A program made the position numbers and the translations under genes. From a candidate division WWE3 bacterium (lineage in GTDB: Bacteria > Patescibacteriota > WWE3 > UBA101185 > UBA10185), in the NCBI GenBank assembly GCA_014729135.1, contig WJKK01000001.1, positions 593 to 64,592 on the forward strand: a DNA stretch of 64,000 bases, in the 5' to 3' direction. Shown here one piece after another: positions 1-64,000 of this stretch. Positions within the stretch are counted from its first letter, which is position 1. Every line of letters starts with the position of its first letter. Below the pieces are notes generated by a model. The model saw nothing but the letters and a program-made list of their open reading frames with translations. It did no database searches and was not told the DNA's origin.

Positions 1-3000
1 AATGGGAATGATGGAACTATTAGTGGTGCTACGTGGCAGGATGAGAGTATGTGTATTAGTGGAGAGTGTCTTTATTTTGACGGCACAGATGACAAAGTTG
101 ACAGCTTCAGCACTTCTCAAAACGCGCAGACCATATCGTTTTGGATACGCCCAATTAGCACAACAGATTCTTTCATAGATCTTACCGGAAGTATTTACGT
201 AAATGCTTCATCCGGAACTGTGACAGGAACAGGATTCACATCACCTACAGTCTACGTAAATGGAGAAACTTCCTCTACAATTACTGCTAACACGTGGCAA
301 TTTGTTACTATCACAACAGAAACTGCTTTTGACGCCAACGCAATTGTAATAGGGCTTGCAAACTCCGATTACTTCAAAGGCTACCTCGACGAAATCAAAA
401 TCTACCCCTACGCCCGCTCCGCCTCCCAAATCCTAAACGACTACGCCAAAGGATCCGCCAGTGCAGGATCAAACGCAGTTTTAGGCGCCAACTCCTTTGG
501 AGGCACCAACACCGCCTCCCTATCCGACGGGTTAGTTGGGTATTGGAAAATGGATGACGATTCATGGGCTGACTCTAGTGGCAACGGCAATGACGGCACG
601 GGATACAATGGAGTTACAACAGCTGCGGGGAAGTTTGGAGATGGAGGGAGTTTTGATGGGGTTGATGATTATGTGGAGATAGGAGATACAGACGTATTAA
701 GTTTTGGTAACGGAAGCATTGACACCGCATTTTCAATAAGTACATGGATAAAAATGGATAATGCAGCACAATTTAGGCTTCCTAGTAAATACGGAACATC
801 TAGCGGACAGGAGTATGGTCTATTTACAAATGCCTCCGGTAAGTTGGGTTTCTATCTATACGATTCATCTAGCTACATAGGTATACTTACAACAGAGGCA
901 CTTACTTCTTATGAGGGGAGCTGGACACATGTATCCGCAAAATATGATGGAACTCAAACCTCCTCCGCAATGTCACTCTACATAAATGGCAAACAAGCAA
1001 CCACGGAAGAGTCTAACAGCGGGACCTATATTGCAATGAGCAATACAAGCTCCCCATTTCTAATGGGGAAATACTATACAAGTTATGGAAACGGGTCCAT
1101 CGACGAGGTGCGTATCTACAACCGTGCCCTTTCCCCCGCCGAAGTCCGAGCCCTTTACGAATACGCCCCCGGCCCCGTAGCCCATTGGAAATTTGATGAT
1201 GGTACAGGAACTGAAGCGGCAGACTCCAGTGGAAATGGGAACACAGGAACTTTAACTAACGGACCTACTTGGACAGCAGGTAAATACGGCAAGGCGCTGA
1301 GTTTTGATGGGACGGATGATTACGTGACCAAAGGGTACACAGAAAATTTAAAGTTAGGTAACAACGGAACCATCGAAGCATGGGTCAACCCCATAAATAC
1401 TAGCAATAACACACACAGTATAGTAAGTTACGGAAACGTATCCGGTTACACCACGGGATATTTACTAAATCAATATGGCACTTCTTTAAGCCTATACTGG
1501 AAAACAGGATCTCCTATTGCTACTGTTAGCAATTTCTTCTCAAAGAACACCTGGACCCATCTAGCAGTTAAAAACTCGGCAGGGAATTTGGAAATATTCA
1601 AAGATGGTATTCTCGTAGCTACAGCTGACTCGGGAGGGGAAATAACTGACGACCATGCAACTTATATCGGGGGGGCTGTATCCAACTACTTTAGTGAGGC
1701 ACTCATCGACGACGTGCGCATATACAACTACGCCCGCTCCCAAAAACAGATCATCGAAGACATGAACGCAGGTCACCCCGCCGGAGGCTCCCCCGTTGGC
1801 AGCCAAGTAGGCTATTGGAAGTTTGACGAAGGTTATGGAGACACCGCCAACGACTCCTCTATTCATGGAAACAACGGTGATTTAGGAGGAAGTGGAGAGG
1901 ACTGCTCTGATGGAGGTACGGGTTGCCCTTCCTGGAGTAATGAAGGAAGGTTTGGCAAAGCGTTGGACTTTAATTCCTCCGAAACCGACAACGTGTCTAT
2001 CGGAGATCTCGGCACTAATATAGGATCGGTGTGTTTTTGGACTAACTTAGATTCAACCACTGAAAAAATTATTGATTTGGATGGAGGCACTCATTACATA
2101 CAAGCCTCCTCAGGAACAGTTACCGGAGAAGGATTTTCATCACCTACTGTTTACTTAAACGGTAAAGAAGGCTCTACTATAGATACTAATTGGAATCACA
2201 TTTGCATCACAACAGCTACATCCTTTGACGCCAATGCAGTTACTGTAGGAAAAGTAGGAAGCGATTATCTGGACGGTATGGTGGACGAACTTAAAATTTA
2301 TAGTTACGAATTAAGCGAGGATGAAGTACGCGTAGAATACAACCGCGGAAAAGCCCTCGTTCTAGGCGCCCAAGGCACAGACCCCTCCGATGGATCCACC
2401 TCCTCTAACTCCGATCTTTCTAAATACTGCGTGCCCGGTGACACCTCCACCTGTAGAGCACCTGTAGGCGAATGGCTTTTTGATGAAGGTACGGGTACTA
2501 CGGCTTATGATAGTAGTGGAAATGGAAATGATGGAACTTTGACTAATGGCCCTGTTTGGAGTGCGGGGAAGGTTGGGAAGGGGTTGAGTTTTGATGGAAG
2601 TGATGATTATGTGGAGAGTGATTCCCCGGGGATTATAGGTACGGGAGAGTTAACCGTAAGCACCTGGTTTTCAACTACGAATACCACCGCAAGTCACGCA
2701 AATACACTGATTAGCTGGGGAGCAGCCCAAGACGGGGAAGGCTTGGAAATAAACGTAGAGAATGGAACGATATGGGTACGTAACTGGTTAAATACGGCCT
2801 ACGCTGGGGAAAACTATAATGATGGAAAATGGCACCACGTTTCGGTGAAAAAAGAAGCAGATACAACAATCGCGGGATGGGAAATATTCGTAGATGGAGA
2901 GAAACTAGAAACAACTACAAGTGGATCGGATACTATCAGTCTGGGAAACACTTACACTGTTGCTATCGGGGATACCTATCATACTCAAAGGTACTACGAC

Positions 3001-3732
3001 GGGCTCATCGACCAAGTCCGCATATACGACTACGCCCGCTCCCCCGCTCAAATCGCCTGGGAATACAACCAAGGCGCTCCCGTAGCCTGGTACAAATTTG
3101 ATGAAGGTGAAGGCACTACTGCTTATGATGCAAGTGGTAACGGAAATAACGGAACTTTAACTAACATGGACCCTGCAACGGATTATGTGGATGGGAAGAT
3201 TAATACTGCGCTTGATTTTGATGGGAGTGATGATTATGTGGAGATTACTAACAATGATGAATTAAACTCAAAATATATAACGTTGTCTGCCTGGGTTAAG
3301 GCAGACGCTATAGGCACACATCCAAGAATAATTGCAAAAGATTCAGTAACAGAAGATGCCGGACAATCCTATCAGTTAATATTACATTCCGCAGGACAAA
3401 TTTTCTTCCGGGGATATGCAGGAAATGCATGGCGGGGAGGAGATTTTGAAACAACCTTTTCCCAAAACGGATGGGAACATGTTGTAGCAACATATGACGG
3501 TGAGGTTTTTAGGGTTTATGTAAATGGAGAACAATCCCCTACCACATACAACTATGTAGGTGCTCTCGATACAGAGGATACGGACAACCTATGCATAGGG
3601 AGCAAGTGTGATAATCCCACAGGATATCCCTTCACGGGACAAATCGACGACGTTCGTATATACAACTATGCACTAACCGACTACCAAGTCAAACAACTCT
3701 ACAACCAAGGCGTCGCCGTACACTTTGACTAA
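1..3732 (+). CDS. Giant surface protein, 3' part only (5' end lies upstream of the window). Repeated LamG/concanavalin-A-like lectin modules
   Basis: Open reading frame runs from base 1 in frame with the 49..3732 ORF. Repeated modules 'GxWKFDEGxGTxAxDSSGNGNxGTLTNGPxW...GKxGxALxFDGxDDYV' and '(D/E)xxRIYN(Y/R)A(L/R)S' are typical of Laminin_G_3/concanavalin-like repeats in large secreted proteins. A stem-loop with a T-run follows at 3769-3797. Confidence 0.8.
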   Translation, partial: NGNDGTISGATWQDESMCISGECLYFDGTDDKVDSFSTSQNAQTISFWIRPISTTDSFIDLTGSIYVNASSGTVTGTGFTSPTVYVNGETSSTITANTWQFVTITTETAFDANAIVIGLANSDYFKGYLDEIKIYPYARSASQILNDYAKGSASAGSNAVLGANSFGGTNTASLSDGLVGYWKMDDDSWADSSGNGNDGTGYNGVTTAAGKFGDGGSFDGVDDYVEIGDTDVLSFGNGSIDTAFSISTWIKMDNAAQFRLPSKYGTSSGQEYGLFTNASGKLGFYLYDSSSYIGILTTEALTSYEGSWTHVSAKYDGTQTSSAMSLYINGKQATTEESNSGTYIAMSNTSSPFLMGKYYTSYGNGSIDEVRIYNRALSPAEVRALYEYAPGPVAHWKFDDGTGTEAADSSGNGNTGTLTNGPTWTAGKYGKALSFDGTDDYVTKGYTENLKLGNNGTIEAWVNPINTSNNTHSIVSYGNVSGYTTGYLLNQYGTSLSLYWKTGSPIATVSNFFSKNTWTHLAVKNSAGNLEIFKDGILVATADSGGEITDDHATYIGGAVSNYFSEALIDDVRIYNYARSQKQIIEDMNAGHPAGGSPVGSQVGYWKFDEGYGDTANDSSIHGNNGDLGGSGEDCSDGGTGCPSWSNEGRFGKALDFNSSETDNVSIGDLGTNIGSVCFWTNLDSTTEKIIDLDGGTHYIQASSGTVTGEGFSSPTVYLNGKEGSTIDTNWNHICITTATSFDANAVTVGKVGSDYLDGMVDELKIYSYELSEDEVRVEYNRGKALVLGAQGTDPSDGSTSSNSDLSKYCVPGDTSTCRAPVGEWLFDEGTGTTAYDSSGNGNDGTLTNGPVWSAGKVGKGLSFDGSDDYVESDSPGIIGTGELTVSTWFSTTNTTASHANTLISWGAAQDGEGLEINVENGTIWVRNWLNTAYAGENYNDGKWHHVSVKKEADTTIAGWEIFVDGEKLETTTSGSDTISLGNTYTVAIGDTYHTQRYYDGLIDQVRIYDYARSPAQIAWEYNQGAPVAWYKFDEGEGTTAYDASGNGNNGTLTNMDPATDYVDGKINTALDFDGSDDYVEITNNDELNSKYITLSAWVKADAIGTHPRIIAKDSVTEDAGQSYQLILHSAGQIFFRGYAGNAWRGGDFETTFSQNGWEHVVATYDGEVFRVYVNGEQSPTTYNYVGALDTEDTDNLCIGSKCDNPTGYPFTGQIDDVRIYNYALTDYQVKQLYNQGVAVHFD

Positions 3733-3768
3733 CACTCCGTAAGGCATTAACTCCTCCTTAAAACAAAA

Positions 3769-3797
3769 AAGCCTCCGCAAAAGCGAAGGCTTCTTTA
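3769..3797 (+). terminator. Rho-independent terminator-like hairpin after the LamG-repeat gene
   Basis: AAGCCTCCGC-aaaa-GCGAAGGCTT stem (one mismatch) followed by TCTTT. Confidence 0.6.
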
Positions 3798-3828
3798 TCT
3801 CTGCTAGTACTCCAGGCAGAGCACCATC

Positions 3829-4009
3829 AGCGGAAGTTGATAGACAAATTGTACAACGCATATGCAACTATGTCAAGCACTTTCTAGGCACTTTCTGTGG
3901 TGGACGTAATGAGTTTCGAACTGCAAAGAAATGTATTACATTTCTTTGATGATCAAATGTTTCCGTAGGAAACATTTGCGCTCACCTAGCAGAGTCTCAA
4001 CTTCCGCTT
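3829..4009. other. Structured intergenic element: 12-bp long-range inverted repeat enclosing two adjacent perfect 11-bp hairpins
   Basis: AGCGGAAGTTGA (3829-3840) pairs with TCAACTTCCGCT (3998-4009). Inside are AAAGAAATGTA-tt-TACATTTCTTT (3927-3950), CAAATGTTTCC-gta-GGAAACATTTG (3954-3978), and the GCATATGC palindrome. Confidence 0.4.
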
Positions 4010-4197
4010 GCTCACCAAGAGCTACGCCCACACACATAACATTTATAGCAAGATTCGTTAGCACTTTAAATGGGGAATATTCTATTTAAAGTAGAGGATA
4101 TGCAGCGACACAGGATAAAGTCCTTTAAACAAGCCTTAGAAACACATCCAAAAGTTCTACCCATAATAGAAGGAGCTATTTGACATATCTTAAAAAG

Positions 4198-4395
4198 CCT
4201 AAGGATAATCCCTCCCCAAAACCGTTCGACACACTTTCAAGAAAGTAAGAAACGGGTGTCAAATCAAGGATAATCCTTCTCTCAAACCACGTATCACCCT
4301 CCAAAGAAAGGAAGAAACAACTCTTGAACCAAGGATAATCCTTGCACAAGAAACCAATCAAAAACTTCACGACACAAATCCCCTCCCCCAACCAC
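4198..4395. repeat. Degenerate 65-bp tandem repeat x3, each unit headed by the palindromic 9-mer GGATAATCC
   Basis: AAGGATAATCC at 4201, 4266 and 4331 (exact 65-bp phase). Unit bodies share '..caaagaaag(g/t)aagaaac..'. A related ACAGGATAAAGTCC lies at 4109. Confidence 0.7.
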
Positions 4396-4465
4396 GCCTC
4401 TCCCAGCAAATGACATACATTTACATATTGCAACAACACAAATTATAGATTAAAATATAATTACA

Positions 4466-4750
4466 ATGCACAAACAAAATTACGAAAGACACAAAAGACT
4501 GTTAAAAAAGTTTCACGACGACTACAAAATCCTGAATGAACTTTACGAAGAAGCAAAACCCGACCAAAGGGAACACTGGTACCAAAAAATGTGGGATGCT
4601 TTTTTTGTTTACTCAGAGGAGCTTTCCAAAGATGCAACTCTTTATGCAAAAGCTCAAACTGAGGAAACTTTAAAGGATCTAAAAGAACGAGTATTTCAAC
4701 TAGAAGTTGCTGTACACACCTCCCCAAAGACCGAAACACATCTCGTTTAA
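4466..4750 (+). CDS. Hypothetical small helical protein (94 aa)
   Basis: ORF only. No recognisable motif and no clear Shine-Dalgarno. Confidence 0.3.
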   Translation: MHKQNYERHKRLLKKFHDDYKILNELYEEAKPDQREHWYQKMWDAFFVYSEELSKDATLYAKAQTEETLKDLKERVFQLEVAVHTSPKTETHLV

Positions 4751-4972
4751 ACACTTAGGCACAAAGGCGTGTAAGACAAGGATCAAAACTATGTCTTGTA
4801 AAAATATAAGTCACCTTCTAAACGTCTTGTAAGAAACGCTTGACGAAGAGAGAAGCTTACAGTAAACTCCTTTTGTAGCCGTAGACAGCAAGGGCCTGAC
4901 ACAAATTGGGCTTAATCATCTTGCCGAGGTACCACAAGGTACGCAAGTATCAAGTTAAACTTTTCTAATTCT

Positions 4973-4997
4973 ACGGCACCGAGAGGTGCTTTTTTTG
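4973..4997 (+). terminator. Hairpin plus T-run in the rplJ leader region (possible attenuator)
   Basis: GGCACC-gagag-GGTGC followed by TTTTTTT, about 95 nt upstream of the rplJ start. Confidence 0.45.
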
Positions 4998-5089
4998 TAC
5001 CGGAACTATGACCTCCTAGGATAGGACATCATAGGATCGATAACGACACTTCTCCACGGAAAAAAGGAATAAAGAATATAAGGAAATTT

Positions 5090-5623
5090 ATGCCAAAACA
5101 AAAAAACATAGAAAAAGTTAAAAATCTCACAGAAAAGTTGGGCAAAGCAAAATCCGTGATTTTTGCCGAATACACAGGCTTGGATGCAAACAACATGAAC
5201 ATGTTGCGAAAAGAGCTTCGTGCTGAAGGCGCTGAAATCAACATTGCCAGAAACACTTTAATGAGGCTGGCCTTGGCGGATGCTGAAACAAGCAAGGAAG
5301 TAGCTGCAGACATGACAGAAGAGTTGTCAGGACAAATGATGACACTTCTTTCATATGAGGATGCGGTGACCCCGCTAAAAAAGCTGGTGGAGTTTGCAAA
5401 GGAGCACGAAACGCCTAAGGTAAAGCTTGGCCTCTTTGAAGGTCGTGTTTTGTCTGTTGCGGAGGTAGAGGAACTAAGTAACCTTCCTTCCCGCGAAGAG
5501 CTATTGGCGCGTGTTGTTGGAGGCTTAAAGTCTCCGTTGTCAGGTTTTGCAAATGTGCTGGGGGGTACGCAGAGAAATTTTGTGTATGCTCTTTCAGCTA
5601 TTGCTGACCAAAAGAGTGAGTAA
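5090..5623 (+). CDS. rplJ: 50S ribosomal protein L10
   Basis: 'SVIFAEYTGLDANNMNMLRKELRAEGAEINIARNTLMRLA' is characteristic L10 sequence. AAGGA lies upstream of the ATG. rplL follows. Confidence 0.9.
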   Translation: MPKQKNIEKVKNLTEKLGKAKSVIFAEYTGLDANNMNMLRKELRAEGAEINIARNTLMRLALADAETSKEVAADMTEELSGQMMTLLSYEDAVTPLKKLVEFAKEHETPKVKLGLFEGRVLSVAEVEELSNLPSREELLARVVGGLKSPLSGFANVLGGTQRNFVYALSAIADQKSE

Positions 5624-5667
5624 GCGTAAATAAACATAACTATTAAATAAAAAGGAGGTGCATTTTA

Positions 5668-6129
5668 ATGACAGATAAGGACACAAAGGAAGAAAAAGTA
5701 GAGGAAACAACTGAAGAGACGGCGGAGAAAACCTCCGTTAAGCTTAGCAAGGACGCCCAAAAAGTCATGGACATCGTTGAGAAGATGACCGTTTTGGAGC
5801 TTAACGACTTGGTCAAAGCTTTGGAAGAGAAGTTTGGCGTTTCCGCTGCTGCTCCTATGATGATGGCTGGAGCCGTTGCAGGTGCAGGAGGTGCTGAAGA
5901 GGACGCCGAAGAGAAAACCGAGTTTGACGTAGTGCTAAAAGAGATCGGCGACAACAAGATTGCCGTAATTAAGGCTGTGCGCACTTTGGATCAGTCTTTG
6001 GGCCTAGTTGAGGCTAAAAAGTTGGTTGAATCTGCTCCTAAGGCTGTTTTGGAGGCTGCTCCTAAGGAGGATGCTGACAAAGCAAAGAAGGCTTTGGAGG
6101 AGGCCGGCGCTAAGGTTGAGTTGAAGTAA
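5668..6129 (+). CDS. rplL: 50S ribosomal protein L7/L12, with a roughly 30-aa acidic/lysine-rich N-terminal extension
   Basis: '[24 protein letters not shown]...[31 protein letters not shown]' matches L7/L12. Strong SD AAGGAGGTG lies 7 nt before the ATG at 5668, so the extension is probably translated. Confidence 0.9.
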
Positions 6130-6256
6130 GTTCTACAAGTTTATTCGGGATTTTCGGAACAAAGGAATAAAGGGATGTCTAAAAAGATGTCCCCAAGTGT
6201 CGTTGAATATCCTCGGGAAGTCCCCAGGAAGTATGATACTCCCCAGTAATCAAGCT

Positions 6257-6280
6257 AAACCCCACTCTTGTGGGGTTTTC
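6257..6280 (+). terminator. Rho-independent terminator after rplL
   Basis: CCCCAC-tctt-GTGGGG followed by TTTT. Confidence 0.75.
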
Positions 6281-6305
6281 TTGTTCCCAAATTAGGGGGA
6301 AATTA

Positions 6306-7901
6306 CTAATTCATCATTTGGCGGAGTTTGACAGCACGTGAATAAAGATCTTTGTAGGCCTGAGCACTTTTATCCCAGCTAAAATCCTTTCTCATAGCAT
6401 TTTGACGCATGGTTTCCAGCCTGCTTCCACTCACATCATCAGTGCGCCAAAAAACACGCAAAGCACTCTCCACTGCTCTCGCCAAAGCCTCCGCCGAATA
6501 ATCCCTAAACACAAAACCCGTCACACCGTTTTCTACAGTATCTTTTAAACCGCCTGTTGCCCTCACAATAGGCAAAGACCCATACCACATAGCAATCATC
6601 TGAATTAATCCGCAGGGTTCGTATCTTGAAGGTACAAGCAAAAAATCACTTCCGGCGTAAATTTCCTTGGCTAATTCCTCATCAAAGGCCGTCACCACAT
6701 GGAGATTCTCGTACTCCTCCCCTAAAGCGCGAAACTTACCTTCCCAAATAGGATCTCCTTTACCTAAAATTACAAAATGAGGCATGGAATGGGCCATCTT
6801 AGAGGAATTTGTTTTCTTAGTTGTTTCTGTGTTGGCACCAGCCCCCGCATCAGACGCAATAGTAGAAACAACAGCTCCCGATAAATAGTCATCCAAAAAC
6901 TTATGCAAAATATCTAAGCCCTTTTGACCGGGATCCAAGCGGCCAATGTAACCAAAAACGGGAGTTTCCGAAAGAGCAGATGATTTTGATTCTTTGGAAG
7001 CTTCTTTTAAATTTCCGGAATTAGCCAAAACTTGCGGGTTCTCAGCGCTATCCGCAACATTAAAACCCAATTTTTTAGCCAACTTTTTCTTTGCAACCAA
7101 CTTGCCCTCAGTTACATCGTGCACGTCGTAATTTCTGGGAAACATGGATAAATCTAAACCGTTTAAAATACCTGACAAACGTCCGCTACGGTTACGCAAA
7201 ATGTCCGCAAAACCACCACCAAACTCCTTTGAAACAATCTCTTGAGCATAAGTAGGAGAAACAGTATTTATGTAATCCGCTGATGTTATCCCCTGGAGCA
7301 TCATGTTAATGTCGCCGTCCTCCAAATCCCAATCAATCAAGGGGTGCTGACCCGGAACAAAACCCGCTGCTTCAACCAAATGACGATCCCCGACTCCCTG
7401 ATACAAAATGTTGTGAATTGTTAACAATGTAGCAGGGCGGTTAGTAGGAATTTCATCTTTTAGCATATGAGTAATTAAACCGGTGTGCCAATCGTTGCAA
7501 TGCACTAAATCGTAAGTGTTAAATTGGGATTTTATGAACTCCACAACGGCTCTGTTAAAGAAGGCAAACATTTCCGTTTCGGTTTTGGTGTTTAGGAAGG
7601 CGGATTTACCACCCAAAGTGAAAAAGTCTGAATTCCTAAGAAGGAATGTGTCAACATCAGAATTAGGCAACTGCGTTTTGTGAACCTCTACCAGGTGATT
7701 TTCGCCATCAAAAGGAACATTTAACTCCAGAGCTTTGTAAATTTTTAAATCTTGAATTTTAGCAAGAGGATAAAAAGGAATTATGACATCAATATTCACT
7801 CCTTGTCGCTGGAGTGCTTTGGGCAGAGAGCCAATGACATCGCCCAATCCACCAAGTTTTACAATAGGTGCTGCTTCTGAGGCAGCCAGAAGTACTTTCA
7901 T
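6306..7901 (-). CDS. glgA: Glycogen/starch synthase (GT5), copy 1
   Basis: 'MKVLLAASEAAPIVKLGGLGDVIGSLPKAL' carries the GlgA KxGGLxDV ADP-glucose motif. Start chosen at the ATG at 7901. The ORF track extends to a GTG at 7964. Confidence 0.85.
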   Translation of the reverse strand: MKVLLAASEAAPIVKLGGLGDVIGSLPKALQRQGVNIDVIIPFYPLAKIQDLKIYKALELNVPFDGENHLVEVHKTQLPNSDVDTFLLRNSDFFTLGGKSAFLNTKTETEMFAFFNRAVVEFIKSQFNTYDLVHCNDWHTGLITHMLKDEIPTNRPATLLTIHNILYQGVGDRHLVEAAGFVPGQHPLIDWDLEDGDINMMLQGITSADYINTVSPTYAQEIVSKEFGGGFADILRNRSGRLSGILNGLDLSMFPRNYDVHDVTEGKLVAKKKLAKKLGFNVADSAENPQVLANSGNLKEASKESKSSALSETPVFGYIGRLDPGQKGLDILHKFLDDYLSGAVVSTIASDAGAGANTETTKKTNSSKMAHSMPHFVILGKGDPIWEGKFRALGEEYENLHVVTAFDEELAKEIYAGSDFLLVPSRYEPCGLIQMIAMWYGSLPIVRATGGLKDTVENGVTGFVFRDYSAEALARAVESALRVFWRTDDVSGSRLETMRQNAMRKDFSWDKSAQAYKDLYSRAVKLRQMMN

Positions 7902-8032
7902 AGTTCTTTTTAAGAATATCAAAAATTTAGGGGATTTAATAGCGTAAAAAAGGAAGGTGTCCACCGAAAAAAGGCTTCGCTCACAGCTATTTAAAAACAG
8001 CAGATGTTCGCTTTTCTTGTGGACACCTTCCT

Positions 8033-9655
8033 TTAGCTTCTTCTCTTCTTCCAGTCCTCAAATCCCTCTTTATCCAACTCCCCTACCTCCCCCGAAAAAG
8101 CCCTAAACTGCTCCTTGGAAAAACCCGAAAGCTCACTCCAATCATGCTCCAAAAAAGGCTTCAACTCAGGAATACTACGCGCACTCCACAACTCATCCAC
8201 CACATGCAAAACGTCATAAATATCCGTACCCTGTCGTAACTTTGTCAGAGCATCACGCCATTTGATAGCCAACTCAAAATCCCTATCATCAGCAGCTTTT
8301 TGCATCTGATCCTCAAATTCCAGGGCAATTTGGTTATACCATTCTGCGGGAGCACGCTCCTTAAAAGGTTTTTTCATAAAAGTGGAAGAATTATCCAAGT
8401 GTTTTTGCCTAATGTAACCGCTTCTTTGCCATTCAAAAGCCTGATCTAAAATTTTACGGTAGTAATTTTCAGCCTTTGTCATCTCGGAAGGAAGTTGTTC
8501 CTTATCAGTAAAAACCTCTCCGGAAGAATCCGCAAAACCACATAAAACAGCGGCAACCATCTTTAGTTGAAAAGCACCCTGTTCTATCATTTCTAGACTC
8601 CACCAAGGATTTGTGCTTGCCCACCAAAACTGATCCGATGCCAGAGCTTTGTCCATTAATTGGCGTGCTTTGTCCCAAGTAGCGGAGTCCAAGGTCTCTT
8701 CTTTTTCTTTTAGTAAACCCAAAACATAATTTACAAAATCCCACTGCAATTTGTGAATGGGATTAGTGGGATCGCGCCAAAGTATGAAGGATCTACCCGA
8801 AGTCTTCTTAGTGTGTTCTTTATCAAGCCAGAAGTCTTGTTCAGAGTTGGTCCACGTACTAGGCCGAATTTCAACCTCTTCTACCGACAAATTAGTGCCT
8901 AAAAGGTCTTTAGCAAGCACACTTTCTATTTGCGAATCATCCAGGAGGTCAAAAAGAAGTTTTTCATGACCTATACGATGATGTCCAAAAGTTTCAGCGT
9001 CCATTACTGTAAACCAATGACCATTTTCCCCGACACCACTCCCCCACAAATCTGTAGTTTCTTCTAGAAATTTCCCTGCCCGTCTAGTAGATGCGGATAA
9101 AATAAGAGAACTGACACGTTTATTCCTAAAAAAGATATCAATGTCACCATTAGAATCGACAAACAAACTCTTACCCATTAAATCCTTTTTCTCCGGAGGC
9201 AAGGCAACTTCGGAAGCACCAATCCACTTGTAACCCAACTCAGAAACTACATCTAAAACACGAGAGTTAATCCCCATTTCAGGAGAGAAAAACCCAACGG
9301 GAGAATACCAGTTCCCTAACACCTCTTTGTTTGCTGCATCATTCAACATTATTTGGCGCTTAATTTCCTCCTTTGGAATTAAGGGCAAAAAGGCATGATA
9401 CATAGCAGATCCCGTAAATTCAGCCCACCCTTCCTTCCCAAGAGTACGAAACCCTTCCAAAAGCTCATCATAACCCTCATCCGCCAACAAACGAACCAAC
9501 GCACCATTAATATTAATAACAGTTCTGGCCTTGGGGCGCTCCAACAATCCCTTAACAATAGGCAAATAACTTTCGTGAACAATTCTATTTAAGATGTCTT
9601 TCTGCTGATTATGCGGCTGATAAAAATGTAAAAAGTTCACCCATTTCATATACAC
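8033..9655 (-). CDS. GH57-family alpha-glucan-active enzyme (amylase / branching-enzyme-like), copy 1
   Basis: N-terminus 'FLHFYQPHNQ' and 'DAETFGHH' are GH57 signatures. Confidence 0.8.
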   Translation of the reverse strand: MYMKWVNFLHFYQPHNQQKDILNRIVHESYLPIVKGLLERPKARTVININGALVRLLADEGYDELLEGFRTLGKEGWAEFTGSAMYHAFLPLIPKEEIKRQIMLNDAANKEVLGNWYSPVGFFSPEMGINSRVLDVVSELGYKWIGASEVALPPEKKDLMGKSLFVDSNGDIDIFFRNKRVSSLILSASTRRAGKFLEETTDLWGSGVGENGHWFTVMDAETFGHHRIGHEKLLFDLLDDSQIESVLAKDLLGTNLSVEEVEIRPSTWTNSEQDFWLDKEHTKKTSGRSFILWRDPTNPIHKLQWDFVNYVLGLLKEKEETLDSATWDKARQLMDKALASDQFWWASTNPWWSLEMIEQGAFQLKMVAAVLCGFADSSGEVFTDKEQLPSEMTKAENYYRKILDQAFEWQRSGYIRQKHLDNSSTFMKKPFKERAPAEWYNQIALEFEDQMQKAADDRDFELAIKWRDALTKLRQGTDIYDVLHVVDELWSARSIPELKPFLEHDWSELSGFSKEQFRAFSGEVGELDKEGFEDWKKRRS

Positions 9656-9736
9656 AATGATATCGTATTAATAACCAAAAACCCAGTTAAAATCTGGATC
9701 GCCGGTTTGAGGGAACCTCCCCCTTTGACGAACTTT

Positions 9737-9885
9737 TGCAGCGTAAAAGTTTTACAAACTTTTACGACTCATCGATAATCCGTCAGCGACGGATTTCGAT
9801 GTAACTAACAAGTTGCAACGCAACTTGTTAAATATTATTTTTATCGAAAATACAATTGAAAATCTAAATAAAACGTGAGAAGAAG
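9737..9885 (-). promoter_or_regulatory. Roughly 150-bp three-hairpin element (copy A) about 70 nt upstream of GH57 copy 1
   Basis: Hairpins CGTAAAAGTT/AACTTTTACG (9742-9766), ATCGATAATCCGTC/GACGGATTTCGAT (9771-9800) and AACAAGTTGC/GCAACTTGTT (9807-9829). About 90% identical to copy B at 11723-11870. Confidence 0.6.
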
Positions 9886-9920
9886 GTGGGAGGCTCCTTG
9901 AAATGACAGGCCAGAATCAA

Positions 9921-9986
9921 AGGCACTCTCCTGTAAGAAAAAATTTGAACCGTACTCGGTGAGCTTTTTTCGTCAGGAGAGTGCCT
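9921..9986. repeat. REP-like palindromic element, copy 1
   Basis: 13-bp outer stem AGGCACTCTCCTG/CAGGAGAGTGCCT enclosing the conserved core TAAGAAAAAATTTGA...GAGCTTTTTTCGT. Copy 2 is at 13611-13676 and copy 3 at 54673-54740. Confidence 0.7.
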
Positions 9987-10062
9987 TTGAAAAAAAAGAT
10001 CTTGACCCCAAAGCAAGCCCGAGGGAATACTTTCGTCAGGATGACAGCGAAGGAATATCTCT

Positions 10063-11343
10063 TTAACCCTCTAAAAGCGTACGAATCCGTTCAATCTTCC
10101 CCATAACACGCTCAGCAACAACACCATTGTTATACATCCCCAACAAATGTTCAAAAACCGTCAACCCCTTCTTAACCATCCCAGGATCATACAAAACCTC
10201 GCCCGTCGGCAAACTCTCCTTTGAAGCCCACCAAAACTGATCGCTATTTAAACACTTCTGCATCAACACTTCCCGCGCAATCTTCCCCCGCAAAACAGGA
10301 TTGTCAATTCGCTTTAAACCTTCCGGATCCCACACAGGCAAAACAGCATACTCATCCATTTCTGAAAAGGCGTTATCTGTCGTATAAAGTGCTGACAATT
10401 CATTAACAATCTCCCATTGCAACTGATGAATCTCATTAGTGGGCGCATCCCACATTGGAAAAGGCACGCCTGAAGCCATATCCTCATCAGTAGCACCCCA
10501 ACTGGAGGTCTGCAAGCGCCGAATTGAAACGGTAGAAACACCTTCAATATGATCCGAAACCGTTACAATATCAATACCCTTCTTACGCACATAACTAATA
10601 ATCCTATTCAACAGCAAAAAACCTTGATCAAAATGGTGCCCAAAAAACTCCCCATCTAAAACTATGACAAACGATTCCTCTCTTGACTGATATTCATCAA
10701 TCAGTTGAGTAATTTCACCCATATCTAAATCACGTTTAAACGAGAGCACATTACTAAAAGCACGATTTCGAGCAATCATTTTAACGCCATAGTCCTTATA
10801 CCGATAAACTCCATGCTTCCCATACTTAACACGACTACCTCCAACAATATCCTCCTCCGGAATTGCCGTCTCATCCACAATCATCCATTTGTAACCCAAA
10901 TCATCCAGAGTTGCTAAAACATCCTCATTAACCGCTAGCTCAGGAGGAAAAAAGCCCACAATATTTTGCACCATAATTGCCGGGTCTCCCTCCAGATTTT
11001 GATGATCACCAAGGTAATAACCCAAGCCATACTCATTTAAAATAACCTCTTGTTGCACGAGTTTTTCAGATAACTTAGCCAAAATAGGATGATAAGCAGC
11101 GCTTCCAACTAACTCCACCTTCCCTACCCGCACCATGTCGCGAACATCGGAAATCCAGTCGCTATAGCCATAACGATCCATTTGTTCTAAAAGACTAAGA
11201 GGAATATCCAGGGAGACTTTGAAATTTTTGGTTCTACCAACCCGACGGATTAGAGGCTCATAAGATTCCTTGTACACACGGCGAAAAACCTCTTCCGATT
11301 GCGTCACAGGCTGATATAAGTGGAGCAGTATGGCTATTTCCAT
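10063..11343 (-). CDS. GH57-family enzyme, copy 2 (divergent paralog)
   Basis: 'MEIAILLHLYQP' aligns to the N-terminus of copy 1. 'DGEFFGHH' GH57 motif. Start placed at the ATG at 11343. The track ORF begins at a GTG at 11376. Confidence 0.75.
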   Translation of the reverse strand: MEIAILLHLYQPVTQSEEVFRRVYKESYEPLIRRVGRTKNFKVSLDIPLSLLEQMDRYGYSDWISDVRDMVRVGKVELVGSAAYHPILAKLSEKLVQQEVILNEYGLGYYLGDHQNLEGDPAIMVQNIVGFFPPELAVNEDVLATLDDLGYKWMIVDETAIPEEDIVGGSRVKYGKHGVYRYKDYGVKMIARNRAFSNVLSFKRDLDMGEITQLIDEYQSREESFVIVLDGEFFGHHFDQGFLLLNRIISYVRKKGIDIVTVSDHIEGVSTVSIRRLQTSSWGATDEDMASGVPFPMWDAPTNEIHQLQWEIVNELSALYTTDNAFSEMDEYAVLPVWDPEGLKRIDNPVLRGKIAREVLMQKCLNSDQFWWASKESLPTGEVLYDPGMVKKGLTVFEHLLGMYNNGVVAERVMGKIERIRTLLEG

Positions 11344-11497
11344 GAAGGAATTATAGAGGAGATATTGCAGTTTCACAACACACGAATAGGGGTATTAAGG
11401 AGGCCTTTTTGAAGGATGGCAGGCTTTTATTTATTCTGCTAATTGTTTAAGGAGTGTCTTGTTGAGGTGTTTTAGAAGGTATTTAAAGCACAAAAAA

Positions 11498-11580
11498 AGT
11501 TATACAGCCAAATCCGGGGAGGTAAAGCAGAGTCTCCTGCCCAAAGACTAAGCCACCTTCCCGGATTTCACCGTATAACT
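11498..11580. other. Long imperfect stem-loop (about 25-bp stem) in the GH57-2 upstream region
   Basis: AGTTATACAGCCAAATCCGGGGAGG ... CCTTCCCGGATTTCACCGTATAACT with an internal AGTCT...AGACT. Confidence 0.35.
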
Positions 11581-11722
11581 CTATGTTGTTAGTATAGCAA
11601 AATGTTATAGGCCTGTCAACCCGGGGGTGATTCGACCTAGAGTGGATCAAAGAGCTGCCCTGAACACAACTCCTTTTAACCTTTTCAGCTCATTGGAGGG
11701 ATTCTCCCACAAGAAAAAATTC

Positions 11723-11870
11723 TGCAGCGTAAAAGTTTACAAGACTTTTACGACTCATCGATAATCCGTCAACGACGGATTTCGATGTGGCTAACAAGTT
11801 GCCAAGCAACTTGTTAAATATTGTTTTTATCGAAAACACAATTGAAAATCTAAACGAAAGTGAGCGAAGC
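11723..11870 (-). promoter_or_regulatory. Roughly 150-bp three-hairpin element (copy B) between glgA copy 2 and GH57 copy 2
   Basis: Same three stems as copy A, with substitutions confined mostly to the loops: CGTAAAAGT/ACTTTTACG at 11728-11752, the second hairpin at 11757-11786, and AACAAGTTGC-caa-GCAACTTGTT at 11794-11815. Confidence 0.6.
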
Positions 11871-11908
11871 CTTTTTCGGTGGGAGAATCCCTCCAGAGAA
11901 TACAAAAG

Positions 11909-13453
11909 TTAAAAAACCAAATCCTCTACCTTGTGCACGTGAGGATTATCCTTATGTTTAAAAGAAATAGCCCGCTCATAAAGCTTCTCATACTCCTTTG
12001 CGGAATACTCCCAGCTAAAGTCAGCCTTCATAGCATTCTTCTGCAGAGCCTGCCAAACCTCTTTATTCTTGTACAACTCATAAGCACGGGCAATTTGGCC
12101 AAACAAAGAATACTGATCAAAATTCGTAAACACAAAACCTGTCCCCTGCTGCTTTAACGTATCAAAATTCCTGACAGTATCTGCCAAACCTCCCACCTTC
12201 CTTACAACAGGAATAGCTCCATATCGCATGGACTCAATCTGCACAATTCCACAAGGTTCAAATCGGGAAGGGTACAAAATACAATCGGAACCTGCAAAAA
12301 CCATTCGAGGCAAAGTGAAATTAGGCAAAGGATGAATCCCCACCTGATCAGGAAAATCACGCTTTAAGGCTTTCAACATCTCCGTTAAACCCCGGTCCCC
12401 TCCCCCAACCTGCACAAACTGCACGTTATAATCAGGAAAAACATGGCGCAAAGTGTTAACAATTAAATCCACACCTTTCTGATAATCCAAACGACCAACA
12501 AAACCAAACAACAAAGCGTCCTCATCTACCGGCAAATCAAACTCGCGCTGTAAACAAGCCTTATTCTTGATACGATCATCCAGATGGTCAATGTCAAAAG
12601 GATGCTCCACCAAATTGTCCTTCATGGGATCAAACTCGTCGTAATCAAGCCCATTAACGATTCCAAAAAGCTTTCCGCGAACCTCCATTAAGAGCTTGTC
12701 CAAGCCCTCGCCATACTCCGGTGTTAAAATTTCGCGGGCATACGTTTTAGAGACAGTGTTTACAACGTCATTAAACAAGATTCCACGGCGCATAAAGTTA
12801 AGATTGTTTAACCGCGGAGAGAAAAAGGGCGAAACAGCGGATTTGCCGTCGTCGTAGTCTAGTTCGGAGACATTTTTATGATCGAAATTGCCTTGATAAC
12901 GCAGGTTGTGAATTGTGAAAGCTGTTGCAATGTCTTTTAATATAGGGTCTTTTCGATAGGAGGTTCTAAGATAGTTGGCCAAAATGCCGGTGTGCCAGTC
13001 GTTTGTGTGAATAATGTCGGGCACGAACTCCTCCGTTCGAATGAATTCTATGGCTCCCCTTGATAACAGGGCGAACCTAGTAGGATCGTCAACATAGCTG
13101 TAAACATTGGCTCGCTTTTCGTAGTATTCTTTGTTTTCTAAAAAGTAGGTGATGACGTCGTGGTCGTTTTTTGTGTATTTGACGTTGCAGATTAGGTCTT
13201 TGTTGGTTTCGTCGTCTGTAGGAACTTTTAGACCTTCATGGAGCATTTTTGTCTCGTATTCGTCTTCATCAATAAAGCCGTATTTTGGCATGAATAAGCG
13301 AACGTCGTGTCCTAGGGCTTTTAATTCGCGGGATAAGTATGCGAGGACTGCGGAGAAACCTCCAACAGTTGCATAGGGAGCGACTTCTGCCCCGACGATT
13401 AGGATTTTAAATGGCGGGGTTTTTTCTGCAATGTTGCTCTTTTTTGCGGACAT
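11909..13453 (-). CDS. glgA: Glycogen synthase-like glycosyltransferase (GT5), copy 2
   Basis: 'KILIVGAEVAPYATVGGFSAVLAYLSRELKALGHDVRLFMPKYG' has GlgA N-terminal architecture. Confidence 0.8.
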   Translation of the reverse strand: MSAKKSNIAEKTPPFKILIVGAEVAPYATVGGFSAVLAYLSRELKALGHDVRLFMPKYGFIDEDEYETKMLHEGLKVPTDDETNKDLICNVKYTKNDHDVITYFLENKEYYEKRANVYSYVDDPTRFALLSRGAIEFIRTEEFVPDIIHTNDWHTGILANYLRTSYRKDPILKDIATAFTIHNLRYQGNFDHKNVSELDYDDGKSAVSPFFSPRLNNLNFMRRGILFNDVVNTVSKTYAREILTPEYGEGLDKLLMEVRGKLFGIVNGLDYDEFDPMKDNLVEHPFDIDHLDDRIKNKACLQREFDLPVDEDALLFGFVGRLDYQKGVDLIVNTLRHVFPDYNVQFVQVGGGDRGLTEMLKALKRDFPDQVGIHPLPNFTLPRMVFAGSDCILYPSRFEPCGIVQIESMRYGAIPVVRKVGGLADTVRNFDTLKQQGTGFVFTNFDQYSLFGQIARAYELYKNKEVWQALQKNAMKADFSWEYSAKEYEKLYERAISFKHKDNPHVHKVEDLVF

Positions 13454-13610
13454 GTGAAGGGATTATAGCATATTGGTGTTTTGGTGGATGATTTCCCAGG
13501 TTTCCGCAAATCTGGAGTAGCAAAGGCGAAAGCAGAAAGCTACCTCCCGACGAAAAATTCTGTTCTTGCCCTTTCTCATCCGCGCCCTCACCTAAAGAGT
13601 TCTAGACCAA

Positions 13611-13676
13611 GGCAATCTCCTGTAAGAAAAAATTTGAGCCGTACTCGGTGAGCTTTTTTCGTCAGGAGAGTGCCTT
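13611..13676. repeat. REP-like palindromic element, copy 2
   Basis: Near-identical to copy 1 (AGGCAaTCTCCTG ... CAGGAGAGTGCCT). Located just downstream of the 13690 CDS stop. Confidence 0.7.
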
Positions 13677-13689
13677 GGAAACTAAATCG

Positions 13690-14598
13690 TTAGACTATTT
13701 CCTCAAGCTCATCAGCAAGACCCATCATCGCAAAATCCTGATTTAGCTGTGAGTCTGCAACTACGAAAAGACCATGCTTCTCCTGTTTGTCAGCAAAAAC
13801 TTCGGAGTCGTCGGTTAGCAAAAGACAAAGTTGGGCATTCTTTTCCGTGGTTTCCTCCAACTGAAGCATCTTGATGAAAAGATCTTCGGAGTCAGCCGGG
13901 ACATAGGTGTGCAAAACGGAAAACGGCTTTTTCAGGGGCTTCTCCAGGGATAAACCGGCATAAAGTGTGAAAGCATAATCAACTCCGGCCTTTCGCCCTA
14001 CTTTGTCAATGTTTTGCGCAACTTCTTTTAAACCGCCTAGCATGCTTTTATAGTATTTTATTGAAGTTTCTGAGGAGGCTTCTTCGCTGTCGTTAGAGGT
14101 TAAAGCGCTCAGTGTTTCTTTTTCCACGCCTTCATCCTCTTGTACGGAAACTGCCTGTTTTTCGGCTTTTTTGGAAGGGGCTGCCGGAGCTTTGAATTCT
14201 TCTGCAGCTGCTTTAAATTTGGAGAGCCAGTCGATTTCCTCTTCTTCTGAGGCTTCTTCTTCTGCTATTTCTTCTGTTTCCGCAGGAGTTTCTCCCTCCT
14301 CTTCAACATCTTCGGATTCCTCCACTTCCTCTTTTTGAGAAGGTGCTTTTGGTTGCTTCTTAGATGTTGTGGACTTTCTTCTCGAAGAATCTTGACTTGA
14401 CTCCCCTATGGAGTCCTCGTCACCATCAGGATATAAAAAGTTAAGAATGTCCTGCTTTGTAAAACGAAGTCTTCCTGTGGCAGTTTTTATCTCAGCCTCA
14501 AGCTTCCCTTGTTCCAAATAACGATATACGGAGCGTAGGCTAACGCCTAGCACGTCAGCTACTTCTGTTGAAGTATATAATTTTTCTTCTAAGTTCAT
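13690..14598 (-). CDS. HTH (excisionase/MerR-like) DNA-binding protein with an acidic linker and a C-terminal domain of unknown function
   Basis: N-terminus 'YTSTEVADVLGVSLRSVYRYLEQGKL' is an HTH_17-like helix-turn-helix. A long E/D-rich low-complexity stretch follows. Confidence 0.6.
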   Translation of the reverse strand: MNLEEKLYTSTEVADVLGVSLRSVYRYLEQGKLEAEIKTATGRLRFTKQDILNFLYPDGDEDSIGESSQDSSRRKSTTSKKQPKAPSQKEEVEESEDVEEEGETPAETEEIAEEEASEEEEIDWLSKFKAAAEEFKAPAAPSKKAEKQAVSVQEDEGVEKETLSALTSNDSEEASSETSIKYYKSMLGGLKEVAQNIDKVGRKAGVDYAFTLYAGLSLEKPLKKPFSVLHTYVPADSEDLFIKMLQLEETTEKNAQLCLLLTDDSEVFADKQEKHGLFVVADSQLNQDFAMMGLADELEEIV

Positions 14599-14713
14599 GA
14601 CTTCATATTATATAGTGCGATCACATATGTCAATGGTTTCCTTGCTCTTCGCAAACACCGAATATGATACTTGATAACTGAGTCATTTTTAACTGTAGAA
14701 AAAGGAAAAAGTG

Positions 14714-15619
14714 CTATCTAGAAAGAGTGTCATACTTGGAAGTGAGGAGAACTTCGAGTGGAAAGATGAGAAATGACGTGACAATTCTTCTAATGCGCCA
14801 AGGTTGTGTGACTAGTCTATAAAGCCACTCTAAATGAACTGCTTGTATCCACTTGGGTGCCCATGATTTTTCTTTCGAAATGTAGTCAAATGTTCCCCCC
14901 GCACCAACTGCTAAACGAGCGGGAATCTTATTAGCATTCCTTTGTATCCATTTTTCTTGCTTTGCATGTCCATAACATACTATTAGTATGTCAACTGACC
15001 CAACACCTGAATCCTCCATAGCCTCTTGAATATAAGTCACTGTTTCCTCATCATCCTCTTGGCGGTAGCTAAACTTAGAAGTAGCCCCCACCAAATTTAG
15101 ATCCGGATACATTTGCTTTAATTCCTCCCCTGCTTTGCTTGCAAGATCATACCCCGGATCCTTAATAGGGCGCCCCAGATAATCCGTTGGCCAACCCCCC
15201 AAAAGAAACACAGAATAATTTTCACGCTCAGCTAAAGCACACAAATCATAAACCAACTGCACTCCCGGGACACGCCCACCCAAAGGCTTCTTGAAATTCC
15301 CTTTTAGAAGACCATTAAGATAGTAGTTTGCATACAAAACACCAACACCGTCAGGGACTGACAAAAAAGACGTATTGATAATTTTGCGAAACTCCGAATC
15401 CTTTTGAGCTGTCATAATAAATTCGGGATTAGTGGTGCTTACCAAAGCGGTCTCTTTAAAAGGTTCCTCCTCTAGATAACGCTCTATGCGATTTAAAACC
15501 TCAGAAGAAGATAAGAAGTCAACACGAACACCAAGAATAGAATTTGACTCCGGTTGTAACGGATAGCTCGGTTGCCTCTTTTGAGATGTTTTTTCTTTAA
15601 TACCTTTATTAGATTTCAT
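14714..15619 (-). CDS. WecB/TagA/CpsF-family glycosyltransferase (GT26)
   Basis: 'ILGVRVD...TTNPEF...DGVGV...VDILIVCYGHAKQEKWI...LAVGAGGTFDYISKEKSWAPKWIQAVHLEWLYRL' matches WecG/TagA architecture. Confidence 0.75.
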   Translation of the reverse strand: MKSNKGIKEKTSQKRQPSYPLQPESNSILGVRVDFLSSSEVLNRIERYLEEEPFKETALVSTTNPEFIMTAQKDSEFRKIINTSFLSVPDGVGVLYANYYLNGLLKGNFKKPLGGRVPGVQLVYDLCALAERENYSVFLLGGWPTDYLGRPIKDPGYDLASKAGEELKQMYPDLNLVGATSKFSYRQEDDEETVTYIQEAMEDSGVGSVDILIVCYGHAKQEKWIQRNANKIPARLAVGAGGTFDYISKEKSWAPKWIQAVHLEWLYRLVTQPWRIRRIVTSFLIFPLEVLLTSKYDTLSR

Positions 15620-15758
15620 AATTACCTAATTATCCAATTGCCAAGGCACTCTCCTAGTCACTTATAACTTTCCAAATTACCCCTAAAACACACCGCCTAA
15701 AAACCGCAAGCCATGCGATACAACTGTCACAAAAAAGCGCTGTGACAAAACTAAACAA

Positions 15759-16763
15759 TTAGCGACCTATCATACTTTTACTAAACATTTCCAAATGATC
15801 TAGCACTTCTCCCAGTCCTTTGACAACACATAAAATGGGCTCATCAGCAACATGAACAGGCACTCCTATGTAACCGGAAATGTATTTGTCAATGTTTTTC
15901 AGTTGCGAAGTCCCCCCACTTAAAACAATCCCTTTATCTAAAATGTCCGAAGACAACTCAGGGGGAGTAGATTCTAGCACATCCTTAACCGCCATAGCTA
16001 TGCGCTCCAAATCCCTTTCCATACAGGCATTAATCTCGGCGGAAGAAACCTCCACAATTCGAGGGAAACCTGTCACAGAATCGCGCCCTTTGACTTCAAT
16101 AACATCAACAGAACGTGCTCCTATAGCACTTCCCAGATTAATCTTAACTCCTTCGGCAGTTTCAGAACCAATAACTAAACCGTGCTCTCTACGCAAATGC
16201 TGAACAATTGCATCATCAAAGTCGTTACCACCTACACGAGTACTTCCATGAACAACAATGCCATACAATGAAACAACAGCGATTTCAGTAGTGCCTCCGC
16301 CAATGTTTACAATGATGTTTCCGGAGGGCTGCGAAACAGGAAGACCTGCACCAATTGCAGCAGCTAAGGGTTCGGGCACCAAATAAGCTTTCTTAGCTCC
16401 GGCTGAATATGCAGCCTCCAAGACAGCACGCGACTCCACAGAGGTGGCCCCGGCGGGAATAGAAATTACAACATCCGGCTTAATAAAACGGGATTTGCCA
16501 ATAGCACCTCGAATAAGATACTTAATTAAAATCTCAGTAACACGATAATCCGCTATTACACCACTTCGCAAAGGCCTCAAGGCTACAATGTCCTCAGGAG
16601 TTCGCCCCAGCATCTTTTTTGCCTCACTGCCTACAGCCAAAATACTGTCCCCCTCCTCTGAAACCGCTACAACAGTAGGCTCCATTAAGCTAATACCTTT
16701 ATTCTTAACATAAACAATAGAGTTAGCAGTTCCCAAGTCAATGGCTAATTTTTTAGTTAACAT
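15759..16763 (-). CDS. mreB: Rod-shape-determining protein MreB
   Basis: 'KLAIDLGTANSIVYV...', 'NIGGGTTEIAVVSLYGIV' and 'LSGGTSQLKNIDKYISGYIGVPVHVADEP' match the actin-like MreB. Start placed at the ATG at 16763. The track ORF begins at a TTG at 16781. Confidence 0.85.
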   Translation of the reverse strand: MLTKKLAIDLGTANSIVYVKNKGISLMEPTVVAVSEEGDSILAVGSEAKKMLGRTPEDIVALRPLRSGVIADYRVTEILIKYLIRGAIGKSRFIKPDVVISIPAGATSVESRAVLEAAYSAGAKKAYLVPEPLAAAIGAGLPVSQPSGNIIVNIGGGTTEIAVVSLYGIVVHGSTRVGGNDFDDAIVQHLRREHGLVIGSETAEGVKINLGSAIGARSVDVIEVKGRDSVTGFPRIVEVSSAEINACMERDLERIAMAVKDVLESTPPELSSDILDKGIVLSGGTSQLKNIDKYISGYIGVPVHVADEPILCVVKGLGEVLDHLEMFSKSMIGR

Positions 16764-16799
16764 ACAAAAATTATATAACAATGATAAAATACATGAGCT

Positions 16800-17987
16800 A
16801 TGGAAAAAAACTACTTATTAAGAACACTTATAACAGCATTTATAATATTATCTGTCAGTACTTTACTCTATTTATATACTGCGGGCTACAGACTCCAAAA
16901 AGAGGAGGAAGATCCTGTGGATATCCGCGTTACAGGAATGATTAGCGCTAAATCAATTCCTGAAAGTGCCAGCGTTTACCTTGACGAGGAACTTGTAACT
17001 GCCACAAACGACTCTATTCCCGGAATTCCTCCCGGAAAATACACGCTAAAAATCACAAAAAATGGCTTCACCCCTTGGGAAAAAGAAATTGAGGTCTTTC
17101 CGGAACTTGTTACAGACATCACAGCGGTGTTAGTTTCAGAAACTCCAAGAATAGAGCCTTTAACAAACACCGGAGCCAGAAGCCCACGAATGTCCCCTTC
17201 CCTAAGCGCCCTTGCCTACTTTTCTAAAGACCCCGAAAAACCGGGCGTCTGGGTTATGCCCTTAACTTACAACCGATTAGACTTTTTCAGCTCGGCGCCT
17301 AAGGTGGTTTTAGAGGACACCGCTTATGTAAATTTCTCTGAGGGCCTAGACATTCAATGGTCGCCTAAAGAGGATCAGTTGCTTGTTCAACAGGCGGAAA
17401 ATAGCTTTTACCTGGTGGATTTGGTATCAGATACTGCTAAAAGTGTGACAAATTATGAGGAAATCCAAGAGGAGTGGGCTGCAAAAATTGTGGAAATGCG
17501 CAAGAAACATTTAGAGAAGGCTCTGGAATCTAAAGAATTTGAGATGAACGAGAACTTACAAGAGTCTGCGCTAAAGCCGGAAACTTCTTGGGCACCGGAT
17601 GACAAAAAGTTCCTTTATGTAACAAAAGGTACTCCTGAAAATGGAACAAATGGCCTTTTGGAATATCGAGTGTTTAACATGGAAGATCCCTTGCCTGTTG
17701 GAGAGAAAAGGGATAACTTGGTTTTTACTACTAATCCGGCAGATCCGCAGCCAAAACTAACTTGGTACTCGGACAATTTTCACTTAATTATGCTGGAAAA
17801 GGCCCCGGAGGAAAACAGTGGAGTGGTTTCGCTGATTCGAATTGATGGAACCAATAAGAGGGAGCTTTATAATAATGTGATCTTTTCGGATCGTGTTTTT
17901 AGCTCTCCCGGTGGGGATAAGGTGGTTTTGCTGACTTCTTTTAGAACGGAAGGCGAAACGAATTTGTACACAGTGAGTGTGAGATAG
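16800..17987 (+). CDS. Membrane-anchored PEGA-domain protein
   Basis: N-terminal transmembrane helix, then 'IRVTGMISAKSIPESASVYLDEELVTATNDSIPGIPPGKYTLKITKNGFTPWEKEIEV' (PEGA-like fold) and a beta-rich C-terminal region. Confidence 0.6.
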   Translation: MEKNYLLRTLITAFIILSVSTLLYLYTAGYRLQKEEEDPVDIRVTGMISAKSIPESASVYLDEELVTATNDSIPGIPPGKYTLKITKNGFTPWEKEIEVFPELVTDITAVLVSETPRIEPLTNTGARSPRMSPSLSALAYFSKDPEKPGVWVMPLTYNRLDFFSSAPKVVLEDTAYVNFSEGLDIQWSPKEDQLLVQQAENSFYLVDLVSDTAKSVTNYEEIQEEWAAKIVEMRKKHLEKALESKEFEMNENLQESALKPETSWAPDDKKFLYVTKGTPENGTNGLLEYRVFNMEDPLPVGEKRDNLVFTTNPADPQPKLTWYSDNFHLIMLEKAPEENSGVVSLIRIDGTNKRELYNNVIFSDRVFSSPGGDKVVLLTSFRTEGETNLYTVSVR

Positions 17988-18012
17988 GGGGTCCTTTCCT
18001 CAAACACTCTAC

Positions 18013-18765
18013 CTAGCGCACTTCTACCAACTTTGCTGTCACAACAAGCCTATTCAGCGTCGTTCCGGGAGGATCACAAGTTTGCAACGTCAGCAAAGGC
18101 TCCAAAACAGGCCGCGTAATAGGATATGTATCAAAGCCCTTATATTTTTCATTATTTATCACCTTATAAACATAATTGTCACCTTCATAAAACACATGAA
18201 TAGTATCCCCCACTCTCAAATGGCGAAGTAAATTAAAAACTGTCGCATATTTTCCTAGTTTCCAAAAATTAAGCGAGGCATGGGCAAAAATGTAGACGTT
18301 ACCGGGCTCCCTGGAAGGATAATCAGAAACCAGAGCATGTGCCACTCCTTTGGAAAGGGCTTCATTATAAGCTTCCTGATTAGTAACCGAAACGTCCTTT
18401 ACTACCGGGACATTTACACCGATACGCTCAATCACCAGACCGAAGTTTTTATCGACAGGTTCCAAGGCAATGGGTTTTGTGGAGATGAGGCGCGCAAACG
18501 GACTGTCAGACACTGTAGCAGAAGGGTCTGCAACTGAAGAGTCTTTGGAAGCTAAAGTGAACCGCTGATTTTTTAACTCTTTCCAATAAAAGAGTGCTTC
18601 TTGACCAACAAAGGGAGCAACTGAAATTAGGATAAAAATTATACCCAATATTAAAAGTGTGTTTGAAATTTTTGCAAGAATTTTTTCTTTCCTCGACTCA
18701 CCGGATATGAGGGGGCGCGACTTAATTCGCTGAGGTTTCCCCTTTTTCATTATGCGGGCAGACAT
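18013..18765 (-). CDS. Sortase-family transpeptidase (copy 1)
   Basis: N-terminal transmembrane helix and a C-terminal 'LTLQTCDP' TLxTC active-site motif. Start at the ATG at 18765. The track ORF begins at a TTG at 18771. Confidence 0.75.
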   Translation of the reverse strand: MSARIMKKGKPQRIKSRPLISGESRKEKILAKISNTLLILGIIFILISVAPFVGQEALFYWKELKNQRFTLASKDSSVADPSATVSDSPFARLISTKPIALEPVDKNFGLVIERIGVNVPVVKDVSVTNQEAYNEALSKGVAHALVSDYPSREPGNVYIFAHASLNFWKLGKYATVFNLLRHLRVGDTIHVFYEGDNYVYKVINNEKYKGFDTYPITRPVLEPLLTLQTCDPPGTTLNRLVVTAKLVEVR

Positions 18766-18784
18766 GTGCAAAGTATAACACGAA

Positions 18785-18848
18785 GGGACAGTCCTCTCCG
18801 AGGACAGTCCTTCGAGGGGACAGTCCTCTTAAAGGACTGTCCCCTTTT
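18785..18848. promoter_or_regulatory. Cluster of GGAC(A/T)GTCC palindromes, including a perfect 12-bp-stem hairpin plus TTTT, about 20 nt upstream of sortase copy 1
   Basis: GGGACAGTCCTC (18785), GAGGACAGTCC (18800), and GGGGACAGTCCT-cttaa-AGGACTGTCCCC (18816-18844) followed by TTTT. The same motif lies upstream of sortase copy 2 at 57095-57120. Confidence 0.55.
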
Positions 18849-18916
18849 GAAGTGCTCTGGGTTGAGTTACGAAGCCGGCTAAAAGGGCATCCAAAGTGCT
18901 TTGTTAAGCAAAATGG

Positions 18917-21900
18917 ATGGGGTTGAATATGGTCGTCCAATGGGGTACTATAATTACAATGCCCGAAAACTTGCCCAATATATCTGAAAATTCATCCAAA
19001 AAAGCGACACCTGACAAAACAGGTCAACAACCCTTAAGCACCTCAGATGCAGCTAAAGAACTGGGCATCTCCCCTACTACACTAAAACGAATCCAGAAAA
19101 AATTTAAGCTGAATGTTCCACGCGATGAAAATAATTATCGTGTTTTTGATCAGGAGACTTTGGCAAGTTTTAGGGAGGCACTAGAAATTCACGAGGGAGG
19201 TGGCGCGGCGGCGGAAAAGAATGATTCCGGATCGGGGTCCAGAATGACAGTTTTTTCTCGTCATCCTGACGGAAGTCAAGATCCAGGATCCCGGATCAAG
19301 TCCGGGATGACAGATGGAAATAGGATGACAACACCTGGTCTCGAAATGACGAAATTTCGTCATTCTGAGCTTGACTCAAAATCTGCAGCGTCGATGAGAA
19401 GTGCAAGTCCTGCGGACATTGCACATCGGAATGACAGAAAGGGTGAAACAACCGAGGATCAGAAACTAACAGAAAACGCACAACTCTCCAAAGACCGCGC
19501 AAAACAAAGAGGAGCACTCACGCGAGAAAAAACACAACAAAAACTACTCAAAACCTTACCACTCCCCCTACTTGCAAGCACATTTGCCATGTTCTTTTTA
19601 TTCGGGCTTTTCACTCTTGGAGGCGCTTACTTCCAAAACGCCTCTAAAATAAAGGCAAAAACCCAAAATGTTAAGGCCCTGTTAGCCCACAACCTCAACG
19701 CGCCAATTCAAAATGCTTTTTCTCGCATAGAAAATGAGGTGTCAAATGATGTCAGCGGTTCTTCAATAGAGAATCTTGAAATGACAACAACGCATCATTC
19801 TGACGGAAGTCAAGATCCAGGATCCCGAGTCAAGCTCGGGATGACGGGGGGAAACGGAATGACTACGCTACTCTCCTCCCTAATCAAAAACAAAAAAGAC
19901 CAGCCCGGAGTACTAGCAACCGCCGTACTGGGCAGAAGAACAACTCGCCCCGACTTCGAACTCGACATCAACGTCCCCACAACAATCCGCGACAGCCTCA
20001 CCGTAGAAGGCACCATCTCAGCACGCACCTTCGCCACTCTCGCAGGAGGGCTCTCCACGGACAACCAAGACATAGATGCAGGCACCGGCACAATCACCGC
20101 GGGAACCATCACCGCAACCACAACAAACACCGGAACCCTCAACCTTACAGGACCGGCCACAATCAACAACCTCCTGACAATTGATGACGTCACTCAAACC
20201 ACCTTAGAAGAAGCGCTGGAACTCGCCGGAGACCTGGAAGGCACCTTAAACGCAGCCACCATCGTCACCCTCGGTGGAGCCGACGTTGGCGACATAGACT
20301 CAGGCGAACTTTTAATATTAGACGGCAACGAAATTACATCAGGTGAAATCACCGATTTAGACACAACAGCAATAACAGAACTGGGAACAATTTCAACCGG
20401 AACCTGGACAGCTACAGAAATAGGCCCGACTTATGGAGGCACAGGACTCACAACATACACAACAGGCGACCTCCTCTACTCCTCCGCTTCAAATACACTA
20501 GCCGCCCTCAACATAGGCACATCAGGACAAATGCTGACAGTTGCCGCAACAGGAATCCCACAGTGGCAGTCAGTTCAAGAAGCCGTTGGAGGCGCAGCAT
20601 TTTTACAAGAAGGAAACTCACTTGGAACCACAGCAATACTAGGAACCAATGACGCCTACAACCTAGTTTTTGAAACCAATAACACCGGTCACATGGCACT
20701 AACCTCCTCCGGAAAACTGGGCATTGGAACAACAGATCCCGGATCAGGGTCCGGGATGACAGTCATGGGAGGCAACGTTGGAATTGGCACAACCACCCCC
20801 ACTTCCCTACTCCACGTAGCAGGAGCCGCAGACATTGAAGGACAACTAACCGTAAACGAAGTCCTAATAACCCAAAACGGTATCGACAACTCAAGTGGAG
20901 GTATTACAAATGCCGGACCCATAACCGGAGCAACCGGCTTCACATCAAGTGGAACCATCACACTTAGCGACCTCTCCACAGGAGTGCTAAAATCCTCTGT
21001 TGGGGGCGTAATCTCATCCTCCGCCATAAACCTAGCCGACTCCGGAACCGACTACATCACAGGAACACTAACCCCAGCAAAAGGAGGAACAGGCCTAGCC
21101 TCCTACTCCATTGGCGACGTAATCTACGCATCCGCAGCAGACACACTAGCAGCTTTAGGCGCCGGCGGAGAAGGAGAAGTGCTAACAATAGACTCCGGAC
21201 TCCCCTCTTGGGGAAGCGTCACAGGCGACGGAGGCATCTGTACAAACTGCCTAGTAGACGATCCCGGAAGCACCCAAACCATAACCCCGACAAACGCAAC
21301 CGCCACCGGACTTTCTATAAAACAAGCCGACTCCGGAACCGCGGACGTCTTTAATGTACTGTCAAACGATGGCAATACTACTTTTTTTAAAATCGACAAC
21401 AGCGGAAACGTCGTTTTAGGCAACACCTCCTCCGCAGAATTTACCGTATCACCAACAAGCACCGATCCAATAGCTATTTCACCGGTTGCACAAGGCTCTA
21501 ACGCCTACACAGGAACCATCACCAGCTCCGACTTAACAGCAGCCAGAACATGGACTTTCCCCGACGCCACAGGAGCCGTTTGTCTTGCCACCGGAAACTG
21601 TAGTGGAGTCGGCGCCAACTTGGGAGGTGAAGGAGCACAATACTACATAACCCGCTGGTCAGGACAATACACACTTGAAAACTCAAACATTTGGGATGCC
21701 GGCTCAGGAGTTGGCATAGGCACAACAGACCCAAGCTATGATCTGGATGTAGCCGGAACTTTTAACACCTCAGGTGCAGCTACGTTAGGCAGCACTCTAG
21801 ATGTAACAGGAAACACGAGCCTAGCTGGAGAACTAGACGTCACCCAAGCAACAACACTAAACAGCACACTAGAAGTCACCAGCGCCACCACCCTCTCCTC

Positions 21901-24900
21901 CACCTTAGATGTCACCAGCAACGTAACCACCGGAGGACGTTTGGCAGTAAATGGCGCAAGTGATTCTTGGGTAGACGGCAATTTAGGCCTTGGCACAACC
22001 GACCCCACAAAGCAACTGCATGTTTCAGGTGGCGACGCCCTTTTTGAAGATGATGTTTATTTAGGCGATTCCACCGGTGTTTCAAAAGTTTTAAATGCTA
22101 ACGCAGGATCAACAGAGGGAGGCTTTAGCGTGCAAAATTCTACCACTAACCTTTTAGCCAACGGGTCCTTTGAATCGAGTACTTTTAGTGCAGGGTGGGA
22201 TATGGATGGGTTTGTGTTTGATCAGGATGAGGTTACGTTTACAACTGCCATGGCAAAAAGGACGGGCCAAGGGCCTTTTGCAGCAGCGCCTATTGTGCAA
22301 ACAAATTGGGAAGACGACACAACCAATGGGGATAGAATCAACTACAGCATTAGTGACACCCTGTACGAAGGGTTTTTTCCTGAATTTGATAGCGAACAAG
22401 GAACAATTGTTATGTGGGTAACCCCCGAATGGAACGGAACAAGTACAGAAACTCACACTTTTTTAAATGACCAGTATGACAGATTCAGATTGTACTTTGA
22501 CAATGGTAACCTATATTTTAAAGGGGCTGGAGGTGTTGGAAGCACGGGAGTATCTACAGACGTCTCAGATTGGACTGCAGGAAGCACTTACCTCATAACG
22601 GCTCGCTGGGACAGAACCAACGAGCTTGAGGGAGCAAACCACGCCTCTTTGACAGTAGAAAATGCAGCACCCACATTCGGCGAGGAAACTCCGGGCATAT
22701 GGAACGCTGGTAATATCTATATAGGAAATGATATATCCAGCACGCCTACCAATGCCATTATAGAGGGGCTTACCATCTACCGCCGACCATTATATGACGG
22801 AACCTATGGTATTGATGTCGGTAACGGCGATGAAATCGCTGCTATATACAACTCGGGCAGCGGAGAAGATCCTACCCTAACCACCGGTTCCTGGGATGTA
22901 GTCTTTGCCCTCCCCACCAACGCCTCCATCGGAGCACTTTCTACAGGCACAGGCGAGGCCTGGACCCATCCACATGCTTCTAACGTCCTTTACACCGATA
23001 CTGATAACACCGGGGGTTTTATGATGAACGGCACTTACACTTCAGACGGATGGTCCGATGAGGGCTCCCCTACTTCGGTAGCAGCACTTGCAACAGACGA
23101 AAAGATTTTTGCAGGAGGATACAAAACCGTAAGTGATGCAGCAAACGAAGGTATTAAATACAGTTTAAGCGGGCTTTCAGCAGGAGAAAACTATGTTGTT
23201 AGAGCACTTGCCCACTCCGATGGAACATCAATCCCCAAAATTCAAATTTGGGATGCTACTAATGGAGCCGAAATTACGCAAATGACAGCAGATGATGCAA
23301 CTTCAGACCGAGATACACCGGAGGTGTTTTTGTTTACGTTTGAGTTACCAACAGTTGCTAGAAATGGAGTTGCAAGTGATTGTACCTCTATAGAGGTGCG
23401 GCTTTTGAACACACAAGCAAGTGGGACGACTTACTGGCATCAAGTGGAACTACTAGAAAACTATATTGATAACCCTTCACTTGAAACAGGTTCGGGCGAT
23501 CCGTGGATCCCGGATGGGTGGAGCAACTCCGGTTTAGATACAACGGAAAGCGCTGCGGAAACAGGCACTTACCACACAGGATCAAACGCCATTAGCTTAA
23601 ATCCCGATGCGGGAAATGAAGGCACTACCACTAATGATATTGGTCCTTTAGCTGCTAACGCATACATTGCAGTAGGAGGCTGGTCAATTTCTACAAATTT
23701 AAACCCAAAACTAATGGGGGGAATAGGTATTGAAGAGCAAGATGGCTCTCCCGAAGATTATGCAGGACCTTATTTGAGCGGAGATACAACCTGGGAAACA
23801 GAAGCCAGAGTCCTTCGCGCTGACTTCTCAAGGCCTACAAGTGAGTTCACGCTAAGAGACCCAGCGGCAGTGAACGCATATAGTGGTATCTTTGATGATA
23901 TCTATGCGTATGATCTAACCGATGTCTCTCTCACAGTCACCCCCGCCTCAGAAGCCAACTCCACAGAAAGTACGGGACTTAGAGTAGATGGAAGGGATAC
24001 GGCTACACAAACCATAAGTAATATTACAGCAACAGAAGGAAGAATACGGTTTAAATGGACACCTAGACATTCAGCGGGGAACGCTAATACATATCAAGGA
24101 GGAGATAGGACCACTATCGCTTACTTTTTCTATGACTACTCAAACTATATCATTGTGCGATGGTGGTCGGACAGTACAATAAGATTAAGTATAAAAGACC
24201 CAAATAATCTCGACGGAAACAGTTGGGATGCAACAGGAAGCATAAGTGCGGGCACAACTTACGATATGGAAATCATTTATAATGAGAACAGAGCAGCGCT
24301 AAATATAGATGGCAATGAAACTAGTGTTATTGAGGAAGGAACCAATTTTGACAACACACCAGATGAAGCCTACTGGGCAAGCTGGAGTGACGGAAGATTT
24401 AATGGCGACGCCACATTCGCCTCCCCCGACCCCTCCACCACAGCAGAAACAGCCAGCGCCAACACCTACCTCGGCAAAAAAGCAGCCGAAATAAACGCCT
24501 CCGGAAACTACTCCGCAGAACTAACCCAAAGTGTTGACCCCAACTCCACAAGCACTCACACCCTATCCGCCTACATAAAAATGAGCGACGCAAGCGAAGT
24601 CACCTCCTCAAAAGTAAAACTCATCTGGGAGGGAAGCCTAGTAACTCCCGATTCTTACACCCAAGTAGGCTCAACCGGATGGTACCGATTGTCATACTCT
24701 GCAGCCACAACCGATGCCTCCAACGACTACGGAGTCTACGTGGAAAACGGCTACACGGCTTATGCAGATGGCGTTCAACTGGAGGCTAGCGCCTTTGCCA
24801 CCAACTTTGCCGACAATAATTTGGCGCGGGTTGCAGGAGCCAGCATTGCGGATAACGATTTAATTGGCCGTACTTTGGGGGTTTATGGCCAAAGCACTTT

Positions 24901-27900
24901 CTTTGGAGATTTGATTCCGGGTTACAGCGACGTTTATGATTTGGGGTCTAGCAGTTATAAGTGGAATAATTTGTATTTAGCTGGTGATATTAATTTGTCA
25001 GGGGAGCTGTTGTTAGCGGATGGAACTGCCGCCCTTCCTTCGTTGGCTTTTTCTAGTGATGCCAATACGGGGCTGTACCGTTTGGGAGATGATCAGCTTG
25101 GATTTAGTACGGGAGGGTCTAGTAGGGTTGTGATTGATGAGAGTGGATATGTGGGGATTGGGACGACGGATCCATCCTCTGCACTGAAAATTGAGAATGG
25201 AAACATTGAAATAGGGGGTGATTATAACCCAGGGTTAAAAATATATTCCTGGGAAACCACCCACGGAACAGGTAGTTACGCGCAGTTAGAGAAAACGTCT
25301 CTTACAGTAAGCTCAAGATTCTCTTATGGGGATTTTTCAGTAAAATCGAGAGACAACAGCTTAGATCAAACTAAAACATCCTTGAAAATCCTGGGAGATT
25401 CTGGAAATGTTGGTATTGGAAATAGTGACCCCGAAGAAGCTCTTCATATCCAGAATCCCGCAGGAGCCTACATCAAACTCCAAACAGCTGAAAGTATAGA
25501 TTCCGACTCAGAAGGTTTGATATTTTCACACTATAACCATTCCGGTAATTCTTGGGAGGAAGCCAGCGTATTTTACGATTGGTGGGGTAGAACAGGATTG
25601 AACTACAAATCTAACGGCAGGGACGGTGATCACGCCGACCACAGGTTTTTGGATAATGAGAATAACGTACATATGCTCATAACAGATGCGGGACTTGTTG
25701 GAGTGGGAACCACCGCCCCCGCCTCCACCCTCGACGTGGCCGGTACCGCCTGGCTCCGTGGTGACACGGGTGATAACGGGCTTTTTGTTGAAGCTGGAGG
25801 GAATGTAGGCATCGGAACCACAGACCCAAGCGAAGAGTTAGAAATTAAAGGAAACGGAAGCGCTGATTTAATTTTAAAAAGAAATAATGATGTAACAGGA
25901 GAACAAGGAAATCTCATATTCCAAACTTTCAATGGTACAGAAATGGCAAAAATAACAGGCAACCGCGTGGGCGGAGATGGAGAGCTTAATTTCCATACAG
26001 ATGGAGCCCTAACGATGGTTTTAGACAGATACGGAAGAATTCAGAGCGGCCAAAATATCGACGGCACCCCCAGTAGCTGGCTCGAAATCTACAGACATTC
26101 CCCATCAGCAAATGAGTCTTTGCTCAAGCTTGCAACAGGAAGCAATGATAATTTGTTTAACATTGATAGCGAAGGTGATGCATATATTTCTAATACATTA
26201 GGTATCGGCACCACCTCCCCCACCTCCACCCTCGATGTTGCAGGTACCGCCTGGCTCCGCGGTGACACGGGTGATAACGGGCTTTTTGTTGAAGCAGGAG
26301 GAAATGTAGGTATCGGCACCACCAATCCGGAAAGCCTTTTACACATCGAATCCGGAACAGAAGAGGCATTCAAAATTAAGAATGCGGGTTCTGACCCCGT
26401 TATAAGTTTAGGAAACAGTGGGGGGAACGGCTTAATTAAAGGAGGCCTAAATAACAGTCTATTTATTAGATCTCTAGGAAACTCAAACTCCGAGGGTATA
26501 TCTTTCCAGAATGACACTAGTGATGGAGGGTCACCCACCACTCTGATGCATTTAAATAGACTGGGATACTTAGGTATAGGAACTACTGCTCCTAGTGGAC
26601 AACTCCACTCCACCGGCACTGTTTTCTTTGCGGGGGTTTATGATGATGATTTAAATGGAGGTACTTATAGAGACTTGCTGGTACAAGACGATGGTCAGTT
26701 AGGCTACGACTCCTCCTCTATTCGCTACAAAACTAATGTAATTGACATGGAGGATACCTCATGGATTTATGATTTGCGACCGGTTAACTATGAATACAAA
26801 CAGAAAGATGAAAATGGGAATTATTTAGAAACCGGTACGGGAGTTATGAAGTATGGGCTTATTGCTGAAGAGGTTGAACAGGTTAATGATAGCTTTGTGT
26901 TCTATAACGTGTTGGATGACGGATCTAAACAAGTGGAAGGTGTGCAATATAGAGAACTAGTCACTCCAATTATCCAAGCCGTTCAAGATCAAAAAATAAC
27001 GTTAGATGAGCATGGAATAATCCTTAAAGATCTTGGAGCTGTGGATGAAACCAGCCCTACCCTTTTAGAAATGGAAGACAACATAGCCTCTTTGCAAGCA
27101 GGGCTTGAAACCACAAACACAGAAATCGCAGACATGAGGATGATCCTCGATGAAATCAGCACTTCAGTCCTTGAGAGCAGTGAATCTTTTGGACTGGAAG
27201 AAGGATCATCCTTAACAGAAAGTGGGGTTTTAGAGTCAACAGAAAGCACAAGTAGCACTTCGAACAAGGATGATCCTTCATTAGTTTTGATGGAAATCGA
27301 ATCCGTTTATGATGAGTTTAAAGAATTTGTGGCAGCACTTGGCCTTTCCGTAAACACAGAAACCGAAACTCTAATAGCAGAAAGCAACTTTACAGTAATT
27401 GGACAAACAACCCTGGCTGATACAACAATCACAGGAGATTTGGCGGTAGGATTGCTGACAATCGACTCCATGGAAAACTCTATTGGAATTACAGGGCCCT
27501 CCTGCTATTCAGAAATAACAGGCGAAACAAATGAAGCACTTTGCAAAACGGGAACTCTATATTTACAAAAGAACCTGGCAGGTAATTTGGATATATTCAA
27601 TGGCAAAATCGTCCTCTCCCCTGATGGTAATTTAGAGGTTGCAGGAGCAGTAGCAGCTTCGGCTATAAGGGTAGATGAAAATGGAGGTACTATAGGATCG
27701 GGCATGCTAGAGGCAGGGGAAACTTCTCTAATAGTTGCAAGTGCAGAGATCACTAGTAAGTCCAAAATTTTCGTAACCCCAACAAATTCAACAGTCGGCC
27801 AAACACTATGGATAGGAGAAAAAACCGAGGGGGAAAGTTTTGAAGTTAAAATAGACTCTCCGGTAGATTCTGACATAACCTTTGACTGGTGGATTATAAA

Positions 27901-27904
27901 TTAG
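18917..27904 (+). CDS. Giant (2995 aa) membrane-anchored surface protein: N-terminal HTH, transmembrane helix, tail-fibre-like GIGTTDP repeats, lectin-like region, S74-type intramolecular chaperone/autoproteolysis domain, C-terminal coiled-coil and beta domain
   Basis: Single ORF. aa 40-90 'LSTSDAAKELGISPTTLKRIQKKF...NYRVFDQETLASFREA' is HTH_17-like. Transmembrane helix 'LPLPLLASTFAMFFLFGLFTLGGAYF' at about aa 215-240. Repeated '(L/V)GIGTTxPxxxL(H/D)V(A/S)G' tail-fibre motifs. 'YDSSSIRYKTNVIDMED...YGLIAEEVEQV' at about aa 2595 matches the SDxRxK...GLIAQEVE core of peptidase S74 / endosialidase C-terminal chaperone domains. Confidence 0.85.
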   Translation: MGLNMVVQWGTIITMPENLPNISENSSKKATPDKTGQQPLSTSDAAKELGISPTTLKRIQKKFKLNVPRDENNYRVFDQETLASFREALEIHEGGGAAAEKNDSGSGSRMTVFSRHPDGSQDPGSRIKSGMTDGNRMTTPGLEMTKFRHSELDSKSAASMRSASPADIAHRNDRKGETTEDQKLTENAQLSKDRAKQRGALTREKTQQKLLKTLPLPLLASTFAMFFLFGLFTLGGAYFQNASKIKAKTQNVKALLAHNLNAPIQNAFSRIENEVSNDVSGSSIENLEMTTTHHSDGSQDPGSRVKLGMTGGNGMTTLLSSLIKNKKDQPGVLATAVLGRRTTRPDFELDINVPTTIRDSLTVEGTISARTFATLAGGLSTDNQDIDAGTGTITAGTITATTTNTGTLNLTGPATINNLLTIDDVTQTTLEEALELAGDLEGTLNAATIVTLGGADVGDIDSGELLILDGNEITSGEITDLDTTAITELGTISTGTWTATEIGPTYGGTGLTTYTTGDLLYSSASNTLAALNIGTSGQMLTVAATGIPQWQSVQEAVGGAAFLQEGNSLGTTAILGTNDAYNLVFETNNTGHMALTSSGKLGIGTTDPGSGSGMTVMGGNVGIGTTTPTSLLHVAGAADIEGQLTVNEVLITQNGIDNSSGGITNAGPITGATGFTSSGTITLSDLSTGVLKSSVGGVISSSAINLADSGTDYITGTLTPAKGGTGLASYSIGDVIYASAADTLAALGAGGEGEVLTIDSGLPSWGSVTGDGGICTNCLVDDPGSTQTITPTNATATGLSIKQADSGTADVFNVLSNDGNTTFFKIDNSGNVVLGNTSSAEFTVSPTSTDPIAISPVAQGSNAYTGTITSSDLTAARTWTFPDATGAVCLATGNCSGVGANLGGEGAQYYITRWSGQYTLENSNIWDAGSGVGIGTTDPSYDLDVAGTFNTSGAATLGSTLDVTGNTSLAGELDVTQATTLNSTLEVTSATTLSSTLDVTSNVTTGGRLAVNGASDSWVDGNLGLGTTDPTKQLHVSGGDALFEDDVYLGDSTGVSKVLNANAGSTEGGFSVQNSTTNLLANGSFESSTFSAGWDMDGFVFDQDEVTFTTAMAKRTGQGPFAAAPIVQTNWEDDTTNGDRINYSISDTLYEGFFPEFDSEQGTIVMWVTPEWNGTSTETHTFLNDQYDRFRLYFDNGNLYFKGAGGVGSTGVSTDVSDWTAGSTYLITARWDRTNELEGANHASLTVENAAPTFGEETPGIWNAGNIYIGNDISSTPTNAIIEGLTIYRRPLYDGTYGIDVGNGDEIAAIYNSGSGEDPTLTTGSWDVVFALPTNASIGALSTGTGEAWTHPHASNVLYTDTDNTGGFMMNGTYTSDGWSDEGSPTSVAALATDEKIFAGGYKTVSDAANEGIKYSLSGLSAGENYVVRALAHSDGTSIPKIQIWDATNGAEITQMTADDATSDRDTPEVFLFTFELPTVARNGVASDCTSIEVRLLNTQASGTTYWHQVELLENYIDNPSLETGSGDPWIPDGWSNSGLDTTESAAETGTYHTGSNAISLNPDAGNEGTTTNDIGPLAANAYIAVGGWSISTNLNPKLMGGIGIEEQDGSPEDYAGPYLSGDTTWETEARVLRADFSRPTSEFTLRDPAAVNAYSGIFDDIYAYDLTDVSLTVTPASEANSTESTGLRVDGRDTATQTISNITATEGRIRFKWTPRHSAGNANTYQGGDRTTIAYFFYDYSNYIIVRWWSDSTIRLSIKDPNNLDGNSWDATGSISAGTTYDMEIIYNENRAALNIDGNETSVIEEGTNFDNTPDEAYWASWSDGRFNGDATFASPDPSTTAETASANTYLGKKAAEINASGNYSAELTQSVDPNSTSTHTLSAYIKMSDASEVTSSKVKLIWEGSLVTPDSYTQVGSTGWYRLSYSAATTDASNDYGVYVENGYTAYADGVQLEASAFATNFADNNLARVAGASIADNDLIGRTLGVYGQSTFFGDLIPGYSDVYDLGSSSYKWNNLYLAGDINLSGELLLADGTAALPSLAFSSDANTGLYRLGDDQLGFSTGGSSRVVIDESGYVGIGTTDPSSALKIENGNIEIGGDYNPGLKIYSWETTHGTGSYAQLEKTSLTVSSRFSYGDFSVKSRDNSLDQTKTSLKILGDSGNVGIGNSDPEEALHIQNPAGAYIKLQTAESIDSDSEGLIFSHYNHSGNSWEEASVFYDWWGRTGLNYKSNGRDGDHADHRFLDNENNVHMLITDAGLVGVGTTAPASTLDVAGTAWLRGDTGDNGLFVEAGGNVGIGTTDPSEELEIKGNGSADLILKRNNDVTGEQGNLIFQTFNGTEMAKITGNRVGGDGELNFHTDGALTMVLDRYGRIQSGQNIDGTPSSWLEIYRHSPSANESLLKLATGSNDNLFNIDSEGDAYISNTLGIGTTSPTSTLDVAGTAWLRGDTGDNGLFVEAGGNVGIGTTNPESLLHIESGTEEAFKIKNAGSDPVISLGNSGGNGLIKGGLNNSLFIRSLGNSNSEGISFQNDTSDGGSPTTLMHLNRLGYLGIGTTAPSGQLHSTGTVFFAGVYDDDLNGGTYRDLLVQDDGQLGYDSSSIRYKTNVIDMEDTSWIYDLRPVNYEYKQKDENGNYLETGTGVMKYGLIAEEVEQVNDSFVFYNVLDDGSKQVEGVQYRELVTPIIQAVQDQKITLDEHGIILKDLGAVDETSPTLLEMEDNIASLQAGLETTNTEIADMRMILDEISTSVLESSESFGLEEGSSLTESGVLESTESTSSTSNKDDPSLVLMEIESVYDEFKEFVAALGLSVNTETETLIAESNFTVIGQTTLADTTITGDLAVGLLTIDSMENSIGITGPSCYSEITGETNEALCKTGTLYLQKNLAGNLDIFNGKIVLSPDGNLEVAGAVAASAIRVDENGGTIGSGMLEAGETSLIVASAEITSKSKIFVTPTNSTVGQTLWIGEKTEGESFEVKIDSPVDSDITFDWWIIN
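19259..19313. repeat. 55-bp palindromic element inserted in-frame in the giant gene (copy 1); a related 24-bp unit lies at 19227-19250
   Basis: GTCATCC...GATCCAGGATC...CCCGGA-tcaag-TCCGGG...GGATGAC. Encodes 'HPDGSQDPGSRIKSGMTDG'. Confidence 0.6.
19793..19847. repeat. 55-bp palindromic element inserted in-frame in the giant gene (copy 2); a further short relative lies at 20735-20763
   Basis: About 87% identical to copy 1. The internal stem is CCCGAG-tcaag-CTCGGG, a compensatory change relative to CCCGGA/TCCGGG. Confidence 0.6.
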
Positions 27905-28246
27905 AAGAAAGACTTTGCTTGTTATAGGACAACTGCCTTCTCCAGTCATTTCCTATGGGATTTCTATTCAAATCCGTCTGCAAGACACTCACCTGATTCT
28001 ATGGTGTGTAAGTATATGAAACTTATGATCTGTGGACGACGGGATCTTAAGACGCAGGTGGATAAAAAGCCTTCTTTTTTGAAGAGACACTCGCCAAGGT
28101 TCGTGTTGGAATACCCATAAATTTGTTCGCAAAGGTCCTCCAGGGTCGGACACTTTGCGGTGTAACAAAATGTTGCGTTTGAGCAGTGATATTCAAAAGG
28201 AAAACTTACATTTTGTTAAACATTTTGAAAGCTTCGCTTATCAAAA

Positions 28247-28323
28247 TGGTCGGGGTGGTGGGACTTGAACCCACGGCCTCACGAACCCGAATCGTGCACT
28301 CTAGCCATCTGAGCTACACCCCG
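28247..28323 (-). tRNA. tRNA-Pro (anticodon CGG)
   Basis: Reverse complement folds as CGGGGTG / D-arm / CACGA-TTCGGGT-TCGTG / GTGGG-TTCAAGT-CCCAC / CACCCCG-A-CCA. Confidence 0.9.
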
Positions 28324-28355
28324 CTAAACATATTCGGGTCTCTCCGCGACACGAA

Positions 28356-28430
28356 TGGCGGCCCCGACAGGAATCGAACCTACATCTCACCCTTAGGAGG
28401 GGCGCGTTCTATCCGTTGAACTACGGGGCC
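28356..28430 (-). tRNA. tRNA-Arg (anticodon CCT)
   Basis: Reverse complement GGCCCCG-TA-GTTCAACGGATAGAAC-G-CGCCC-CTCCTAA-GGGTG...TTCGATT...CGGGGCC-G-CCA. The T-stem has two G.U pairs. Confidence 0.8.
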
Positions 28431-28493
28431 CTGCTACTCCTTAGCCACTTCTCCCTGCTCCACTTTCGCTGCTCTTGCTCCTGCTCCTCGTGG

Positions 28494-28814
28494 CTACTCT
28501 CCCTCTTCAGCATCAAGCTTCTGAAGGCCCAAACCCTTAAACACAAAATAAACAACTCCCGCAATAATAACAAAATCCAGTAAATTTGACACAAAACTTC
28601 CTACTTTAATTGTGGAGCTGCCCACCGCCACCGTAAAATCCTGCAAAGCCTCCACCGGGCCCAAAACTAATCCAATAATAGGGTTAATGAGGTCGTTTAC
28701 AAGTGAGTTGACGAGTTTGGAGACGGCGCCCCCAAGGAGGAATCCTATTGCCAAGCCTACTACGCCTTGTTTGCGGATGAATTCGATGAATCCTTTGGTC
28801 TTTTTTTCTATCAT
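28494..28814 (-). CDS. mscL: Large-conductance mechanosensitive channel MscL
   Basis: 'FIEFIRKQGVVGLAIGFLLGGAVSKLVNSLVNDLINPIIG' is the typical MscL TM1 region. 106 aa. Confidence 0.85.
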   Translation of the reverse strand: MIEKKTKGFIEFIRKQGVVGLAIGFLLGGAVSKLVNSLVNDLINPIIGLVLGPVEALQDFTVAVGSSTIKVGSFVSNLLDFVIIAGVVYFVFKGLGLQKLDAEEGE

Positions 28815-28881
28815 GGAGGTATTTTAGCACGTGGTTTTGCTTGAAACTTCTATGTCGCAGCTAAATTTTTCTTAAAACCCT

Positions 28882-28969
28882 TCACAAGTTGAGTACAACT
28901 TGTGAGGCAACAAACAAATGTTCGCACTCACTCGCATTTGCTTGGCCCAGAAACATTCGCGAAGCGAAT
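28882..28969. repeat. tRNA-trailer repeat element (copy near tRNA-Ser)
   Basis: TCACAAGTTG-agtac-AACTTGTGA hairpin plus 'GGCAACAAACAAATGTTCGCACTCACTCGCATTTGCTTG' and an ATTCGC-gaa-GCGAAT hairpin. This is the reverse complement of 44596-44661 downstream of tRNA-Ala. Confidence 0.65.
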
Positions 28970-28975
28970 AGTTTC

Positions 28976-29063
28976 TGGCGGAGGGGGTGGGATTCGAACC
29001 CACGTGTCCGTTAAGACGCATGGTTTTCAAGACCAGCCAGTTTGACCGCTCCTGCACCCCTCC
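28976..29063 (-). tRNA. tRNA-Ser (anticodon TGA), type II with long variable arm
   Basis: Reverse complement GGAGGGG...CTTGAAA anticodon loop...long variable arm...GTGGG-TTCGAAT-CCCAC-CCCCTCC-G-CCA. Confidence 0.85.
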
Positions 29064-29191
29064 AGACTCTTCTCTCCTAATGCATGTAAAAACTGGCGAC
29101 ACAAGTATAACATTCCTTTAGTAATGAAAAAAAGTTACAGAAGCTACCTGTTAAGCAGTAGAAGCAAAAAGCAGCTGAGCTCACCTAATAC

Positions 29192-29827
29192 CTAATAATG
29201 ATAAACATCCTCATCCGCGCGGCGATAATCCAAAAGCTCCTCCGAAGAAAACCAAATCGAAATCTCCTCCTGCGCCTCCTCCACCGTCCCCGAAGCATGA
29301 ATCAAATTCAACAAAGCACGCTTCTTCTGCATGCTCATGACCGCAGAATCCAGACCATAATCACCCCTAATCGTCCCCGGGGGAGCAGCATCCGGATAAG
29401 TAGAGCCAACCAAAGTCCTTACTTTTTTAACCGCATTAGGACCTTCAAAAACAAAAGCAAACACGGGTCCCTCATCAAACATGGAAAAAAGCCACTCATT
29501 AACCTGACTGCCAATTTCAGTCGGATCCGTGGTTCCAAAAATCTCCATGGGATCCACATCCAGATCCTCACAATCCTTTAAATTGTACTCACCAACCTTT
29601 TTGTGCCAAGCAGCATCCTTTTTGTAGTGCTTCTGAGCAACTCCTCTGTCGGCCTTAATTAGCTTTGCACCAACAATCTTAAGTCCCGTTTGCTCAAAGC
29701 GGTCAATAATTTCGCCGGTGATTCCTCGCTTAACTGCATCTGGCTTCAACAAGATTAGAGTGCGCTGTTTCAAGTTAGTATTAATAAATTTTGCGGGTTT
29801 TGTGTTGCCGGAATTTTGTTTATTCAT
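29192..29827 (-). CDS. ndk: Nucleoside diphosphate kinase (with an internal insertion)
   Basis: 'RTLILLKPDAVKRGITGEIIDRFEQTGLKIVGAKL', 'NLIHASGTVEEAQEEISIWF'. Confidence 0.85.
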   Translation of the reverse strand: MNKQNSGNTKPAKFINTNLKQRTLILLKPDAVKRGITGEIIDRFEQTGLKIVGAKLIKADRGVAQKHYKKDAAWHKKVGEYNLKDCEDLDVDPMEIFGTTDPTEIGSQVNEWLFSMFDEGPVFAFVFEGPNAVKKVRTLVGSTYPDAAPPGTIRGDYGLDSAVMSMQKKRALLNLIHASGTVEEAQEEISIWFSSEELLDYRRADEDVYHY

Positions 29828-29917
29828 GTAATCATTTATAACAAAGGAGCGGAACTAAAACAACTTGGGAGTAATTTTTCAAGAATTTTTTGGGTGGTTT
29901 TTGTAATTTCTTAATAA

Positions 29918-31027
29918 TTACAAAACGACTTCGGTCACGTCGTAATATCCAGAGGCATAGATTTTCAGGATTGCATACCGCGAAGACTGCGGATTTCTTA
30001 AGCTGTTTTTGTTGCTGATTAAAGCACCAATAACTATGTGAGCTAAGCTTTCTCGAACGGGATCTTTGTTAATGCTAAAAAAATGTTGGTCCGCTGCAAT
30101 TATTGCTTGAGCATTTGATTCTTGAATTGTTTTTAAGATTTCTTCTGCTTGTAACCGAACTGTGGAAACTACATCGCCATCCACCTTCCCCATTACACGT
30201 GGATTAGTGGGATGATATAAAGGCTGTGAAAGTATGACAAAGTCTGTGTCTTTGATTTCGGTGCTAAACCATGTCAAGTCTTCTTTGGAGACTTTGGTGT
30301 AGTTGGCACTGTTATCCAAAAGGAGGAACTTGTGTCCCTCACTTTCGTGGACTTGGTTGACATTTCCAAACACTTCAATGAAACCGGAGCGTCCTGACAA
30401 GTCACCTCTTGTCACAGATTGAGCTAAATCATGATCTCCCGGCAATACTAGAAACTTTATGTCACTTGATTCCAAAATTTGCCTACCTTTCTGCAAGTCT
30501 TCAATACTGCCGTATTGTGTCAAATCTCCAAGGAAAAACGCTGTTTCTACTCCCAAATCTTCCAAACCTTTTACTGCTTTTTCTAAATTTTCCCAGTCTC
30601 CTTCAGAGTCAGCCAACAAACCAATTTTTAAAACAACGTCTTCTTCGTTGCCTAAAACTTTACGTAGTTTTCCAACAGATATACCGGGAGAGTTACCAGC
30701 GGTTTTATCAGCATCATTAGATTCTCCGGAACCGGAAGCGGAATCACTTGAAGGATCCACAGCTAAGATCTCTTCCACACCGTGCTCATTTTTTAAGCCT
30801 TCTAGCACGTCTGACATTTCTGAAAGACCTAGAAAAAGTAAGACAAAAGATCCGCTGAGAATAACAACGGCAATAATTCCGGTGAAGACGCGTCCAAAAA
30901 TACCGCTCCCCTTTCTTCTTTTGGCACTTCTTGAAGATTTTCTCCTGGAATAACTTCGCTTTTTAGTTGACCGCCCTCTTTTCGACTTTCTTCCTCGACG
31001 AGTTTTCCTCCTTCGACGAGCACACAT
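29918..31027 (-). CDS. Calcineurin-like metallophosphoesterase, with an Arg/Lys-rich N-terminal tail plus transmembrane helix (true start uncertain)
   Basis: 'FFLGDLTQYG', 'LVLPGDHD' and 'HIVIGA' phosphoesterase motifs. Confidence 0.65.
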   Translation of the reverse strand: MCARRRRKTRRGRKSKRGRSTKKRSYSRRKSSRSAKRRKGSGIFGRVFTGIIAVVILSGSFVLLFLGLSEMSDVLEGLKNEHGVEEILAVDPSSDSASGSGESNDADKTAGNSPGISVGKLRKVLGNEEDVVLKIGLLADSEGDWENLEKAVKGLEDLGVETAFFLGDLTQYGSIEDLQKGRQILESSDIKFLVLPGDHDLAQSVTRGDLSGRSGFIEVFGNVNQVHESEGHKFLLLDNSANYTKVSKEDLTWFSTEIKDTDFVILSQPLYHPTNPRVMGKVDGDVVSTVRLQAEEILKTIQESNAQAIIAADQHFFSINKDPVRESLAHIVIGALISNKNSLRNPQSSRYAILKIYASGYYDVTEVVL

Positions 31028-31032
31028 ATCGG

Positions 31033-33021
31033 CTACATCCTTTCTACTGTCTCAATACCTAGCAAATCCAGACCAACCTTCAAAACCACACCTACTGCAT
31101 TAGAAAGACAAAGCCTGAAGTTTCGTAACTCTACATTTTCAGCTTTTAAGATTGGCGCTCTAGCATAGAAACTGTTAAACAAACCGGCAAGCTCATGCAG
31201 ATAGGTACACAGATAACTTGGCATTAATTCCGTAGAAGATTTTCTCACTATTTCATTAAAATGAGTCAACTTTCGCAATAACAACGTTTCTTCTTCCTGC
31301 AAAGCACCGTCAAGATTTTCCAAGCTAAAATCATCCCACTTAAAATCAACCTGCTCAAGAATTGAAAACACCCTCACAAAAGTATATTGCAAATAAGGGC
31401 CCGTATTTCCGGTTAATTCCAAGGATTTAGTGCGATCATACACAATGTCCTTCCCTACTTGTTGCTTCAAGAGAGCATACTTTAAAGCACCTACAGCAAT
31501 TTTACGGGCAGTATCTCTTTTTTCCTCCTCCGAGAAATGCTCTGGGTTAGTTGCAGCTGTTTTTTCATAAGCCATTCCTGCCAATTGATACACAAGATCA
31601 TCAGCTGCTACAACATTTCCTGTTCGGGAGGACATCTTTCCTTCAGTTAGGCGCAACATGCCATGAGAAACATGATGGGTTTTTTCAGCCAACTCTGGGG
31701 CAATCCGGTTAAGCGCTGTTAAAACCACATCAAAATAGGCATCAATTTCATTTCCGGTGACAATATATGAAAGATCGTAAGCATAGTCCTCCTGCTTAAC
31801 AAAAGCCAATCCCAGATCCTTTGCTTCATACGTTGGAAGCCCTTGTGAATTAATAAACACACGCGTATGTAAACCATAGTCCTCACCTTTGAAAATCACA
31901 GCCCCCTTGTCCTTTTCAAACACACCTTGTCGCAAATATTCCTGAACAATCTTAAAACCATACTCCCCTGTTTCACTTTCAAAGTAATAAAAATCAAAAT
32001 CAGTTCCTAGAAGTTCGTAAACAGTTTCAAAATACTCTAGGCTCCATTCTCTTCCCGCCTGAAATAATTCCTTAACCTTGCTATGGGTTTCTTCGGGGTT
32101 AGTAAGCTTAGACAGATGCTGGCGATAATCCACTTGAGGTTCCCACCCTTTAGACTCCTGCAAGTTTTCCTGAGCGGATAAAAAGACTAAATAATTGTAG
32201 TTTTTAATTTTTTCTGCTGCCGAAGGATCCTCTTTATAAGCCGTGGCTCCGAGCGAATAACACTCCCCTAAAAAAGTAACTTGCTTTTTCGAGGACCAAG
32301 TGCTGATCTCGCCCAAAGTCAAACCGGTCTCTTCCAGCTTTTTTTCCATGCCCCAAATGGATTTAGCCACATGCATTCCCGCATCTCCCTGATAACTGGC
32401 ACGCTTAACTTCCCCACCGCAATATTCAAACAAACGCGTAAAAGATTCGCCAATTGCATTAGGCATAAGATGGCCAATGTGAAAGAGCTTAAAAGGGTTA
32501 GGATCTGTATACTCCACCGTGATCTTTTTCCCGGCTAAAAGCATATCAGAAAGCTCAATTTCCTCTCTCCTATAGTTTGCATGGTTTTTAGAGATTTCAT
32601 TGAGTACAATTTGTAACCAATTATTGGACATCTTGAAGTTAAGAAAACCGGGACCTGCCACACTAACAGACCATGTTTTTAAGGCCTCCGGAGATTTGTC
32701 AGCCAACTCATTCATCCTATAAGCAACTTTTTTAGCAATCTCATGTGGATTCTGCTTAAGCTGTCCTGACAACTGCAGACATAAATTAGAGGTATAATCA
32801 CCCCATTGAGAGTCATCCGGAACCGTAACTTCAAAACCGGAGAATTCAAGATCATAAAGGTCTTTAACGGCACTTATTAAGGATTCCTTAATAATCGAGG
32901 GTACATCTTTTTTTAAACCGGAAACTGTCGAATCCCCAGTCTTTCCCTTTTGTGGATGGGTTTTTGAATCACGGAATTGTGTTTTTTTAGCACTTTGTGA
33001 AATACGGCCACGGTTACTCAT
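31033..33021 (-). CDS. argS: Arginine--tRNA ligase
   Basis: Class I 'FHIGHL' motif with ArgS N-terminal domain architecture. 8-bp overlap with the downstream MBL-domain gene. Confidence 0.85.
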   Translation of the reverse strand: MSNRGRISQSAKKTQFRDSKTHPQKGKTGDSTVSGLKKDVPSIIKESLISAVKDLYDLEFSGFEVTVPDDSQWGDYTSNLCLQLSGQLKQNPHEIAKKVAYRMNELADKSPEALKTWSVSVAGPGFLNFKMSNNWLQIVLNEISKNHANYRREEIELSDMLLAGKKITVEYTDPNPFKLFHIGHLMPNAIGESFTRLFEYCGGEVKRASYQGDAGMHVAKSIWGMEKKLEETGLTLGEISTWSSKKQVTFLGECYSLGATAYKEDPSAAEKIKNYNYLVFLSAQENLQESKGWEPQVDYRQHLSKLTNPEETHSKVKELFQAGREWSLEYFETVYELLGTDFDFYYFESETGEYGFKIVQEYLRQGVFEKDKGAVIFKGEDYGLHTRVFINSQGLPTYEAKDLGLAFVKQEDYAYDLSYIVTGNEIDAYFDVVLTALNRIAPELAEKTHHVSHGMLRLTEGKMSSRTGNVVAADDLVYQLAGMAYEKTAATNPEHFSEEEKRDTARKIAVGALKYALLKQQVGKDIVYDRTKSLELTGNTGPYLQYTFVRVFSILEQVDFKWDDFSLENLDGALQEEETLLLRKLTHFNEIVRKSSTELMPSYLCTYLHELAGLFNSFYARAPILKAENVELRNFRLCLSNAVGVVLKVGLDLLGIETVERM

Positions 33022-33913
33022 ATTGAGTTAAATTGTAACGTATTTTCACAGTTCCGGCCACATCTGTTCTTTTTACTACGGCTTTTTCGCTTTCAAAGAA
33101 CTCTAAAACTTCCGGTGAAGGGTGTCCAAAGTCGTTTTCCTTCCCTACTGAAATAACGGTGACTTCCGGATCTAAGCTTTTCCAGAGAGATTTGTAAAGA
33201 CCGTTTTTTGAGCCGTGATGAGAGGCTTTATACACTTCTAGTGGCTTTTGCAGGATTTGTTGGGGTTTTGATAAAGCCGGTACCCCGCCGGAAAAACCTT
33301 TATCTATAGCAAAGTCGGAATAAATTTCCGAAAGAGCTTCTACCTCGGCATCGCCTGTTAGCAAAGCCTCAAAATCGCCATAGTCCAAAAGCAAAACTAA
33401 AGAAGAGTTGTTAAGGTTGCTAAAACCGTTAGGGATATCCTTTTGATAAGGCCACAATGCGTAAAAAGTAACACCATCTACTTGAAACGCCTCCCCTGAG
33501 ACCAAAGATTCCACCACTAAATCCTGCGAAGAAAACAAACCCTCCGTAAAAGCTAGCCAAGCATCATAAAGCCCGCTATCATAAGAAACCGCATTAAAAA
33601 TCACGCGCTCCACCCGGCAATGTTCCAAAGTTCGCAACAGCCCCTCCAGATGATCAGCATGCGGATGCGTTAAAACCATAACCTCCAATTTGCAGTTGTT
33701 TAAGGGGAAATATGCATCCAAAGCTTGCCCAACCGAATAGCCTTCCCCACCGTCAATAAGAATGTGCTTTTTTTGTGGAGTCGTTATGAGGATTGCATCG
33801 CCTTGCCCAACGTCTAAAAAAGCAAGTTCCAGATATTGCCCGCGGGAGTTGTTGAAGGCCAAAAGCAGCTTAAAGATTGTGACGGCTATTAAAAGAAATG
33901 TTTCTGATTTCAT
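33014..33913 (-). CDS. comEC: ComEC/Rec2 C-terminal metallo-beta-lactamase-fold domain protein (separate ORF with its own N-terminal hydrophobic segment)
   Basis: 'FLDVGQGDAILITTP...ILIDGG...VLTHPHADH' is MBL-fold as in the ComEC C-terminus. Confidence 0.75.
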   Translation of the reverse strand: MKSETFLLIAVTIFKLLLAFNNSRGQYLELAFLDVGQGDAILITTPQKKHILIDGGEGYSVGQALDAYFPLNNCKLEVMVLTHPHADHLEGLLRTLEHCRVERVIFNAVSYDSGLYDAWLAFTEGLFSSQDLVVESLVSGEAFQVDGVTFYALWPYQKDIPNGFSNLNNSSLVLLLDYGDFEALLTGDAEVEALSEIYSDFAIDKGFSGGVPALSKPQQILQKPLEVYKASHHGSKNGLYKSLWKSLDPEVTVISVGKENDFGHPSPEVLEFFESEKAVVKRTDVAGTVKIRYNLTQYE

Positions 33914-34000
33914 AGTTTGTCCTACTATAGTTGTCTTTCTGCAATCTTCTTTTTTCTATTAACAATTTCCTATTGTAAGGGAGTCTTTTAAGAACGCGCC

Positions 34001-35161
34001 CTAACTTTGCACTAAAACAGGCTCTTCCGACTTTCTCCAAAGCTTAAAGGCAATAACAAACAAGACCAAATAATAAGTAACCAAAAACACAGGCGAAATC
34101 TTTACCTCAATTTGCGCAAAAGGAAATCGTGAGAAAAACGCAACCGTATCAGCAAAAATATCCGCCGGAATATAAACCAAAAACGCCAAGATTTTCGACA
34201 AAAACATAAAATCCCCCACAAAAAATAGCAGCAAAAACACTCCTCCTAAAACCGTGGCTAAAGGCACCGTCCACAAAACAAGCGCATTAACCAGCAAACT
34301 AATTAAACTCACACGACCAAAATAAAACGAAATCAGAGGCCACACCAAAACTTGGGCAGCTACTGTAGCAACAAGATCTTCCTGTAAAAATGCGGGAACA
34401 CGCGTGGCAAAGCCCAAATTTTCAATAGGCGCCGAAAATAAAACCAAACTTAACGTAGCCATAAAGCTCAGCTGAAAGCTTAAACTAAATAAAAACGCCG
34501 GCTGCCATAAAACCATAGCCAAACCCGACACCACCGAAACGCGCAAAGTCGGGAAAGATCTTCCATAGTACTTGCCCAAATAAGCAATTGACCCCATTAT
34601 CCAGGAGCGAATCACCGGAGGATCAAAGCCCGACAAGAAAGCGTAAAACAGAGCCACAATTGCACCAACAATTAAACGCGTCCGATTATAAAAGGAGCCC
34701 AACAGCGCCCAAACTAAGGTGTAAACCAAGCTGATGTTGTAGCCGGAAACTACAACCACGTGAATTGTTCCCGTTTTTAAAAGCATTTCCTTAAATTTTG
34801 GCAATTTATGAAAGTGATCAATTCCTATGGTCATGCCCAATAGCAATTCGCTGGCAGGACTTGGAAGATATTTATGCGCTCGCGTAATTGCTGAGTTTCT
34901 TATTTGGTTAAGGGCTTTTGCAAATTTGGGAAACTTTTCTTCAATTGTTTTTTCGGTTGCTAAGGAGTTTTTGAGTTTTTGTTTTTGGCTTGAGCAAGTG
35001 ATAAAATCGCCATCGCAAAATGTGCGTACTCGCAGGAAGGTAAAAATTATTAGGAGTATTAAGGGGAGTTGCTGGCGCAACAATGAGACCCCTCCCCTAG
35101 TGGTTTCCGTCTTGGTGGAATCGTCTAAATTGTTTAAGTTTTTGCGCAAATTATTAAGCAT
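34001..35161 (-). CDS. comEC: ComEC/Rec2 membrane 'competence' domain protein
   Basis: Polytopic membrane protein. 'LLLGMTIGIDHFHKLPKFKEMLLKTGTIHVVVVSGYNISLVY' matches the ComEC competence-domain core. Confidence 0.7.
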   Translation of the reverse strand: MLNNLRKNLNNLDDSTKTETTRGGVSLLRQQLPLILLIIFTFLRVRTFCDGDFITCSSQKQKLKNSLATEKTIEEKFPKFAKALNQIRNSAITRAHKYLPSPASELLLGMTIGIDHFHKLPKFKEMLLKTGTIHVVVVSGYNISLVYTLVWALLGSFYNRTRLIVGAIVALFYAFLSGFDPPVIRSWIMGSIAYLGKYYGRSFPTLRVSVVSGLAMVLWQPAFLFSLSFQLSFMATLSLVLFSAPIENLGFATRVPAFLQEDLVATVAAQVLVWPLISFYFGRVSLISLLVNALVLWTVPLATVLGGVFLLLFFVGDFMFLSKILAFLVYIPADIFADTVAFFSRFPFAQIEVKISPVFLVTYYLVLFVIAFKLWRKSEEPVLVQS

Positions 35162-35243
35162 ACCTATTCGTTTTCTTGTTCTTGAACAAAGCCTTCAGAC
35201 CTGAAAGCCATGCTTCAAAGCCCTACTAAAGAGCAAGAAGCTA

Positions 35244-35999
35244 TCAAAAACTTATTAAGCCCTTGATTTTCTCCAACGTACTGGCATAAACTCCCGCCTT
35301 CTCCCCCAAATCAGCAAGCTTCGCATAAGGACGGTTTTTGATAATCTTTTCGGCAAAAGCGTCGCCAATTCCGGGCAGCTCTTTTAGTTCTTCAGCGGAG
35401 GCTTCGTTGACGTTTATAAGATCACCGGAGGAATCTGTGGGGGCGCCTGCTGCGCTCGTGTCCTCACCGGAAACATCCCCGGAATCCTTAGAAGTGGCGC
35501 TTTTAGAGCTCTCATTTTTTCCGGAATCCTCTTCTGTATCGTCGGATTCGTCATCACCGGCCTCCTCGCTGGGATCCGCTGCAGCAACAACCGGATCAAA
35601 CTCCAAAGTTTTCAGCTTATACTCGGGAGCCTCCGGCGCAACCTCCCATTCAAACGGAATGTAAATCTTCTGCTGATCTCGCAAGAAAGCGGAAAGATTT
35701 AAATTGTGCGAGAGCCACTTTTGCGACACCTCGCTGGTTGCACCTCCTGAAAGTGAAATTAAATCCGCTAAACGGGATCCTGCATCCAAAGAATAAATCC
35801 CGGGGCGATCCACAGCTCCGGATAAATCCACCGTAATTGAATCGGTTTCTTTAGATTCTTTAGGCACCTTTATCTCCCCCGAAGAGGCGGACAAAGCCTC
35901 TCTGTTGTAAAAGTATAGGTATGTGATTAAACCCGACACTAAGGCAATTGCGCTAACAAAATAATATAAGTTTTGGAATATGAAATCTTTTATGATCAT
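35244..35999 (-). CDS. comEA: ComEA-like DNA receptor (SLBB plus helix-hairpin-helix)
   Basis: N-terminal transmembrane helix. C-terminal 'INVNEASAEELKELPGIGDAFAEKIIKNRPY' is a tandem HhH motif. Confidence 0.8.
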   Translation of the reverse strand: MIIKDFIFQNLYYFVSAIALVSGLITYLYFYNREALSASSGEIKVPKESKETDSITVDLSGAVDRPGIYSLDAGSRLADLISLSGGATSEVSQKWLSHNLNLSAFLRDQQKIYIPFEWEVAPEAPEYKLKTLEFDPVVAAADPSEEAGDDESDDTEEDSGKNESSKSATSKDSGDVSGEDTSAAGAPTDSSGDLINVNEASAEELKELPGIGDAFAEKIIKNRPYAKLADLGEKAGVYASTLEKIKGLISF

Positions 36000-36406
36000 G
36001 ATTTATTTTTAATACATTTCAGTGGAGGTTGCAAGAACCAATATTCTAGTTTAAATAGAATATTGGTCAAAAATGGATGGTTCTTTGATGGATTTCCGCA
36101 TATTTCCCGCAGGTTTTGGAGACATGAATTTTTTTGTGGATAAGTGGATTTCTTGAAATTATTTCCCGCATATTTCCTGCAACAGTGGATTTTTGCCCTT
36201 AACACGAGGACTTTTCGGGAAGAAAGAGACACCCCCTTTTGAGCGAATTTTGAGCGAAGCGAAACCTGAGCGAAAAAGGGGGTGTCCTTTCTGACCTAGC
36301 TCTGTTAAATCTAAAAACAAAAAAGGAGGTGCTAAGCACCTCCCTTTTTCAAAAGGCTAGGCAAAACCTAACCTCTAAAAACTTCACTTAAATCACAAAT
36401 ATAAAA

Positions 36407-36703
36407 TTATTCCTTCAAAGCCTCCTCGATAAGTGACCGAAAAGCAGGATATTCACTGATTGACTTTACCAAAGAAACAAAACGGCGTTCGTTCAAGCGG
36501 TAAAACACCTGACGCCCTTTCTTCTTGTTCTTCAAGAAGCCAAGATCAGCTAAAACCCGCAAGTGGTGAGAAGCCAAGTTCTCCTCCACCCTAAGATTTT
36601 CAGCTACCTGAGAAACGTTCTTCTGTCCGTCACTCAAGAACTTCAAAATTTTTAATCGGTTATTATCCGAAAAAGCCTTTGAGACTTTTGTTAATTTAAC
36701 CAT
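36407..36703 (-). CDS. ArsR/SmtB-family transcriptional regulator
   Basis: 'NRLKILKFLSDGQKNVSQVAENLRVEENLASHHLRVLADLGFL' is a winged-HTH ArsR signature. Confidence 0.8.
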   Translation of the reverse strand: MVKLTKVSKAFSDNNRLKILKFLSDGQKNVSQVAENLRVEENLASHHLRVLADLGFLKNKKKGRQVFYRLNERRFVSLVKSISEYPAFRSLIEEALKE

Positions 36704-36762
36704 GCACCAATACTACAACATAAATTATACAAAGTCCAATCAATATTCGTTGGAATACTCAA

Positions 36763-38442
36763 TTACTTTTTATTCCTGTACTGTAGGGCTTCTGCTACAT
36801 GCGTCTCCTTAATTTTTTGCGAATCCGACAAATCTGCAATAGTTCGCGCCACTTTTAAAACCTTGAAATAAGATCTTGCAGAAAGATTAAAAGTATTTCC
36901 TGCCCTTTGGAGGAGTCTCTCTGCTTGCAAATCCGGCTTACAAAACTTTTTAATATGCTTGTTTTTCATTTCGGCGTTTAAATATATGGACGCCTTTTTT
37001 AGGCGTTCTCCCTGGATTTTGCGGGCACTCACTACTCTTTTGCGTATTTCGTTGGAAGTTTCTATATTTCCTGCAACAGTTTCTTTTGTAGCACCTGCAA
37101 AATCAAGAGAATCCGGACTACACACTCTGCCAATAGCTGCTGTCTTAACTTTGGAGTCTGCAGCCTCTCCCGCAAAACGAAGCTTTTCAGTATCAACGGG
37201 ACGAACACGACAAAATAAATCAATGCGATCCAGAATTGGACCCGACAACTTCTTCTTATAACGCCGGATTTGCCCGGGAGAGCAAGTGCAAGTTTGATTC
37301 GAGCCAAAAAACCCACAAGGACAGGGATTTCCTGCAGCAATTAAAATGAACCTGCAAGGAAACGTGAAACTCCCTAAACTGCGCGATATTGTCACCTTCC
37401 CCTCCTCCAAAGGTTGGCGAAGCATCTCTAAAATTGACCGCGGAAACTCAGGAAACTCATCCATAAAAAGCACGCCCCTATGCGCCAAACTAATCACGCC
37501 CGGCTGCGGAACACTCCCCCCACCAACCATGCCTGCATAAGAAATCGTATGATGAGGCGCTTTAAAAGGCCTTTTGCGAATTAAAGAGCCTCCCGGAGGA
37601 ATGGATCCAACAGCCGAATAGATCTTTGTAACTTCAAGAGATTCATTGTTTGTCAGTGGAGGTAAAATTGACCGAAAAGCCTTGGCTAGAAGGGTCTTTC
37701 CTGCTCCGGGAGGGCCAATCATTAGAAAGTTATGCCCACCTGCAGCTGAAATTTCTAGGGCTCTTTTTATCTTTGCTTGTCCTACAATGTCAGTCATGTC
37801 ATATTCAAATTTTGTTGCTTTTGTTGGAGGGTTTTGGTCTGTCTTGGGATTGTGAATGTACTTGGTAGTGGAATCTTGGGAATCCCCTTCCCCACTGGAA
37901 GAACAGGAAACTGAGAGAGGCCTTTTAACCGAGCCTCCCTTTAAAATTTCAAAAAGATCTACTAAATTTTCTATAGAAAAAACCTCCAAGCCAGGCACTG
38001 CAGAAACCTCGCGGACATTGGATTTAGGCACAAAAACCTTTTTATAACCCTTCTCCTTGGCAAAAAGCGCTAAAAGGAAGGCTCCCTTGGAGTGACGCAA
38101 ACTACCATCAAGTGACAACTCTCCAAAGAAAAGCGCCTTCTTAGGAATTTCCAGACCATGAATAAGCGCCAAAAGCCCTACAGCAATGGGCAAATCGTAA
38201 AAAGACCCGTGTTTAGGCACGTCAGCGGGAGCTAAATTCACTGTTATTCTTTTCTTGGAAGGAAAATCTAAGTCCAAATTCACCAAAGCCGTTTTTATGC
38301 GATGTCTACTTTCAGTAGTGGCCTTATTGGGAAGCCCCACAATATCAAACGAAGGCAAACCCCTACTTGCAATATCAACTTCCACTGTAATGCCTAAACT
38401 TTTCAGGCCAACAGGAGCAACTGAATCGACTTTAACTAACAT
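36763..38442 (-). CDS. comM: YifB/ComM-family Mg-chelatase-like AAA+ ATPase
   Basis: Lon-like N-terminal domain, Walker A 'GPPGAGKT', C-terminal ChlI-like region. Confidence 0.85.
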   Translation of the reverse strand: MLVKVDSVAPVGLKSLGITVEVDIASRGLPSFDIVGLPNKATTESRHRIKTALVNLDLDFPSKKRITVNLAPADVPKHGSFYDLPIAVGLLALIHGLEIPKKALFFGELSLDGSLRHSKGAFLLALFAKEKGYKKVFVPKSNVREVSAVPGLEVFSIENLVDLFEILKGGSVKRPLSVSCSSSGEGDSQDSTTKYIHNPKTDQNPPTKATKFEYDMTDIVGQAKIKRALEISAAGGHNFLMIGPPGAGKTLLAKAFRSILPPLTNNESLEVTKIYSAVGSIPPGGSLIRKRPFKAPHHTISYAGMVGGGSVPQPGVISLAHRGVLFMDEFPEFPRSILEMLRQPLEEGKVTISRSLGSFTFPCRFILIAAGNPCPCGFFGSNQTCTCSPGQIRRYKKKLSGPILDRIDLFCRVRPVDTEKLRFAGEAADSKVKTAAIGRVCSPDSLDFAGATKETVAGNIETSNEIRKRVVSARKIQGERLKKASIYLNAEMKNKHIKKFCKPDLQAERLLQRAGNTFNLSARSYFKVLKVARTIADLSDSQKIKETHVAEALQYRNKK

Positions 38443-39364
38443 AATAACGATCTCCTTCTTCTTTAATTAGGCCACGCAAAACCAAGGATGTAAGTGAGGA
38501 ATTTAAGCTGCTTATTGAAACCTGTTTGCCGGCTGCAACTAAAGCTTGGTTTAATTCATCGGCTGTTTGGGCGTTTGCTTTTAAACAAGATAGTATTTGC
38601 TTTTCTAAGGGGTCTAAATTGGGCAAACTGTCAAACAGATTTGCTGATGCACCGGATTTATTTTCCGGCAAACAAACTCCCGTATCCAGACCGACTTTTC
38701 CTCCCGCTTCCTCACCACGTTTTTCATAAAAAACCCTAATATCAAAAGGAGAACCAACTGCTCTAGCACCTTCCCGTAATAACTGACAAATGCCTTGAAA
38801 ATTATCAGAAAACACGTTTCCCGGAGCCACAAAAACTTGCCGCTTGTTCTTTTTAGCATAACCAGCCGTAATTAAAGTACCACTCCCCTTGCCGGCCTCC
38901 ACAACAAAAACAGCCTGAGATAACCCTGCCACAATGCGATTTCTTTTAGGAAAAGTCCATTTTTGAGCATGAGTATCCCCGGGATATTCCGAAACCACAA
39001 GACCACCCGAATCCAAAATTTCACGATGCAACTCCTTTTGAAAGCCCGGACAAACTCGATTAATTCCACAGGCCATAACTGCAATTGTCCTTCCTCCTGC
39101 TGATAAAGCTGCCCTATGCGCCTCCGCATCTACACCATACATAAAACCGGAAACAATAGTTATTCCTCTAGCTGCAAGGTCATAGACAAACTTTTGAGTA
39201 ACTCTTTTTCCATAAGGAGTCATTTTCCTGCTCCCTACTACAGCCAAACACGCCTTAAAAATTGCAGGATTGTACTCACCTCTTATATACAATTTCTCCG
39301 GGGGATCTCTTATTTCCCCAAGTAATGAAGGGTATTTCTTGGAATTTAAACTGATTACGTCCAT
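38432..39364 (-). CDS. dprA: DNA-processing protein DprA (Smf)
   Basis: 'AVVGSRKMTPYGKRVTQKFVYDLAARGITIVSGFMYGVDAEAHRAALSAGGRTIAVMACGI' is the DprA Rossmann core. Confidence 0.85.
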   Translation of the reverse strand: MDVISLNSKKYPSLLGEIRDPPEKLYIRGEYNPAIFKACLAVVGSRKMTPYGKRVTQKFVYDLAARGITIVSGFMYGVDAEAHRAALSAGGRTIAVMACGINRVCPGFQKELHREILDSGGLVVSEYPGDTHAQKWTFPKRNRIVAGLSQAVFVVEAGKGSGTLITAGYAKKNKRQVFVAPGNVFSDNFQGICQLLREGARAVGSPFDIRVFYEKRGEEAGGKVGLDTGVCLPENKSGASANLFDSLPNLDPLEKQILSCLKANAQTADELNQALVAAGKQVSISSLNSSLTSLVLRGLIKEEGDRYYVS

Positions 39365-39425
39365 TGTACTAATTCTAACTTGGATCTAATTTTTCTCCAA
39401 GGACCAAAATTCTAGTTAAACTAGA

Positions 39426-39893
39426 ATGTTATACTTTTTTTATATGAAAAATGAAAAATCATTAAGACTTTTAAGTGTGGATCAAGTTATAGAATTAGCA
39501 CAAAAACAAGGAGTTGACTTTGGTAAAGGCAAACCCTACAACCGATTACGTTACTACACAAAACTCGGATGGCTTCCTAATATGCAACGTAAAGGTAAAA
39601 ATGGTGAGGGGCATTATCCGCATTGGGTAATAAATCGACTCAAATTAATCCAAAAGCTTAAAGATAAAGGGTATTCTAATGAAATTATTGCCGAAACCAT
39701 TGAGAAAAGAGAAAAAATTCGAAGTCTTTTTGCACCTCTTTTAACATCAAGATTTCAGCGGAAACTGCTTTTGGGTGGAATCTCTTTGCTACTAGGGTTA
39801 ATCATTTTAAGTGAACTGGACATTATTCCAATTGGAAAGTCTAAAAAAGAACCGTTACCTTTAATACAACCCGAAACAAGTGTTTTCCCGTAA
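39426..39893 (+). CDS. MerR-like HTH protein with a C-terminal transmembrane anchor
   Basis: 'LSVDQVIELAQKQGVDF...NRLRYYTKLGWLP' MerR-type HTH. C-terminal 'LLLGGISLLLGLIILSEL' hydrophobic helix. Confidence 0.5.
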   Translation: MLYFFYMKNEKSLRLLSVDQVIELAQKQGVDFGKGKPYNRLRYYTKLGWLPNMQRKGKNGEGHYPHWVINRLKLIQKLKDKGYSNEIIAETIEKREKIRSLFAPLLTSRFQRKLLLGGISLLLGLIILSELDIIPIGKSKKEPLPLIQPETSVFP

Positions 39894-39962
39894 CGGGAAA
39901 TTGAATTTCTACCAAAAAACATAGCGCTTGACGAATGCTTGTGAACCTGCTTGAATTGATTT

Positions 39963-42251
39963 ATGAAGAAAACTAACAATCAAATTCAAGAAGCTATTAA
40001 ATATTTAAGTGCACTGGTAGCTTTTTTGCTCCCGGTCTTTTTCCTCCCCATTACTCCGGAAAAATTTGCTTTCAATAAGTTAACCCTTTTAATAGGAGCT
40101 ACTTCTGCGATGCTGATCCTCTGGGTAATTGACGTCATTAAAACAAAAACATTAAAAATTGCGAAAACACCTTTTAATCTCCCCGGAATACTATTTTTAG
40201 CCGTGATTTTAATTTCAGCAATCTTTTCAATGGATAAGACTTCAAGCATCTTCGGAGTCCAGGGCCGATGGTTCCCTTCTCTAACAGCTCTAATAACATT
40301 GGGGGCTTTTTACCTTATATTAACGTCAACAATAACTGCAAAAAAAGACATTAAAATGATTCTTTATTCCTTTGTTACGGGAAGCACTCTTGCAGCTATT
40401 ACAGCTTTAGTAAGCTACTATGGAGTTGAGCTTTTAACCGGCTCAGGCCCGTTTTTCAATACAACCGGAAGTCTGCTAACACTTGGGTTTCTAGCTGCTA
40501 TCTCTAGTACAATTGCAATTTACGAACTAATAAAGGGAGAAAACTTAGGTTTAAAAACCTTTGCAGGTGTGGTCTTTTTTGTGAACTTTGCCTATGTTGC
40601 GCTCTACAACAAGGCCGTAATCTGGATCTTTTTAGGAGTGGGCTTAGCAGGTCTTTTAGCCACAACAAAAACCGAAAAAATTAAAGAGCAAAAGCTGCCC
40701 CTTATAATAACAGGAATTTTAGCTACAACAATATTGGGACTAACTCTAACTCCTTTAACAAAGCCAATTTTTGTGCGAAACACCTATCCTAATCCCGCAC
40801 AGCTTAACTTCAGTGAATCCTGGGACATTGCAATTTCCACCATGCGCGACTATCCTCTAATAGGAACAGGCCCATCCACTTTTTACCTCAACTATCCGCG
40901 ATATAGATCAGCAGCAATGAATCAAACCGACTACTGGAATAGCCGTTTTGACAAGCCCTTTAATCAGGCTCTTTTAGTTGTGGGAACCCTGGGAATAGTT
41001 GGAATCTTGGCAGCCGCTTACCTAAACATTGAAATCATTAAAACTGCCATTAACAACCTAAAATCCGGAGATAAACCGGAAGAAACTAAGTTAAAGCAGC
41101 TTTTGGCACTACTTAGCTTGTTACTGCTAGGAAGCATGTTAGTAACTTCAACCACAGCGTTAACCGGATTTACAACAGTAATGGTAATAGGCCTTTTTGC
41201 GAGTACAATTAACTTAGAAACACAGAAATATCTTGTCTTTAGCACTGCAGAAAACTCTGTTAACGACTCTGAAAACGCCCTAAAATCGCTAACAAACGCC
41301 TCCGATGAGAACAGCGCCTTCCTAACAGTCTTAATGGTACTCCCCTTCTTAGCGCTCTCGGGAATGGGCTTTTTGGCAATCTACAAAATGTACCCTTCGG
41401 AATACTACATGCAAAAAGCTGTCGACCTAATTAATACGGATGCTGCTAAAAGCTTTGAATACCAGGCTAAGGCCATTCGCAGCAACCCCAACAGGTCAAG
41501 CTATTACAACACCTACGCACAAACAAACTTAGCCATGGCCGTGAACTTATCAAAAAAGAAAGAGCTTACTGATGCGGAAAAGCAGGGTTTTCAGGATCTT
41601 GTTTCTACTGCAATTCGCGCAACTAAGATCAGCACAGAAACGGTTAACCCGTGGAACCCAGCAAACTGGGAAGTGCGATCCAACGTTTACAAGGCCATTA
41701 GAGGTGCGGCGGAGGATGCTGACACTTGGGCAGCACAAGCGCTAGAGCAAGCTATTCAGTTAGATCCCAATAATCCGAGATTGCGTGTGGAGTTGGGAGG
41801 CCTTTACTTTGCCCGAGAAGATTATGCAACAGCTGCCGGATACTTTAGGCAGGCCACAAACTTGAAACCCGACTATGCCAATGCTTACTACAACTTTGCT
41901 CAGGCGGTGAAAAACCTGCAGAATTACGCTTCAGCCAAGCGAGCCTTGGAGTTGACGTTAAGTTTGTTACCGCAGGATTCCGAGGATTATGCCCAGGTTG
42001 AAAAGGAGATTGCGGAGTTGGCGGATTTATTGGCTACTGCAGAAGGAGCCGTTGAGGATAAGCCTACTGTGGAGGAACTGGAGCGTCAGGCGCAAATTGA
42101 GGAAGCTGCTGAGGAGGTTACGGAGCAGGAGCCTTTGACGGTGGAGGGTGAGGAGGAGGTTGTAGCTCCGGTGGATTTGGATGCTGTTGATGAGGAAGTG
42201 GATTCTGAGGCTGAAGAGGACGCCGAAGTCGAGGAAACCGAGGAGGAATAG
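39963..42251 (+). CDS. Polytopic membrane protein with O-antigen-ligase-like domain and C-terminal TPR repeats
   Basis: At least 10 predicted transmembrane helices. TPR-like 'AYYNFAQAVKNLQNYASAKRALELTL'. Acidic C-terminal tail. Confidence 0.6.
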   Translation: MKKTNNQIQEAIKYLSALVAFLLPVFFLPITPEKFAFNKLTLLIGATSAMLILWVIDVIKTKTLKIAKTPFNLPGILFLAVILISAIFSMDKTSSIFGVQGRWFPSLTALITLGAFYLILTSTITAKKDIKMILYSFVTGSTLAAITALVSYYGVELLTGSGPFFNTTGSLLTLGFLAAISSTIAIYELIKGENLGLKTFAGVVFFVNFAYVALYNKAVIWIFLGVGLAGLLATTKTEKIKEQKLPLIITGILATTILGLTLTPLTKPIFVRNTYPNPAQLNFSESWDIAISTMRDYPLIGTGPSTFYLNYPRYRSAAMNQTDYWNSRFDKPFNQALLVVGTLGIVGILAAAYLNIEIIKTAINNLKSGDKPEETKLKQLLALLSLLLLGSMLVTSTTALTGFTTVMVIGLFASTINLETQKYLVFSTAENSVNDSENALKSLTNASDENSAFLTVLMVLPFLALSGMGFLAIYKMYPSEYYMQKAVDLINTDAAKSFEYQAKAIRSNPNRSSYYNTYAQTNLAMAVNLSKKKELTDAEKQGFQDLVSTAIRATKISTETVNPWNPANWEVRSNVYKAIRGAAEDADTWAAQALEQAIQLDPNNPRLRVELGGLYFAREDYATAAGYFRQATNLKPDYANAYYNFAQAVKNLQNYASAKRALELTLSLLPQDSEDYAQVEKEIAELADLLATAEGAVEDKPTVEELERQAQIEEAAEEVTEQEPLTVEGEEEVVAPVDLDAVDEEVDSEAEEDAEVEETEEE

Positions 42252-42347
42252 AACACAGGGCTCTCCTCATCCAAATCCACTTGGTTACCCCAAAGATTTA
42301 GAGAATCCAAATTTGGAAGCGGAGCAGCAAAAGTGTAAAATAACTAC

Positions 42348-42620
42348 ATGAAAGTCCTCAAATTTGGCGCAATCTGGTGCTCCGGCTGCCTCGTCATGAA
42401 ACCCAGATGGCAAAAAATCGAAAAAGAACATCCCGTATTTGAAAGCGAATACTACGAATACGACGACTGCCCCGGAAAGATAAAAAAATACGGCATCGAA
42501 GAAGGCTCCCTCCCCACTTTCATTTTCCTTGACAAAAAAGGCAACGAACTTGAAAGAGTAACCGGTGAAATTTCCGAGAAAAAAATCCTGGAATTAGTTG
42601 AAAAATACAAAAGCAAGTAA
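42348..42620 (+). CDS. Thioredoxin-family protein (CxxC)
   Basis: 'FGAIWCSGCLVMKP' WCxxC motif. 90 aa. Confidence 0.7.
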   Translation: MKVLKFGAIWCSGCLVMKPRWQKIEKEHPVFESEYYEYDDCPGKIKKYGIEEGSLPTFIFLDKKGNELERVTGEISEKKILELVEKYKSK

Positions 42621-42626
42621 TTTCAA

Positions 42627-43994
42627 ATGAAAACTCGCAAACCCCTCAATAAATTTTTAATAATCTGTGGAGTCGCTTTTGCTGCAGTTTTTGGCAAGGT
42701 TTATGCTGCTGATTTGTGGAGTTTGAGTAGGACATTTGTCAGTGTTGTTCATGCACAATCCTCTGAACCAAAATCTGAACTCGAACCTAAAACAGAAACG
42801 CAGTTCTCTGACGAAACGGAAACACCAGAAACACAGTCCTCTACAGAACCAACACCCACCACCATAGAAATAGAAGTCTTTTGGTCAATTGGATGCCCTC
42901 ACTGTGCGGAGGAACGCAGATTTCTAAGCAAACTGGAAAAGTGGGATGAAAATGTTGCAATTAAAGAATACGAAATCAGCCGAAACAACGAAAACCTCCG
43001 GCTTTTTCAAAGTTACGACGAAAAACTAAATGCAAACGTTTCCGGAGTTCCTTTTACTGTAATCAACGAAAAAAAATATGTTCCGGGATTTGATAAAGCA
43101 GAAACAACAGGTCTGCAAATAATAAACGAGCTTCAAAAAATCCGTGGGGCAGACATCTTCTCCACATATAAAGAAGCTGAAAACTTTTATACCAAAGCCC
43201 CCGCAGAAAGCCCCCAACAAAACCAAGAAAACAACGCTATAACTCAAGAAAAATTCTCCTTTTTATTCTTCAAAGACATCAACTTAAAAACCGCATCACT
43301 CCCCTTGCTGACATTTGTCCTTGCATTAGCAGACGGATTCAACCCCTGCGCAATGTGGGTCTTGTTATTTTTAATAAGCCTTTTAATTGGAATGGAGGAT
43401 AAAAAGCGTCGCTGGATAATAGGCGGGACTTTCATTTTAGCCTCGGGCTTAGTGTACTTTTTGTTTCTTACAGCCTGGTTAAAATTCTTCCAGTTTTTGG
43501 GTTATGTTTCCTGGGTTCGCTACATCATTGGTGGAGTAGCTTTAACAGCAGCCTTTATCTACATTAAAGACGTAATAAAAGATCCGGGAGGCTGCAAGGT
43601 TGTGGGAGGTAATGAGAACCGCAAAAAGGTATTTAGCAAACTTCGAGAGTATGCGCTAAGAGACAATCTTCTAGTTGCTCTAGCAGGGATAACTCTGTTG
43701 GCGTTTGGCGTAAATTTAGTGGAATTCTTTTGCTCTGCCGGACTCCCAGCTACATTTGCTGACATCCTAGCCATGAACAACTTAAACCCCTTTGCCTACT
43801 ATGCCTACATGGTTTTTTACGTTGTGATTTTTATGATAGATGATTTTGTGGTTTTTGCTATAGCAATGATTACGTTGAAGGCTACGGGAATTGAGTCAAA
43901 GTATGCCAGATGTGCTCATTTAGTGGGTGGAATTTTGATGCTTTTTATTGGGCTGGCGCTGATTTTACGCCCTGATTTGTTGATGTTTGGGTAA
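42627..43994 (+). CDS. Thioredoxin-fold domain fused to a DsbD/CcdA-like transmembrane disulfide-transfer domain
   Basis: 'FWSIGCPHCAEE' CPHC motif. Membrane part has 'ALADGFNPCAMWVLLFL' and 'FFCSAGLPATFA', matching the conserved Cys-containing helices of CcdA/DsbD. Confidence 0.7.
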   Translation: MKTRKPLNKFLIICGVAFAAVFGKVYAADLWSLSRTFVSVVHAQSSEPKSELEPKTETQFSDETETPETQSSTEPTPTTIEIEVFWSIGCPHCAEERRFLSKLEKWDENVAIKEYEISRNNENLRLFQSYDEKLNANVSGVPFTVINEKKYVPGFDKAETTGLQIINELQKIRGADIFSTYKEAENFYTKAPAESPQQNQENNAITQEKFSFLFFKDINLKTASLPLLTFVLALADGFNPCAMWVLLFLISLLIGMEDKKRRWIIGGTFILASGLVYFLFLTAWLKFFQFLGYVSWVRYIIGGVALTAAFIYIKDVIKDPGGCKVVGGNENRKKVFSKLREYALRDNLLVALAGITLLAFGVNLVEFFCSAGLPATFADILAMNNLNPFAYYAYMVFYVVIFMIDDFVVFAIAMITLKATGIESKYARCAHLVGGILMLFIGLALILRPDLLMFG

Positions 43995-44107
43995 AAACCG
44001 GACAGACAGAGGGCTAATCCCTATGGAAAGGCTTTAAAACAACCAAAACAGCCTCAAAGCAGCTAAAACTGGCCTTCAACTAACAGTACTTCACCCAAAA
44101 CAACCAA

Positions 44108-44136
44108 AATATTCCATTGACAGTGGAATATTTTTG
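44108..44136 (+). terminator. Rho-independent terminator after the DsbD-like gene
   Basis: AATATTCCA-ttgacag-TGGAATATT followed by TTTTG. Confidence 0.65.
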
Positions 44137-44403
44137 TTTAAAGAGTCAAATATGTCAGTGGGAATGGAATATTTTAGGGATTTGTTATAATCGGGAAGCG
44201 GTTTTGTTGAGAATAATGGAATGAGACATAACAAAGCGCGAATGAAAGGTTTTCTTTTCAAAAACCTTTCAGGCAGCAAACAAACGCCTGTAACATCTGC
44301 CTTGAGATAACAAGTCGCTTTCAGCGACTTGTTAGGTGTAACAAAAAGCTCACTCACGATCGCTTTTTGTTAAACCAAATAAAATTGCTACGCAATTTTC
44401 TTT

Positions 44404-44480
44404 GGGCCGTTAGCTCAGCTGGCTAGAGCACTACGCTGGCAGCGTAGGGGTCGGGGGTTCGAATCCCCCACGGTCCACCA
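44404..44480 (+). tRNA. tRNA-Ala (anticodon GGC)
   Basis: GGGCCGT-TA-GCTCAGCTGGCTAGAGC-A-CTACG-CTGGCAG-CGTAG-GGGTC-GGGGG-TTCGAAT-CCCCC-ACGGTCC-A-CCA, with the G3.U70 Ala identity pair. Confidence 0.95.
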
Positions 44481-44661
44481 TTAAAGTGCCTTTGGCACTT
44501 TAATGCGCTTGTCAAAATGCAAAGCATTTTGACATGCCTGCAAAGTCTCGCCGAAGGCGAACTTTGCATATTTATTCCGCTCCGCGGAACTTTTTGGCTC
44601 AAGCAAATGTGAGCGAATGCGAACATTTGTTTGTTGCCTCACAAGTCCGAAGGACTTGTGA
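44481..44661. repeat. Hairpin-dense tRNA-Ala trailer: three perfect hairpins plus the tRNA-trailer repeat element (copy 2)
   Basis: TTAAAGTGCC/GGCACTTTAA (44481-44503), GTCAAAATGC/GCATTTTGAC (44511-44533), GCAAAGT..ACTTTGC (44540-44567), then 44596-44661 'CAAGCAAATGTGAGCGAATGCGAACATTTGTTTGTTGCCTCACAAGTCC-gaa-GGACTTGTGA', homologous to 28882-28946 in inverse orientation. Confidence 0.65.
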
Positions 44662-44755
44662 ACCAAAGGCGGATTGAGTATTTTGAAACTACGCGGAACT
44701 TTTTAGCAAATACATTTCAAAAAATAGGCAAGAGCCTTTAACTTCAACAACTGAC

Positions 44756-44971
44756 TTACTCCTCTTCGCACACCTCCTGTCCCCTGTTCAAGAGGACCAC
44801 AAGGAGAAGGAGCACCAAAATGAGGCCAATATCATCCACCCAACCCGCCAGAGGCAGGGCGTCGGGAACAGCATCGAGAGGCCATGCGGCATAGCCTCCT
44901 CCGAGTATTGCCAACACCCAACTAAGGGGGTGAACTTTTTTTTCGTTATCGCCGCTAACATTCTCAGACAT
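44756..44971 (-). CDS. DUF1232 (YkvA-like) small membrane protein. First gene encountered in the GC-rich island, last in its operon
   Basis: 'LDAVPDALPLAGWVDDIGLIL' DUF1232 signature. Strong SD (AGGAGG) 8 nt upstream of the ATG at 44971. The track ORF extends to 45073. Confidence 0.65.
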   Translation of the reverse strand: MSENVSGDNEKKVHPLSWVLAILGGGYAAWPLDAVPDALPLAGWVDDIGLILVLLLLVVLLNRGQEVCEEE

Positions 44972-45082
44972 AGAAAACCTCCTAATCTTCCTAGATACAC
45001 AAAAGAAAAGACCCTCGCGTGACCTCACCGGAACAACTCCGATGAAATACCTGCGAGGGCCTCTAAACAACAATCTTGCTGA

Positions 45083-46552
45083 TCATGGCACTATCCTGCC
45101 ATGGAGAACCATGGAGTTTGCGTAAATCTCAACCCGTAGTTCCACATCCTGGGGATAGGGACCAAAGGTGAGATCCGCAGAGCCAGATTCAATAACAACG
45201 GACTCATCCCGAGAGAAATGAGACCCGTCTGCCTTGGATATGGGAACATAGACACCCCCTGCACTCTGCAGCACATGCGGTGCCCTTTCTGTGGGAATCC
45301 CCAGATCCATCAGTACGGCGTTATACAACGTAGCGACATTGCAAGCGCCCGCGCCGATGATGTAACCACCGGAACTTCCCTTATTGTAGATGTAATCACC
45401 CGAAGTAGTCGCGTAACCGCTTGGGTGACATCCATTGAAGCTCCATCTAGTGCCTGCGGGCACGTAAATGGTATCCACACCATCCCCTCCGCAGGAAGGG
45501 GTCTCACGCTCCACCATCTCCTGCACGGTCATGATCATGTTATGCTCGAAAACCGGCATGATTAGCAGAGTCTCGCAGGTATCGAAACCTTCCCTGGGAT
45601 AGCAGGAGGTTATCGACTCCCCACGGGTGGGCTGGTCTTCCAGTTCGGCCAAGTAGGGCTCCCACCAAGCAGCTTCATACTTGACCATGACACGATTGGC
45701 ATATGTGTCATACGGCCCGGACCCGTTATAGCAACCTAGGGTCCCACGGATGTCTCCCGGATGAGCCTTCCAACACTGATCCGCCACCATAAAGGCAGCA
45801 CGTTGGTTGCCCTGCCAGGAGCCTTGAGCCATCTCCATCTTATCGGGGTGCCACCTGTCGTTGATCTGACACATCCCCCAATCGATGGAGTCTCCATTAT
45901 CACCCTGAACCAGGTCCCCATTGTCGTCGTACTGACGACTCCCGCCTGATTCGTACTCGCAGATAGAGAGTACAACCTCGGCAGGGATGGAAAACTGTGG
46001 CTCAGATTCCAGGAGGTAGGCATGTTCGACGATTGCTCGTCTAGACGGGTTGCCTACCTCGTCACGTGTCTCCCCCGTAAACGCACCCGTCAGCGGAGGG
46101 GGGTCGCGCGACCCACTCGTATCGGGGAAGAGATAGTTCCAGTCAAAACGCCCCTGCTCGACCGCTGTCCAGACAAGCTGAATACGATCTACGGGCGTTT
46201 GAGCGGCTGCATAGCGCCCTGCCGGAATCCAGCGACCCGGGAGAAGGAGTAGAAGTATGATGGGCAGGAAAAGCCATACAACTCCCAGAAGAATCGCTCC
46301 TTTGAGGAGGAACTCTATCTGGGCCACCCGCTTGTTTAGCCGGGCAATCATGTGCTCCGCAATCTCCCACCGCTGCGAGGGCGATAGGAAATCCGTGGCG
46401 CTCATTTGGCGCCGGGCACGATTAGCTGCTCCCGAGATGGCCCCGTAGGCAGCAACTCTGTCGTAAAGAACTTCGACATCCGTTACCAGCTCAACCCACT
46501 CCTGAACATCTTTTTCTGTAGTAGGCATGGCGCGCTTACTCACGTACATCAA
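45083..46552 (-). CDS. Membrane-anchored lytic-transglycosylase (SLT/lysozyme-like) domain protein with an uncharacterised C-terminal domain
   Basis: Transmembrane helix 'ILLGVVWLFLPIILLLLL'. 'ICEYESGGSRQYD...IDWGMCQINDRWH' resembles the E-S...G(L)MQI(N) catalytic core of family-1 lytic transglycosylases. GC-rich codon usage. Confidence 0.6.
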   Translation of the reverse strand: MMYVSKRAMPTTEKDVQEWVELVTDVEVLYDRVAAYGAISGAANRARRQMSATDFLSPSQRWEIAEHMIARLNKRVAQIEFLLKGAILLGVVWLFLPIILLLLLPGRWIPAGRYAAAQTPVDRIQLVWTAVEQGRFDWNYLFPDTSGSRDPPPLTGAFTGETRDEVGNPSRRAIVEHAYLLESEPQFSIPAEVVLSICEYESGGSRQYDDNGDLVQGDNGDSIDWGMCQINDRWHPDKMEMAQGSWQGNQRAAFMVADQCWKAHPGDIRGTLGCYNGSGPYDTYANRVMVKYEAAWWEPYLAELEDQPTRGESITSCYPREGFDTCETLLIMPVFEHNMIMTVQEMVERETPSCGGDGVDTIYVPAGTRWSFNGCHPSGYATTSGDYIYNKGSSGGYIIGAGACNVATLYNAVLMDLGIPTERAPHVLQSAGGVYVPISKADGSHFSRDESVVIESGSADLTFGPYPQDVELRVEIYANSMVLHGRIVP

Positions 46553-47513
46553 TGCCGGACCTCATCGCAGCCTCGTCGGCATCAACAATAGTCGTGGTCC
46601 CATCGAATTTTTCGGCGGCCAAGTGGCCGCGTTTGCCCTCGCGCTTATAGTGAACTGCCTTTAGCTGCTCCGGTGCAACTCCCATTGCCCGGAGACCAGA
46701 GCGAAGCTGAGTCCACTTGTTGGCGGGAAGGGTCACCCAGTCCGCGATAGCACCCATACCCTCCGCCTGCACACGTGCCACCAGCTCTTGGCTCAAGTGC
46801 GGCGTCGCTATGCTCACCGTTTCCTTGACCATTTTCTCGTACACCTTGAGACCGTGCACGAAGTTACTCTCCATGACGAGGGCCAAGAGTTCTTCGCGAT
46901 CATGCGTCTTAGAAGCCATGGCCGGAAAGATGAGGAAGGCACCCACCGAGGCGAGAGTCAACGCGCCCAAGACCAACATGGGTAGCTGAACCGAAAAGCG
47001 GGGCATGAGAAACTGGAGCCAACCGCGAATGCCGAAGAAGACCAGGATAACCCAGAGGGACGCGGCACCGGCACCAAGCATGATGAAGAAGATACGCGCA
47101 GGGGCTTTGAAGATGTAGCGCCGAAACGCCATACCCTCGCGCACACTGATAGAAAGACTGAGCGTACCCACAACAAACCTCACGAAATGCTCCGTGAGAG
47201 CCTGAAAGAACTTGATGGTGAAGCAGAGGCCCAGCACGATTCCGAACCACTCGACGGCGGGACGCGCACCTTCCCAGGGGGCGCCAACGGTTTCCCAGAG
47301 AGACACTAGGTGTGTCGCCTCCACGATGTTCTCGACGCCGGGGATACGCAGCCCCAGCAGAATTATGCCGAAACCTACCAGGGCAAAGAAGACCATACCT
47401 GCGTGCATGGCCTTCATAGCCGAAGTGGCTGTCGTGCCAAAGCGGGCTTCTGCCGCTGCCTTATCAAGATCTTTTAGATAGTCGGGGGGTTCGAACAACC
47501 TGATTTTACTCAT
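46536..47513 (-). CDS. Hypothetical polytopic membrane protein (island)
   Basis: ORF with about 4 hydrophobic helices. Overlaps its neighbours by a few bases, suggesting an operon. Confidence 0.5.
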   Translation of the reverse strand: MSKIRLFEPPDYLKDLDKAAAEARFGTTATSAMKAMHAGMVFFALVGFGIILLGLRIPGVENIVEATHLVSLWETVGAPWEGARPAVEWFGIVLGLCFTIKFFQALTEHFVRFVVGTLSLSISVREGMAFRRYIFKAPARIFFIMLGAGAASLWVILVFFGIRGWLQFLMPRFSVQLPMLVLGALTLASVGAFLIFPAMASKTHDREELLALVMESNFVHGLKVYEKMVKETVSIATPHLSQELVARVQAEGMGAIADWVTLPANKWTQLRSGLRAMGVAPEQLKAVHYKREGKRGHLAAEKFDGTTTIVDADEAAMRSGIDVRE

Positions 47514-47528
47514 CTTTTCTCACTCCTT

Positions 47529-48023
47529 TTATTGGGGCGGAGGAATTCTTAGTTCCTGCCCCACGTATAGTGAACTGCTGAATGACAGGCCATTTTCAGT
47601 AGCAATAGCTCGAGCGAATTCTGCCAAACTCAAACTACCGCGCGGATATTGGCGAGCAACTGCGTAAAAACCCTCACCGCTTTGAACGATATGAATAGCC
47701 TCCTCCCCCGACGAGGAAGGAGTTGGAGTCTGAGTTGGTTCGGATTCAGGTTCAGAAGGCTCCTCCGTTTCGGAAGGAGGGGCAATCGCGGACGAGGTCG
47801 GTGTGGCAGTAGGCGCAGGTGTCATGTCCTCATCCTGCACAGGCTCCGACGTCTCCTCGGGTTTCCCCATAGGAGTCGCCGGCGACGTGGCGGTGGGCGT
47901 AGGGGGCATGGCGGTTAAAGCCATGTCCTCCGGCACTAGCGCCACGTCCTGCTTGAGCAGGAAGAAAACGGCAATTAGCGCGAGCACCCACCAGTACTTC
48001 TTAAACAACTTGATTGGGTTCAT
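47529..48023 (-). CDS. Secreted/anchored Pro/Thr/Glu-rich protein with C-terminal LysM domain (island)
   Basis: N-terminal transmembrane or signal segment. C-terminal 'HIVQSGEGFYAVARQY...LAEFARAI...YVGQELRIP' is a LysM signature. Confidence 0.65.
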   Translation of the reverse strand: MNPIKLFKKYWWVLALIAVFFLLKQDVALVPEDMALTAMPPTPTATSPATPMGKPEETSEPVQDEDMTPAPTATPTSSAIAPPSETEEPSEPESEPTQTPTPSSSGEEAIHIVQSGEGFYAVARQYPRGSLSLAEFARAIATENGLSFSSSLYVGQELRIPPPQ

Positions 48024-48115
48024 CGTTTTTACCTCACTTTCGATTCACTTTTGATTATTAACAAGCTAAGAGGCGGAGTGACCGCTGGGATACACCCCGC
48101 CTCAAGATTTGCACT

Positions 48116-49510
48116 CTACAGCGTCCCCGTCGTCATGACGAGGAGAACGAGTCCGACCAGAGAGGCCCCCAACACATCCCAGGGCTGCGGGAGCTGCGCT
48201 CCCATAAACCACTCAAACTTCATAAGGGGCGACTTCCAGTAAGGGGATGACTTACTCCCCCCTCCGAGAGACACGACCATGAGTCCCATGAAGATAGTGA
48301 AAACGAACCAGAAGGTTCGCCACGCAAGACCCAGGCCAAGAAACCGGAGCAAGAAGAATACCAGGCCAGCGCCGAAAACAACAAAGATAGAGAGAGCGTC
48401 CTTTCGACGCCACATATCGCTCAAGTAGAGGAGGAAGCTGAGGAGGAAACAGAAGTAGATCACCAGGGAAAAGATAGCCCCCTCAGGAGTCTCCCCCATC
48501 AAGACGGCGTAGGCGGCCTCACCAACCAGCACGGGTTGACGAGCATCTACGGTAAGTCCTAGAGTCTGAGACCATAAACCCAGGATTCCGTAGATCAGCC
48601 CGACAATCCCGTGCAGCTGAAAGTACCAGCTCCAGGGAGACAGGTCGAACTGCGGAAAAACGGAGACGAGAACCATGATGATGAGGTTGAGGAGAATCCA
48701 CCAAAGCGCCGAAACATTCCCTTGAAACAGGAAATTATCGACGGCCCCCGCCCGAAAGACAAACAGGTTGAAACCGGTCAAGATGACTGGCACCAGGATG
48801 TCTTGGGCCCACTCACCGCGAGCGTTAGCCTCGAGCGAGGACGAAACAACAAGGATCAGCAGTATGACAAAGAGAGCTACATGGAGAGGCTCCAGGGAAG
48901 CCAGGCGAATGGAGATCAAGCGCCCCTGCAACTCAAGATAGACGCCGGTGCCCTCGAAACTGGGAAGCTCGGGAATGACACCGTTGTTTACGGCCACCCG
49001 AACCCCGATGAGAGCTACTGCGACAGTGATGAGTATGATAAGGGTGCCGACGAAGGGAGCAGCGGTTAGGAAGTCTCCTGCCTTACTGCCCTTCTTCTTG
49101 TCACCATCTTTCTTGCCCTTCTCGCCTCCTTCCTTACCTTTGTCACCGTCCTTTTTGGGCTTTTCCTCTTTGGGCTCATTTTGCCCTTTGGATCCGCCAT
49201 TGCCACCGTTCCCCTTCTCCTCCTCTTCCTTATTCACTTCCTCCTCCTCAGAGGCAACGGCCGCGGGTGCAGCTGAGGGCTGCGGCGCCGGAGGCGCAGC
49301 AGTGGATGCATGAGCCTTCTCATAAGCCTCCTGGATACGTCCGGCTACGATTGCAGTATTCCGGGCGCCGTCGAAAAACTTCCGCAATTCTCCCACCCCC
49401 CTGTTATAAACCCAAACTACCTGCTCAGGGGACAGGGCCGCCACAATACCATGCTCATAGAGCTTGGTATGCAGCTCCTCCAGCGTATAATCACTCAACT
49501 TCTTAGCCAT
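48116..49510 (-). CDS. Hypothetical protein: N-terminal soluble domain, K/E/G-rich low-complexity linker, roughly 10-helix membrane domain (island)
   Basis: ORF with GC-rich codon usage and a 'KGKEGGEKGKKDGDKKKG' low-complexity stretch. Confidence 0.55.
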   Translation of the reverse strand: MAKKLSDYTLEELHTKLYEHGIVAALSPEQVVWVYNRGVGELRKFFDGARNTAIVAGRIQEAYEKAHASTAAPPAPQPSAAPAAVASEEEEVNKEEEEKGNGGNGGSKGQNEPKEEKPKKDGDKGKEGGEKGKKDGDKKKGSKAGDFLTAAPFVGTLIILITVAVALIGVRVAVNNGVIPELPSFEGTGVYLELQGRLISIRLASLEPLHVALFVILLILVVSSSLEANARGEWAQDILVPVILTGFNLFVFRAGAVDNFLFQGNVSALWWILLNLIIMVLVSVFPQFDLSPWSWYFQLHGIVGLIYGILGLWSQTLGLTVDARQPVLVGEAAYAVLMGETPEGAIFSLVIYFCFLLSFLLYLSDMWRRKDALSIFVVFGAGLVFFLLRFLGLGLAWRTFWFVFTIFMGLMVVSLGGGSKSSPYWKSPLMKFEWFMGAQLPQPWDVLGASLVGLVLLVMTTGTL

Positions 49511-49922
49511 GATCTTCTCCTTTTTTGGCTATAACGAACACTACTCCACTAAAAACGAATTTTTGAAATTTCAAGGTGCTGGGCAGCACCTTTTTTGAGG
49601 TGCAGGCAATATATCAAAATCTATGGGATAAGTCAATCTAAAGTATGTGTGACAATGATGCGGGTTTTTGGTTTTTATAGGAGTCAAATACACACAGAAC
49701 TTAGCACTCTTATTTTAAATTTTTGAAAGCTATGGGTAGAAATTCTCTATCTCTAATATAAAGCCCAAATCAGATATAGTTGCGGGCATATACGAGAACA
49801 GAATGCCCTGGAGTCTGGACTTCACCCACGCAACTAAAGTTGCGAGCTATAAGTACAAGGGGATATAAAAACCTTCCTCCTAAAACCAGAGCATTTAAAA
49901 AACTAAAAACCCCCGGGGACCC

Positions 49923-51125
49923 CTACCCCTCCTCCACAACAGAACCACCAAAAACCACCCGCCTATTAGGCAAAGTCCGCAAATTATAAGTCTTCACAAC
50001 CTCCTCCGGAGTAAAAACCCGCCGCTCCGGCAACGTAGGCAAAACCTCCGCCAAACGCCACTGCAAAGCCTCCACACCCTCCCCCGTTACTGCTGAAATC
50101 CCCAAAACGTCAACCCCCTCCGCTGCAAACTGCTCCACAATAGCCTCAAACGACTCCTTAACCTCCGTAATATCCAACTTGTTAATCACAACTATTTCCT
50201 TTTTCTGAGCCAATTCCTTGCTGTAGTCGGCCAACTCCGCCCGAATAGTCTTGTAAGCATCCCAAGCAGCGGTTGCTAACTCTTCAGGAGCGCCTATGAC
50301 GGTTTCTGCGCCTTTCTCAAAGTCAATTCCCCCAAAAGGATCTATCACATGCACCAACAAGCGCGTTCTTTCTACGTGGCGCAAAAATTCGTCTCCAAGG
50401 CCTTTGCCTTTACTGGCGCCTTCTATTAATCCGGGGATGTCGGCTATTAGGACGGAGTTTACGGATCCCTTCCCCAAACCGCCCGCCGGCAACTCCAAAA
50501 CCCCCAAATTAGGACTTAAAGTTGTAAACGGATAGCTTGCAGTTTTTGCATTAGATTTAGTTAATTGATTAATTAATGTACTCTTTCCGGCATTGGGGAG
50601 CCCCACCAAGCCAATATCGGCTATCATTTTGATCTCTAAAAGAAGCTCTTTTTCCTCGCCTTTAGTACCTTTTGTAAATTGCCTGGGGGCTTGATTTGTA
50701 GAACTCCTGAATCTCCAATTTCCTTTACCGCCAACGCCTCCCCTACAAATGAGTAAGCTTTGTCCACTTTCTACTAAGTCGCCTACCAAAAGCTCACCAT
50801 CTTTACCTTTTTTTCCATCTTCTCCCCTGCGCGCCTCATAAACCAAAGTCCCAACAGGAACCAAAATCTCCAAATCCTCCCCATCTTTACCGGAGCATTT
50901 CTTTTTACCGCCACGTGCGCCATCGCCTGCTTCATAAAGAGGCTTGGCTCTAAAATCCCGTAAAGTTGCCATATTATGCGTAGCCACAATGTAAACATCT
51001 CCTCCGTCGCCTCCATCGCCTCCATCAGGGCCTCCCTTGGGGATAAATTTGGCGCGTTTAAAGGAAACGTGACCATCTCCGCCATCGCCGGCTTTAACTT
51101 GTATTTTTGCTTTGTCTATTAACAT
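49923..51125 (-). CDS. obg: GTPase Obg/CgtA
   Basis: N-terminal glycine-rich Obg fold 'VKAGDGGDGHVSFKRAKFIPKGGPDGGDGGDGGDV'. G1 motif 'GLVGLPNAGKSTL'. Confidence 0.85.
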   Translation of the reverse strand: MLIDKAKIQVKAGDGGDGHVSFKRAKFIPKGGPDGGDGGDGGDVYIVATHNMATLRDFRAKPLYEAGDGARGGKKKCSGKDGEDLEILVPVGTLVYEARRGEDGKKGKDGELLVGDLVESGQSLLICRGGVGGKGNWRFRSSTNQAPRQFTKGTKGEEKELLLEIKMIADIGLVGLPNAGKSTLINQLTKSNAKTASYPFTTLSPNLGVLELPAGGLGKGSVNSVLIADIPGLIEGASKGKGLGDEFLRHVERTRLLVHVIDPFGGIDFEKGAETVIGAPEELATAAWDAYKTIRAELADYSKELAQKKEIVVINKLDITEVKESFEAIVEQFAAEGVDVLGISAVTGEGVEALQWRLAEVLPTLPERRVFTPEEVVKTYNLRTLPNRRVVFGGSVVEEG

Positions 51126-51577
51126 ATAAATTTAACTGAGGTACTCTTTTGAGAAGAAGCCTCCTTGCGAAAAGCTTTATCAAAAGTAACCAAATAAGCA
51201 ACCTCGTTTTTTTCAGCAATTACAAAATGGAAGGCATCACGAGGATCGAGCTTAATTTCAGTCATCAAATCAAGATATTCTAACATATTCACCATTCCGG
51301 AGGGCAACGGGAGAATTGTAGCTGCGCTAAGAACTATAAATGTAGACAATAAAACGGCTATGCTTTCGCGGGAGTGCTTGTATGTACGTAGAAGGACGTA
51401 GTAGACCTCATCAAGTGTTAAGGCGCTTAAGATTAGTTCAGCCTGTTTTTTACAAAAAGTTGCGTAGAGCTTTTTTGCCCTTTTATGATCGGGATGAGGC
51501 TTAACAAGATAAGCTATTATTACATTGGAGTCAAAGTAGACGGTTGAATTTTCCTTTATTAAAGGTTCTTGATTCAT
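51119..51577 (-). CDS. PIN-domain (VapC-like) toxin
   Basis: 'YFDSNVIIAYL...', 'D..HFVIAEKN.VAYLVTFDKAF' PIN acidic residues. Confidence 0.65.
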   Translation of the reverse strand: MNQEPLIKENSTVYFDSNVIIAYLVKPHPDHKRAKKLYATFCKKQAELILSALTLDEVYYVLLRTYKHSRESIAVLLSTFIVLSAATILPLPSGMVNMLEYLDLMTEIKLDPRDAFHFVIAEKNEVAYLVTFDKAFRKEASSQKSTSVKFIC

Positions 51578-51643
51578 CTTTCAGTAATTGATTAAAGGTT
51601 TACAAGCCCACCGGTTAGTGCCTCCAAAGTTTGGATGAATCCG

Positions 51644-51997
51644 TTAGAAATCCATAGAGGTATAACGTGTCCGTTTAATGACTCCTAAAATCTCCTCACG
51701 AGAAAGCTTAGGGCCATATTTAATAAGTCCGGCCATACCTAAAGCACCCGCCATACCCTCCCCTAAATGAAAGGTAACCCATTTTTGTCGGCTTGATTTG
51801 GTCTCCTGTGGAGTTTCCTTTGCGTTAAAATCTGCCGTCACTGCAACCCCTTTAAAATTCGAATTATCCTGCTCTAAATAAGAAGAAGCTGAAGGTGAGT
51901 TGAGACGGGAAACTTCAAGCAGACCTAGCTTCTTAGCTATATCAAAAGGAACTTTTATTGAGAGAGAGTCTTTGATTCTACTAATTTTCACCACCAT
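51644..51997 (-). CDS. AbrB/MazE/SpoVT-like swapped-hairpin DNA-binding protein (candidate antitoxin for the PIN protein)
   Basis: 'VVKISRIKDSLSIKVPFDIAKKLGL' resembles the AbrB/MazE N-terminal fold. 66-bp gap to the PIN gene. Confidence 0.45.
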   Translation of the reverse strand: MVVKISRIKDSLSIKVPFDIAKKLGLLEVSRLNSPSASSYLEQDNSNFKGVAVTADFNAKETPQETKSSRQKWVTFHLGEGMAGALGMAGLIKYGPKLSREEILGVIKRTRYTSMDF

Positions 51998-52150
51998 ATG
52001 GACATTGTAGTATTAAAATTCAATTATTTCAATACCTGTTTGGCTTAATCCGGGAATTTCTTGAAACGCTTTCAAAGCTTCCTGCTAAAAACCACTTACG
52101 CCTTTATTACCGAAAAGCTCCCATTAAAGACTCCCCTTAAAGACTAAAAA

Positions 52151-53230
52151 TTAAACCTCACTAATAACATCAAAACCCTTCAAACTCCCCGTAATAGCAA
52201 GGCCAAAAACCTTCCCTGAAATCATCTCCCGTGCCTGCAACAGCCCCGCAATCTCATTAATTGTAGCCCCCGAGCCCACCGCATCATCAATTATTAAAAC
52301 ATTTTTATAACGAGCCTTCTCCCCTACAGCAAAAGTACTTCGGGCATTTTGGATACGATCCTCCAGCTTACTTAGCGTCTTTTGCGGTATTTGAATTGGC
52401 GTTTTTAGCTTAAACACCGGAATTCTGGGCACGTCCGGAGCCAACTCCTTTTCCAACTCATCCATAAGCTGAACCTCCCTTTTCACTGTAGGAGGAACAA
52501 AAACCACACCATCTATTTGTTTCTCTCGAATAATCTCGTTAACATGCGGATTAATTTCCCGGGCAAGTTCCCGAATAAGCTTCTTATCCTGTCCCTGTTT
52601 GGCATACAACAATTTCTGCCCCAGCTTTGTCTTCCCAAATATCTCAATGCTGTAAAAATCTATGTAATAAAGCGCATCCACGTTAACCTGCTTAAACGTA
52701 CTTTTTAGCTTTGCGGTGCTGTCTATTAGGCCTTTGAATTCGCCGGATTCTTTAATTTTGCGATATTTTTTGATGAGGGAGGCGTATTTTTGCGCCATTT
52801 CCTTGTAGTTGAGGCTTCTTTGGACGCACCAATGAGCAAATCCCTTGGCCCCCTCCAGCACTTCTCCCAAAGGAGTAATTGTCATAAAGTTTTCATCTAT
52901 GATTTTTTGGGTCTGCGTATCTACTTGCGTGTCCAAACTAGCAAGTTTTGCCCCTTCCGGAGAGGATTTTCGCATGGAGGGGCTAGCCACTACTCCACCG
53001 GGTGCGGAAACAGCAGTTTGATAAAAAACAATTGGCGGCTTTCCTATTTTATGCAACTCCCCCGTTTCCAAAAGATCCTTAAGATGCTTAAAAACCGCCC
53101 TCGAACTAATTCCCAAATACTCCGTCAACTCCTTTGGAGAGGCGTTTCTGTTTTTTTCTATATAAGAAAGTATTTGCTGTTTTGTACTTTTTTTGTTTTT
53201 TTGTGGAGTTTGCGAGTGTTCCATGTTCAC
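52151..53230 (-). CDS. PurR-like regulator: N-terminal winged HTH plus C-terminal type-I phosphoribosyltransferase domain
   Basis: 'ILSYIEKNRNASPKELTEYLGISSRAVFKHLKDLLETGEL' HTH. 'VLIIDDAVGSGATINEIAGLL' PRPP-binding motif. Confidence 0.6.
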   Translation of the reverse strand: MNMEHSQTPQKNKKSTKQQILSYIEKNRNASPKELTEYLGISSRAVFKHLKDLLETGELHKIGKPPIVFYQTAVSAPGGVVASPSMRKSSPEGAKLASLDTQVDTQTQKIIDENFMTITPLGEVLEGAKGFAHWCVQRSLNYKEMAQKYASLIKKYRKIKESGEFKGLIDSTAKLKSTFKQVNVDALYYIDFYSIEIFGKTKLGQKLLYAKQGQDKKLIRELAREINPHVNEIIREKQIDGVVFVPPTVKREVQLMDELEKELAPDVPRIPVFKLKTPIQIPQKTLSKLEDRIQNARSTFAVGEKARYKNVLIIDDAVGSGATINEIAGLLQAREMISGKVFGLAITGSLKGFDVISEV

Positions 53231-53322
53231 ATTATACCATGTAGTGTGAACTTACGTGGGATACGGCAAGAAAAGAGCATTTGGATGACATCGAATTTTT
53301 ATCTAACACGACAGCGCACAAA

Positions 53323-54552
53323 CTAGCGCATGTAATTCAACGGATTCTGCGCAACACCGCCATACTTAACCATAAAGTGAACATGCGGACCTGTAGAACG
53401 CCCCGTATTCCCCAGTAAACCAATCATCTGACCACGACTTACACTTTCGCCATAACCCACATCCAGGCGGCTCATATGCCCATAAACCGTTTCGTAGCCA
53501 TTACCATGGTCAATTCTAATATGCAGACCAAGGCCCCAAGGATCCCAACCGGAGCGTGTCACCACTCCCCCCGTACAAGCAAACAAAGGAGGCATTGCCG
53601 TACCTGCAGGGCTGGCGATATCTATTCCATTGTGATACCACGTAAAATACTGCGTAATAATGCGCACAGAAGTTGGCCAAACACAATAAGTAGAGCTTGG
53701 AGTTGGCGCTGGCGTAGGCGTTGTGGTTCCCGGAACTGTCCCCGGAATGGAGGGGGTTACAGGCACAACCGGAGTCGGTACAGAAGCTCCGGGGATGACT
53801 AGCTCTGTGCCTAAAGCCAAAGATGACGTGTCCAAAATGTAGTTGAAATCAGCAACAGCCTGCGGAGGAACGTCATACTTTTGCGCAATTGAGCTTAAAG
53901 TGTCGCCGGATTCTACTGTGTGAATTAAGCCGGAAACAGGTGGAATTGTGATTTCATCCCCTACTGAAAGGATAGAGTTGTCGGTTAAGTTGTTGACGTA
54001 TTTTAAAGCGTCTACTGAAATTTTAAATCGGTTACCTATGGAGGAAAGTGTATCACCTCCTTGAACCGTGTAAGCAAAGGATTCTGCACGTTTTCGGCTG
54101 TCGGGAACTGTAGTTAAAGCGGTGTTTTTTCTGGGAATTATGTCGGTTGTTGAGGCCAAATAGTCGGGGTTTAGCTCTTGGCTGCTGACAAATCTGGTGC
54201 TGTTGAATACTTCGCCAAATGTGAAAACTATGAAAGCTGCTGACATGACAAAGAATGTTGCAATGGGGCGGCCTAGACGTCCTCGAGACCAGATTAGTTT
54301 GGCGGTTAAAAACTCCTTGGAAAGGTTGACTAAACGGATGGATCCGGTGAAAAGACTGAAAAATGCTTTTATCAGCTGATGCATTTTAGCGACAATATAG
54401 GTTCCGCAGGCTTTCGTAAAGAGCTTAAGGGCGTTTAGCATTTTATTAAACTGGTTAGTTCCTTCAGGTGAAAAGCCCTCAAATCTAAGCTGAAAGTAGT
54501 TGGGAGAGTTTGAGGAATCCCTTAAGGAAGCGTTTTTCCTGTAAAAAGGCAT
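53323..54552 (-). CDS. LysM (x2) plus M23-family metallopeptidase
   Basis: 'YTVQGGDTLSSIG...', 'HTVESGDTLSSIAQKY' LysM repeats. 'HNGIDIA', 'YGHMS' and 'GNTGRSTGPHVHF' are M23 zinc-ligand motifs. Confidence 0.8.
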   Translation of the reverse strand: MPFYRKNASLRDSSNSPNYFQLRFEGFSPEGTNQFNKMLNALKLFTKACGTYIVAKMHQLIKAFFSLFTGSIRLVNLSKEFLTAKLIWSRGRLGRPIATFFVMSAAFIVFTFGEVFNSTRFVSSQELNPDYLASTTDIIPRKNTALTTVPDSRKRAESFAYTVQGGDTLSSIGNRFKISVDALKYVNNLTDNSILSVGDEITIPPVSGLIHTVESGDTLSSIAQKYDVPPQAVADFNYILDTSSLALGTELVIPGASVPTPVVPVTPSIPGTVPGTTTPTPAPTPSSTYCVWPTSVRIITQYFTWYHNGIDIASPAGTAMPPLFACTGGVVTRSGWDPWGLGLHIRIDHGNGYETVYGHMSRLDVGYGESVSRGQMIGLLGNTGRSTGPHVHFMVKYGGVAQNPLNYMR

Positions 54553-54672
54553 ATGTTGCAGTAAAGTTCTGCAAGACTCATTTTACCATGCCCCCTCCCA
54601 CATCTCATCCAAAGTTTTTGAAAGCGGTTTCAGAAACGGCGGGGTTAATACGTGCTTTTCCTCAAAGCACGC

Positions 54673-54740
54673 GGCACACGTCGTTAAGAAAAAATTTGAG
54701 CACTGCGAAGCAGTGCGAGCTTTTTTCGTACGACGTGTGC
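54673..54740. repeat. REP-like palindromic element, copy 3 (diverged outer stem, conserved core)
   Basis: GGCACACGTCGT-TAAGAAAAAATTTGAGC-[GCACTGC gaa GCAGTGC]-GAGCTTTTTTCGT-ACGACGTGTGCC, immediately downstream of the rho stop. Confidence 0.7.
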
Positions 54741-54768
54741 CAAGTGCGCTTAAGATTTAAGATTAAGA

Positions 54769-56028
54769 TTAAGCCTTATTCAGCGAACCCAAAAACTCCT
54801 CATTCGTCTTAGTCTTTCGCAACTTATCAAGCACCAACGAAGTCGCCTCACGATCATCCAACAAATCCACCATCCTACGCAACTTCACAACCGACTTCAA
54901 AGTATCCGCATCATACAAATGCTCCTCATGACGCGTACCACTTGCTTTAATGTCAATTGCCGGATAAATTCGGCGCTCCGCTAAACTGCGATCCAAACGA
55001 AGCTCCATGTTACCTGTACCCTTAAACTCCTCAAAAATCACATCGTCCATGCGGGAACCGGTCTCAATTAAGGCCGTAGCTATAATCGTCAAACTGCCAC
55101 CCTTTTCAAAGTTTCTAGCTGCACCAAAAAAGTGTTTAGCCGGATACAAAGAGGAAGGGTCTAAACCACCGGATAAAGTGCGGCCTGAAGGCGAAACCAC
55201 TAAGTTATAAGCACGTGCCAACCGCGTCAAAGAATCCATTAAAATCACAACATCGTCGCCTGCCTCTGCTAAGCGCTTAGCACGCTCCAAGCAGACCTCC
55301 GCAATCTTTGTCTGATGCTCAGCCCTTTGGTCAAAGTTACTGGAAAAAACCTCGCCATCTACACTACGACTAAAGTGAGTAACCTCCTCGGGACGCTCTC
55401 CTATCAGAGCCACCATGAGTTTGACATCAGGGTAGTTTGTGGTTATACCGTTGGCAATATCCTTCAAAATCCAGGTCTTACCTCCTTTGGGAGGGGCCAC
55501 TATCATTGCACGCTGGCCTTTACCTATAGGAGAAACTAAATCCAACACACGAGTAGTTAAAACATCGGGAGTGGTTTCCAGTTTCATCCATTCTTCAGGG
55601 AAAATTGGAGTTAATTTGTCGAATCTGGGACGCTTCCTAGCCTCGCCAGGAGCCATCCCTTCAATTTTTTCTACTTTTAATAGGGACAAATACCTCTCCC
55701 CCTCTTTTGGAGGCCTGGCAAGCCCCGTAATTTCATCTCCCACTCGCAATCTAAACTTTTTTATTTGGGATTGGCTGATGTAAACGTCTTTAGGGAGGTT
55801 TTCGTTTGCTACCTCTCCTTCTTCTTGGCGAATGACGCCGTAATCAGGCAAAATTTCTAAAATCCCTTTTATGGGAACTGTTTTGGAGGTGATTTTTAGT
55901 TCTCCGTTTTCTCTTTTGATATCGGATCCTCTTTGGGAGGTGCCGTTACCATTTTTGTTTTTGGCACCGTTTTTGGAGCCGTTGGCATTGTTTGACATGT
56001 TTTTTATTTTTTCCTTTGGAATGTACAT
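54769..56028 (-). CDS. rho: Transcription termination factor Rho
   Basis: 'VAPPKGGKT' P-loop. 'RLARAYN...SGGLD' and 'GTGNMELRLDRSLAERRIYPAIDI...SGTRHEE' match Rho. Confidence 0.85.
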   Translation of the reverse strand: MYIPKEKIKNMSNNANGSKNGAKNKNGNGTSQRGSDIKRENGELKITSKTVPIKGILEILPDYGVIRQEEGEVANENLPKDVYISQSQIKKFRLRVGDEITGLARPPKEGERYLSLLKVEKIEGMAPGEARKRPRFDKLTPIFPEEWMKLETTPDVLTTRVLDLVSPIGKGQRAMIVAPPKGGKTWILKDIANGITTNYPDVKLMVALIGERPEEVTHFSRSVDGEVFSSNFDQRAEHQTKIAEVCLERAKRLAEAGDDVVILMDSLTRLARAYNLVVSPSGRTLSGGLDPSSLYPAKHFFGAARNFEKGGSLTIIATALIETGSRMDDVIFEEFKGTGNMELRLDRSLAERRIYPAIDIKASGTRHEEHLYDADTLKSVVKLRRMVDLLDDREATSLVLDKLRKTKTNEEFLGSLNKA

Positions 56029-56251
56029 AAGTAATTACTGAAGTCTTAACTTCTAAAGTAGGAAGGTAGCCACTGCCCCGTGCTACCTTCCTGCTTTAAT
56101 AGTTAAAACCAGCCCCACTTTTTGAACTTTTACGTTGTGCTGCTTCCCGTCTAAAATCCGGCTTTATGTTGCACATTTATCATTCGGAAAAGTGGTTTTC
56201 GGTGACTTTCGAAGCTTGCCGTTGTAGTTCTAAAGAATAATTAGGAAAAAT

Positions 56252-57082
56252 CTAAATCCTCTTAGCCTTAACCACAAAACGATTGTTATAAGTCCCCTCA
56301 GCGGGCACCCAAACTCCTCCGCAAGTCACAAGCGTTAAAGAAACCCCCTCCCCCTTCAAAACTCTTTCCACACGATCATCGTCAAAAATACTCACATAGA
56401 AAGTTTCGGTGATTTGATAGGCGAAAGTTCTTCCAAACGAATCAACTAAGTAGACTTTATCATTTACTTTTAGGCTTTTCAAGTTGTAAAAAGCAGCCGG
56501 CAATCCTTGCGCGTTGTCATAGTGCCCGTTAATTACAATGTTGCCTTCCTCGCCTGCTTTGGCGGAGCGCCTGTACCATCCGGCTTTGCTCCACTCTGTA
56601 GGAGTTTGCATTTGCCCGGCGGAGTTTACGTCGACTTTTTCCAGGGCGGCTTCTATTAACTTTTTTTCAGAGACTTTGCCATCGTTGTCGACTTTTTTGG
56701 CATAGATTTTCACAGGATCCTCGTATATGGGAGTTAATTTGCTGCCAAAGGCTGACGGTTTTTCTTCTGTAGAGTCAGCGTCGCTTGTGGATGTTTTGGA
56801 GGCGTTAGCCCCTCCTGTGGAGACGCCTAAAGCGTTAAGTGCTTTTACTCCGGAGGATTTAAGCTGCGCGCCTGCCTCCCCTAGGAGTTGCGCTGTTTTG
56901 CTGCCAAAATCGGATAAATTTAGTTCTATTGAAGGTAATTTTGGCACAGATACAGATGAAAATGTTTTGCTAAGAAGTTTGCTGTTTGTGTTTATTTGAG
57001 TGAAATAGATCAGTACCACACCTACAGCGATGCTTGTGCTTACTAATATTCCGGTTGTCAGATGCAACATTCTTTCTTTCAT
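56252..57082 (-). CDS. Sortase-family transpeptidase (copy 2)
   Basis: N-terminal transmembrane helix. 'LTLVTCGG' TLxTC motif. Confidence 0.75.
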   Translation of the reverse strand: MKERMLHLTTGILVSTSIAVGVVLIYFTQINTNSKLLSKTFSSVSVPKLPSIELNLSDFGSKTAQLLGEAGAQLKSSGVKALNALGVSTGGANASKTSTSDADSTEEKPSAFGSKLTPIYEDPVKIYAKKVDNDGKVSEKKLIEAALEKVDVNSAGQMQTPTEWSKAGWYRRSAKAGEEGNIVINGHYDNAQGLPAAFYNLKSLKVNDKVYLVDSFGRTFAYQITETFYVSIFDDDRVERVLKGEGVSLTLVTCGGVWVPAEGTYNNRFVVKAKRI

Positions 57083-57094
57083 ATCCTATAAAAA

Positions 57095-57120
57095 GGGACT
57101 GTCCTCGTAGAGGACAGTCC
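57095..57120. promoter_or_regulatory. GGACTGTCCTC-gta-GAGGACAGTCC palindrome/hairpin 13 nt upstream of the sortase copy 2 start codon
   Basis: Perfect 11-bp inverted repeat. On the mRNA it is followed by UUUUU, a weak SD and the AUG. Same motif family as 18785-18848. Confidence 0.55.
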
Positions 57121-57452
57121 TTTAAGAAGCCTGTCCCTTTTCGAGAGTAGTTAACTATATGTTATATAGCACTTAGGCCGGAAACAGATTAGCCGCGTAA
57201 GGACAATCCAAACCCAGCTAATCTCTTCCCGGCCCAAGATACTAAGCTTTATCTAAGCCACCAAGACTAGCTTGGTAACCAAGACAAAACCTAAAACCTC
57301 CTCCAGCCAATCCGCTTGCAACAGATTACCAATACAAGAAAGGCCCACCCACAATAAAGCGGGCAGGCCTTCTTGTAAATAATAACCAACTAATGGCTTC
57401 GTCAGTTAAAGTCAGGCGTAAACAAAGGCTTAAAAGCCCTCATTCACCCCAC

Positions 57453-58049
57453 TTACTTTCGAGACCTCTTAATCAAAGCACCTACCACCATCAAACCAAG
57501 ACCCACAGGAATCATAGTAGTTGCAAAACCGGTCTCAGGAAGCTCCGTCACCTCCACATCGCCATAGCACACAATAGCAGTATCAGCTCCCTCAAAGGCA
57601 TCATCGTAATACAACTCAGCCTTATTCACTACACACTTATCAAAGTTTTCATTGTCAAACTCGTCCTCATCAATCTTAGCGTCAATATAGAAGGTCACAA
57701 CGTCACCGGGCTCGAAATCATCGAAGTACTCGGTTAGACCATCGCCACCCACTCTATACATCTCTTCAGGCAAAAAATCCTCCATTTTCATGTCATCAGT
57801 TTCCACCTCGCCTACATTTTCAATGCGGACTCTAAACTCTATAATCTCATCAGACTCGTCAGAATCAAGCACCAGCTTGTCCTCAAAGTCTCCTTCGTCC
57901 TTTATGCGGACTTCTTTTTCAATGCGGAAGGACTTGTTTTTAATGTCCTCTCCATACTGATCGGCATACACTTTCCCATTAGCATTTATGCCTAGGAAAG
58001 CTACTGCCGCTATAGATACTATTAAGTTTTTCATGAACTTTTTATTCAT
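57453..58049 (-). CDS. Secreted acidic protein with C-terminal LPETG sorting signal (sortase substrate)
   Basis: Signal peptide. C-terminus 'ELPETGFATTMIPVGLGLMVVGALIKRSRK' is LPxTG plus a hydrophobic span plus a basic tail. Confidence 0.8.
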   Translation of the reverse strand: MNKKFMKNLIVSIAAVAFLGINANGKVYADQYGEDIKNKSFRIEKEVRIKDEGDFEDKLVLDSDESDEIIEFRVRIENVGEVETDDMKMEDFLPEEMYRVGGDGLTEYFDDFEPGDVVTFYIDAKIDEDEFDNENFDKCVVNKAELYYDDAFEGADTAIVCYGDVEVTELPETGFATTMIPVGLGLMVVGALIKRSRK

Positions 58050-58592
58050 AGCTTATATATGTACCTTCCCTACTAATAACTATTAATAGGAAAATATACG
58101 TCTTTCTGGCAGGAAATTATATAACGCCTTGCTATCAGTCTTAATGTCTTACGCCTTTATATAGGAGTCTCTTGGAGGCTCTTATTAAAAGGATGTGTGC
58201 ATGTGCGGCAAAGCAACTTGCACTCTCAAGCGAAATGCTTTACATATCGCTTTTGGTAAGGTTTCAAACCAACAGAAGGACTAAGAAAGAGGCCGTATTT
58301 GGCCTCTCAACTAACAATGTAATTATATCCCATAATTCACAAGGTGTCAAGTCTATGGGACATTAGAACTTTGTTATGTTGGTTATTATAGGTTAATACT
58401 AAGGTTTTGTCAAGTGCTATGGGATAAGTGCACTGGAGCTACACTTTACGACCCTCCAACACGACTACATCACAAAGTAGCCTTCTTAAAAGATAAAAAT
58501 TAAGATGCATAATATACTATGCGCTTTTTGCAAAAAGTGCATATTATACTTAGCACTCAAGCGCTGCACCAAAAAAAGAATTGGCTAACTAA

Positions 58593-59060
58593 CTACTCCC
58601 TCAAAGTTGGAACAATAACCTCGATTCCCTCCTCGGAAAACAACTCAAAATCCGTGGAGTTAAAAGTTACAACCCGATGAATGTCATTTGTTAGCATAGT
58701 GGCCACGAGATAAGCGTCAAAAACCATGTTAGATTTTAAATCGTATTTCGTAATAAGCTCACTAACAATGCGCCAAGAATGATATCCGGGATGAACAATA
58801 CGACAAAGACTTAAAACGGGAGCCATGCGCTCAAGAGCTACAGAAGGACTTAAGGTCTCTTTATACTTACCGTGAGTTAAAACTCGTGTTGCTTCTAGGA
58901 CATTCTGGTGTGCAACAATACCTTTAAATAGTCCTAACTCTAATTGGTTATAAACCTGAAGAGCTTCACCATGAAAATCAGACTTAGCATTAACAGCATA
59001 AACCAAAACATTGGAGTCTAGAAGAGCCGCGCCTGTTATTTCCTTTAGATACTTAGTCAT
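58593..59060 (-). CDS. PIN-domain VapC-like toxin
   Basis: 'LLDSNVLVYAV...', 'DAYLVATMLTNDIHRVVTFNSTDF'. Start placed at the internal ATG (MTKYLKE), overlapping the antitoxin stop. The track ORF extends to 59105. Confidence 0.65.
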   Translation of the reverse strand: MTKYLKEITGAALLDSNVLVYAVNAKSDFHGEALQVYNQLELGLFKGIVAHQNVLEATRVLTHGKYKETLSPSVALERMAPVLSLCRIVHPGYHSWRIVSELITKYDLKSNMVFDAYLVATMLTNDIHRVVTFNSTDFELFSEEGIEVIVPTLRE

Positions 59061-59271
59061 AAAGTTCAGCACGATCAAAATTATCCATAGCAGGATCCAA
59101 GTCAACGGGCTTTAAAGGCTGCCGCAATTCCTTCAAAGGAACTCCTAACAAACCCTCATATAACACCTTGTTAAACATATCCTGAAGAGTGCTATCCCTC
59201 TCCAGAGCCAGACGCTCCAGTTCTTTTTTTAGATCTGCATCTATTTTTACTGTGGTTTTTATTTTATTCAT
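59053..59271 (-). CDS. Ribbon-helix-helix (CopG/VapB-like) antitoxin
   Basis: 'TTVKIDADLKKELERLALERDSTLQDMFNKVL' RHH N-terminus. 72 aa, overlaps the toxin. Confidence 0.6.
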   Translation of the reverse strand: MNKIKTTVKIDADLKKELERLALERDSTLQDMFNKVLYEGLLGVPLKELRQPLKPVDLDPAMDNFDRAELYD

Positions 59272-59523
59272 ATGAGAATTTTACCATTTAGATGGAAATA
59301 TGGCAAGATGGCAGATAATCCACAAAGTAGCCAAATAAGGAGTGGAAGAAAGCAAGTCTAAAAGTAAAAGCAGAAGATGTAATAAAAGAACTAAAAAGAA
59401 AATAAGATCAGGTACTCTAAGAGCCTAGGGTTGGTTAACATTCCTGCCGAAGTTGCAGGAGGCCCCCAACCATCCCGATCTTTAATACATACATTATAAC
59501 CCGGATTAACTAGTTCTGCAAAT

Positions 59524-60858
59524 TTAAATCTCAGAACGAGGGGTTAACAACAACACCCACACCGGAACCGTTAAAAAATCCTCGGAAGAATCATCAAAGA
59601 CGTTTCTGGTCAACAACAAACCGGTCTTCAACTGCTCCTTTAAAGAAGAAAACAAACCAAGGGAAGAAACCTCGGCTACACCATATTCCCTCTCAGAAAG
59701 AAGATCTGTATAACTAACACTCACAGGATAAAATGTACGCTCCGGACGCGTCACTAGGAAATCTATATCCACCCCATCCTCCTCTAAATAATTCACCTCA
59801 TTACCTCTAATAAAATGTAAAAAGACTGCATTTTCCACCAGTTTACCTACATCATCAAAAGGCTTAGAATAAAAAAGACTACGTAAACCGGGATCTATCA
59901 CATAGGGGCGCTTTGCTGCGCGCACACGATTCTTAAACTTGAAAGAATATTTTTCCACCTCAAAAAAAAGGTAGGATAGCGCAAGCGCAGAAACATATTC
60001 CTTAGCGGAAGTGTCCGTAATTCCCACATTGCGAGCCAAGGAACGATAACTATATTTATTCCCCAAATTTGTAAGCAAATAGTAAGCAAGCTTTTCCAGC
60101 TCCTCGGCACTTCTAAAATCGAAACGCGGAACTATATCCGTATAAATAACGGCGCGAATGTAGTCGCGTAAATAGCGAAGGCGAATTTCGGCATCATTAG
60201 AAGCAAGCGCTTCCGGAAAACCTCCCTCAACAAGATATTGCTCAAAAAGGCCCAAAATAATGGGTGCTTCCTTTAAATTAGACAAATATGTTTCTCGGAG
60301 TGTCTCCCCGGAGAAGTGGGGCTGACCTTTAAAAAGAAGATATTCCCGGAAGTTAAACGGAAAAATCTCAAAGGAAAGCGTTCTACCGGTCAATTTCGTT
60401 GCTAACTCAGAGGAAAGCAAACGAGCGTTGGAGCCTGTAATGGTTATGCGCAAATCCTCACACGTGTCATATTTTGTCCTAATCCACTGCTCCCAGGAAG
60501 GAACATTTTGAACTTCGTCTAGAAAAACATATTTATCCCCTTCCGGGCGCTTGAGAGAAAGATACTCTCTAAACAAAGAATCCAGCAACTCTACACTTGC
60601 AGAATTTTTAACAAAAAAAGGATCTTCAAAGTTTAAATAAAAAATGTTTTCAGAAGGAATGCCTTTATCCAAAAGACCATTGATAAGCTGAAAAACCAAC
60701 ACAGACTTCCCTGCTCTCCGTACTCCCATAAGAGCAAGGACAACGCGACTTGTTGTAAGCGCCTTAAAAACTTGAGGAAAAATATCGCGAGGAACGTACT
60801 TCTTAAAGCCTTCGTCCCAGTGTTTGTTCTGTTGTTGTAGTAAATTCCTTAGGTGCAT
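59524..60858 (-). CDS. COG1373-type AAA+ ATPase (AAA_14 plus DUF4143)
   Basis: Walker A 'GVRRAGKS'. Walker B 'VFLDEVQ'. C-terminal DUF4143-like region. Confidence 0.7.
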   Translation of the reverse strand: MHLRNLLQQQNKHWDEGFKKYVPRDIFPQVFKALTTSRVVLALMGVRRAGKSVLVFQLINGLLDKGIPSENIFYLNFEDPFFVKNSASVELLDSLFREYLSLKRPEGDKYVFLDEVQNVPSWEQWIRTKYDTCEDLRITITGSNARLLSSELATKLTGRTLSFEIFPFNFREYLLFKGQPHFSGETLRETYLSNLKEAPIILGLFEQYLVEGGFPEALASNDAEIRLRYLRDYIRAVIYTDIVPRFDFRSAEELEKLAYYLLTNLGNKYSYRSLARNVGITDTSAKEYVSALALSYLFFEVEKYSFKFKNRVRAAKRPYVIDPGLRSLFYSKPFDDVGKLVENAVFLHFIRGNEVNYLEEDGVDIDFLVTRPERTFYPVSVSYTDLLSEREYGVAEVSSLGLFSSLKEQLKTGLLLTRNVFDDSSEDFLTVPVWVLLLTPRSEI

Positions 60859-61040
60859 TTTATAATATGCATAAACTCAATATTATGCCTAATTATAATA
60901 TGCAGAAGAGATTAAAGCAATAAATAGGCGTTAGATAAAAGATAAGATAATAGAAAAGCTTCTTTGATGACATGAATTTTTATCTAACAAGGCTAAAAAC
61001 TCCGGGCCAGAAATCTCAAGAAACCCGGAAAACCGTAAAA

Positions 61041-62273
61041 TCAACTACTCATAAGAAACCCCAACATGTACAAAGGCACAACCTTACCGGAAGCGTATTG
61101 AAGACCATCCTTTAGCAAAAAGCCCCTTCCCTCCTCCACAGAATCAAGCTGAGAACTTCCCTTATTGGGACCCCCCACCTCCAAAACATAATCATTCAAA
61201 GCAAAATCCCCTTTATCAGAGTAAAAAGGGGTGTAGCTGGCACTATCCAAGGCAGCAACCGCAAAGGTCTCCCGAAGGTTTCCCTTGCCCACAGGCTTTC
61301 CCAAGGAAAAACCAACAGCCCACAACATATTGGGATTTGCAATGTAAATCTTTTCGGCATTTCGCACCAAAGCATGTCCTAGTTTGTCAGGCATTAAAAA
61401 GCTCAACAAACCGGTATCGCGTAACATCTGCAAGTAAGAAGCAATTGTAGCATTGTCCTTACCTACGCTTCCGGCAAGCTTGTTAATACTTAAACCTCCC
61501 GGAGAAGAAGTTGCAAAAAAATACAGGAGCTTCTTTAAGGCTTCCAGATTTTGTGTTTTCAAAGAATAAAAAGAGCTAATATCCTCGTAAATTGTCTTGT
61601 CTATTACATTGTTTAAACTCTCAACAAAAGCAGTTTCATCCTCAAGCTCAAAGGAGGTGGGATAGTAGCCAAACTTCAAGTAATCCTCAAAGTGACCAAG
61701 AACTCCACGGATCTTCTCAATTTCCCGAACCTGAGGAGTCTTATCCCCGCTCAACAACTCCTCTAAAGTAAGTGTGGGAAACTCCTTCTTTAAAGTTACC
61801 TCTAAATATTCACGAAAAGAAAAACCAAACATGTGCCGTAAAATAACTCGACGGGACAAGTCATACTTACTTCGAACCAAATCAATGCTGGAACTTCCCG
61901 AAAATAGAACACGCAACTCCGGATAACTGTCATATATATTCTTAAGCTCCCTACTCCAATCAGAATAGCGGTGAATCTCATCAATAAGGAGCAGTTCGCC
62001 CGAATGATATTTTATGAAATCCCCTGCCAAATCAAACAGTGTATTTTTAGAAAAGTAGATGTTATCGGCTGAAACGTAGAGGGCTTTTGTGCTGTCCGCG
62101 TAATTATTGTGCAGGTAATGAAGCATAAAAGTAGTCTTTCCAACTCCACGAGGGCCTACAACTCCCATGATGCGATTTACGAAATCAAAGTTGCGGTAGA
62201 AGTTGCGGACGTAGATGTCCCTTTTGTTGAGACCTTTTAGTAGGTTTTCTTGAATCTGAAAGAGTGTGTCCAT
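61041..62273 (-). CDS. COG1373-type AAA+ ATPase paralog (AAA_14 plus DUF4143)
   Basis: Walker A 'GPRGVGKTT'. Walker B 'LLIDEIH'. Same architecture as 59524..60858. Confidence 0.7.
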   Translation of the reverse strand: MDTLFQIQENLLKGLNKRDIYVRNFYRNFDFVNRIMGVVGPRGVGKTTFMLHYLHNNYADSTKALYVSADNIYFSKNTLFDLAGDFIKYHSGELLLIDEIHRYSDWSRELKNIYDSYPELRVLFSGSSSIDLVRSKYDLSRRVILRHMFGFSFREYLEVTLKKEFPTLTLEELLSGDKTPQVREIEKIRGVLGHFEDYLKFGYYPTSFELEDETAFVESLNNVIDKTIYEDISSFYSLKTQNLEALKKLLYFFATSSPGGLSINKLAGSVGKDNATIASYLQMLRDTGLLSFLMPDKLGHALVRNAEKIYIANPNMLWAVGFSLGKPVGKGNLRETFAVAALDSASYTPFYSDKGDFALNDYVLEVGGPNKGSSQLDSVEEGRGFLLKDGLQYASGKVVPLYMLGFLMSS

Positions 62274-62622
62274 GGTTTGTTTTTGTTGTTGTCTAGGCGG
62301 TACCGATTACTTCGGAGGTGGCGCGGTGGAGGGGCTCCCAGCCGCGCTTTCCGGAGTGTACTCCAAGCTTTTGCACTGTTTTCTAGAGTATACTCCAAAG
62401 TTTCGGGAATTGCAACCTTACCTATCCTAGTTGTGTTGGATAGTAATTTTTAGACCGGAGGGAGTTTCTAATGCTGAGTGTATTCTTGTGACGTGGGATT
62501 TTACGGAGCAGGTGAAGTTTAAAGATGAGGTTTTTGAGGCGTTGTCTCTGCTGGAGTTTTTGGAGAAAAATTCGCCGTAGTTATCCGGCAAAGTTCTGAG
62601 AAAACCCACACAAACAAAAAAC

Positions 62623-63450
62623 CTAGACTCTAGAATGAAAGGCAGCGGCAGAAACATAATCACAATGAGCCCCTACAGAAGCCTTTAAAGCCGGTTGAAC
62701 AGCTGAATAGTCCACCTTCATCAACATAAACTTAAGTTTTACAAGCTCTACAAGGACTTTTAAAATATCCTTTAGTCCCCCACAGGTAGAAACACCATAA
62801 GCACGTTCAAAGTGATCTACACCGGTTTGCACATAGTCATACCCCGTACGTACAGCCCTTAATAAAAATTCAGTGGAAACTAAGTTCCCCTTTGAATTAA
62901 GAGGCAAAACACTCTTTACCATGTCTTTACGTAAAAGCTTAAAAGCACAGTCTATATCTTTAATATCTGTGGGAAAGCCTAAAATAGCCCTATTTAAAAA
63001 CTTCATTCCATTGGCAAAAAGAGCCCTCTTAAAGCCTTCAGCACGGATTTTTCTGAACCCAAGAATCATTTCTTTATCAGGATTTTCCACGGCTAACTCA
63101 ACAAATCTATATAGTTCGTTTAAATCAAACTGTAAATCGGCATCCGTAAAAAACACCCAATCGTACTGAACGGCCTTAAAGCCCGTATTTACAGCACCAC
63201 CATACCCCTGATTCTTCTGATCTACAACCTTAATCTGAGGTATTTTTTTGGCATATTCATGAGCTATTTGGGAAGTTTTATCCTTACTACCATCGTTTAC
63301 AATGATTATTTCATATCTTATAGCTACCTTGGGTATGATTTCCAAAGCTTTTTCTATCAATAAGGGAAGATTCTCCTCCTCATTGTAACAAGGAAAGAAT
63401 ACAGAGAGTTCATTTAATTTTTTTGTTTGAAGTATGGTAGACATACCCAT
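62623..63450 (-). CDS. Family-2 glycosyltransferase (dolichyl/polyprenyl-phosphate sugar transferase-like)
   Basis: 'SVFFPCYNEEENL...IIIVNDGSKD...FFTDADLQF' are GT2 DxD-region motifs. Confidence 0.8.
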   Translation of the reverse strand: MGMSTILQTKKLNELSVFFPCYNEEENLPLLIEKALEIIPKVAIRYEIIIVNDGSKDKTSQIAHEYAKKIPQIKVVDQKNQGYGGAVNTGFKAVQYDWVFFTDADLQFDLNELYRFVELAVENPDKEMILGFRKIRAEGFKRALFANGMKFLNRAILGFPTDIKDIDCAFKLLRKDMVKSVLPLNSKGNLVSTEFLLRAVRTGYDYVQTGVDHFERAYGVSTCGGLKDILKVLVELVKLKFMLMKVDYSAVQPALKASVGAHCDYVSAAAFHSRV

Positions 63451-63599
63451 AGTATACTATGTAAAAAGAGGTTTGTCAACATTATAGGGTATTGTTAAAC
63501 ACCCCAATCAAAACCATTATAGGACACTTTGAAAAGATTCGGGTATTATAGACAGGATACCCCATAGGTGAAGGCGCCCAAATAAAATTAGATACATAA

Positions 63600-64000
63600 A
63601 TGTATAATAGAACTGTGAAAAAAACAACGAAATTCTTAAAAAACTCCCCGGGTTTAACAATACTAATTGCAGTGCTCCTATTTATAAGCATTTCCACGCT
63701 CAAACCCTCTTTTGACTTCATCGGCTGGGATAATTATTCATCCTACCTAAAACCGGCGCTAGCCTTAAAGAGAATCACGTTATCCATGTGGAGGGGACAT
63801 AGGGGCTTAGGAGTACCCTCAGACTCGGAAATAACGGACCTTCCAAGAGTCGTGATCTTCATGCTTCTAAACCTTCTACTGCCAACTAAGATATTGGATC
63901 AGCTGTTTTACCTAATATCACTATGGTTAGGGACTCTGGGAATGTATTTCTTAACAAAATACCTCTTGAAAAACTCCAATAACAAAGGATTCCTAAAAGA
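63600..64000 (+). CDS. Hypothetical membrane protein, 5' part only (runs off the window end)
   Basis: Open frame from the ATG at 63600 to the window end with hydrophobic helices ('LTILIAVLLFISI', 'VVIFMLLNLLLP'). Divergent from the GT2 gene. Confidence 0.35.
   Translation, partial: MYNRTVKKTTKFLKNSPGLTILIAVLLFISISTLKPSFDFIGWDNYSSYLKPALALKRITLSMWRGHRGLGVPSDSEITDLPRVVIFMLLNLLLPTKILDQLFYLISLWLGTLGMYFLTKYLLKNSNNKGFLK

Follow-up and report, generated by a model that had tools for sequence, protein, structure and literature searches.

A small family of structured intergenic repeats resembling REPINs in a candidate division WWE3 bacterium

We analyzed a 64-kb stretch of a contig from a candidate division WWE3 bacterium (hereafter, the window), in which a short palindromic element recurs between genes. 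Copy 1 (positions 9917–9990, plus strand) lies 73 nt past the stop codon of a minus-strand gene for a 437-aa GH57 protein (10063–11376) and 261 nt ahead of the start of a 540-aa GH57 gene. Copy 2 (13607–13678, plus strand) lies 11 nt past the stop codon of an HTH_17 gene (13690–14598, minus strand), and copy 3 (54673–54741, plus strand) lies 27 nt past the rho stop codon. A covariance model of the element (R1) scored these copies at 100.8, 98 and 79.3 bits, respectively. The original prediction had placed three copies at these sites, and its coordinates were correct to within a few bases: the interval 9921–9986 given for copy 1 is the central part of the element, and copy 3 ends one base further on. 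The same model detected a sequence at 7947–8035 on the minus strand (30.7 bits, E about 4e-6; 23.5 bits on the plus strand), which overlaps the stop codon (8033–8035) of the 540-aa GH57 gene and, judging from its sequence, is probably a fourth, diverged copy in the opposite orientation.

Copy 1 consists of a 17-bp outer stem (9917–9933/9974–9990), a left core, TAAGAAAAAATTTGAAC (9934–9950), an apical hairpin (9951–9960) and a right core, GAGCTTTTTTCGT (9961–9973). In copy 2, an outer stem with one A/G mismatch (13607–13622/13663–13678) encloses the left core (13623–13639), the apical hairpin (13640–13649) and the right core (13650–13662). Copy 3 has outer-stem arms GGCACACGTCGT (54673–54684) and ACGACGTGTGCC (54730–54741), with the left core at 54685–54701, the right core at 54717–54729 and the apical hairpin, GCACTGC-GAA-GCAGTGC, inside 54700–54716. 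The minus strand of copy 4 reads AAAGGAAGGTGTCCAC-AAGAAAAGCGAAC...GTGAGCGAAGCCTTTTTTCG-GTGGACACCTTCCTTTTTT; on the sense strand, U6 comes after the 16-bp outer stem, which gives this copy a canonical terminator shape. A plus-strand fragment at 11860–11882, GTGAGCGAAGCCTTTTTCGGTGG, closely matches GTGAGCGAAGCCTTTTTTCGGTGG, the 3' half of copy 4, to which it is nearly identical; it probably represents a remnant. Segment 11717–11864, in the GH57/glycogen-synthase cluster, duplicates the intergenic segment 9731–9879 (150 bp, 90.7% identity).

Copies 1 and 2 are near-duplicates, with 95.9% identity over 73 bp; homology stops sharply there, and the flanks are unrelated. Direct repeats indicative of a target-site duplication were not found around any copy. 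When the 64-kb window was searched with a structural descriptor that required an A-run and a T-run, each of 5 or more, inside an outer stem of 9 bp or more, copies 1–3 were the sole matches. The repeat is a discrete, dispersed, structured and intergenic unit, and our account of the family covers the four copies within the window.

Copies 1–3 have in common the invariant core TAAG-A6-TTTGAGC ... GAGC-T6-CGT. As had been predicted, the core parts, TAAGAAAAAATTTGA(G/A)C and GAGCTTTTTTCGT, are the same in all three, as is the stem base GGCAC/GTGCC; the sole exception is a C-to-A change in copy 2. A 7-bp segment of the outer stem and the apical hairpin vary among the copies with pairing kept. The outer inverted repeat of copy 3 differs yet is perfectly complementary (GGCACACGTCGT/ACGACGTGTGCC), and its inner GCACTGC/GCAGTGC hairpin is perfect, both as originally read. 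In the alignment of copies 1–3, which contains 26 pairs, 98.6% of cells are paired and 7 pairs have changed on both sides. These pairing and covariation values were matched by 2 of 500 shuffles, and pairing was only 42–55% when the 3' partners were shifted by 1–3 columns. Because copies 1 and 2 are so nearly identical, the covariation represents two independent lineages only. About 40 invariant positions stand beside almost wholly replaced stems, a pattern in the sequence that suggests a sequence-specific constraint and that simple selfish spread would not explain. Covariation had been taken to argue for structural selection; the compensatory stem changes are present, but selection on RNA does not follow from them of necessity. 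Template-switch correction of quasi-palindromes would yield the same covariation pattern. The spacers of REPINs also vary while always keeping a hairpin (PMC3337134). No small ORF across the element was conserved between copies.

All four copies are located in the gap that separates a stop codon from the gene that follows, in a window whose intergenic share is 14.6%. At each of copies 1–3, no other strong hairpin occurs between the stop codon and the promoter-like site that serves the following gene. The LysM/M23 peptidase gene has an extended −10 promoter-like site, TGGTAAAAT (54580–54588, minus strand), which places copy 3 after the rho stop codon but ahead of the promoter that follows; sites of the TGGTAAAAT type are conserved in six related contigs, the form in L007 being TGGTAGAAT. 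Similarly, copy 2 is upstream of a promoter-like TGCTATAAT (13462–13470, minus strand; equivalent to TGGTATAAT in the relative L013), which lies 8 nt before the ATG of a 514-aa glycogen-synthase-like gene whose transcript looks leaderless. The elements had been described as always just downstream of minus-strand genes. The positions of copies 1–3 agree with this description, but it carries little diagnostic weight because the minus strand carries 38 of the window's 48 genes. Within the element, credible sigma-70 hexamers were absent, and a sigma-54 promoter was rejected since GGCAC is present but no TTGC is found at the right spacing. A short motif related to the core, TGAGCGAA, occurs six times in the window, always in intergenic DNA.

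We then examined the distribution of the element outside the window. Pattern scans for the exact core in genome, metagenome and viral contig collections returned only chance matches without outer stems. At the rho/M23 junction, the element was absent from seven related WWE3 contigs; the intergenic gap and promoter are kept in six of the seven, the two genes overlap with no gap in L008, and L010 has a different hairpin. Absence from this junction in relatives, together with absence of the exact core from the collections, points to a lineage-specific insertion. Model R1 found nothing but generic hairpins in about 86 kb of related WWE3 contigs, the structural descriptor had no match in roughly 61 kb of related contigs, and no phage or plasmid record was matched by BLAST. 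When viral sequences were scanned for pairs of TGAGCGAA motifs, over 120 matches came up, mostly by chance. Rfam 15 yielded nothing for copies 1–3 at gathering or permissive thresholds, the best sub-threshold matches being generic hairpins such as miRNA precursors, RAGATH-21 (23 bits versus a threshold of 70) and lactis-plasmid (25 versus 70). No RAYT (Y1_Tnp) or other transposase gene is encoded in the 64-kb window. A RAYT-like gene is present in the syntenic relative L013 (NF047646, 40 bits, under the cut-off of 80), suggesting that such transposition machinery occurs in the lineage; that gene is flanked by a different palindrome, GGACWGTCC, and not by this element.

Copies 1–3 are predicted to fold as RNA with free energies between −33 and −43 kcal/mol, and for both strands the z-scores fall between −6.6 and −9.7; copy 4 folds at −40.6 kcal/mol. 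Most of this stability is supplied by the outer stem; the inner module alone reaches −6.6 to −9.1 kcal/mol in copies 1 and 2 and −15.5 kcal/mol in copy 3. Our preferred reading, to which we assign a probability of roughly 0.45, is a small lineage-specific family of REPIN-like elements of about 70 nt, dispersed and intergenic, serving as a 3'-UTR hairpin (a 3'-end barrier or insulator). The element appears to be a REPIN-like intergenic repeat of an ordinary, lineage-specific sort and no new kind of regulator. In its plan, two conserved units in imperfect inversion (A[A/C]GAAAAAA plus TTTGAGC or GCTC) flank a non-conserved, hairpin-forming spacer, and around the whole lies an outer stem with a constant base, GGCAC/GTGCC, and a middle of 7 bp that changes between copies but stays complementary. 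Copies would have arisen when the repeat was duplicated or transposed, in one orientation or the other, into DNA between genes. Upon transcription of the upstream gene, the repeat would lie in its 3' UTR and form a hairpin of three tiers (−33 to −43 kcal/mol), which may act mainly as a 3'-end structure: a barrier to 3'-to-5' exonucleases after termination and an insulator between adjacent, separately promoted genes. Weak intrinsic termination by the inner A6/U6 module would be possible in copy 3, and canonical termination by the outer stem is likely in copy 4. The repeat itself, its sharp ends, its structure with the compensatory changes, its place ahead of the next promoter and its absence from relatives are observed; that it moves, that it is transcribed and that it serves at 3' ends is what we infer here, the last from position and fold only.

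The inner part of the element had been interpreted as a bidirectional intrinsic terminator packaged inside a larger stem. On this account, A6, the apical hairpin and U6 stop polymerase from both sides, the outer stem is mere packaging, and conservation of the core reflects its function as the terminator. The symmetrical A-run, hairpin and T-run fit this idea, as do the location directly after stop codons and ahead of the next promoters, the lack of any other terminator-like hairpin at the three junctions of copies 1–3, and the U6 that follows the outer stem of copy 4. However, if an intrinsic terminator is taken to be a G+C-rich stem of at least 5 pairs followed within 0–2 nt by a U-rich tract, only the outer stem of copy 4 with its U6 qualifies, and copies 1–3 do not. 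The apical stem of copies 1 and 2 has 4 pairs only, the U-run begins 4–6 nt past it, and their inner module is weak, as given above. A consensus terminator scan left copies 1 and 2 unflagged and flagged only the apical hairpin of copy 3, on both strands but marginally. The outer stem, which holds most of the folding energy, would form after polymerase has cleared the U-run, and it has no U-tail in copies 1–3. Other terminators in the same window are canonical, with G+C-rich stems abutting T-runs, unlike the element. Furthermore, terminators do not need conserved loop sequences, and relatives do without any hairpin at the rho/M23 junction, apart from the different one in L010. With its weak inner fold, short stem in copies 1 and 2, offset U-run and marginal flag in copy 3, the inner terminator is not well supported, and we consider a dedicated bidirectional terminator rather unlikely.

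The contrast between about 40 invariant positions and near-complete stem turnover could also mark a multi-copy structured RNA motif on the TAAG strand, in which asymmetric internal loops of constant sequence (UAA/GU and UUUGA/GAGC, perhaps with tandem G-A pairs beside the apical stem) dock a specific protein or RNase; this is improbable in our judgment. The loops and the A6:U6 helix would then be a platform for a dedicated RNA-binding protein or RNase that defines or processes mRNA 3' ends in this ultra-small Patescibacteria genome, a proposal that we hold to be quite unlikely; if true, the element would be a protein-dependent 3'-end module, neither a selfish repeat nor a plain terminator. The apical stem is flanked by GA...GA in copies 1–3 and by GCGA...GAGC in copy 4, the series A-U to G-U to G-C at its base works on the TAAG strand only, and this strand folds at least as stably as its complement in all four copies (−42.4/−40.5, −37.3/−33.0, −43.0/−42.8 and −40.6/−33.7 kcal/mol). 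But the TAAG strand of copies 1–3 is antisense to both neighboring genes, no promoter-like site lies upstream on it for copy 2 or 3, Rfam has no match, and no homologues were found in the other genomes searched, which is unusual for a functional RNA family. A k-turn comprises a canonical stem, a 3-nt bulge, tandem sheared G-A/A-G pairs and a Watson-Crick pair closing the bulge. The TAAG strand reads A6-UUU-GA[stem]GA-GC-U6, with tandem G-A pairs and a 3-nt stretch; a canonical k-turn was nevertheless rejected, as the extra GC opposite the bulge would make the closing pair A-G. Alternatively, the element might be a signal at the DNA level, such as a cruciform or a site of protein binding, recombination or DNA uptake, recognized as double- or single-stranded DNA (for example, a Y1/HUH enzyme substrate or a nucleoid protein site). 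Palindromic symmetry that reaches the very ends with no target-site duplication, the apical GCGAAGC of copy 3, which is the classic very stable DNA mini-hairpin, A6T3 and T6 tracts that would bend DNA, the ComEA, ComEC, ComM and DprA encoded by the genome, and the exclusively intergenic TGAGCGAA motifs are all consistent with such a signal. It is very improbable, however, given a density far under that of known uptake sequences (on which count a DNA uptake sequence was rejected), a window without a recombinase or HUH gene, and conserved parts that do not coincide with the paired parts, unlike most protein-bound inverted repeats. Finally, the copies may be non-functional leftovers of local duplication and gene conversion in a region undergoing rearrangement, their complementarity being kept by template-switch repair of quasi-palindromes. 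Copies 1, 2 and 4 and the fragment all fall inside the 8-kb duplicated GH57/glycogen-synthase cluster, which also holds the 150-bp intergenic duplication. Yet copy 3 is 41 kb away at an unrelated junction, the asymmetric core was never "corrected" to symmetry, and the cores are identical although the stems were replaced, and we regard this origin as highly doubtful.

As known here, the REPIN-like family is a modest, lineage-restricted repeat with a function suggested by its position and fold. If abundant across the 864-kb genome, it would rank among the earliest families of dispersed palindromic repeats to be described from a Candidate Phyla Radiation bacterium. Genomes of this radiation are tiny and are expected to shed repeats, and our literature search found no paper mentioning REPINs or RAYTs together with Patescibacteria. 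The family could mark how gene 3' ends form in organisms not yet growable alone.

Among known systems, bidirectional intrinsic terminators resemble the element in the A-run/hairpin/T-run arrangement between genes, as well as in the canonical outer stem and U6 of copy 4. They differ from it in that the hairpin of copies 1–3 is short (4–7 bp) and 4–6 nt from the U-run, the strong outer stem has no U-tail, and the loop sequences are conserved. Integron attC sites have conserved R''/R' boxes (RYYYAAC/GTTRRRY) at the stem base and a variable center; this identity was rejected because the element has GGCAC/GTGCC at the stem base, the conserved boxes are missing, and the center, not the base region, is most conserved. 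The original prediction had proposed a REP/MITE-like dispersed element. On the REP side, REPINs have the closest plan; the MITE side does not hold. Like MITEs (Correia, ERIC, RUP), the element is short, non-coding and dispersed, has inverted ends, is foldable as RNA and lies near gene ends. MITE terminal repeats, by contrast, are the conserved, transposase-bound part, whereas here the inverted ends are partly variable: conservation is limited to 5 bp at the stem base, the adjoining 7 bp being different among the copies. The element also has no target-site duplication and no known related insertion sequence. TIGR-Tas systems, which have been reported from phages and from parasitic bacteria, among them the Candidate Phyla Radiation, are RNA-guided systems with tandem stem-loop arrays adjoining a Nop-domain Tas gene, with variable dual spacers of 8–12 nt in the loops (PMC12045711). 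The element shares with TIGR arrays variable but consistently palindromic stems around loops with short conserved motifs; a TIGR-Tas array was rejected because the copies are dispersed, not tandem, the loops are invariant and the window has no Nop-domain gene. The REP unit of enterobacteria and Pseudomonas is a short imperfect palindrome with a conserved GTAG-like head. Unlike this unit, TAAGAAAAAATTTGAGC and GAGCTTTTTTCGT are non-palindromic with no GTAG head, and the outer stem is partly variable. Against the tens to hundreds of copies per genome that characterize REPs and REPINs, there are three to four in the 64-kb window, all intergenic. REPINs are REP doublets mobilized by RAYT transposases, and a single-copy RAYT (Y1/HUH) gene typically has those same REP repeats on its flanks; the window encodes no RAYT, and the RAYT-like gene of L013 has GGACWGTCC palindromes at its sides. 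REPINs consist of conserved inverted units around a non-conserved spacer that always keeps a hairpin, and their A/T runs have been interpreted as terminator co-option (PMC3337134). Similarly, the element has a left unit, A-A-GAAAAAA..., and a right unit, A-C-GAAAAAA... (reverse complement), around a hairpin that differs between copies 1 and 2 and copy 3. Like REPINs, it is a hairpin of about 70–90 nt built from two conserved inverted units with A and T runs, strictly intergenic, in both orientations and free of target-site duplications, around a spacer that keeps its hairpin while its sequence changes.

Direct reading of the sequence located the three predicted copies of a ~70-base palindromic intergenic repeat (the element) at 9917-9990 (c1), 13607-13678 (c2) and 54673-54741 (c3), all oriented alike on the + strand, with pairing that extends further out in c1 and c2 than in c3. 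Each copy reads, in order, GGCAC (GGCAA in c2), seven variable bases, the left core TAAG-AAAAAA-TTTGA(G/A)C, a short hairpin of variable sequence, the right core GAGC-TTTTTT-CGT, the complement of the seven variable bases, and GTGCC. In pattern searches of the window, the two core strings occurred together only at these sites. The predicted fold of each copy, on either strand, is a three-tier hairpin; folding energies range from -33 to -43 kcal/mol and z-scores from -6.6 to -9.7. The alignment of the three copies contains 26 pairs and is 98.6% paired; seven pairs are altered on both sides, five of them among the seven variable outer-stem positions, and sliding the partner along the alignment destroyed the pairing. 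The proposed covariation of the outer stem was thus borne out, as a comparison of two lineages only, because c1 and c2 are near-duplicates (95.9% identity across exactly 73 bp, with unrelated flanks). Forty positions are invariant, whereas the stems are almost fully replaced; this leaves room for a sequence-specific partner, which we regard as unlikely.

A covariance model built from c1-c3 (R1) was run on the window without filters, and detected a diverged fourth copy, c4, at 7947-8035 (30.7 bits, E about 4e-6), best on the - strand and opposite in orientation to c1-c3. Read on that strand, the arms of its outer stem enclose AAGAAAAG... and GTGAGCGAAGCCTTTTTTCG, and its core is the right core of c1 with a 6-nt insertion, GAAGCC. 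A 23-nt fragment of the c4 3' half recurs at 11860-11882. When the window was searched with a descriptor written by hand (an outer stem no shorter than 9 bp that encloses an A run and a T run, each of 5 or more), c1-c3 were the only matches.

According to Pfam annotation, c4, c1 and c2 occupy junctions of a duplicated GH57/glycogen-synthase cluster beside an HTH_17 gene, and c3 separates rho from a LysM/M23 peptidase gene. The upstream stop codon is 73 nt (c1), 11 nt (c2) or 27 nt (c3) away, and is overlapped by c4. None of the c1-c3 junctions has a strong hairpin apart from the element. The genes that follow have promoter-like sites of their own: TGGTAAAAT ahead of the M23 gene (kept in six related WWE3 contigs; TGGTAGAAT in contig L007) and TGCTATAAT, 8 nt ahead of the ATG of the 514-aa synthase gene. 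The original prediction placed the element always downstream of minus-strand genes; this holds for c1-c3, but says little because the - strand carries 38 of the window's 48 genes, and c4 is reversed. None of the window's genes encodes a transposase, RAYT (REP-associated tyrosine transposase), reverse transcriptase, integrase or Nop-domain protein.

The element had also been read as a packaged bidirectional terminator. Its A6/hairpin/U6 layout is present, but this inner module by itself is weak in c1 and c2 (-6.6 to -9.1 kcal/mol; -15.5 in c3), the U-run begins 4-6 nt past a 4-7 bp stem, and the strong outer stem of c1-c3 has no U-tail, unlike canonical terminators elsewhere in the window (such as 6257-6278, 36319-36349, 57096-57120 and near 58300); this reading is therefore only partly supported. 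In c4, U6 lies 3' of the outer stem, an arrangement with the shape of a canonical terminator, here for the 540-aa GH57 gene. Within a transcribed 3' UTR, the element would form a very stable hairpin, whose most plausible role is that of a barrier at the 3' end, or of an insulator separating genes that have promoters of their own; termination would be weak at best in c3 and canonical at c4.

The exact core was not found in GTDB (one genome per species), JGI metagenomes or IMG/VR, where the few core matches had no outer stems and are due to chance, and phage and plasmid records gave no match to the element. At the orthologous rho/M23 junction, the element was missing in all seven related contigs compared (Rho 76-86% identical to that of the window). 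The promoter is the sole content of the 51-bp gap in L134, and L010, the closest relative, carries another hairpin at this junction, organised around two flanking TGAGCGAA motifs. A search of about 86 kb from related contigs with R1 gave no member. Given this absence from both collections and relatives, the element counts as specific to its lineage and recently added, rather than as a conserved regulatory RNA.

The 8-mer TGAGCGAA occurs six times in the window, always in intergenic DNA (36224-36291; 7976-7983, - strand; 11861; 44610), and in L010 at 1975-2040. Between arsR and comEA, a single hairpin (-40.7 kcal/mol) holds three of these copies in its loop. The 8-mer may define a broader family of motifs, with the element's GAGC boxes as relatives. 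A 74-bp segment of stacked short hairpins forms an inverted repeat (28898-28970 and 44573-44646, 85% identity) just 3' of tRNA-Ser and tRNA-Ala; the tRNA-Ala trailer (44481-44660) contains a row of about six hairpins, several of which have C-GAA-G triloops. Between the glycogen-synthase-like and GH57 genes, a ~90-nt hairpin (11490-11586, - strand, -50 kcal/mol) has counterparts in L013 (6692-6770) and L012 (2216-2295), where the GH57 proteins are only 62-68% identical. Its apical AGUCUUUGGGCAGGAGACU is invariant in relatives, 5 of its 35 predicted pairs show compensatory changes, and it has no Rfam entry; it is a candidate for a conserved RNA within the GH57 5' UTR. A 150-bp intergenic duplication upstream of both GH57 genes (9731-9879 and 11717-11864, 90.7% identity) carries on the + strand a promoter-like TTTACA-17/18-GATAAT, with the palindrome TAACAAGTTGC-NNN-GCAACTTGTTA and then a T-rich tail 3' of it; in L007 (3494-3560), a similar palindrome, AACAAGTTGC, forms a terminator-like hairpin.

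Within the 407-bp comEA/arsR gap, 36040-36215 contains a perfect DnaA-box-like TGTGGATAA (36135-36143), with repeats of GTGGAT, of ATGGAT and of the motif ATTTCC(C/T)GCA close by, and may be a replication-origin-like region; the window has no dnaA gene. The surrounding competence cluster (33014-39364), all on the - strand, encodes an apparently split ComEC (beta-lactamase-fold part, 33014-33913; Competence-domain part, 34001-35161), ComEA (35244-35999), an ArsR-type regulator (36407-36703), ComM/YifB (36763-38442) and DprA (38432-39364). A 2995-aa ORF (18917-27904, + strand) contains internal DNA repeats, each about 90% identical (19261-19311 and 19795-19845; 25706-25821 and 26207-26322).

Among known classes, no Rfam family matched the element, even at permissive thresholds. 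The suggested MITE-like nature was ruled out by the absence of a target-site duplication and the partly variable ends, and an attC site was also ruled out. The TAAG strand, which carries the left core, has GA...GA on both sides of the apical stem and UUU opposite GC, a k-turn-like arrangement; a canonical k-turn was rejected, as the closing Watson-Crick pair is absent from this loop. A TIGR-Tas stem-loop array was likewise rejected; such arrays are tandem, have variable loop spacers and adjoin a Nop-domain gene (PMC12045711).

Another palindrome, the 9-bp GGACWGTCC, is repeated between genes, in doublets and quadruplets, at 18786-18842 and 57096-57120 in the window (the latter a terminator-like hairpin with a T-run) and as 12 copies in 11.5 kb of L013. 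In this syntenic relative, it flanks a 190-aa Y1_Tnp gene (10054-10626, - strand) that weakly matches the REP-associated tyrosine transposase model NF047646 (40 bits, cut-off 80), and the two together have the appearance of a true REP-RAYT system from WWE3 bacteria. A literature search found no paper linking REPINs (REP doublets forming a hairpin) or RAYTs with Patescibacteria. Because this RAYT-like gene is flanked by GGACWGTCC and not by the element, membership of the element in a REP/RAYT system is unproven; the element also differs from such systems in having no palindromic REP units, a defining feature. REPINs comprise two conserved inverted units around a spacer whose sequence is never conserved and whose hairpin is always kept, and their A/T runs are taken as signs of terminator co-option (PMC3337134). 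The plan of the element matches this description in its inverted units, hairpin spacer and A/T runs, and we conclude that it is best read as a REPIN-like dispersed repeat.

Follow-up and report, generated by a model that had tools for sequence, protein, structure and literature searches.

A single gene in a 64,000-nt stretch of a candidate division WWE3 genome (hereafter the window) encodes a protein of 2995 residues that we interpret as a giant adhesin built from phage-fibre parts: a surface fibre, probably a homotrimer, that is anchored in type-II orientation in the membrane of an episymbiotic cell, combines modules shared with phage fibres and with the mosaic adhesive trimer (MAT) proteins of Bdellovibrio, bears DNA-binding heads in the cytoplasm, and serves in attachment to a host or other surface. 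We regard this interpretation, of which the adhesin component had been anticipated by a sequence-only reading of the window, as likely; the role in host attachment is suggested by the lifestyle of cultivated relatives. A winged helix-turn-helix (HTH; aa 41-86), a transmembrane (TM) helix (aa 214-237) and a Peptidase_S74 chaperone domain (aa 2600-2661) succeed one another along the chain in an architecture that is unusual among characterised proteins, yet common in Patescibacteria, and of which we found no description for CPR/Patescibacteria in the literature searched on S74, giant and HTH proteins. In the recognition and holding of host cells by ultrasmall Patescibacteria, the structures implicated so far are mainly type IV pili, together with a small number of adhesins; the family of about 1600 protein clusters that shares the C-terminal domain described below is an obvious candidate, both as the apparatus of attachment and as a source of host-range determinants. 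Features of the gene and its surroundings are collected in Table 1.

Table 1. Features of the giant gene and its upstream region, in coordinates of the window.
Feature	Coordinates	Strand	Basis or remark
Whole gene	18917..27904	+	2995 aa; ORF scan, database match, homolog starts
Four GGACAGTCC repeats at 16-bp intervals, in the promoter region common to this gene and the divergent sortase gene	18786..18842	.	Ownership by the giant gene uncertain
MerR-type winged HTH, predicted cytoplasmic (aa 41-86)	19037..19174	+	Pfam; kept in homolog heads; AF2 model
In-frame palindromic hairpin cluster ('...RRATGAC', read as xGMT/xRMT), predicted cytoplasmic linker	19225..19372	+	Repeat analysis
Single TM helix, putative signal anchor (aa ~214-237)	19556..19627	+	Hydrophobicity scan, charge counts
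Second set of palindromic units, juxtamembrane outer linker	19776..19866	+	Repeat analysis
Membrane-proximal stalk base (aa ~335-560, 'LGRRTTRPDFELDINVPT...')	19919..20596	+	Part most conserved with paralog P0002 and P0003
GIGTT-type fibre-repeat block 1 (aa ~576-1040)	20642..22036	+	Motif scan; similarity to 8ojn_C
Non-repeat middle, lectin/CBM-like sequence (aa ~1090-1960)	22184..24796	+	Sub-threshold Pfam
Fibre-repeat block 2 (aa 2021-2556)	24977..26584	+	PHROG tail-fibre families, Bdellovibrio Bd2133
S74 intramolecular-chaperone/autoprotease domain (aa 2600-2661 by Pfam; to ~2709 by family profile)	26714..27043	+	Pfam, profile, AF2
Probable trimeric coiled coil made of long predicted helices, then Ser/Thr/Glu-rich linker (aa ~2710-2784)	27044..27268	+	Predicted structure
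Family-defining C-terminal domain (aa 2785-2995)	27269..27901	+	Family searches, alignment, AF2

The reading frame is uninterrupted, with zero internal stops, as had been noted from the sequence; Met15 at 18959 ('MPENLP...') may be the true start, to judge by homologs in which 'MPDSAQDK' opens or continues the sequence. The gene product matches exactly a deposited protein on an 864-kb contig that bears the NCBI name 'MerR family transcriptional regulator [candidate division WWE3 bacterium]', and no NCBIfam model covers it. The fusion of an HTH to a fibre is not an artefact, because the same layout recurs in a paralog encoded by this genome and, independently, in many proteins of Patescibacteria: HTH, TM helix, fibre, chaperone and C-terminal domain are all present in P0002 (the paralog), P0003, P0004, P0005, P0033, P0039, P0044 and P0046, the largest being P0039 with 7185 aa. 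Comparison of orthologs with and without the head, which the sequence-only reading had proposed as a check, placed an HTH in 21 of the 35 family members whose N-terminus could be judged, about 40% having a bare N-terminal TM anchor. The state of the head tracks the phylogeny of the C-terminal domain, in that the nearest neighbour has the same state in 30 of 35 cases, as against 17.9 +/- 3.5 in shuffles. Such proteins should not be filed as MerR-family regulators, a label under which giant surface proteins are hidden in the databases. A 302-aa HTH_17 protein encoded elsewhere in the window (13690-14598) was considered as a further case of this architecture and rejected, since it has no TM helix.

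The excisionase/MerR-like HTH that had been recognised by eye at aa 40-90 corresponds to a match to MerR_1 (PF13411) with 23.5 bits (Pfam cut-off 21.6), which covers the DNA-binding half of the model alone (positions 2-47 of 69). Neither the dimerisation coiled-coil helix nor the C-terminal effector-binding region of MerR proteins follows the HTH; a low-complexity linker, the TM helix and a 2750-aa ectodomain stand in their place. Among PDB structures, the AF2 model of the head best matches the DNA-binding domain of RacA, NmlR, BldC and GlnR, and its fold also fits CueR and SoxR; superposition on the RacA-DNA complex gave 30% identity over about 56 residues at an rmsd of 2.1 A, so that by its model the head most resembles this chromosome anchor. 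Positions of the winged HTH that contact DNA, namely the 'TLRR' of the recognition helix and an Arg of the wing, are kept across heads of the family, of which the HTH described here is the most degenerate ('TLKR', 'NNYRVF'). Other members carry at the head position tandem HTHs, an excisionase-type HTH (P0013) or tandem integrase SAM-like domains (P0011), making at least three DNA-binding folds, with no other type of fold seen among the members scanned. DNA binding is accordingly the best explanation of the head that sequence and model suggest, against which the degeneracy of this HTH and the palindromic units inserted in its linker have to be set. When the first 420 aa served as query in a word-indexed homology search, a single weak match was obtained, the search having probably been swamped by words from the low-complexity linker.

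A Kyte-Doolittle scan confirmed the single hydrophobic helix previously placed at about aa 215-240: windows starting at aa 210-219 define the sole hydrophobic stretch of the whole protein. The 213 aa that precede it are basic (net charge +6, K+R 16%) and lack Cys, and the ectodomain is acidic (K+R 4%), with Cys residues in pairs that include two invariant ones in the C-terminal domain. The protein has no signal peptide at its N-terminus, which is occupied by the HTH, linker and TM helix. The best reading of this arrangement is a type-II (N-in) topology with the ectodomain displayed at the surface. No LPxTG-like sortase sorting signal occurs in the protein, and hence the neighbouring sortase has no evident link to it; nor is a sortase conserved next to the homologs.

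Repeats of the GIGTT type, which had been described as extending over about 2700 aa, are present and are confined to two blocks, with 11 motifs in all at aa 602-1024 and aa 2080-2553. By phmmer, the first block matches 8ojn_C, an entry entitled 'Cell wall surface anchor family protein' (aa 576-685, 2.2e-4), and the second matches Bd2133 of Bdellovibrio (8ond_A; aa 2060-2094, 2.8e-4). Block 2 also includes an internal duplication of 116 nt (25706-25821 and 26207-26322). The middle that separates the blocks is free of repeats, and its proposed lectin-like nature is suggested by a sub-threshold match to Laminin_G_3 at aa ~1157-1292 (22385-22792; 24.9 bits, cut-off 27.6, E 2.4e-5).

The S74 domain, formerly recognised at about aa 2595 from short motifs, was identified by Pfam (PF13884) with 28.5 bits in the whole protein (cut-off 22), and a separate scan of the C-terminal 408 aa gave 31.9 bits. 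Its Ser/Lys dyad, the integrity of which had been singled out as a check, is intact within 'SSIRYK', with Ser2600 (codon 26714-26716) and Lys2605 (codon 26729-26731) in the S-x4-K spacing; across an alignment of 16 family sequences, no variation occurs in these two residues, in R2603 or in the G-x-I-A of 'GLIAEEVE'. The family profile matched solved S74 domains of the phage S16 fibre (6f45, 1.3e-14), T5 pb1 (8hqz, 1e-8) and the ICA domain of MYRF (7dc3, 8e-8), with the catalytic motif in register with the phage and MYRF sequences; these matches came from the profile only, a single-sequence phmmer search of the PDB with the S74 region having returned nothing relevant. An AF2 monomer model has a pLDDT of about 90 over the S74 domain and matches the MYRF ICA domain in structure, and is of low confidence just upstream of S74 and at aa ~2810-2925. 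By analogy with these systems we infer trimerisation and self-cleavage at the predicted site between aa 2599 and 2600, which would yield a C-terminal fragment of 396 aa. S74 does not lie at the extreme C-terminus: 334 residues follow the Pfam match, in agreement with an earlier estimate of about 300, and comprise the coiled-coil region and a conserved domain of 211 aa.

This last domain contains two invariant Cys (aa 2863 and 2876), ends in 'FDWWIIN' and includes a terminal beta-sandwich that resembles the domains found at the C-terminus of phage tailspikes (K1-lyase_C-like). Searches with these 211 aa matched 1604 protein clusters at E<=1e-3, in all of which the domain occupies the C-terminal position. 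A C-terminal domain of about 210 aa, the two Cys, a final (F/I)-(D/N)-W-W and a preceding S74 or G2 chaperone characterise the family, and the protein described here has all four. Where at least 450 aa lie upstream of the domain (71 proteins), a self-cleaving chaperone of S74 and/or G2 type directly precedes it in 62. The two types are swapped between close relatives, S74 in P0001 corresponding to G2 in P0003; P0102 (S74) and P0114 (G2) are 78% identical in the C-terminal domain. As judged from these sequences, chaperone, coiled coil and terminal domain form a unit. Its terminal domain is more conserved than the fibre, a degree of conservation that fits a role in folding or export and would be odd for a discarded part; once cleaved, the domain might stay bound or have a function of its own. 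A scan for loci with a 5-sequence alignment of the domain, used in place of an 18-sequence alignment that proved too diverse, retrieved seven, all from WWE3 or Saccharibacteria, in which the giant genes extend past the 10-kb flank or are masked. The latter group, in which some members of the family occur, includes genetically tractable representatives.

The closest characterised relatives are phage tail fibres and the MAT fibres of Bdellovibrio. RodZ, ToxR and CadC are likewise bitopic, one TM helix dividing a cytoplasmic HTH at the N-terminus from a large domain outside; they differ in having an HTH of XRE or OmpR type and small sensor or scaffold ectodomains, with no fibre or autoproteolytic chaperone. 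S74 domains in phage fibres nucleate fibre folding. With such fibres and tailspikes (endosialidase K1F, 3GW6; T5 pb1; S16 gp37) the protein shares the invariant Ser/Lys dyad, the 'GLIAQEVE'-type helix and fibre repeats ahead of S74, and its terminal beta-sandwich is similar to the C-terminal domains of the Sf6, K1 lyase and Pam1 tailspikes; unlike them it is membrane-anchored, is encoded outside a phage, does not end with S74, and has close relatives in which a Peptidase_G2-type chaperone replaces S74. MAT proteins such as Bd3182 and Bd2133 carry a signal peptide followed by a conserved beta-rich N-terminal domain of about 130 aa, and experiments have established members of this family as surface-displayed trimeric adhesins with S74 self-cleavage at the catalytic Ser (PMC10769870). 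The resemblance extends to long cellular, non-phage fibres with repeats of the 'GIGTT...L.V' type and sequence similarity to the solved 8ojn and 8ond, to S74 chaperone/proteases with S-x4-K in many members, and to a mosaic of conserved base and variable modules in several paralogs per genome. The WWE3 protein, however, is three times longer, has an HTH and TM anchor but neither the MAT N-terminal domain nor a signal peptide, and adds a coiled coil and the 211-aa domain where MAT proteins end at S74 or at a binding tip.

From these comparisons we propose a sequence of events in which the helix would act as a signal anchor, the basic N-terminal region and its winged HTH being kept in the cytoplasm and some 2750 acidic residues being exported. 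The S74 chaperone, coiled coil and Cys-containing beta domain with its tailspike-like sandwich would emerge last, trimerise, and nucleate a zipper-like folding of the beta-helical fibre back toward the membrane. Cleavage by the Ser2600/Lys2605 dyad would then free the 396-aa fragment and expose the mature tip, leaving a fibre of aa ~240-2599 with lectin/CBM-like modules midway and with the TM helix as its tether. Beneath the membrane, three HTH heads per fibre would bind DNA, most likely as a RacA-like tether between nucleoid and membrane or as a local regulator. RacA itself, a protein of Bacillus subtilis, is soluble and reaches the membrane by way of DivIVA (PMC4914108); its MerR-type winged HTH also lacks an effector domain, and it connects DNA with the membrane or cell pole, whereas the head described here is covalently continuous with TM helix and fibre.

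Several features would equally be displayed by a phage or tailocin structural gene, such as a prophage tail fibre, or by an assembly or annotation artefact in which a fibre gene was fused with that of a small regulator: PHROG tail-fibre matches, the S74 domain, the tailspike-like sandwich, and the repeat elements inserted in the region of the junction. The genomic setting speaks otherwise, the neighbours being genes for a sortase, a PEGA protein, MreB, tRNAs, NDK and ArgRS, with no phage genes among them, and two homologous loci lying likewise among housekeeping genes (ATP synthase, Rho and ribosomal genes). A tblastn search of 50,697 phage genomes with the C-terminal domain gave no match, the TM anchor is conserved, and more than 20 independent proteins, drawn from different assemblies, show the same fusion. 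These observations largely refute both the prophage and the artefact, which together we consider barely credible. An alternative origin raised earlier, that of a domesticated phage fibre, holds only insofar as modules are shared, given the housekeeping flanks and the absence of the C-terminal domain from those phage genomes. The head could instead be a mere topogenic or anchoring plug, a fast-folding basic domain that enforces N-in insertion and holds the base of the fibre, with no sequence-specific or physiological role at DNA. Its strongly basic character relative to the ectodomain, the short anchor that suffices in many relatives and the tolerance of the linker for in-frame palindromic insertions agree with such a plug, but the confinement of head folds to DNA-binding types, the conservation of DNA-contacting positions and the tandem pairs of HTHs in some members do not, and we think it unlikely.

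A further possibility, which we rate as distinctly unlikely, is a transcription factor or sensor tethered to the membrane, the bacterial equivalent of MYRF, ToxR or CadC, in which host contact or processing of the ectodomain would be relayed to the HTH, either freeing it (for example by regulated intramembrane proteolysis) or altering it. HTH, TM helix and large ectodomain are the layout of a one-component membrane regulator, the heads are conserved and inherited along with the fibre, and in the eucaryotic factors MYRF and MrfA, where a single polypeptide likewise carries a DNA-binding domain and one TM helix besides a trimerising S74 (ICA) autoprotease, cleavage releases a trimeric transcription factor (PMC3742443, PMC3828593, PMC8326128). 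The order in those proteins is DNA-binding domain, S74 and TM helix, and the DNA-binding domain is Ndt80-like; here it is DNA-binding domain, TM helix, fibre and S74, with a MerR-type winged HTH. S74 cleavage cannot release the HTH, because the site is extracellular, about 2360 residues past the TM helix, and the cut would free the far C-terminus outside; release of the MYRF kind is rejected, and the suggested signalling from S74 processing to the DNA-binding domain is unsupported. The missing MerR dimerisation helix and effector domain, the headless state of about 40% of the judged members and the want of an evident partner protease also count against a sensor. A near-palindromic motif, GGACAGTCC, is repeated in the promoter region of the gene, which speaks for a regulator of this kind; the array may, however, be a sortase operator rather than an element of the giant gene, because the same motif also precedes a second, unlinked sortase gene.

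Returning to the anchored fibre, two of its attributes go beyond the known fibres of phages and Bdellovibrio: a conserved cytoplasmic DNA-binding head, and a conserved module past the self-cleavage site in which S74 and G2 chaperones are interchangeable. We consider it rather unlikely that it forms a direct transmembrane link from the host-contact surface to the chromosome of the symbiont, with three heads per trimer that tether the nucleoid beneath the attachment organelle or, being released or altered upon host contact, switch gene expression. If true, such a link would represent, in a prokaryote, a membrane-bound transcription factor or an anchor of the nucleoid that uses the phage parts of MYRF in the opposite topology and is widespread in Patescibacteria.

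The linkers on either side of the TM helix are sites of repeat insertion. The cytoplasmic linker is heavily studded with in-frame palindromic units, and its cluster includes one copy of a 72-nt repeat (19261-19332); a second copy, 83% identical to the first, lies in the outer juxtamembrane set (19795-19866).

The giant gene is a single ORF of 2995 aa, translated without an internal stop in the six-frame ORF list, and so bears out the uninterrupted frame read from the sequence alone. Two domains proposed in that sequence-only reading were recovered above their Pfam cut-offs (table): an N-terminal MerR-like helix-turn-helix (HTH) and an internal S74 domain (intramolecular chaperone and autoprotease). 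As also anticipated, a Kyte-Doolittle scan of all 2995 residues found one hydrophobic stretch only, which corresponds to a helix at about aa 214-237. The 213 residues ahead of this transmembrane (TM) helix are Cys-free and basic (K+R 16%, net charge +6), and the ~2360 residues beyond it are acidic (K+R 4.3%) with closely spaced Cys pairs; together with the single helix, these features fit an N-in, C-out topology. The protein has no LPxTG-like sorting signal.

Residues 2021-2556 match PHROG tail-fibre families, and phmmer searches of the PDB aligned aa 576-685 with the solved fibre chain 8ojn_C and aa 2060-2094 with that of Bdellovibrio Bd2133 (8ond_A). GIGTT-type repeats, initially thought to extend over ~2700 aa, are present, but as just 11 motifs in two blocks (aa 602-1024 and 2080-2553) separated by a ~900-aa middle that lacks them; the lectin-like character ascribed to this middle is echoed by Laminin_G_3 similarity (aa ~1157-1292) that falls below the Pfam cut-off (24.9 bits versus 27.6). 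The closest characterised cellular family is that of the Bdellovibrio mosaic adhesive trimer (MAT) proteins, which are surface-displayed, trimeric, mosaic adhesins, all beginning with a signal peptide and a conserved N-terminal domain, 13 of 21 ending in a self-cleaving S74 domain, and at least one binding prey glycans (PMC10769870). A 116-nt intragenic direct repeat in the giant gene encodes a peptide '...TLDVAGTAWLRGDTGDNGLFVEAGGNVGIGTT...' that recurs nearly identically in P0002, a paralog in the same genome, suggesting mosaicism through recent duplication, or gene conversion, among fibre genes. Six Laminin_G_3 (ConA-like lectin) repeats (E 2e-114) make up another large surface-type protein encoded in the window, a product of 1227 aa with no obvious signal sequence or anchor at its called start.

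Profile comparison supports the S74 assignment: the family profile matches phage S16 fibre 6f45 (1.3e-14), 8jov (2e-12), T5 pb1 8hqz (1e-8), the MYRF ICA domain 7dc3 (8e-8) and GA-1 3gud (9e-4), and the Ser/Lys motif aligns in register across these solved domains. Both members of the expected dyad, S2600 and K2605, are invariant in a 16-sequence family alignment, as are R2603, the G/I/A of 'GLIAEEVE' and one Tyr. Because characterised S74 proteins are cut directly N-terminal to the catalytic Ser, as shown for Bd3182 at S782 (PMC10769870), the mature fibre is predicted here to end at residue 2599, with the remaining 396 aa released as a fragment. In an AF2 model of aa 2540-2995, the S74 domain (pLDDT ~90; MYRF ICA domain by Foldseek) is followed by long helices (aa ~2678-2707, 2716-2757 and 2787-2807); a stretch of low model quality then leads to a beta-sandwich predicted with confidence over the final ~70 aa. 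Foldseek matched this sandwich to the tailspike C-terminal domains of Pam1 (7eea), K64-1 depolymerase (9k4a), Sf6 (2vbm) and K1 lyase (7w1c), at probability ~1 and rmsd 2.6-4.3 A over 77-93 columns, and to numerous viral models annotated 'K1 lyase C-terminal domain'. Pfam K1-lyase_C is sub-threshold in the giant protein (20.5 bits versus 27) and above threshold in its relative P0043. Two Cys of the C-terminal domain, at aa 2863 and 2876, are invariant.

Residues 2785-2995, the last 211 aa, were the query in an exhaustive HMMER search, which retrieved 1604 representative clusters at E<=1e-3, 489 of them at <=1e-10; the match always falls at the very C-terminus, and the proteins reach 7185 aa in length. 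Where a source is named it is WWE3, 'Patescibacteria group' or Saccharimonadales, and all relatives recovered by a genome scan came from MAGs of WWE3 and Saccharibacteria. One bearer of the domain, P0006, is encoded on a contig of 3 Mb, so the domain may also occur outside this phylum (Patescibacteria). Local HMMs were made from heads, S74 segments and 'ADYAEYF'-type segments, the last corresponding to the self-cleaving chaperone Peptidase_G2 of Pfam (G2; 35.7 bits in P0148, 24.4 bits in P0003, both family members). The C-terminal domain is preceded by 450 aa or more in 71 proteins, of which 29 contain S74 only, 31 G2 only, two both and nine neither, and the type differs between close relatives: S74 in the giant protein versus G2 in P0003, and S74 in P0102 versus G2 in P0114 despite 78% C-terminal-domain identity. 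This census and these switches indicate that chaperone, coiled coil and C-terminal domain behave as a conserved unit with interchangeable S74 and G2. Family members exist both with and without the head: an HTH, followed in each case by a TM helix at aa ~85-175, is present in 21 of 35 long members with a judgeable N-terminus, and the other 14 have an N-terminal hydrophobic anchor alone. Head state is the same in 30 of 35 nearest neighbours in the C-terminal-domain phylogeny (17.9 +/- 3.5 when shuffled), so the head is inherited stably rather than arising by sporadic fusion. Three family proteins have a tandem pair of HTHs, and in two members a different DNA-binding fold takes the head position, an excisionase-type HTH in P0013 and tandem integrase SAM-like domains in P0011.

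An AF2 model of the head (aa 15-110), with pLDDT ~80-85 over the HTH, comes closest in the PDB to RacA, whose DNA-binding domain it matches in both the apo and the DNA-bound form (30% identity, rmsd 2.1 A); NmlR, CarH, BldC, GlnR and the pSK1 Par centromere binder come next. In B. subtilis, RacA tethers the chromosome to the cell pole (PMC4914108). Unlike MerR regulators, the head has no dimerisation and effector part, since the MerR_1 match covers only model positions 2-47 of 69. A soluble 302-aa protein from the window, in which an excisionase/BldC-like HTH_17 at the N-terminus is joined by a long acidic linker to a further C-terminal domain, has no TM helix and so does not share the architecture of this head. 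We consider it likely that the giant protein is a type-II membrane-anchored trimeric surface fibre with cytoplasmic DNA-binding heads and a C-terminal chaperone, acting in attachment. What the analysis itself establishes is the domain content, the indicators of topology, the catalytic residues and the pattern across the family. As we infer it, the protein would trimerise and be displayed at the surface; extracellular folding would be nucleated by the chaperone module, which cleavage at Ser2600 would then remove, a ligand would be engaged through the lectin-like middle and exposed tip, and three heads per fibre would be available on the cytoplasmic side to bind DNA. There is a small chance that the head is a mere basic topogenic plug. 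A MYRF/ToxR-like signalling transcription factor is unlikely: the S74 site is far from the membrane and on the wrong side of it, so signalling would need another protease.

A phage gene or fusion artefact is largely refuted, and we give it minimal credence. A stop or frameshift error at the HTH-fibre junction is very unlikely because the same order of MerR-type HTH, one TM helix and fibre repeats recurs in the homologs P0002 (2204 aa), P0003 (3106 aa), P0004 (4572 aa) and P0005 (4725 aa), because their heads align well ('AAKxLGVSxxTLRR...R...GYR.F', recognition helix plus wing), and because the neighbours of P0004 and P0005 are not phage genes but code for ATP synthase, Rho, ribosomal proteins and toxin-antitoxin systems. 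Palindromic units at the junction of the giant gene are in-frame and located in linkers, with the frame kept. The protein is 100% identical to an NCBI entry, 'MerR family transcriptional regulator [candidate division WWE3 bacterium]', whose gene is on a contig of 864 kb, and the window is ordinary chromosome: upstream lie a divergent sortase, a PEGA-domain protein, MreB, a WecG-type glycosyltransferase, glycogen-metabolism genes and an L10 leader, downstream three tRNAs, NDK, a phosphoesterase and ArgRS, with no phage genes among those flanking the giant gene. The C-terminal domain had zero tblastn matches in 50,697 phage genomes. The parts of the preferred membrane-anchored fibre are known (S74 chaperone, MAT/phage fibre repeats, tailspike cap, MerR wHTH); new is their arrangement, a cytoplasmic DNA-binding head and TM anchor with a conserved post-cleavage-site module and interchangeable chaperones, and no HTH-TM-fibre-chaperone architecture is described in the literature searched. 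ATP-synthase genes adjoin both distant HTH-headed homologs (P0004 at locus L001, P0005 at L009), and rplJ/rplL lie near P0005 and, with the L10 leader, 13 kb upstream of the giant gene in the window; synteny may be loosely conserved. At L001 an inverted repeat with 8-bp arms (TCTATGCA...TGCATAGA) immediately precedes the giant gene of that locus.

Coordinates of features in the window and in the giant protein
Feature	Position	Details
Giant gene	18917..27904 (+)	2995 aa
MerR_1	aa 41-86	Pfam, 23.5 bits, cut-off 21.6
Peptidase_S74	aa 2600-2661	Pfam, 28.5 bits, cut-off 22
Palindromic hairpin units, core '...RRATGAC' (translated as xGMT/xRMT)	19225-19372, 19776-19866, ~20751	in-frame, disordered linkers of giant protein
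72-nt repeat pair among the palindromic units	19261-19332 / 19795-19866	83% identical, folds into stable hairpins
116-nt intragenic direct repeat	25706-25821 / 26207-26322	91% identical
GGACAGTCC x4, 16-bp spacing	18786-18842	divergent promoter region between sortase gene (18013-18771, -) and giant gene
GGACAGTCC x2, inverted	57096-57120	directly upstream of second, class-F-like sortase gene (56252-57082, -)
Intergenic direct repeat family 1	9731-9873 / 11717-11859	143 nt, 90% identical
Intergenic direct repeat family 2	9920-9997 / 13609-13686	78 nt, 94% identical
Laminin_G_3 protein gene	49-3732 (+)	1227 aa
HTH_17 protein gene	13690-14598 (-)	302 aa
G+C-raised segment	44404-50000	adjoins tRNA-Ala

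The palindromic units resemble REP/MITE-like elements tolerated within coding sequence; their core has 13 plus-strand matches in the 64-kb window, six within 19239-19836 and one more at 20751, and a similar 'SRIKSRMTG' remnant occurs in the paralog P0002. The 9-mer GGACAGTCC, with six copies in the window versus 0.21 expected, may serve the sortase genes as a common operator or promoter element. The two intergenic repeat families flank the GH57, glycogen-synthase and HTH_17 genes, and the 78-nt repeat holds a strong inverted repeat (AAGGCACTCTCCTG...CAGGAGAGTGCCTT). Genes in the segment of raised G+C (0.49-0.57 versus ~0.42 elsewhere) code for a LysM protein, for polytopic membrane proteins that have no Pfam match and for a protein in which an 'ESGG...QIN' stretch resembles lytic transglycosylases; the segment may be a genomic island or secretion-system remnant.

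Follow-up and report, generated by a model that had tools for sequence, protein, structure and literature searches.

Within the giant gene of a candidate division WWE3 bacterium, short palindromic elements are read in frame on both sides of the codons for a single transmembrane (TM) helix, which raises the question whether they act as structures in the mRNA, as repeats of the protein or as mobile DNA that the gene has tolerated. In this study, we analysed the window surrounding them, a stretch of 64,000 nt from an 864-kb contig, by structural scans, RNA folding and comparison with homologs and with repeats in other genomes. A preliminary description had listed two 55-bp copies, about 87% identical, and two shorter relatives (19227–19250 and 20735–20763), and the structural scan recovered the latter as genuine units too. 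In total, the region 19221–20761 holds seven hairpin units and at least five half-units, arranged as two spacer-less HH heterodimers, three single units and several half-units (Table 1). The strict version of the scan, applied to the whole 64 kb, returned seven units, every one of them within this region (shuffles: mean 1.1, maximum 3), and found none in the other 62 kb, dozens of intergenic regions included.

Table 1. Positions in the window of the host gene, the parts of its protein and the repeat units.
Feature	Position	Strand	Description
Host gene	18917–27904	+	2995-codon ORF, candidate division WWE3 bacterium
MerR-type helix-turn-helix codons	19037–19174	+	aa 41–86; upstream of REP region A
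Single REP unit	19221–19249	-	TGTC-ATTCTGGA-CCCCGA-TCCGGAAT-CAT; 8-bp stem with one T·G (C·A in mRNA sense); translated as DSGSGSRMT
Left unit, HH dimer 1, CGTC-1 type	19259–19285	+	CGTC-ATCCTGAC-GGAA-GTCAAGAT-CCA; one C·A mismatch
Right unit, HH dimer 1, CGTC-2 type	19285–19312	-	TGTC-ATCCCGGA-CTTGA-TCCGGGAT-CCT; perfect 8-bp stem
Two half-units (right arm and tag)	19313–19351	-	...AATAGGATGACA and ...TCTCGAAATGACG (19313–19330, 19331–19351); after dimer 1, spacing 18 and 21 nt
Single CGTC-2 type unit, opposite orientation	19358–19385	+	CGTC-ATTCTGAG-CTTGA-CTCAAAAT-CTG; one C·A mismatch; translated as RHSELDSKS
Half-unit CATCGGAATGACAG	19420–19436	-	Other reading frame (HRNDR) than the remaining ...ATGAC pieces
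Single TM helix codons	19556–19633	+	aa 214–239; between REP regions A and B
Half-unit AATCTTGAAATGACAAC	19770–19787	-	Directly upstream of dimer 2
Left unit, HH dimer 2	19793–19819	+	CATC-ATTCTGAC-GGAA-GTCAAGAT-CCA; degenerate tag; one T·G and dimer 1's C·A mismatch
Right unit, HH dimer 2	19819–19846	-	CGTC-ATCCCGAG-CTTGA-CTCGGGAT-CCT; perfect stem
Half-unit GGGGGGAAACGGAATGACT	19847–19864	-	After dimer 2
Single unit in ectodomain	20733–20761	-	TGTC-ATCCCGGA-CCCTGA-TCCGGGAT-CTG; between two GIGTTxP motifs; translated as DPGSGSGMT; alternative fold: 9 bp including a U·G pair, 4-nt loop
Peptidase_S74 chaperone domain	aa 2600–2661 of the 2995-aa ORF

The units, 27–29 nt in length, follow one plan, in which an unpaired CGTC, TGTC or CATC tag is followed by an 8-bp stem starting with A-T or T-A, a loop of 4–6 nt and a 3-nt tail. 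The tag is CGTC in three units, TGTC in another three and the degenerate CATC in one. All seven stems comprise 8 bp and start with AT and end with AT, three of them pairing perfectly and four with a single mismatch or wobble. Five loops have 4 or 5 nt (GGAA twice, CTTGA three times), while those at 19221 and 20733 have 6 nt; tails are CCA (two) or CCT (two) in the four units of the dimers and CTG (two) or CAT (one) in the single units. The five half-units consist of a right arm with its tag, end in RRATGAC, make up one fifth of the cluster and cannot form hairpins.

The two 55-bp copies turned out to be HH dimers of 54 nt with the tags outside and no spacer. They are identical at 48 of 55 bases (19259–19313 versus 19793–19847), in line with the identity first reported, and similarity extends over 72 nt at 83% (family D4); the 23-mer GGAAGTCAAGATCCAGGATCCCG common to both occurs exactly twice in the window and in none of 100 shuffles. 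Both dimers are direct repeats 534 nt apart, corresponding to 178 codons and thus a multiple of three. Their position on either side of the TM codons is as first described, with distances corrected from about 250 and 200 nt to 243 nt between the end of dimer 1 and the TM codons and 160 nt between these and the start of dimer 2. The inner stems (ATCCCGGA/TCCGGGAT in copy 1, ATCCCGAG/CTCGGGAT in copy 2) pair perfectly in both copies; four substitutions, at two positions of the pairing (GA/TC to AG/CT), separate them and alter two amino acids. As originally stated, all copies of the preliminary list share the reading frame of the 2995-aa ORF and encode Gly/Ser/Asp-rich linker peptides, the dimers yielding RHPDGSQDPGSRIKSGMT and HHSDGSQDPGSRVKLGMT. 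Since the + strand of the dimer is stop-free in only one frame, the gene's own, the in-frame state of the units reflects survivorship.

This anatomy is that of a known repeat family. CGTC-tagged REPs carry a CGTC tag (TGTC and CCTC being allowed), a stem of 8–9 bp with A/T pairs at the first two positions, a loop of 4 nt in family 1 and 5 nt in families 2–4, and an unpaired 3-nt tail, mostly CCA; they are mostly HH dimers with the tags outside, and occur in many dispersed copies per genome, chiefly extragenic, with no dedicated transposase (PMC3733652). The window units have in common with CGTC-1 and CGTC-2 REPs the tag, the 8-bp AT-starting stem, the CCA-like tail and, in five of the seven, a loop of 4 or 5 nt (PMC3733652), and the window dimers combine a CGTC-1-type with a CGTC-2-type unit, just as HH dimers of the family are often heterodimers. 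Intragenic codogenic dimers and clusters are on record, with clusters coding for up to 43–82 aa and with peptides such as RHPGLDPGSR..., RHSELVSGS (CGTC-2) and ...AGMT (PMC3733652), and the window peptides are of the same kinds (RHP..., RHSE..., ...GMT). A Pfam scan of 39 window ORFs returned no transposase domain, which agrees with the published lack of one. In contrast to the published REPs, the window units reside in a WWE3/Patescibacteria host, outside the five phyla from which CGTC repeats had been listed (PMC3733652), are all intragenic and confined to one gene within the 64-kb window, and include two 6-nt loops, arrays of half-units and two dimers without spacer; spacers of 1–5 bp are found in some GTAG dimers (PMC3733652). 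REPs are normally dispersed and extragenic, and the location of all seven window units in one gene counts against the family reading, as do the two 6-nt loops, which exceed the published 4–5 nt.

To find relatives, we used a 24-nt core pattern, ATCCCGNNTCARGN{2,3}CGGGATGAC, in which two stem positions were left free. It matches three times in the window (none in shuffles), at least 120 times in genome contigs spanning many phyla and, among viral contigs, in 94; L182, for example, carries seven units in 14.6 kb. By record title, the matches listed include Alpha-, Beta-, Gamma- and Deltaproteobacteria, Bacteroidetes, Clostridia families, Actinobacteria genera, Chloroflexi, Treponema and Omnitrophota, as well as the Patescibacteria Saccharimonadales, Parcubacteria, Dojkabacteria and Azambacteria. 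Of the genome units, 93% have GACG or GACA as the tag and 54% have TGG (= CCA) as the tail (54–71% among relatives). Individual parts of the cluster have counterparts elsewhere: the right-unit sequence of dimer 1 (ATCCCGGA-CTTGA-TCCGGGAT) is the commonest type in other genomes, its left unit matches CGTC-ATCCTGAC-GAAA-GTCAGGAT-CCA from Sphingomonas (L074, L081), the dimer layout of a 4-nt-loop unit with ATCCCGGA-CTTGA-TCCGGGAT recurs in intergenic DNA of the same two Sphingomonas loci and of a Saccharimonadales MAG (L103), and half-unit tail arrays resembling those after dimer 1 are present at four further loci (L005, L029, L051, L105). The AG/CT stem variant of the dimer 2 right unit was seen in none of 247 units collected elsewhere, and a literature search by sequence strings gave primer matches only. 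Two negative results count against the family reading: the exact dimer core CTGACGRAAGTCARGATCCAGGATCCCG had no match in the metagenome collection, and in a collection of 5.8 billion protein clusters no protein has three 5-residue words in common with the 61 residues encoded by REP region A (aa 100–160). CGTC units in other genomes appear to be mostly extragenic. They are rarer in long open frames than expected, 42% of them lying within a frame of 150 aa or more compared to 88% of random positions, in a crude test blurred by the spurious long frames of GC-rich genomes.

The two stem positions left free by the pattern both hold complementary bases in 126 of the 134 genome units and in 104 of the 113 viral units (92–94%), where 6% would be expected by chance. 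The compensatory change between the dimers had been taken as an argument for selection on structure inside a coding region; pairing is indeed kept, but covariation of the stem is a general property of the CGTC family and hence no special sign of selection in the host gene. A paired change can also be produced by hairpin-templated mutation or by conversion from other copies. Among the 15 imperfect units that matched the pattern, our own tally for a strand asymmetry gave about five G·T versus three A·C, numbers too few to interpret.

The host gene is a giant surface-protein gene with the units in flexible linkers. Its protein starts with a MerR-type helix-turn-helix (HTH), followed by the single TM helix with a linker on either side, a Thr/Gly-rich ectodomain with 'GIGTTxP' repeats and the Peptidase_S74 chaperone domain, and its true start likely lies at M15 (18959), where it was placed because of the ortholog alignment. 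An assembly artefact is unlikely, since the units keep the frame of an uninterrupted 9-kb ORF. In the syntenic ortholog (locus L125, protein P0004), found only with the ectodomain as query whereas the N-terminal query gave one homolog, the gene order PEGA–sortase–HTH/TM is kept, with a nucleotide identity of about 69% across the adjacent genes and an amino acid identity of 50% for the protein, and the units are missing. P0004 and the homologous proteins P0001 and P0010 all show alignment gaps at the REP-coded stretches, and a scan of metagenome proteins added nothing beyond the already known WWE3 homolog and three HTH-only matches. Because the ortholog lacks the units and three homologs lack the peptides, the units look like lineage-specific insertions in disordered linkers; insertion is preferred over loss by parsimony from one close and two distant homologs, in alignments in which the linkers are poorly conserved. 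The unit at 20733 departs from a simple insertion: in its place, P0004 and P0010 carry a module of about 75 aa that is missing from the host protein.

The proximity of the dimers to the TM codons had suggested a cis-acting RNA structure that tunes translation around these codons and aids co-translational membrane insertion. In favour of this idea, both full dimers flank the TM codons at the distances given above, the exchange in the inner stem preserves pairing at the cost of two amino acids, and robust RNA folding was indeed obtained for the inner 9-bp hairpins, with a centroid of about -14 kcal/mol, as well as z scores of -2.3 for 20728–20768 and -3.5 for 19336–19382. Robust folding within the 55-mers was, however, limited to these inner hairpins, and as a whole the 55-mers are not unusually stable compared to shuffles (z = -1.8 and -1.3). 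Each of the four imperfect hairpins (19221, 19259, 19358 and 19793) has, when read as mRNA, a C·A mismatch where only the antisense strand would form a G·U pair, contrary to what selection for mRNA folding would predict. Furthermore, neither the syntenic ortholog nor the distant homologs sharing the HTH–TM–ectodomain layout possess such hairpins, the units belong to a generic, mostly extragenic family found across many phyla, and the half-units are incapable of forming hairpins. We therefore consider a function in the mRNA very improbable.

A second possibility is a repeat at the protein level, in which a selected linker motif (DGSQDPGSR..GMT) was duplicated and the dyad symmetry is incidental. 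The REP-coded additions, of about 75, 33 and 10 residues, are hydrophilic, rich in Gly, Ser, Asp and Pro and thus linker-like, and true peptide repeats are abundant in the giant protein, for example GIGTTDP and the 116-nt repeat D1. Against this, one DNA unit occurs in two orientations and two frames and thereby encodes unrelated peptides (GSRIKSGMT, RHSELDSKS and HRNDR), the differences between copies are concentrated at paired stem positions and change the peptide, and an identical 24-nt core with covarying stems is found in non-coding DNA of unrelated phyla. The homologs lack the peptide altogether, where a protein-level repeat had been expected to show the same peptide in different codons. 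A selected peptide motif is thus the least probable of the explanations considered, to be given almost no weight, and the sequence marks the cluster as repeated DNA and not as a repeated peptide.

The situation at 20733 could further indicate that the units serve as recombination substrates that remodel the gene, by deletion or duplication of the TM segment or by replacement of the module at 20733, and thereby drive variation of the surface protein. The direct-repeat arrangement of the dimers, with their in-frame spacing (family D4), would permit this, the unit at 20733–20761 sits exactly at the site of the 75-aa module of P0004 and P0010 between GIGTTxP motifs, and REPs are described as insertion targets of IS elements, and REP dimers as forming hairpin or cruciform structures that make genomes unstable (PMC3733652). 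On the other hand, the argument rests on a single genome, an identity of 83–87% over 55–72 nt makes a poor substrate for homologous recombination, a protein deprived of its TM helix would probably be inactive, and the alignment near 20733 consists of two homologs at 33–50% identity in a repetitive region. Such a role is quite unlikely in our view. Slightly less doubtful, yet still improbable, is the broader proposition that CGTC REPs, in a streamlined genome of the candidate phyla radiation (CPR) that has hardly any intergenic space, survive mainly in disordered linkers of giant surface-protein genes, where they supply linker peptide and breakpoints at which modules are lost, gained or exchanged. 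Its evidence would be the unit in place of the module at 20733 and the in-frame direct dimers on both sides of the TM helix. If the breakpoint reading were true, REPs would drive surface-protein variation in Patescibacteria.

Comparison with other repeat systems leads back to CGTC-tagged REPs as the closest match. The preliminary description had likened the elements to Rickettsia palindromic elements (RPEs), and this proved apt: like these, the window units are palindromic inserts in frame, with insert-free relatives and tolerated in loops or linkers. RPE-1 has a length of about 100–150 bp. In R. conorii, many genes are hit genome-wide, in contrast to one gene in 64 kb here. RPE-4 and RPE-6 carry the CGTC tag, a likeness to the window units by description, and RPE-6 of R. 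conorii has been equated with CGTC-1 and RPE-4 with CGTC-4 (PMC3733652); RPE-1 of Ogata et al., as cited in PMC3733652, is a longer palindromic insertion specific to Rickettsia. GTAG REPs and REPINs are likewise short tagged hairpins, with inverted dimers as the likely mobile form, and mostly extragenic with rare intragenic copies. The window units differ from these RAYT-mobilised elements in their CGTC or TGTC tags, and neither a RAYT nor a Y1 transposase was detected by the Pfam scan of 39 window ORFs. The dRS3 repeats of Neisseria belong to the same superfamily and frequently form mosaic clusters together with repeats of other types. An association with prophage integration is known for dRS3. 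While dRS3 repeats are intergenic, the window units are intragenic and no prophage-integration context was seen around them. The assignment of dRS3 is to CGTC-1 (PMC3733652). Miniature elements of the MITE type (70–300 bp, with terminal inverted repeats of 15–30 bp and target-site duplications) were rejected given dimers of only 54 nt, and no flanking direct duplication was seen around either dimer. An Rfam scan of the repeat region gave nothing at gathering score. The best candidate, RAGATH-10 RNA (RF03147), scored 22.1 bits against a threshold of 41.2 (E = 0.03–0.29), on the minus strand of 19252–19316 only, and did not match dimer copy 2 or 18 related loci, so that its score was treated as chance. 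A hammerhead-like core (CUGA...GAAA...GUC) and a tRNA-like minihelix with CCA were likewise dismissed: the pieces form simple hairpins and have no Rfam support.

We propose that the region 19221–20761 is, with high probability, a cluster of CGTC-tagged REPs that was inserted in tolerant linkers and copied locally, with hairpins constrained at the level of DNA and little consequence for the protein. Of this, our results show the anatomy, the membership in the family, the lack of the units in the ortholog, the constraint on the frame and the covariation of stems throughout the family, whereas the steps that follow are inferred. The units would have entered the host gene in the lineage of the WWE3 bacterium and then probably been copied within it, since dimers 1 and 2 share a mismatch and flanking half-units. 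They would persist because their landing sites are tolerant, namely the disordered cytoplasmic linker between HTH and TM helix, the extracellular linker following it and a repeat junction of the ectodomain, and because they are read in a stop-free frame. The symmetry of the hairpins, including the change from GA/TC to AG/CT, may then reflect a DNA-level constraint or mechanism acting on the whole family and not the expression of the host gene, with a trans-acting enzyme that recognises the folded single strand or hairpin-templated correction as candidates. For the protein, the most likely outcome is a neutral one, restricted to added linker length.

Intragenic palindromic repeats are a known phenomenon, of which the WWE3 case is a new example. 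It would constitute a clean case of selfish hairpin repeats turned into part of a protein, with an insert-free syntenic ortholog as control, and would extend CGTC-tagged REPs to a bacterium of the candidate phyla radiation. In addition, our scans place CGTC REPs in viral contigs and in many more phyla than the five of the 2013 list. This breadth, together with the near-perfect covariation of the stems, sharpens the question of what mobilises or maintains CGTC REPs, for which no transposase is known. For annotation of the host gene, it follows that some 120 residues in the N-terminal linkers derive from repeats and are not to be taken for domains or motifs.

A structural scanner ([CTA][GA]TC tag; 8–9 bp stem with AT at start and end; 4–6 nt loop; at most one non-pair) detected seven REP units in 64 kb, all inside 19221–20761, compared with an average of 1.1 (at most 3) in shuffled sequence. 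The other 62 kb contain zero REP units, and a relaxed scan of the rest of the window yielded nothing REP-like, with a count equal to the shuffle expectation. The motif RRATGAC is strongly concentrated in the same region, which holds 9 of the 26 window occurrences of GGATGAC, GAATGAC or AAATGAC (19242–20754), one of the nine in another reading frame. The two similar 55-mers of the preliminary description could be confirmed as a repeated element, with 48 of 55 bases identical, similarity running on to 72 nt, and a common 23-mer occurring twice and never in shuffles. In each 55-mer, two different units form a dimer, tags outward and with zero spacer, CGTC-ATCCTGAC-GGAA-GTCAAGAT-CCA joined to (A)GG-ATCCCGGA-TCAAG-TCCGGGAT-GACA, and at least five half-units (right arm and tag) stand behind the dimers at a spacing of ~18–21 nt. 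Dimers 1 and 2 have an identical mismatch and loop, and the half-units flanking them are similar; both are probably copies of a single composite, about 75–95 nt long.

Features of the giant gene, its REP cluster and the high-G+C block
Feature	Position	Strand	Remarks
Giant gene, 2995-codon ORF	18917-27904	+	REP cluster in its 5' part
MerR-type helix-turn-helix of giant protein	aa 41-86		N-terminal-most part, then hydrophilic linker
Single TM helix of giant protein	aa 214-239, nt 19556-19633		then second linker
Giant-protein ectodomain			very long, Thr/Gly-rich, GIGTTxP repeats; C-terminal Peptidase_S74 chaperone domain
Single REP units	19221-19249 and 20733-20761		
REP dimer 1	19259-19312		
REP dimer 2	19793-19846		
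Additional REP unit	19358-19385		opposite orientation
Four consecutive ORFs of high-G+C block	45083-46552, 46536-47513, 47529-48023, 48116-49510	-	without Pfam match

CGTC-tagged REPs were defined by Di Nocera, De Gregorio and Rocco in 2013 (PMC3733652). In that article, the family is characterized by a terminal CGTC, frequently TGTC or CCTC, and a tail fitting CCA, and occurs chiefly as HH dimers (tags outside) without a dedicated transposase; no transposase was found among 39 window ORFs. Since the window features largely agree with this definition, the units are, judged by sequence, REPs of CGTC-1 type (GGAA loop) and CGTC-2 type (CTTGA loop). The earlier likening to Rickettsia palindromic elements was thus literally correct, as the same article equates R. 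conorii RPE-6 with CGTC-1 and RPE-4 with CGTC-4, and Neisseria dRS3 with CGTC-1. It also describes intragenic units, more than half of them dimers or groups coding 20–30 aa, with clusters coding 43–82 aa; the supplementary-table peptides (RHPGLDPGSRFSS..., RHSELVSGS, ...PASAGMT) are similar in kind to RHPDGSQDPGSR...GMT and RHSELDSKS from the window. The window REPs are a further case of a known family; new are the CPR host, the cluster in a giant surface-protein gene, purely intragenic within the 64-kb window, and a spread across phyla and viral contigs which our scans indicate to be much wider.

For these scans of species-representative genomes, the pattern fixed what is conserved in the right unit and left two stem positions per arm free. 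At least 120 genome stretches matched. By record title, hosts among the matches listed include Sphingomonadales, Ramlibacter, Polaromonas, Coxiellaceae, Rickettsiales, Deltaproteobacteria, Binatia, Bacteroidetes and other Bacteroidota families, Treponema, Clostridia families (Defluviitaleaceae, Oscillospiraceae), Actinobacteria genera (Propionicimonas, Micropruina), Chloroflexi, Mesoaciditoga, Omnitrophota, Cloacimonadota, Zixiibacteriota, Sulfuricurvum, Gastranaerophilaceae and several Patescibacteria (Saccharimonadales, Parcubacteria, Dojkabacteria, Azambacteria). The pattern also matches 94 stretches of viral or prophage contigs. Both free stem positions are Watson–Crick complementary in 126 of 134 genome units among the matches listed and in 104 of 113 viral units (6% expected by chance in either set), and since complementarity was not imposed by the pattern, this is an unbiased demonstration of hairpin constraint. 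Among the matches listed, 93% of genome units carry the tag GACG or GACA, the typical layout is GTCAT-stem-CTTGA-stem'-ATCCA, a spacer of 0–30 nt and TGGAT-stem-TCAAG-stem'-ATGAC, and the stems of the two arms frequently differ. Units at these related loci avoid long open frames (at least 150 aa), where 42% are found compared with 88% of random positions; in low-GC Patescibacteria they are chiefly intergenic and frequently close heterodimers of the window kind, e.g. at locus L103. The exact dimer core had no match in the metagenome collection, and no protein in the large protein collection shared words with the 61-residue stretch (aa 100–160) coded by the REP region upstream of the TM helix.

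The viral loci (L126–L205) are IMG/VR contigs, one of which (L182) has 7 matches in 14.6 kb. Their CGTC-2 cores show stem covariation as in genome units; the contigs are viral or prophage, and the cores may belong either to phage DNA proper or to host sequence flanking predicted prophages. Directly behind the hairpin, 7–10% of family units carry half-unit tail arrays, in which right arm and tag (...NNGGGATGAC) recur in tandem with a 12–21 nt period (downstream of matches at L005, L029, L051, L057, L070, L077, L105 and L120; in the window at 19313–19351 and 19847–19864). The consulted sections of PMC3733652 contain no description of such arrays, which might be a clue to unit copying.

The paired inner-stem change could be reproduced: ATCCCGGA/TCCGGGAT and ATCCCGAG/CTCGGGAT are both perfect, with four substitutions between them at two paired positions. 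It had been taken as a sign of selection on structure in this coding region, an argument that is not supported, since stem covariation is a trait of the whole family and does not have to imply that this mRNA is under selection. If mRNA folding were selected, G·U would moreover be the pair expected to be tolerated, but each of the window's four imperfect hairpins has a C·A mismatch when read in mRNA sense. We therefore regard a role of the hairpins in translation or membrane insertion as very unlikely; of the preliminary description, the feature itself and its RPE-like reading stand, but the mRNA-structure alternative is not supported. All copies listed there do read in the giant-gene frame, which is the sole frame of the dimer without a stop codon on the + strand. 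This in-frame state reflects survivorship, because copies surviving in an essential ORF must use the sole stop-free frame. The REP is a DNA repeat and not a peptide repeat, since its units are found in either orientation and in two frames, and the four substitutions in the stem leave pairing intact although they exchange two residues (I to V, S to L); on these grounds a selected peptide repeat is extremely improbable. Selfish or neutral REPs would, very probably, have inserted into the giant gene and then been copied locally, being tolerated in disordered linkers and at the repeat junction and translated as additional linker. That they serve as recombination substrates remodelling the surface protein seems unlikely.

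A search with the giant-protein ectodomain identified the ortholog P0004, whose contig (L125) has the gene order of the window, PEGA(+), sortase(-), HTH-TM protein(+), at ~69% nucleotide identity across neighbouring genes, and bears no REP units. The HTH-linker-TM-linker-ectodomain layout is common to P0004 (50% identity), the WWE3 homolog P0001 (locus L121) and the homolog P0010, and all three alignments have gaps where the REPs are coded. Given these gaps and the unit-free L125, parsimony favours REP gain in the window's lineage, as seen from a single close relative and from linkers that align poorly. The unit at 20733 lies between two GIGTTxP motifs (20711–20830), exactly at the place of a ~75-aa module (...YIEGNLEVTG...) in P0004 and P0010, and by alignment this REP thus sits at an indel junction and is no plain insertion.

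The host is a member of CPR/Patescibacteria; L7/L12 and NDK of the window are exact NCBI matches (MBD3365722.1 and MBD3365734.1, candidate division WWE3 bacterium). Both were found in the large protein collection, unlike the giant protein, which was absent with either of two start choices, as were its neighbours, the adjoining sortase and PEGA-domain proteins as read here. In the public record, the giant gene may carry another annotation or be listed as a pseudogene. One architecture recurs in CPR, with a MerR-type HTH at the N terminus, a single TM helix and a fibre-like ectodomain of very large size (giant gene; L125, 2454–4871; homologs P0001, P0010 and P0089); PEGA and sortase genes adjoin it in both the window and L125. 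Fusion of a membrane-anchored DNA-binding domain to a giant surface fibre is unusual. The giant gene also contains a 116-nt direct repeat of 91% identity (25706–25821 and 26207–26322, 501 nt apart) encoding TLDVAGTAWLRGDTGDNGLFVEAGGNVGIGTT, an ectodomain module that was duplicated recently within the gene and has no relation to the REPs.

The 9-bp palindrome GGACWGTCC occurs six times in the window (0.34 expected): four copies at exact 16-nt spacing (18786–18842) in the intergenic region that separates the giant gene from the divergent sortase gene (start 18771, minus strand), and two (57096–57120) just upstream of a second sortase gene (56252–57082, minus strand). It may serve the sortase genes as an operator or promoter element; L125 has one copy (1530–1538). 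A block at 44700–49600, adjoining tRNA-Ala (44404–44480), has a G+C content of 0.49–0.57 compared with ~0.42 for the window and may be foreign DNA. The 3' third of the window holds two PIN-domain genes and two adjacent AAA_14/DUF4143 ATPase genes (51119–51577, 58593–59105, 59524–62273), and the ORF at 49–3732 encodes four Laminin_G_3 domains.
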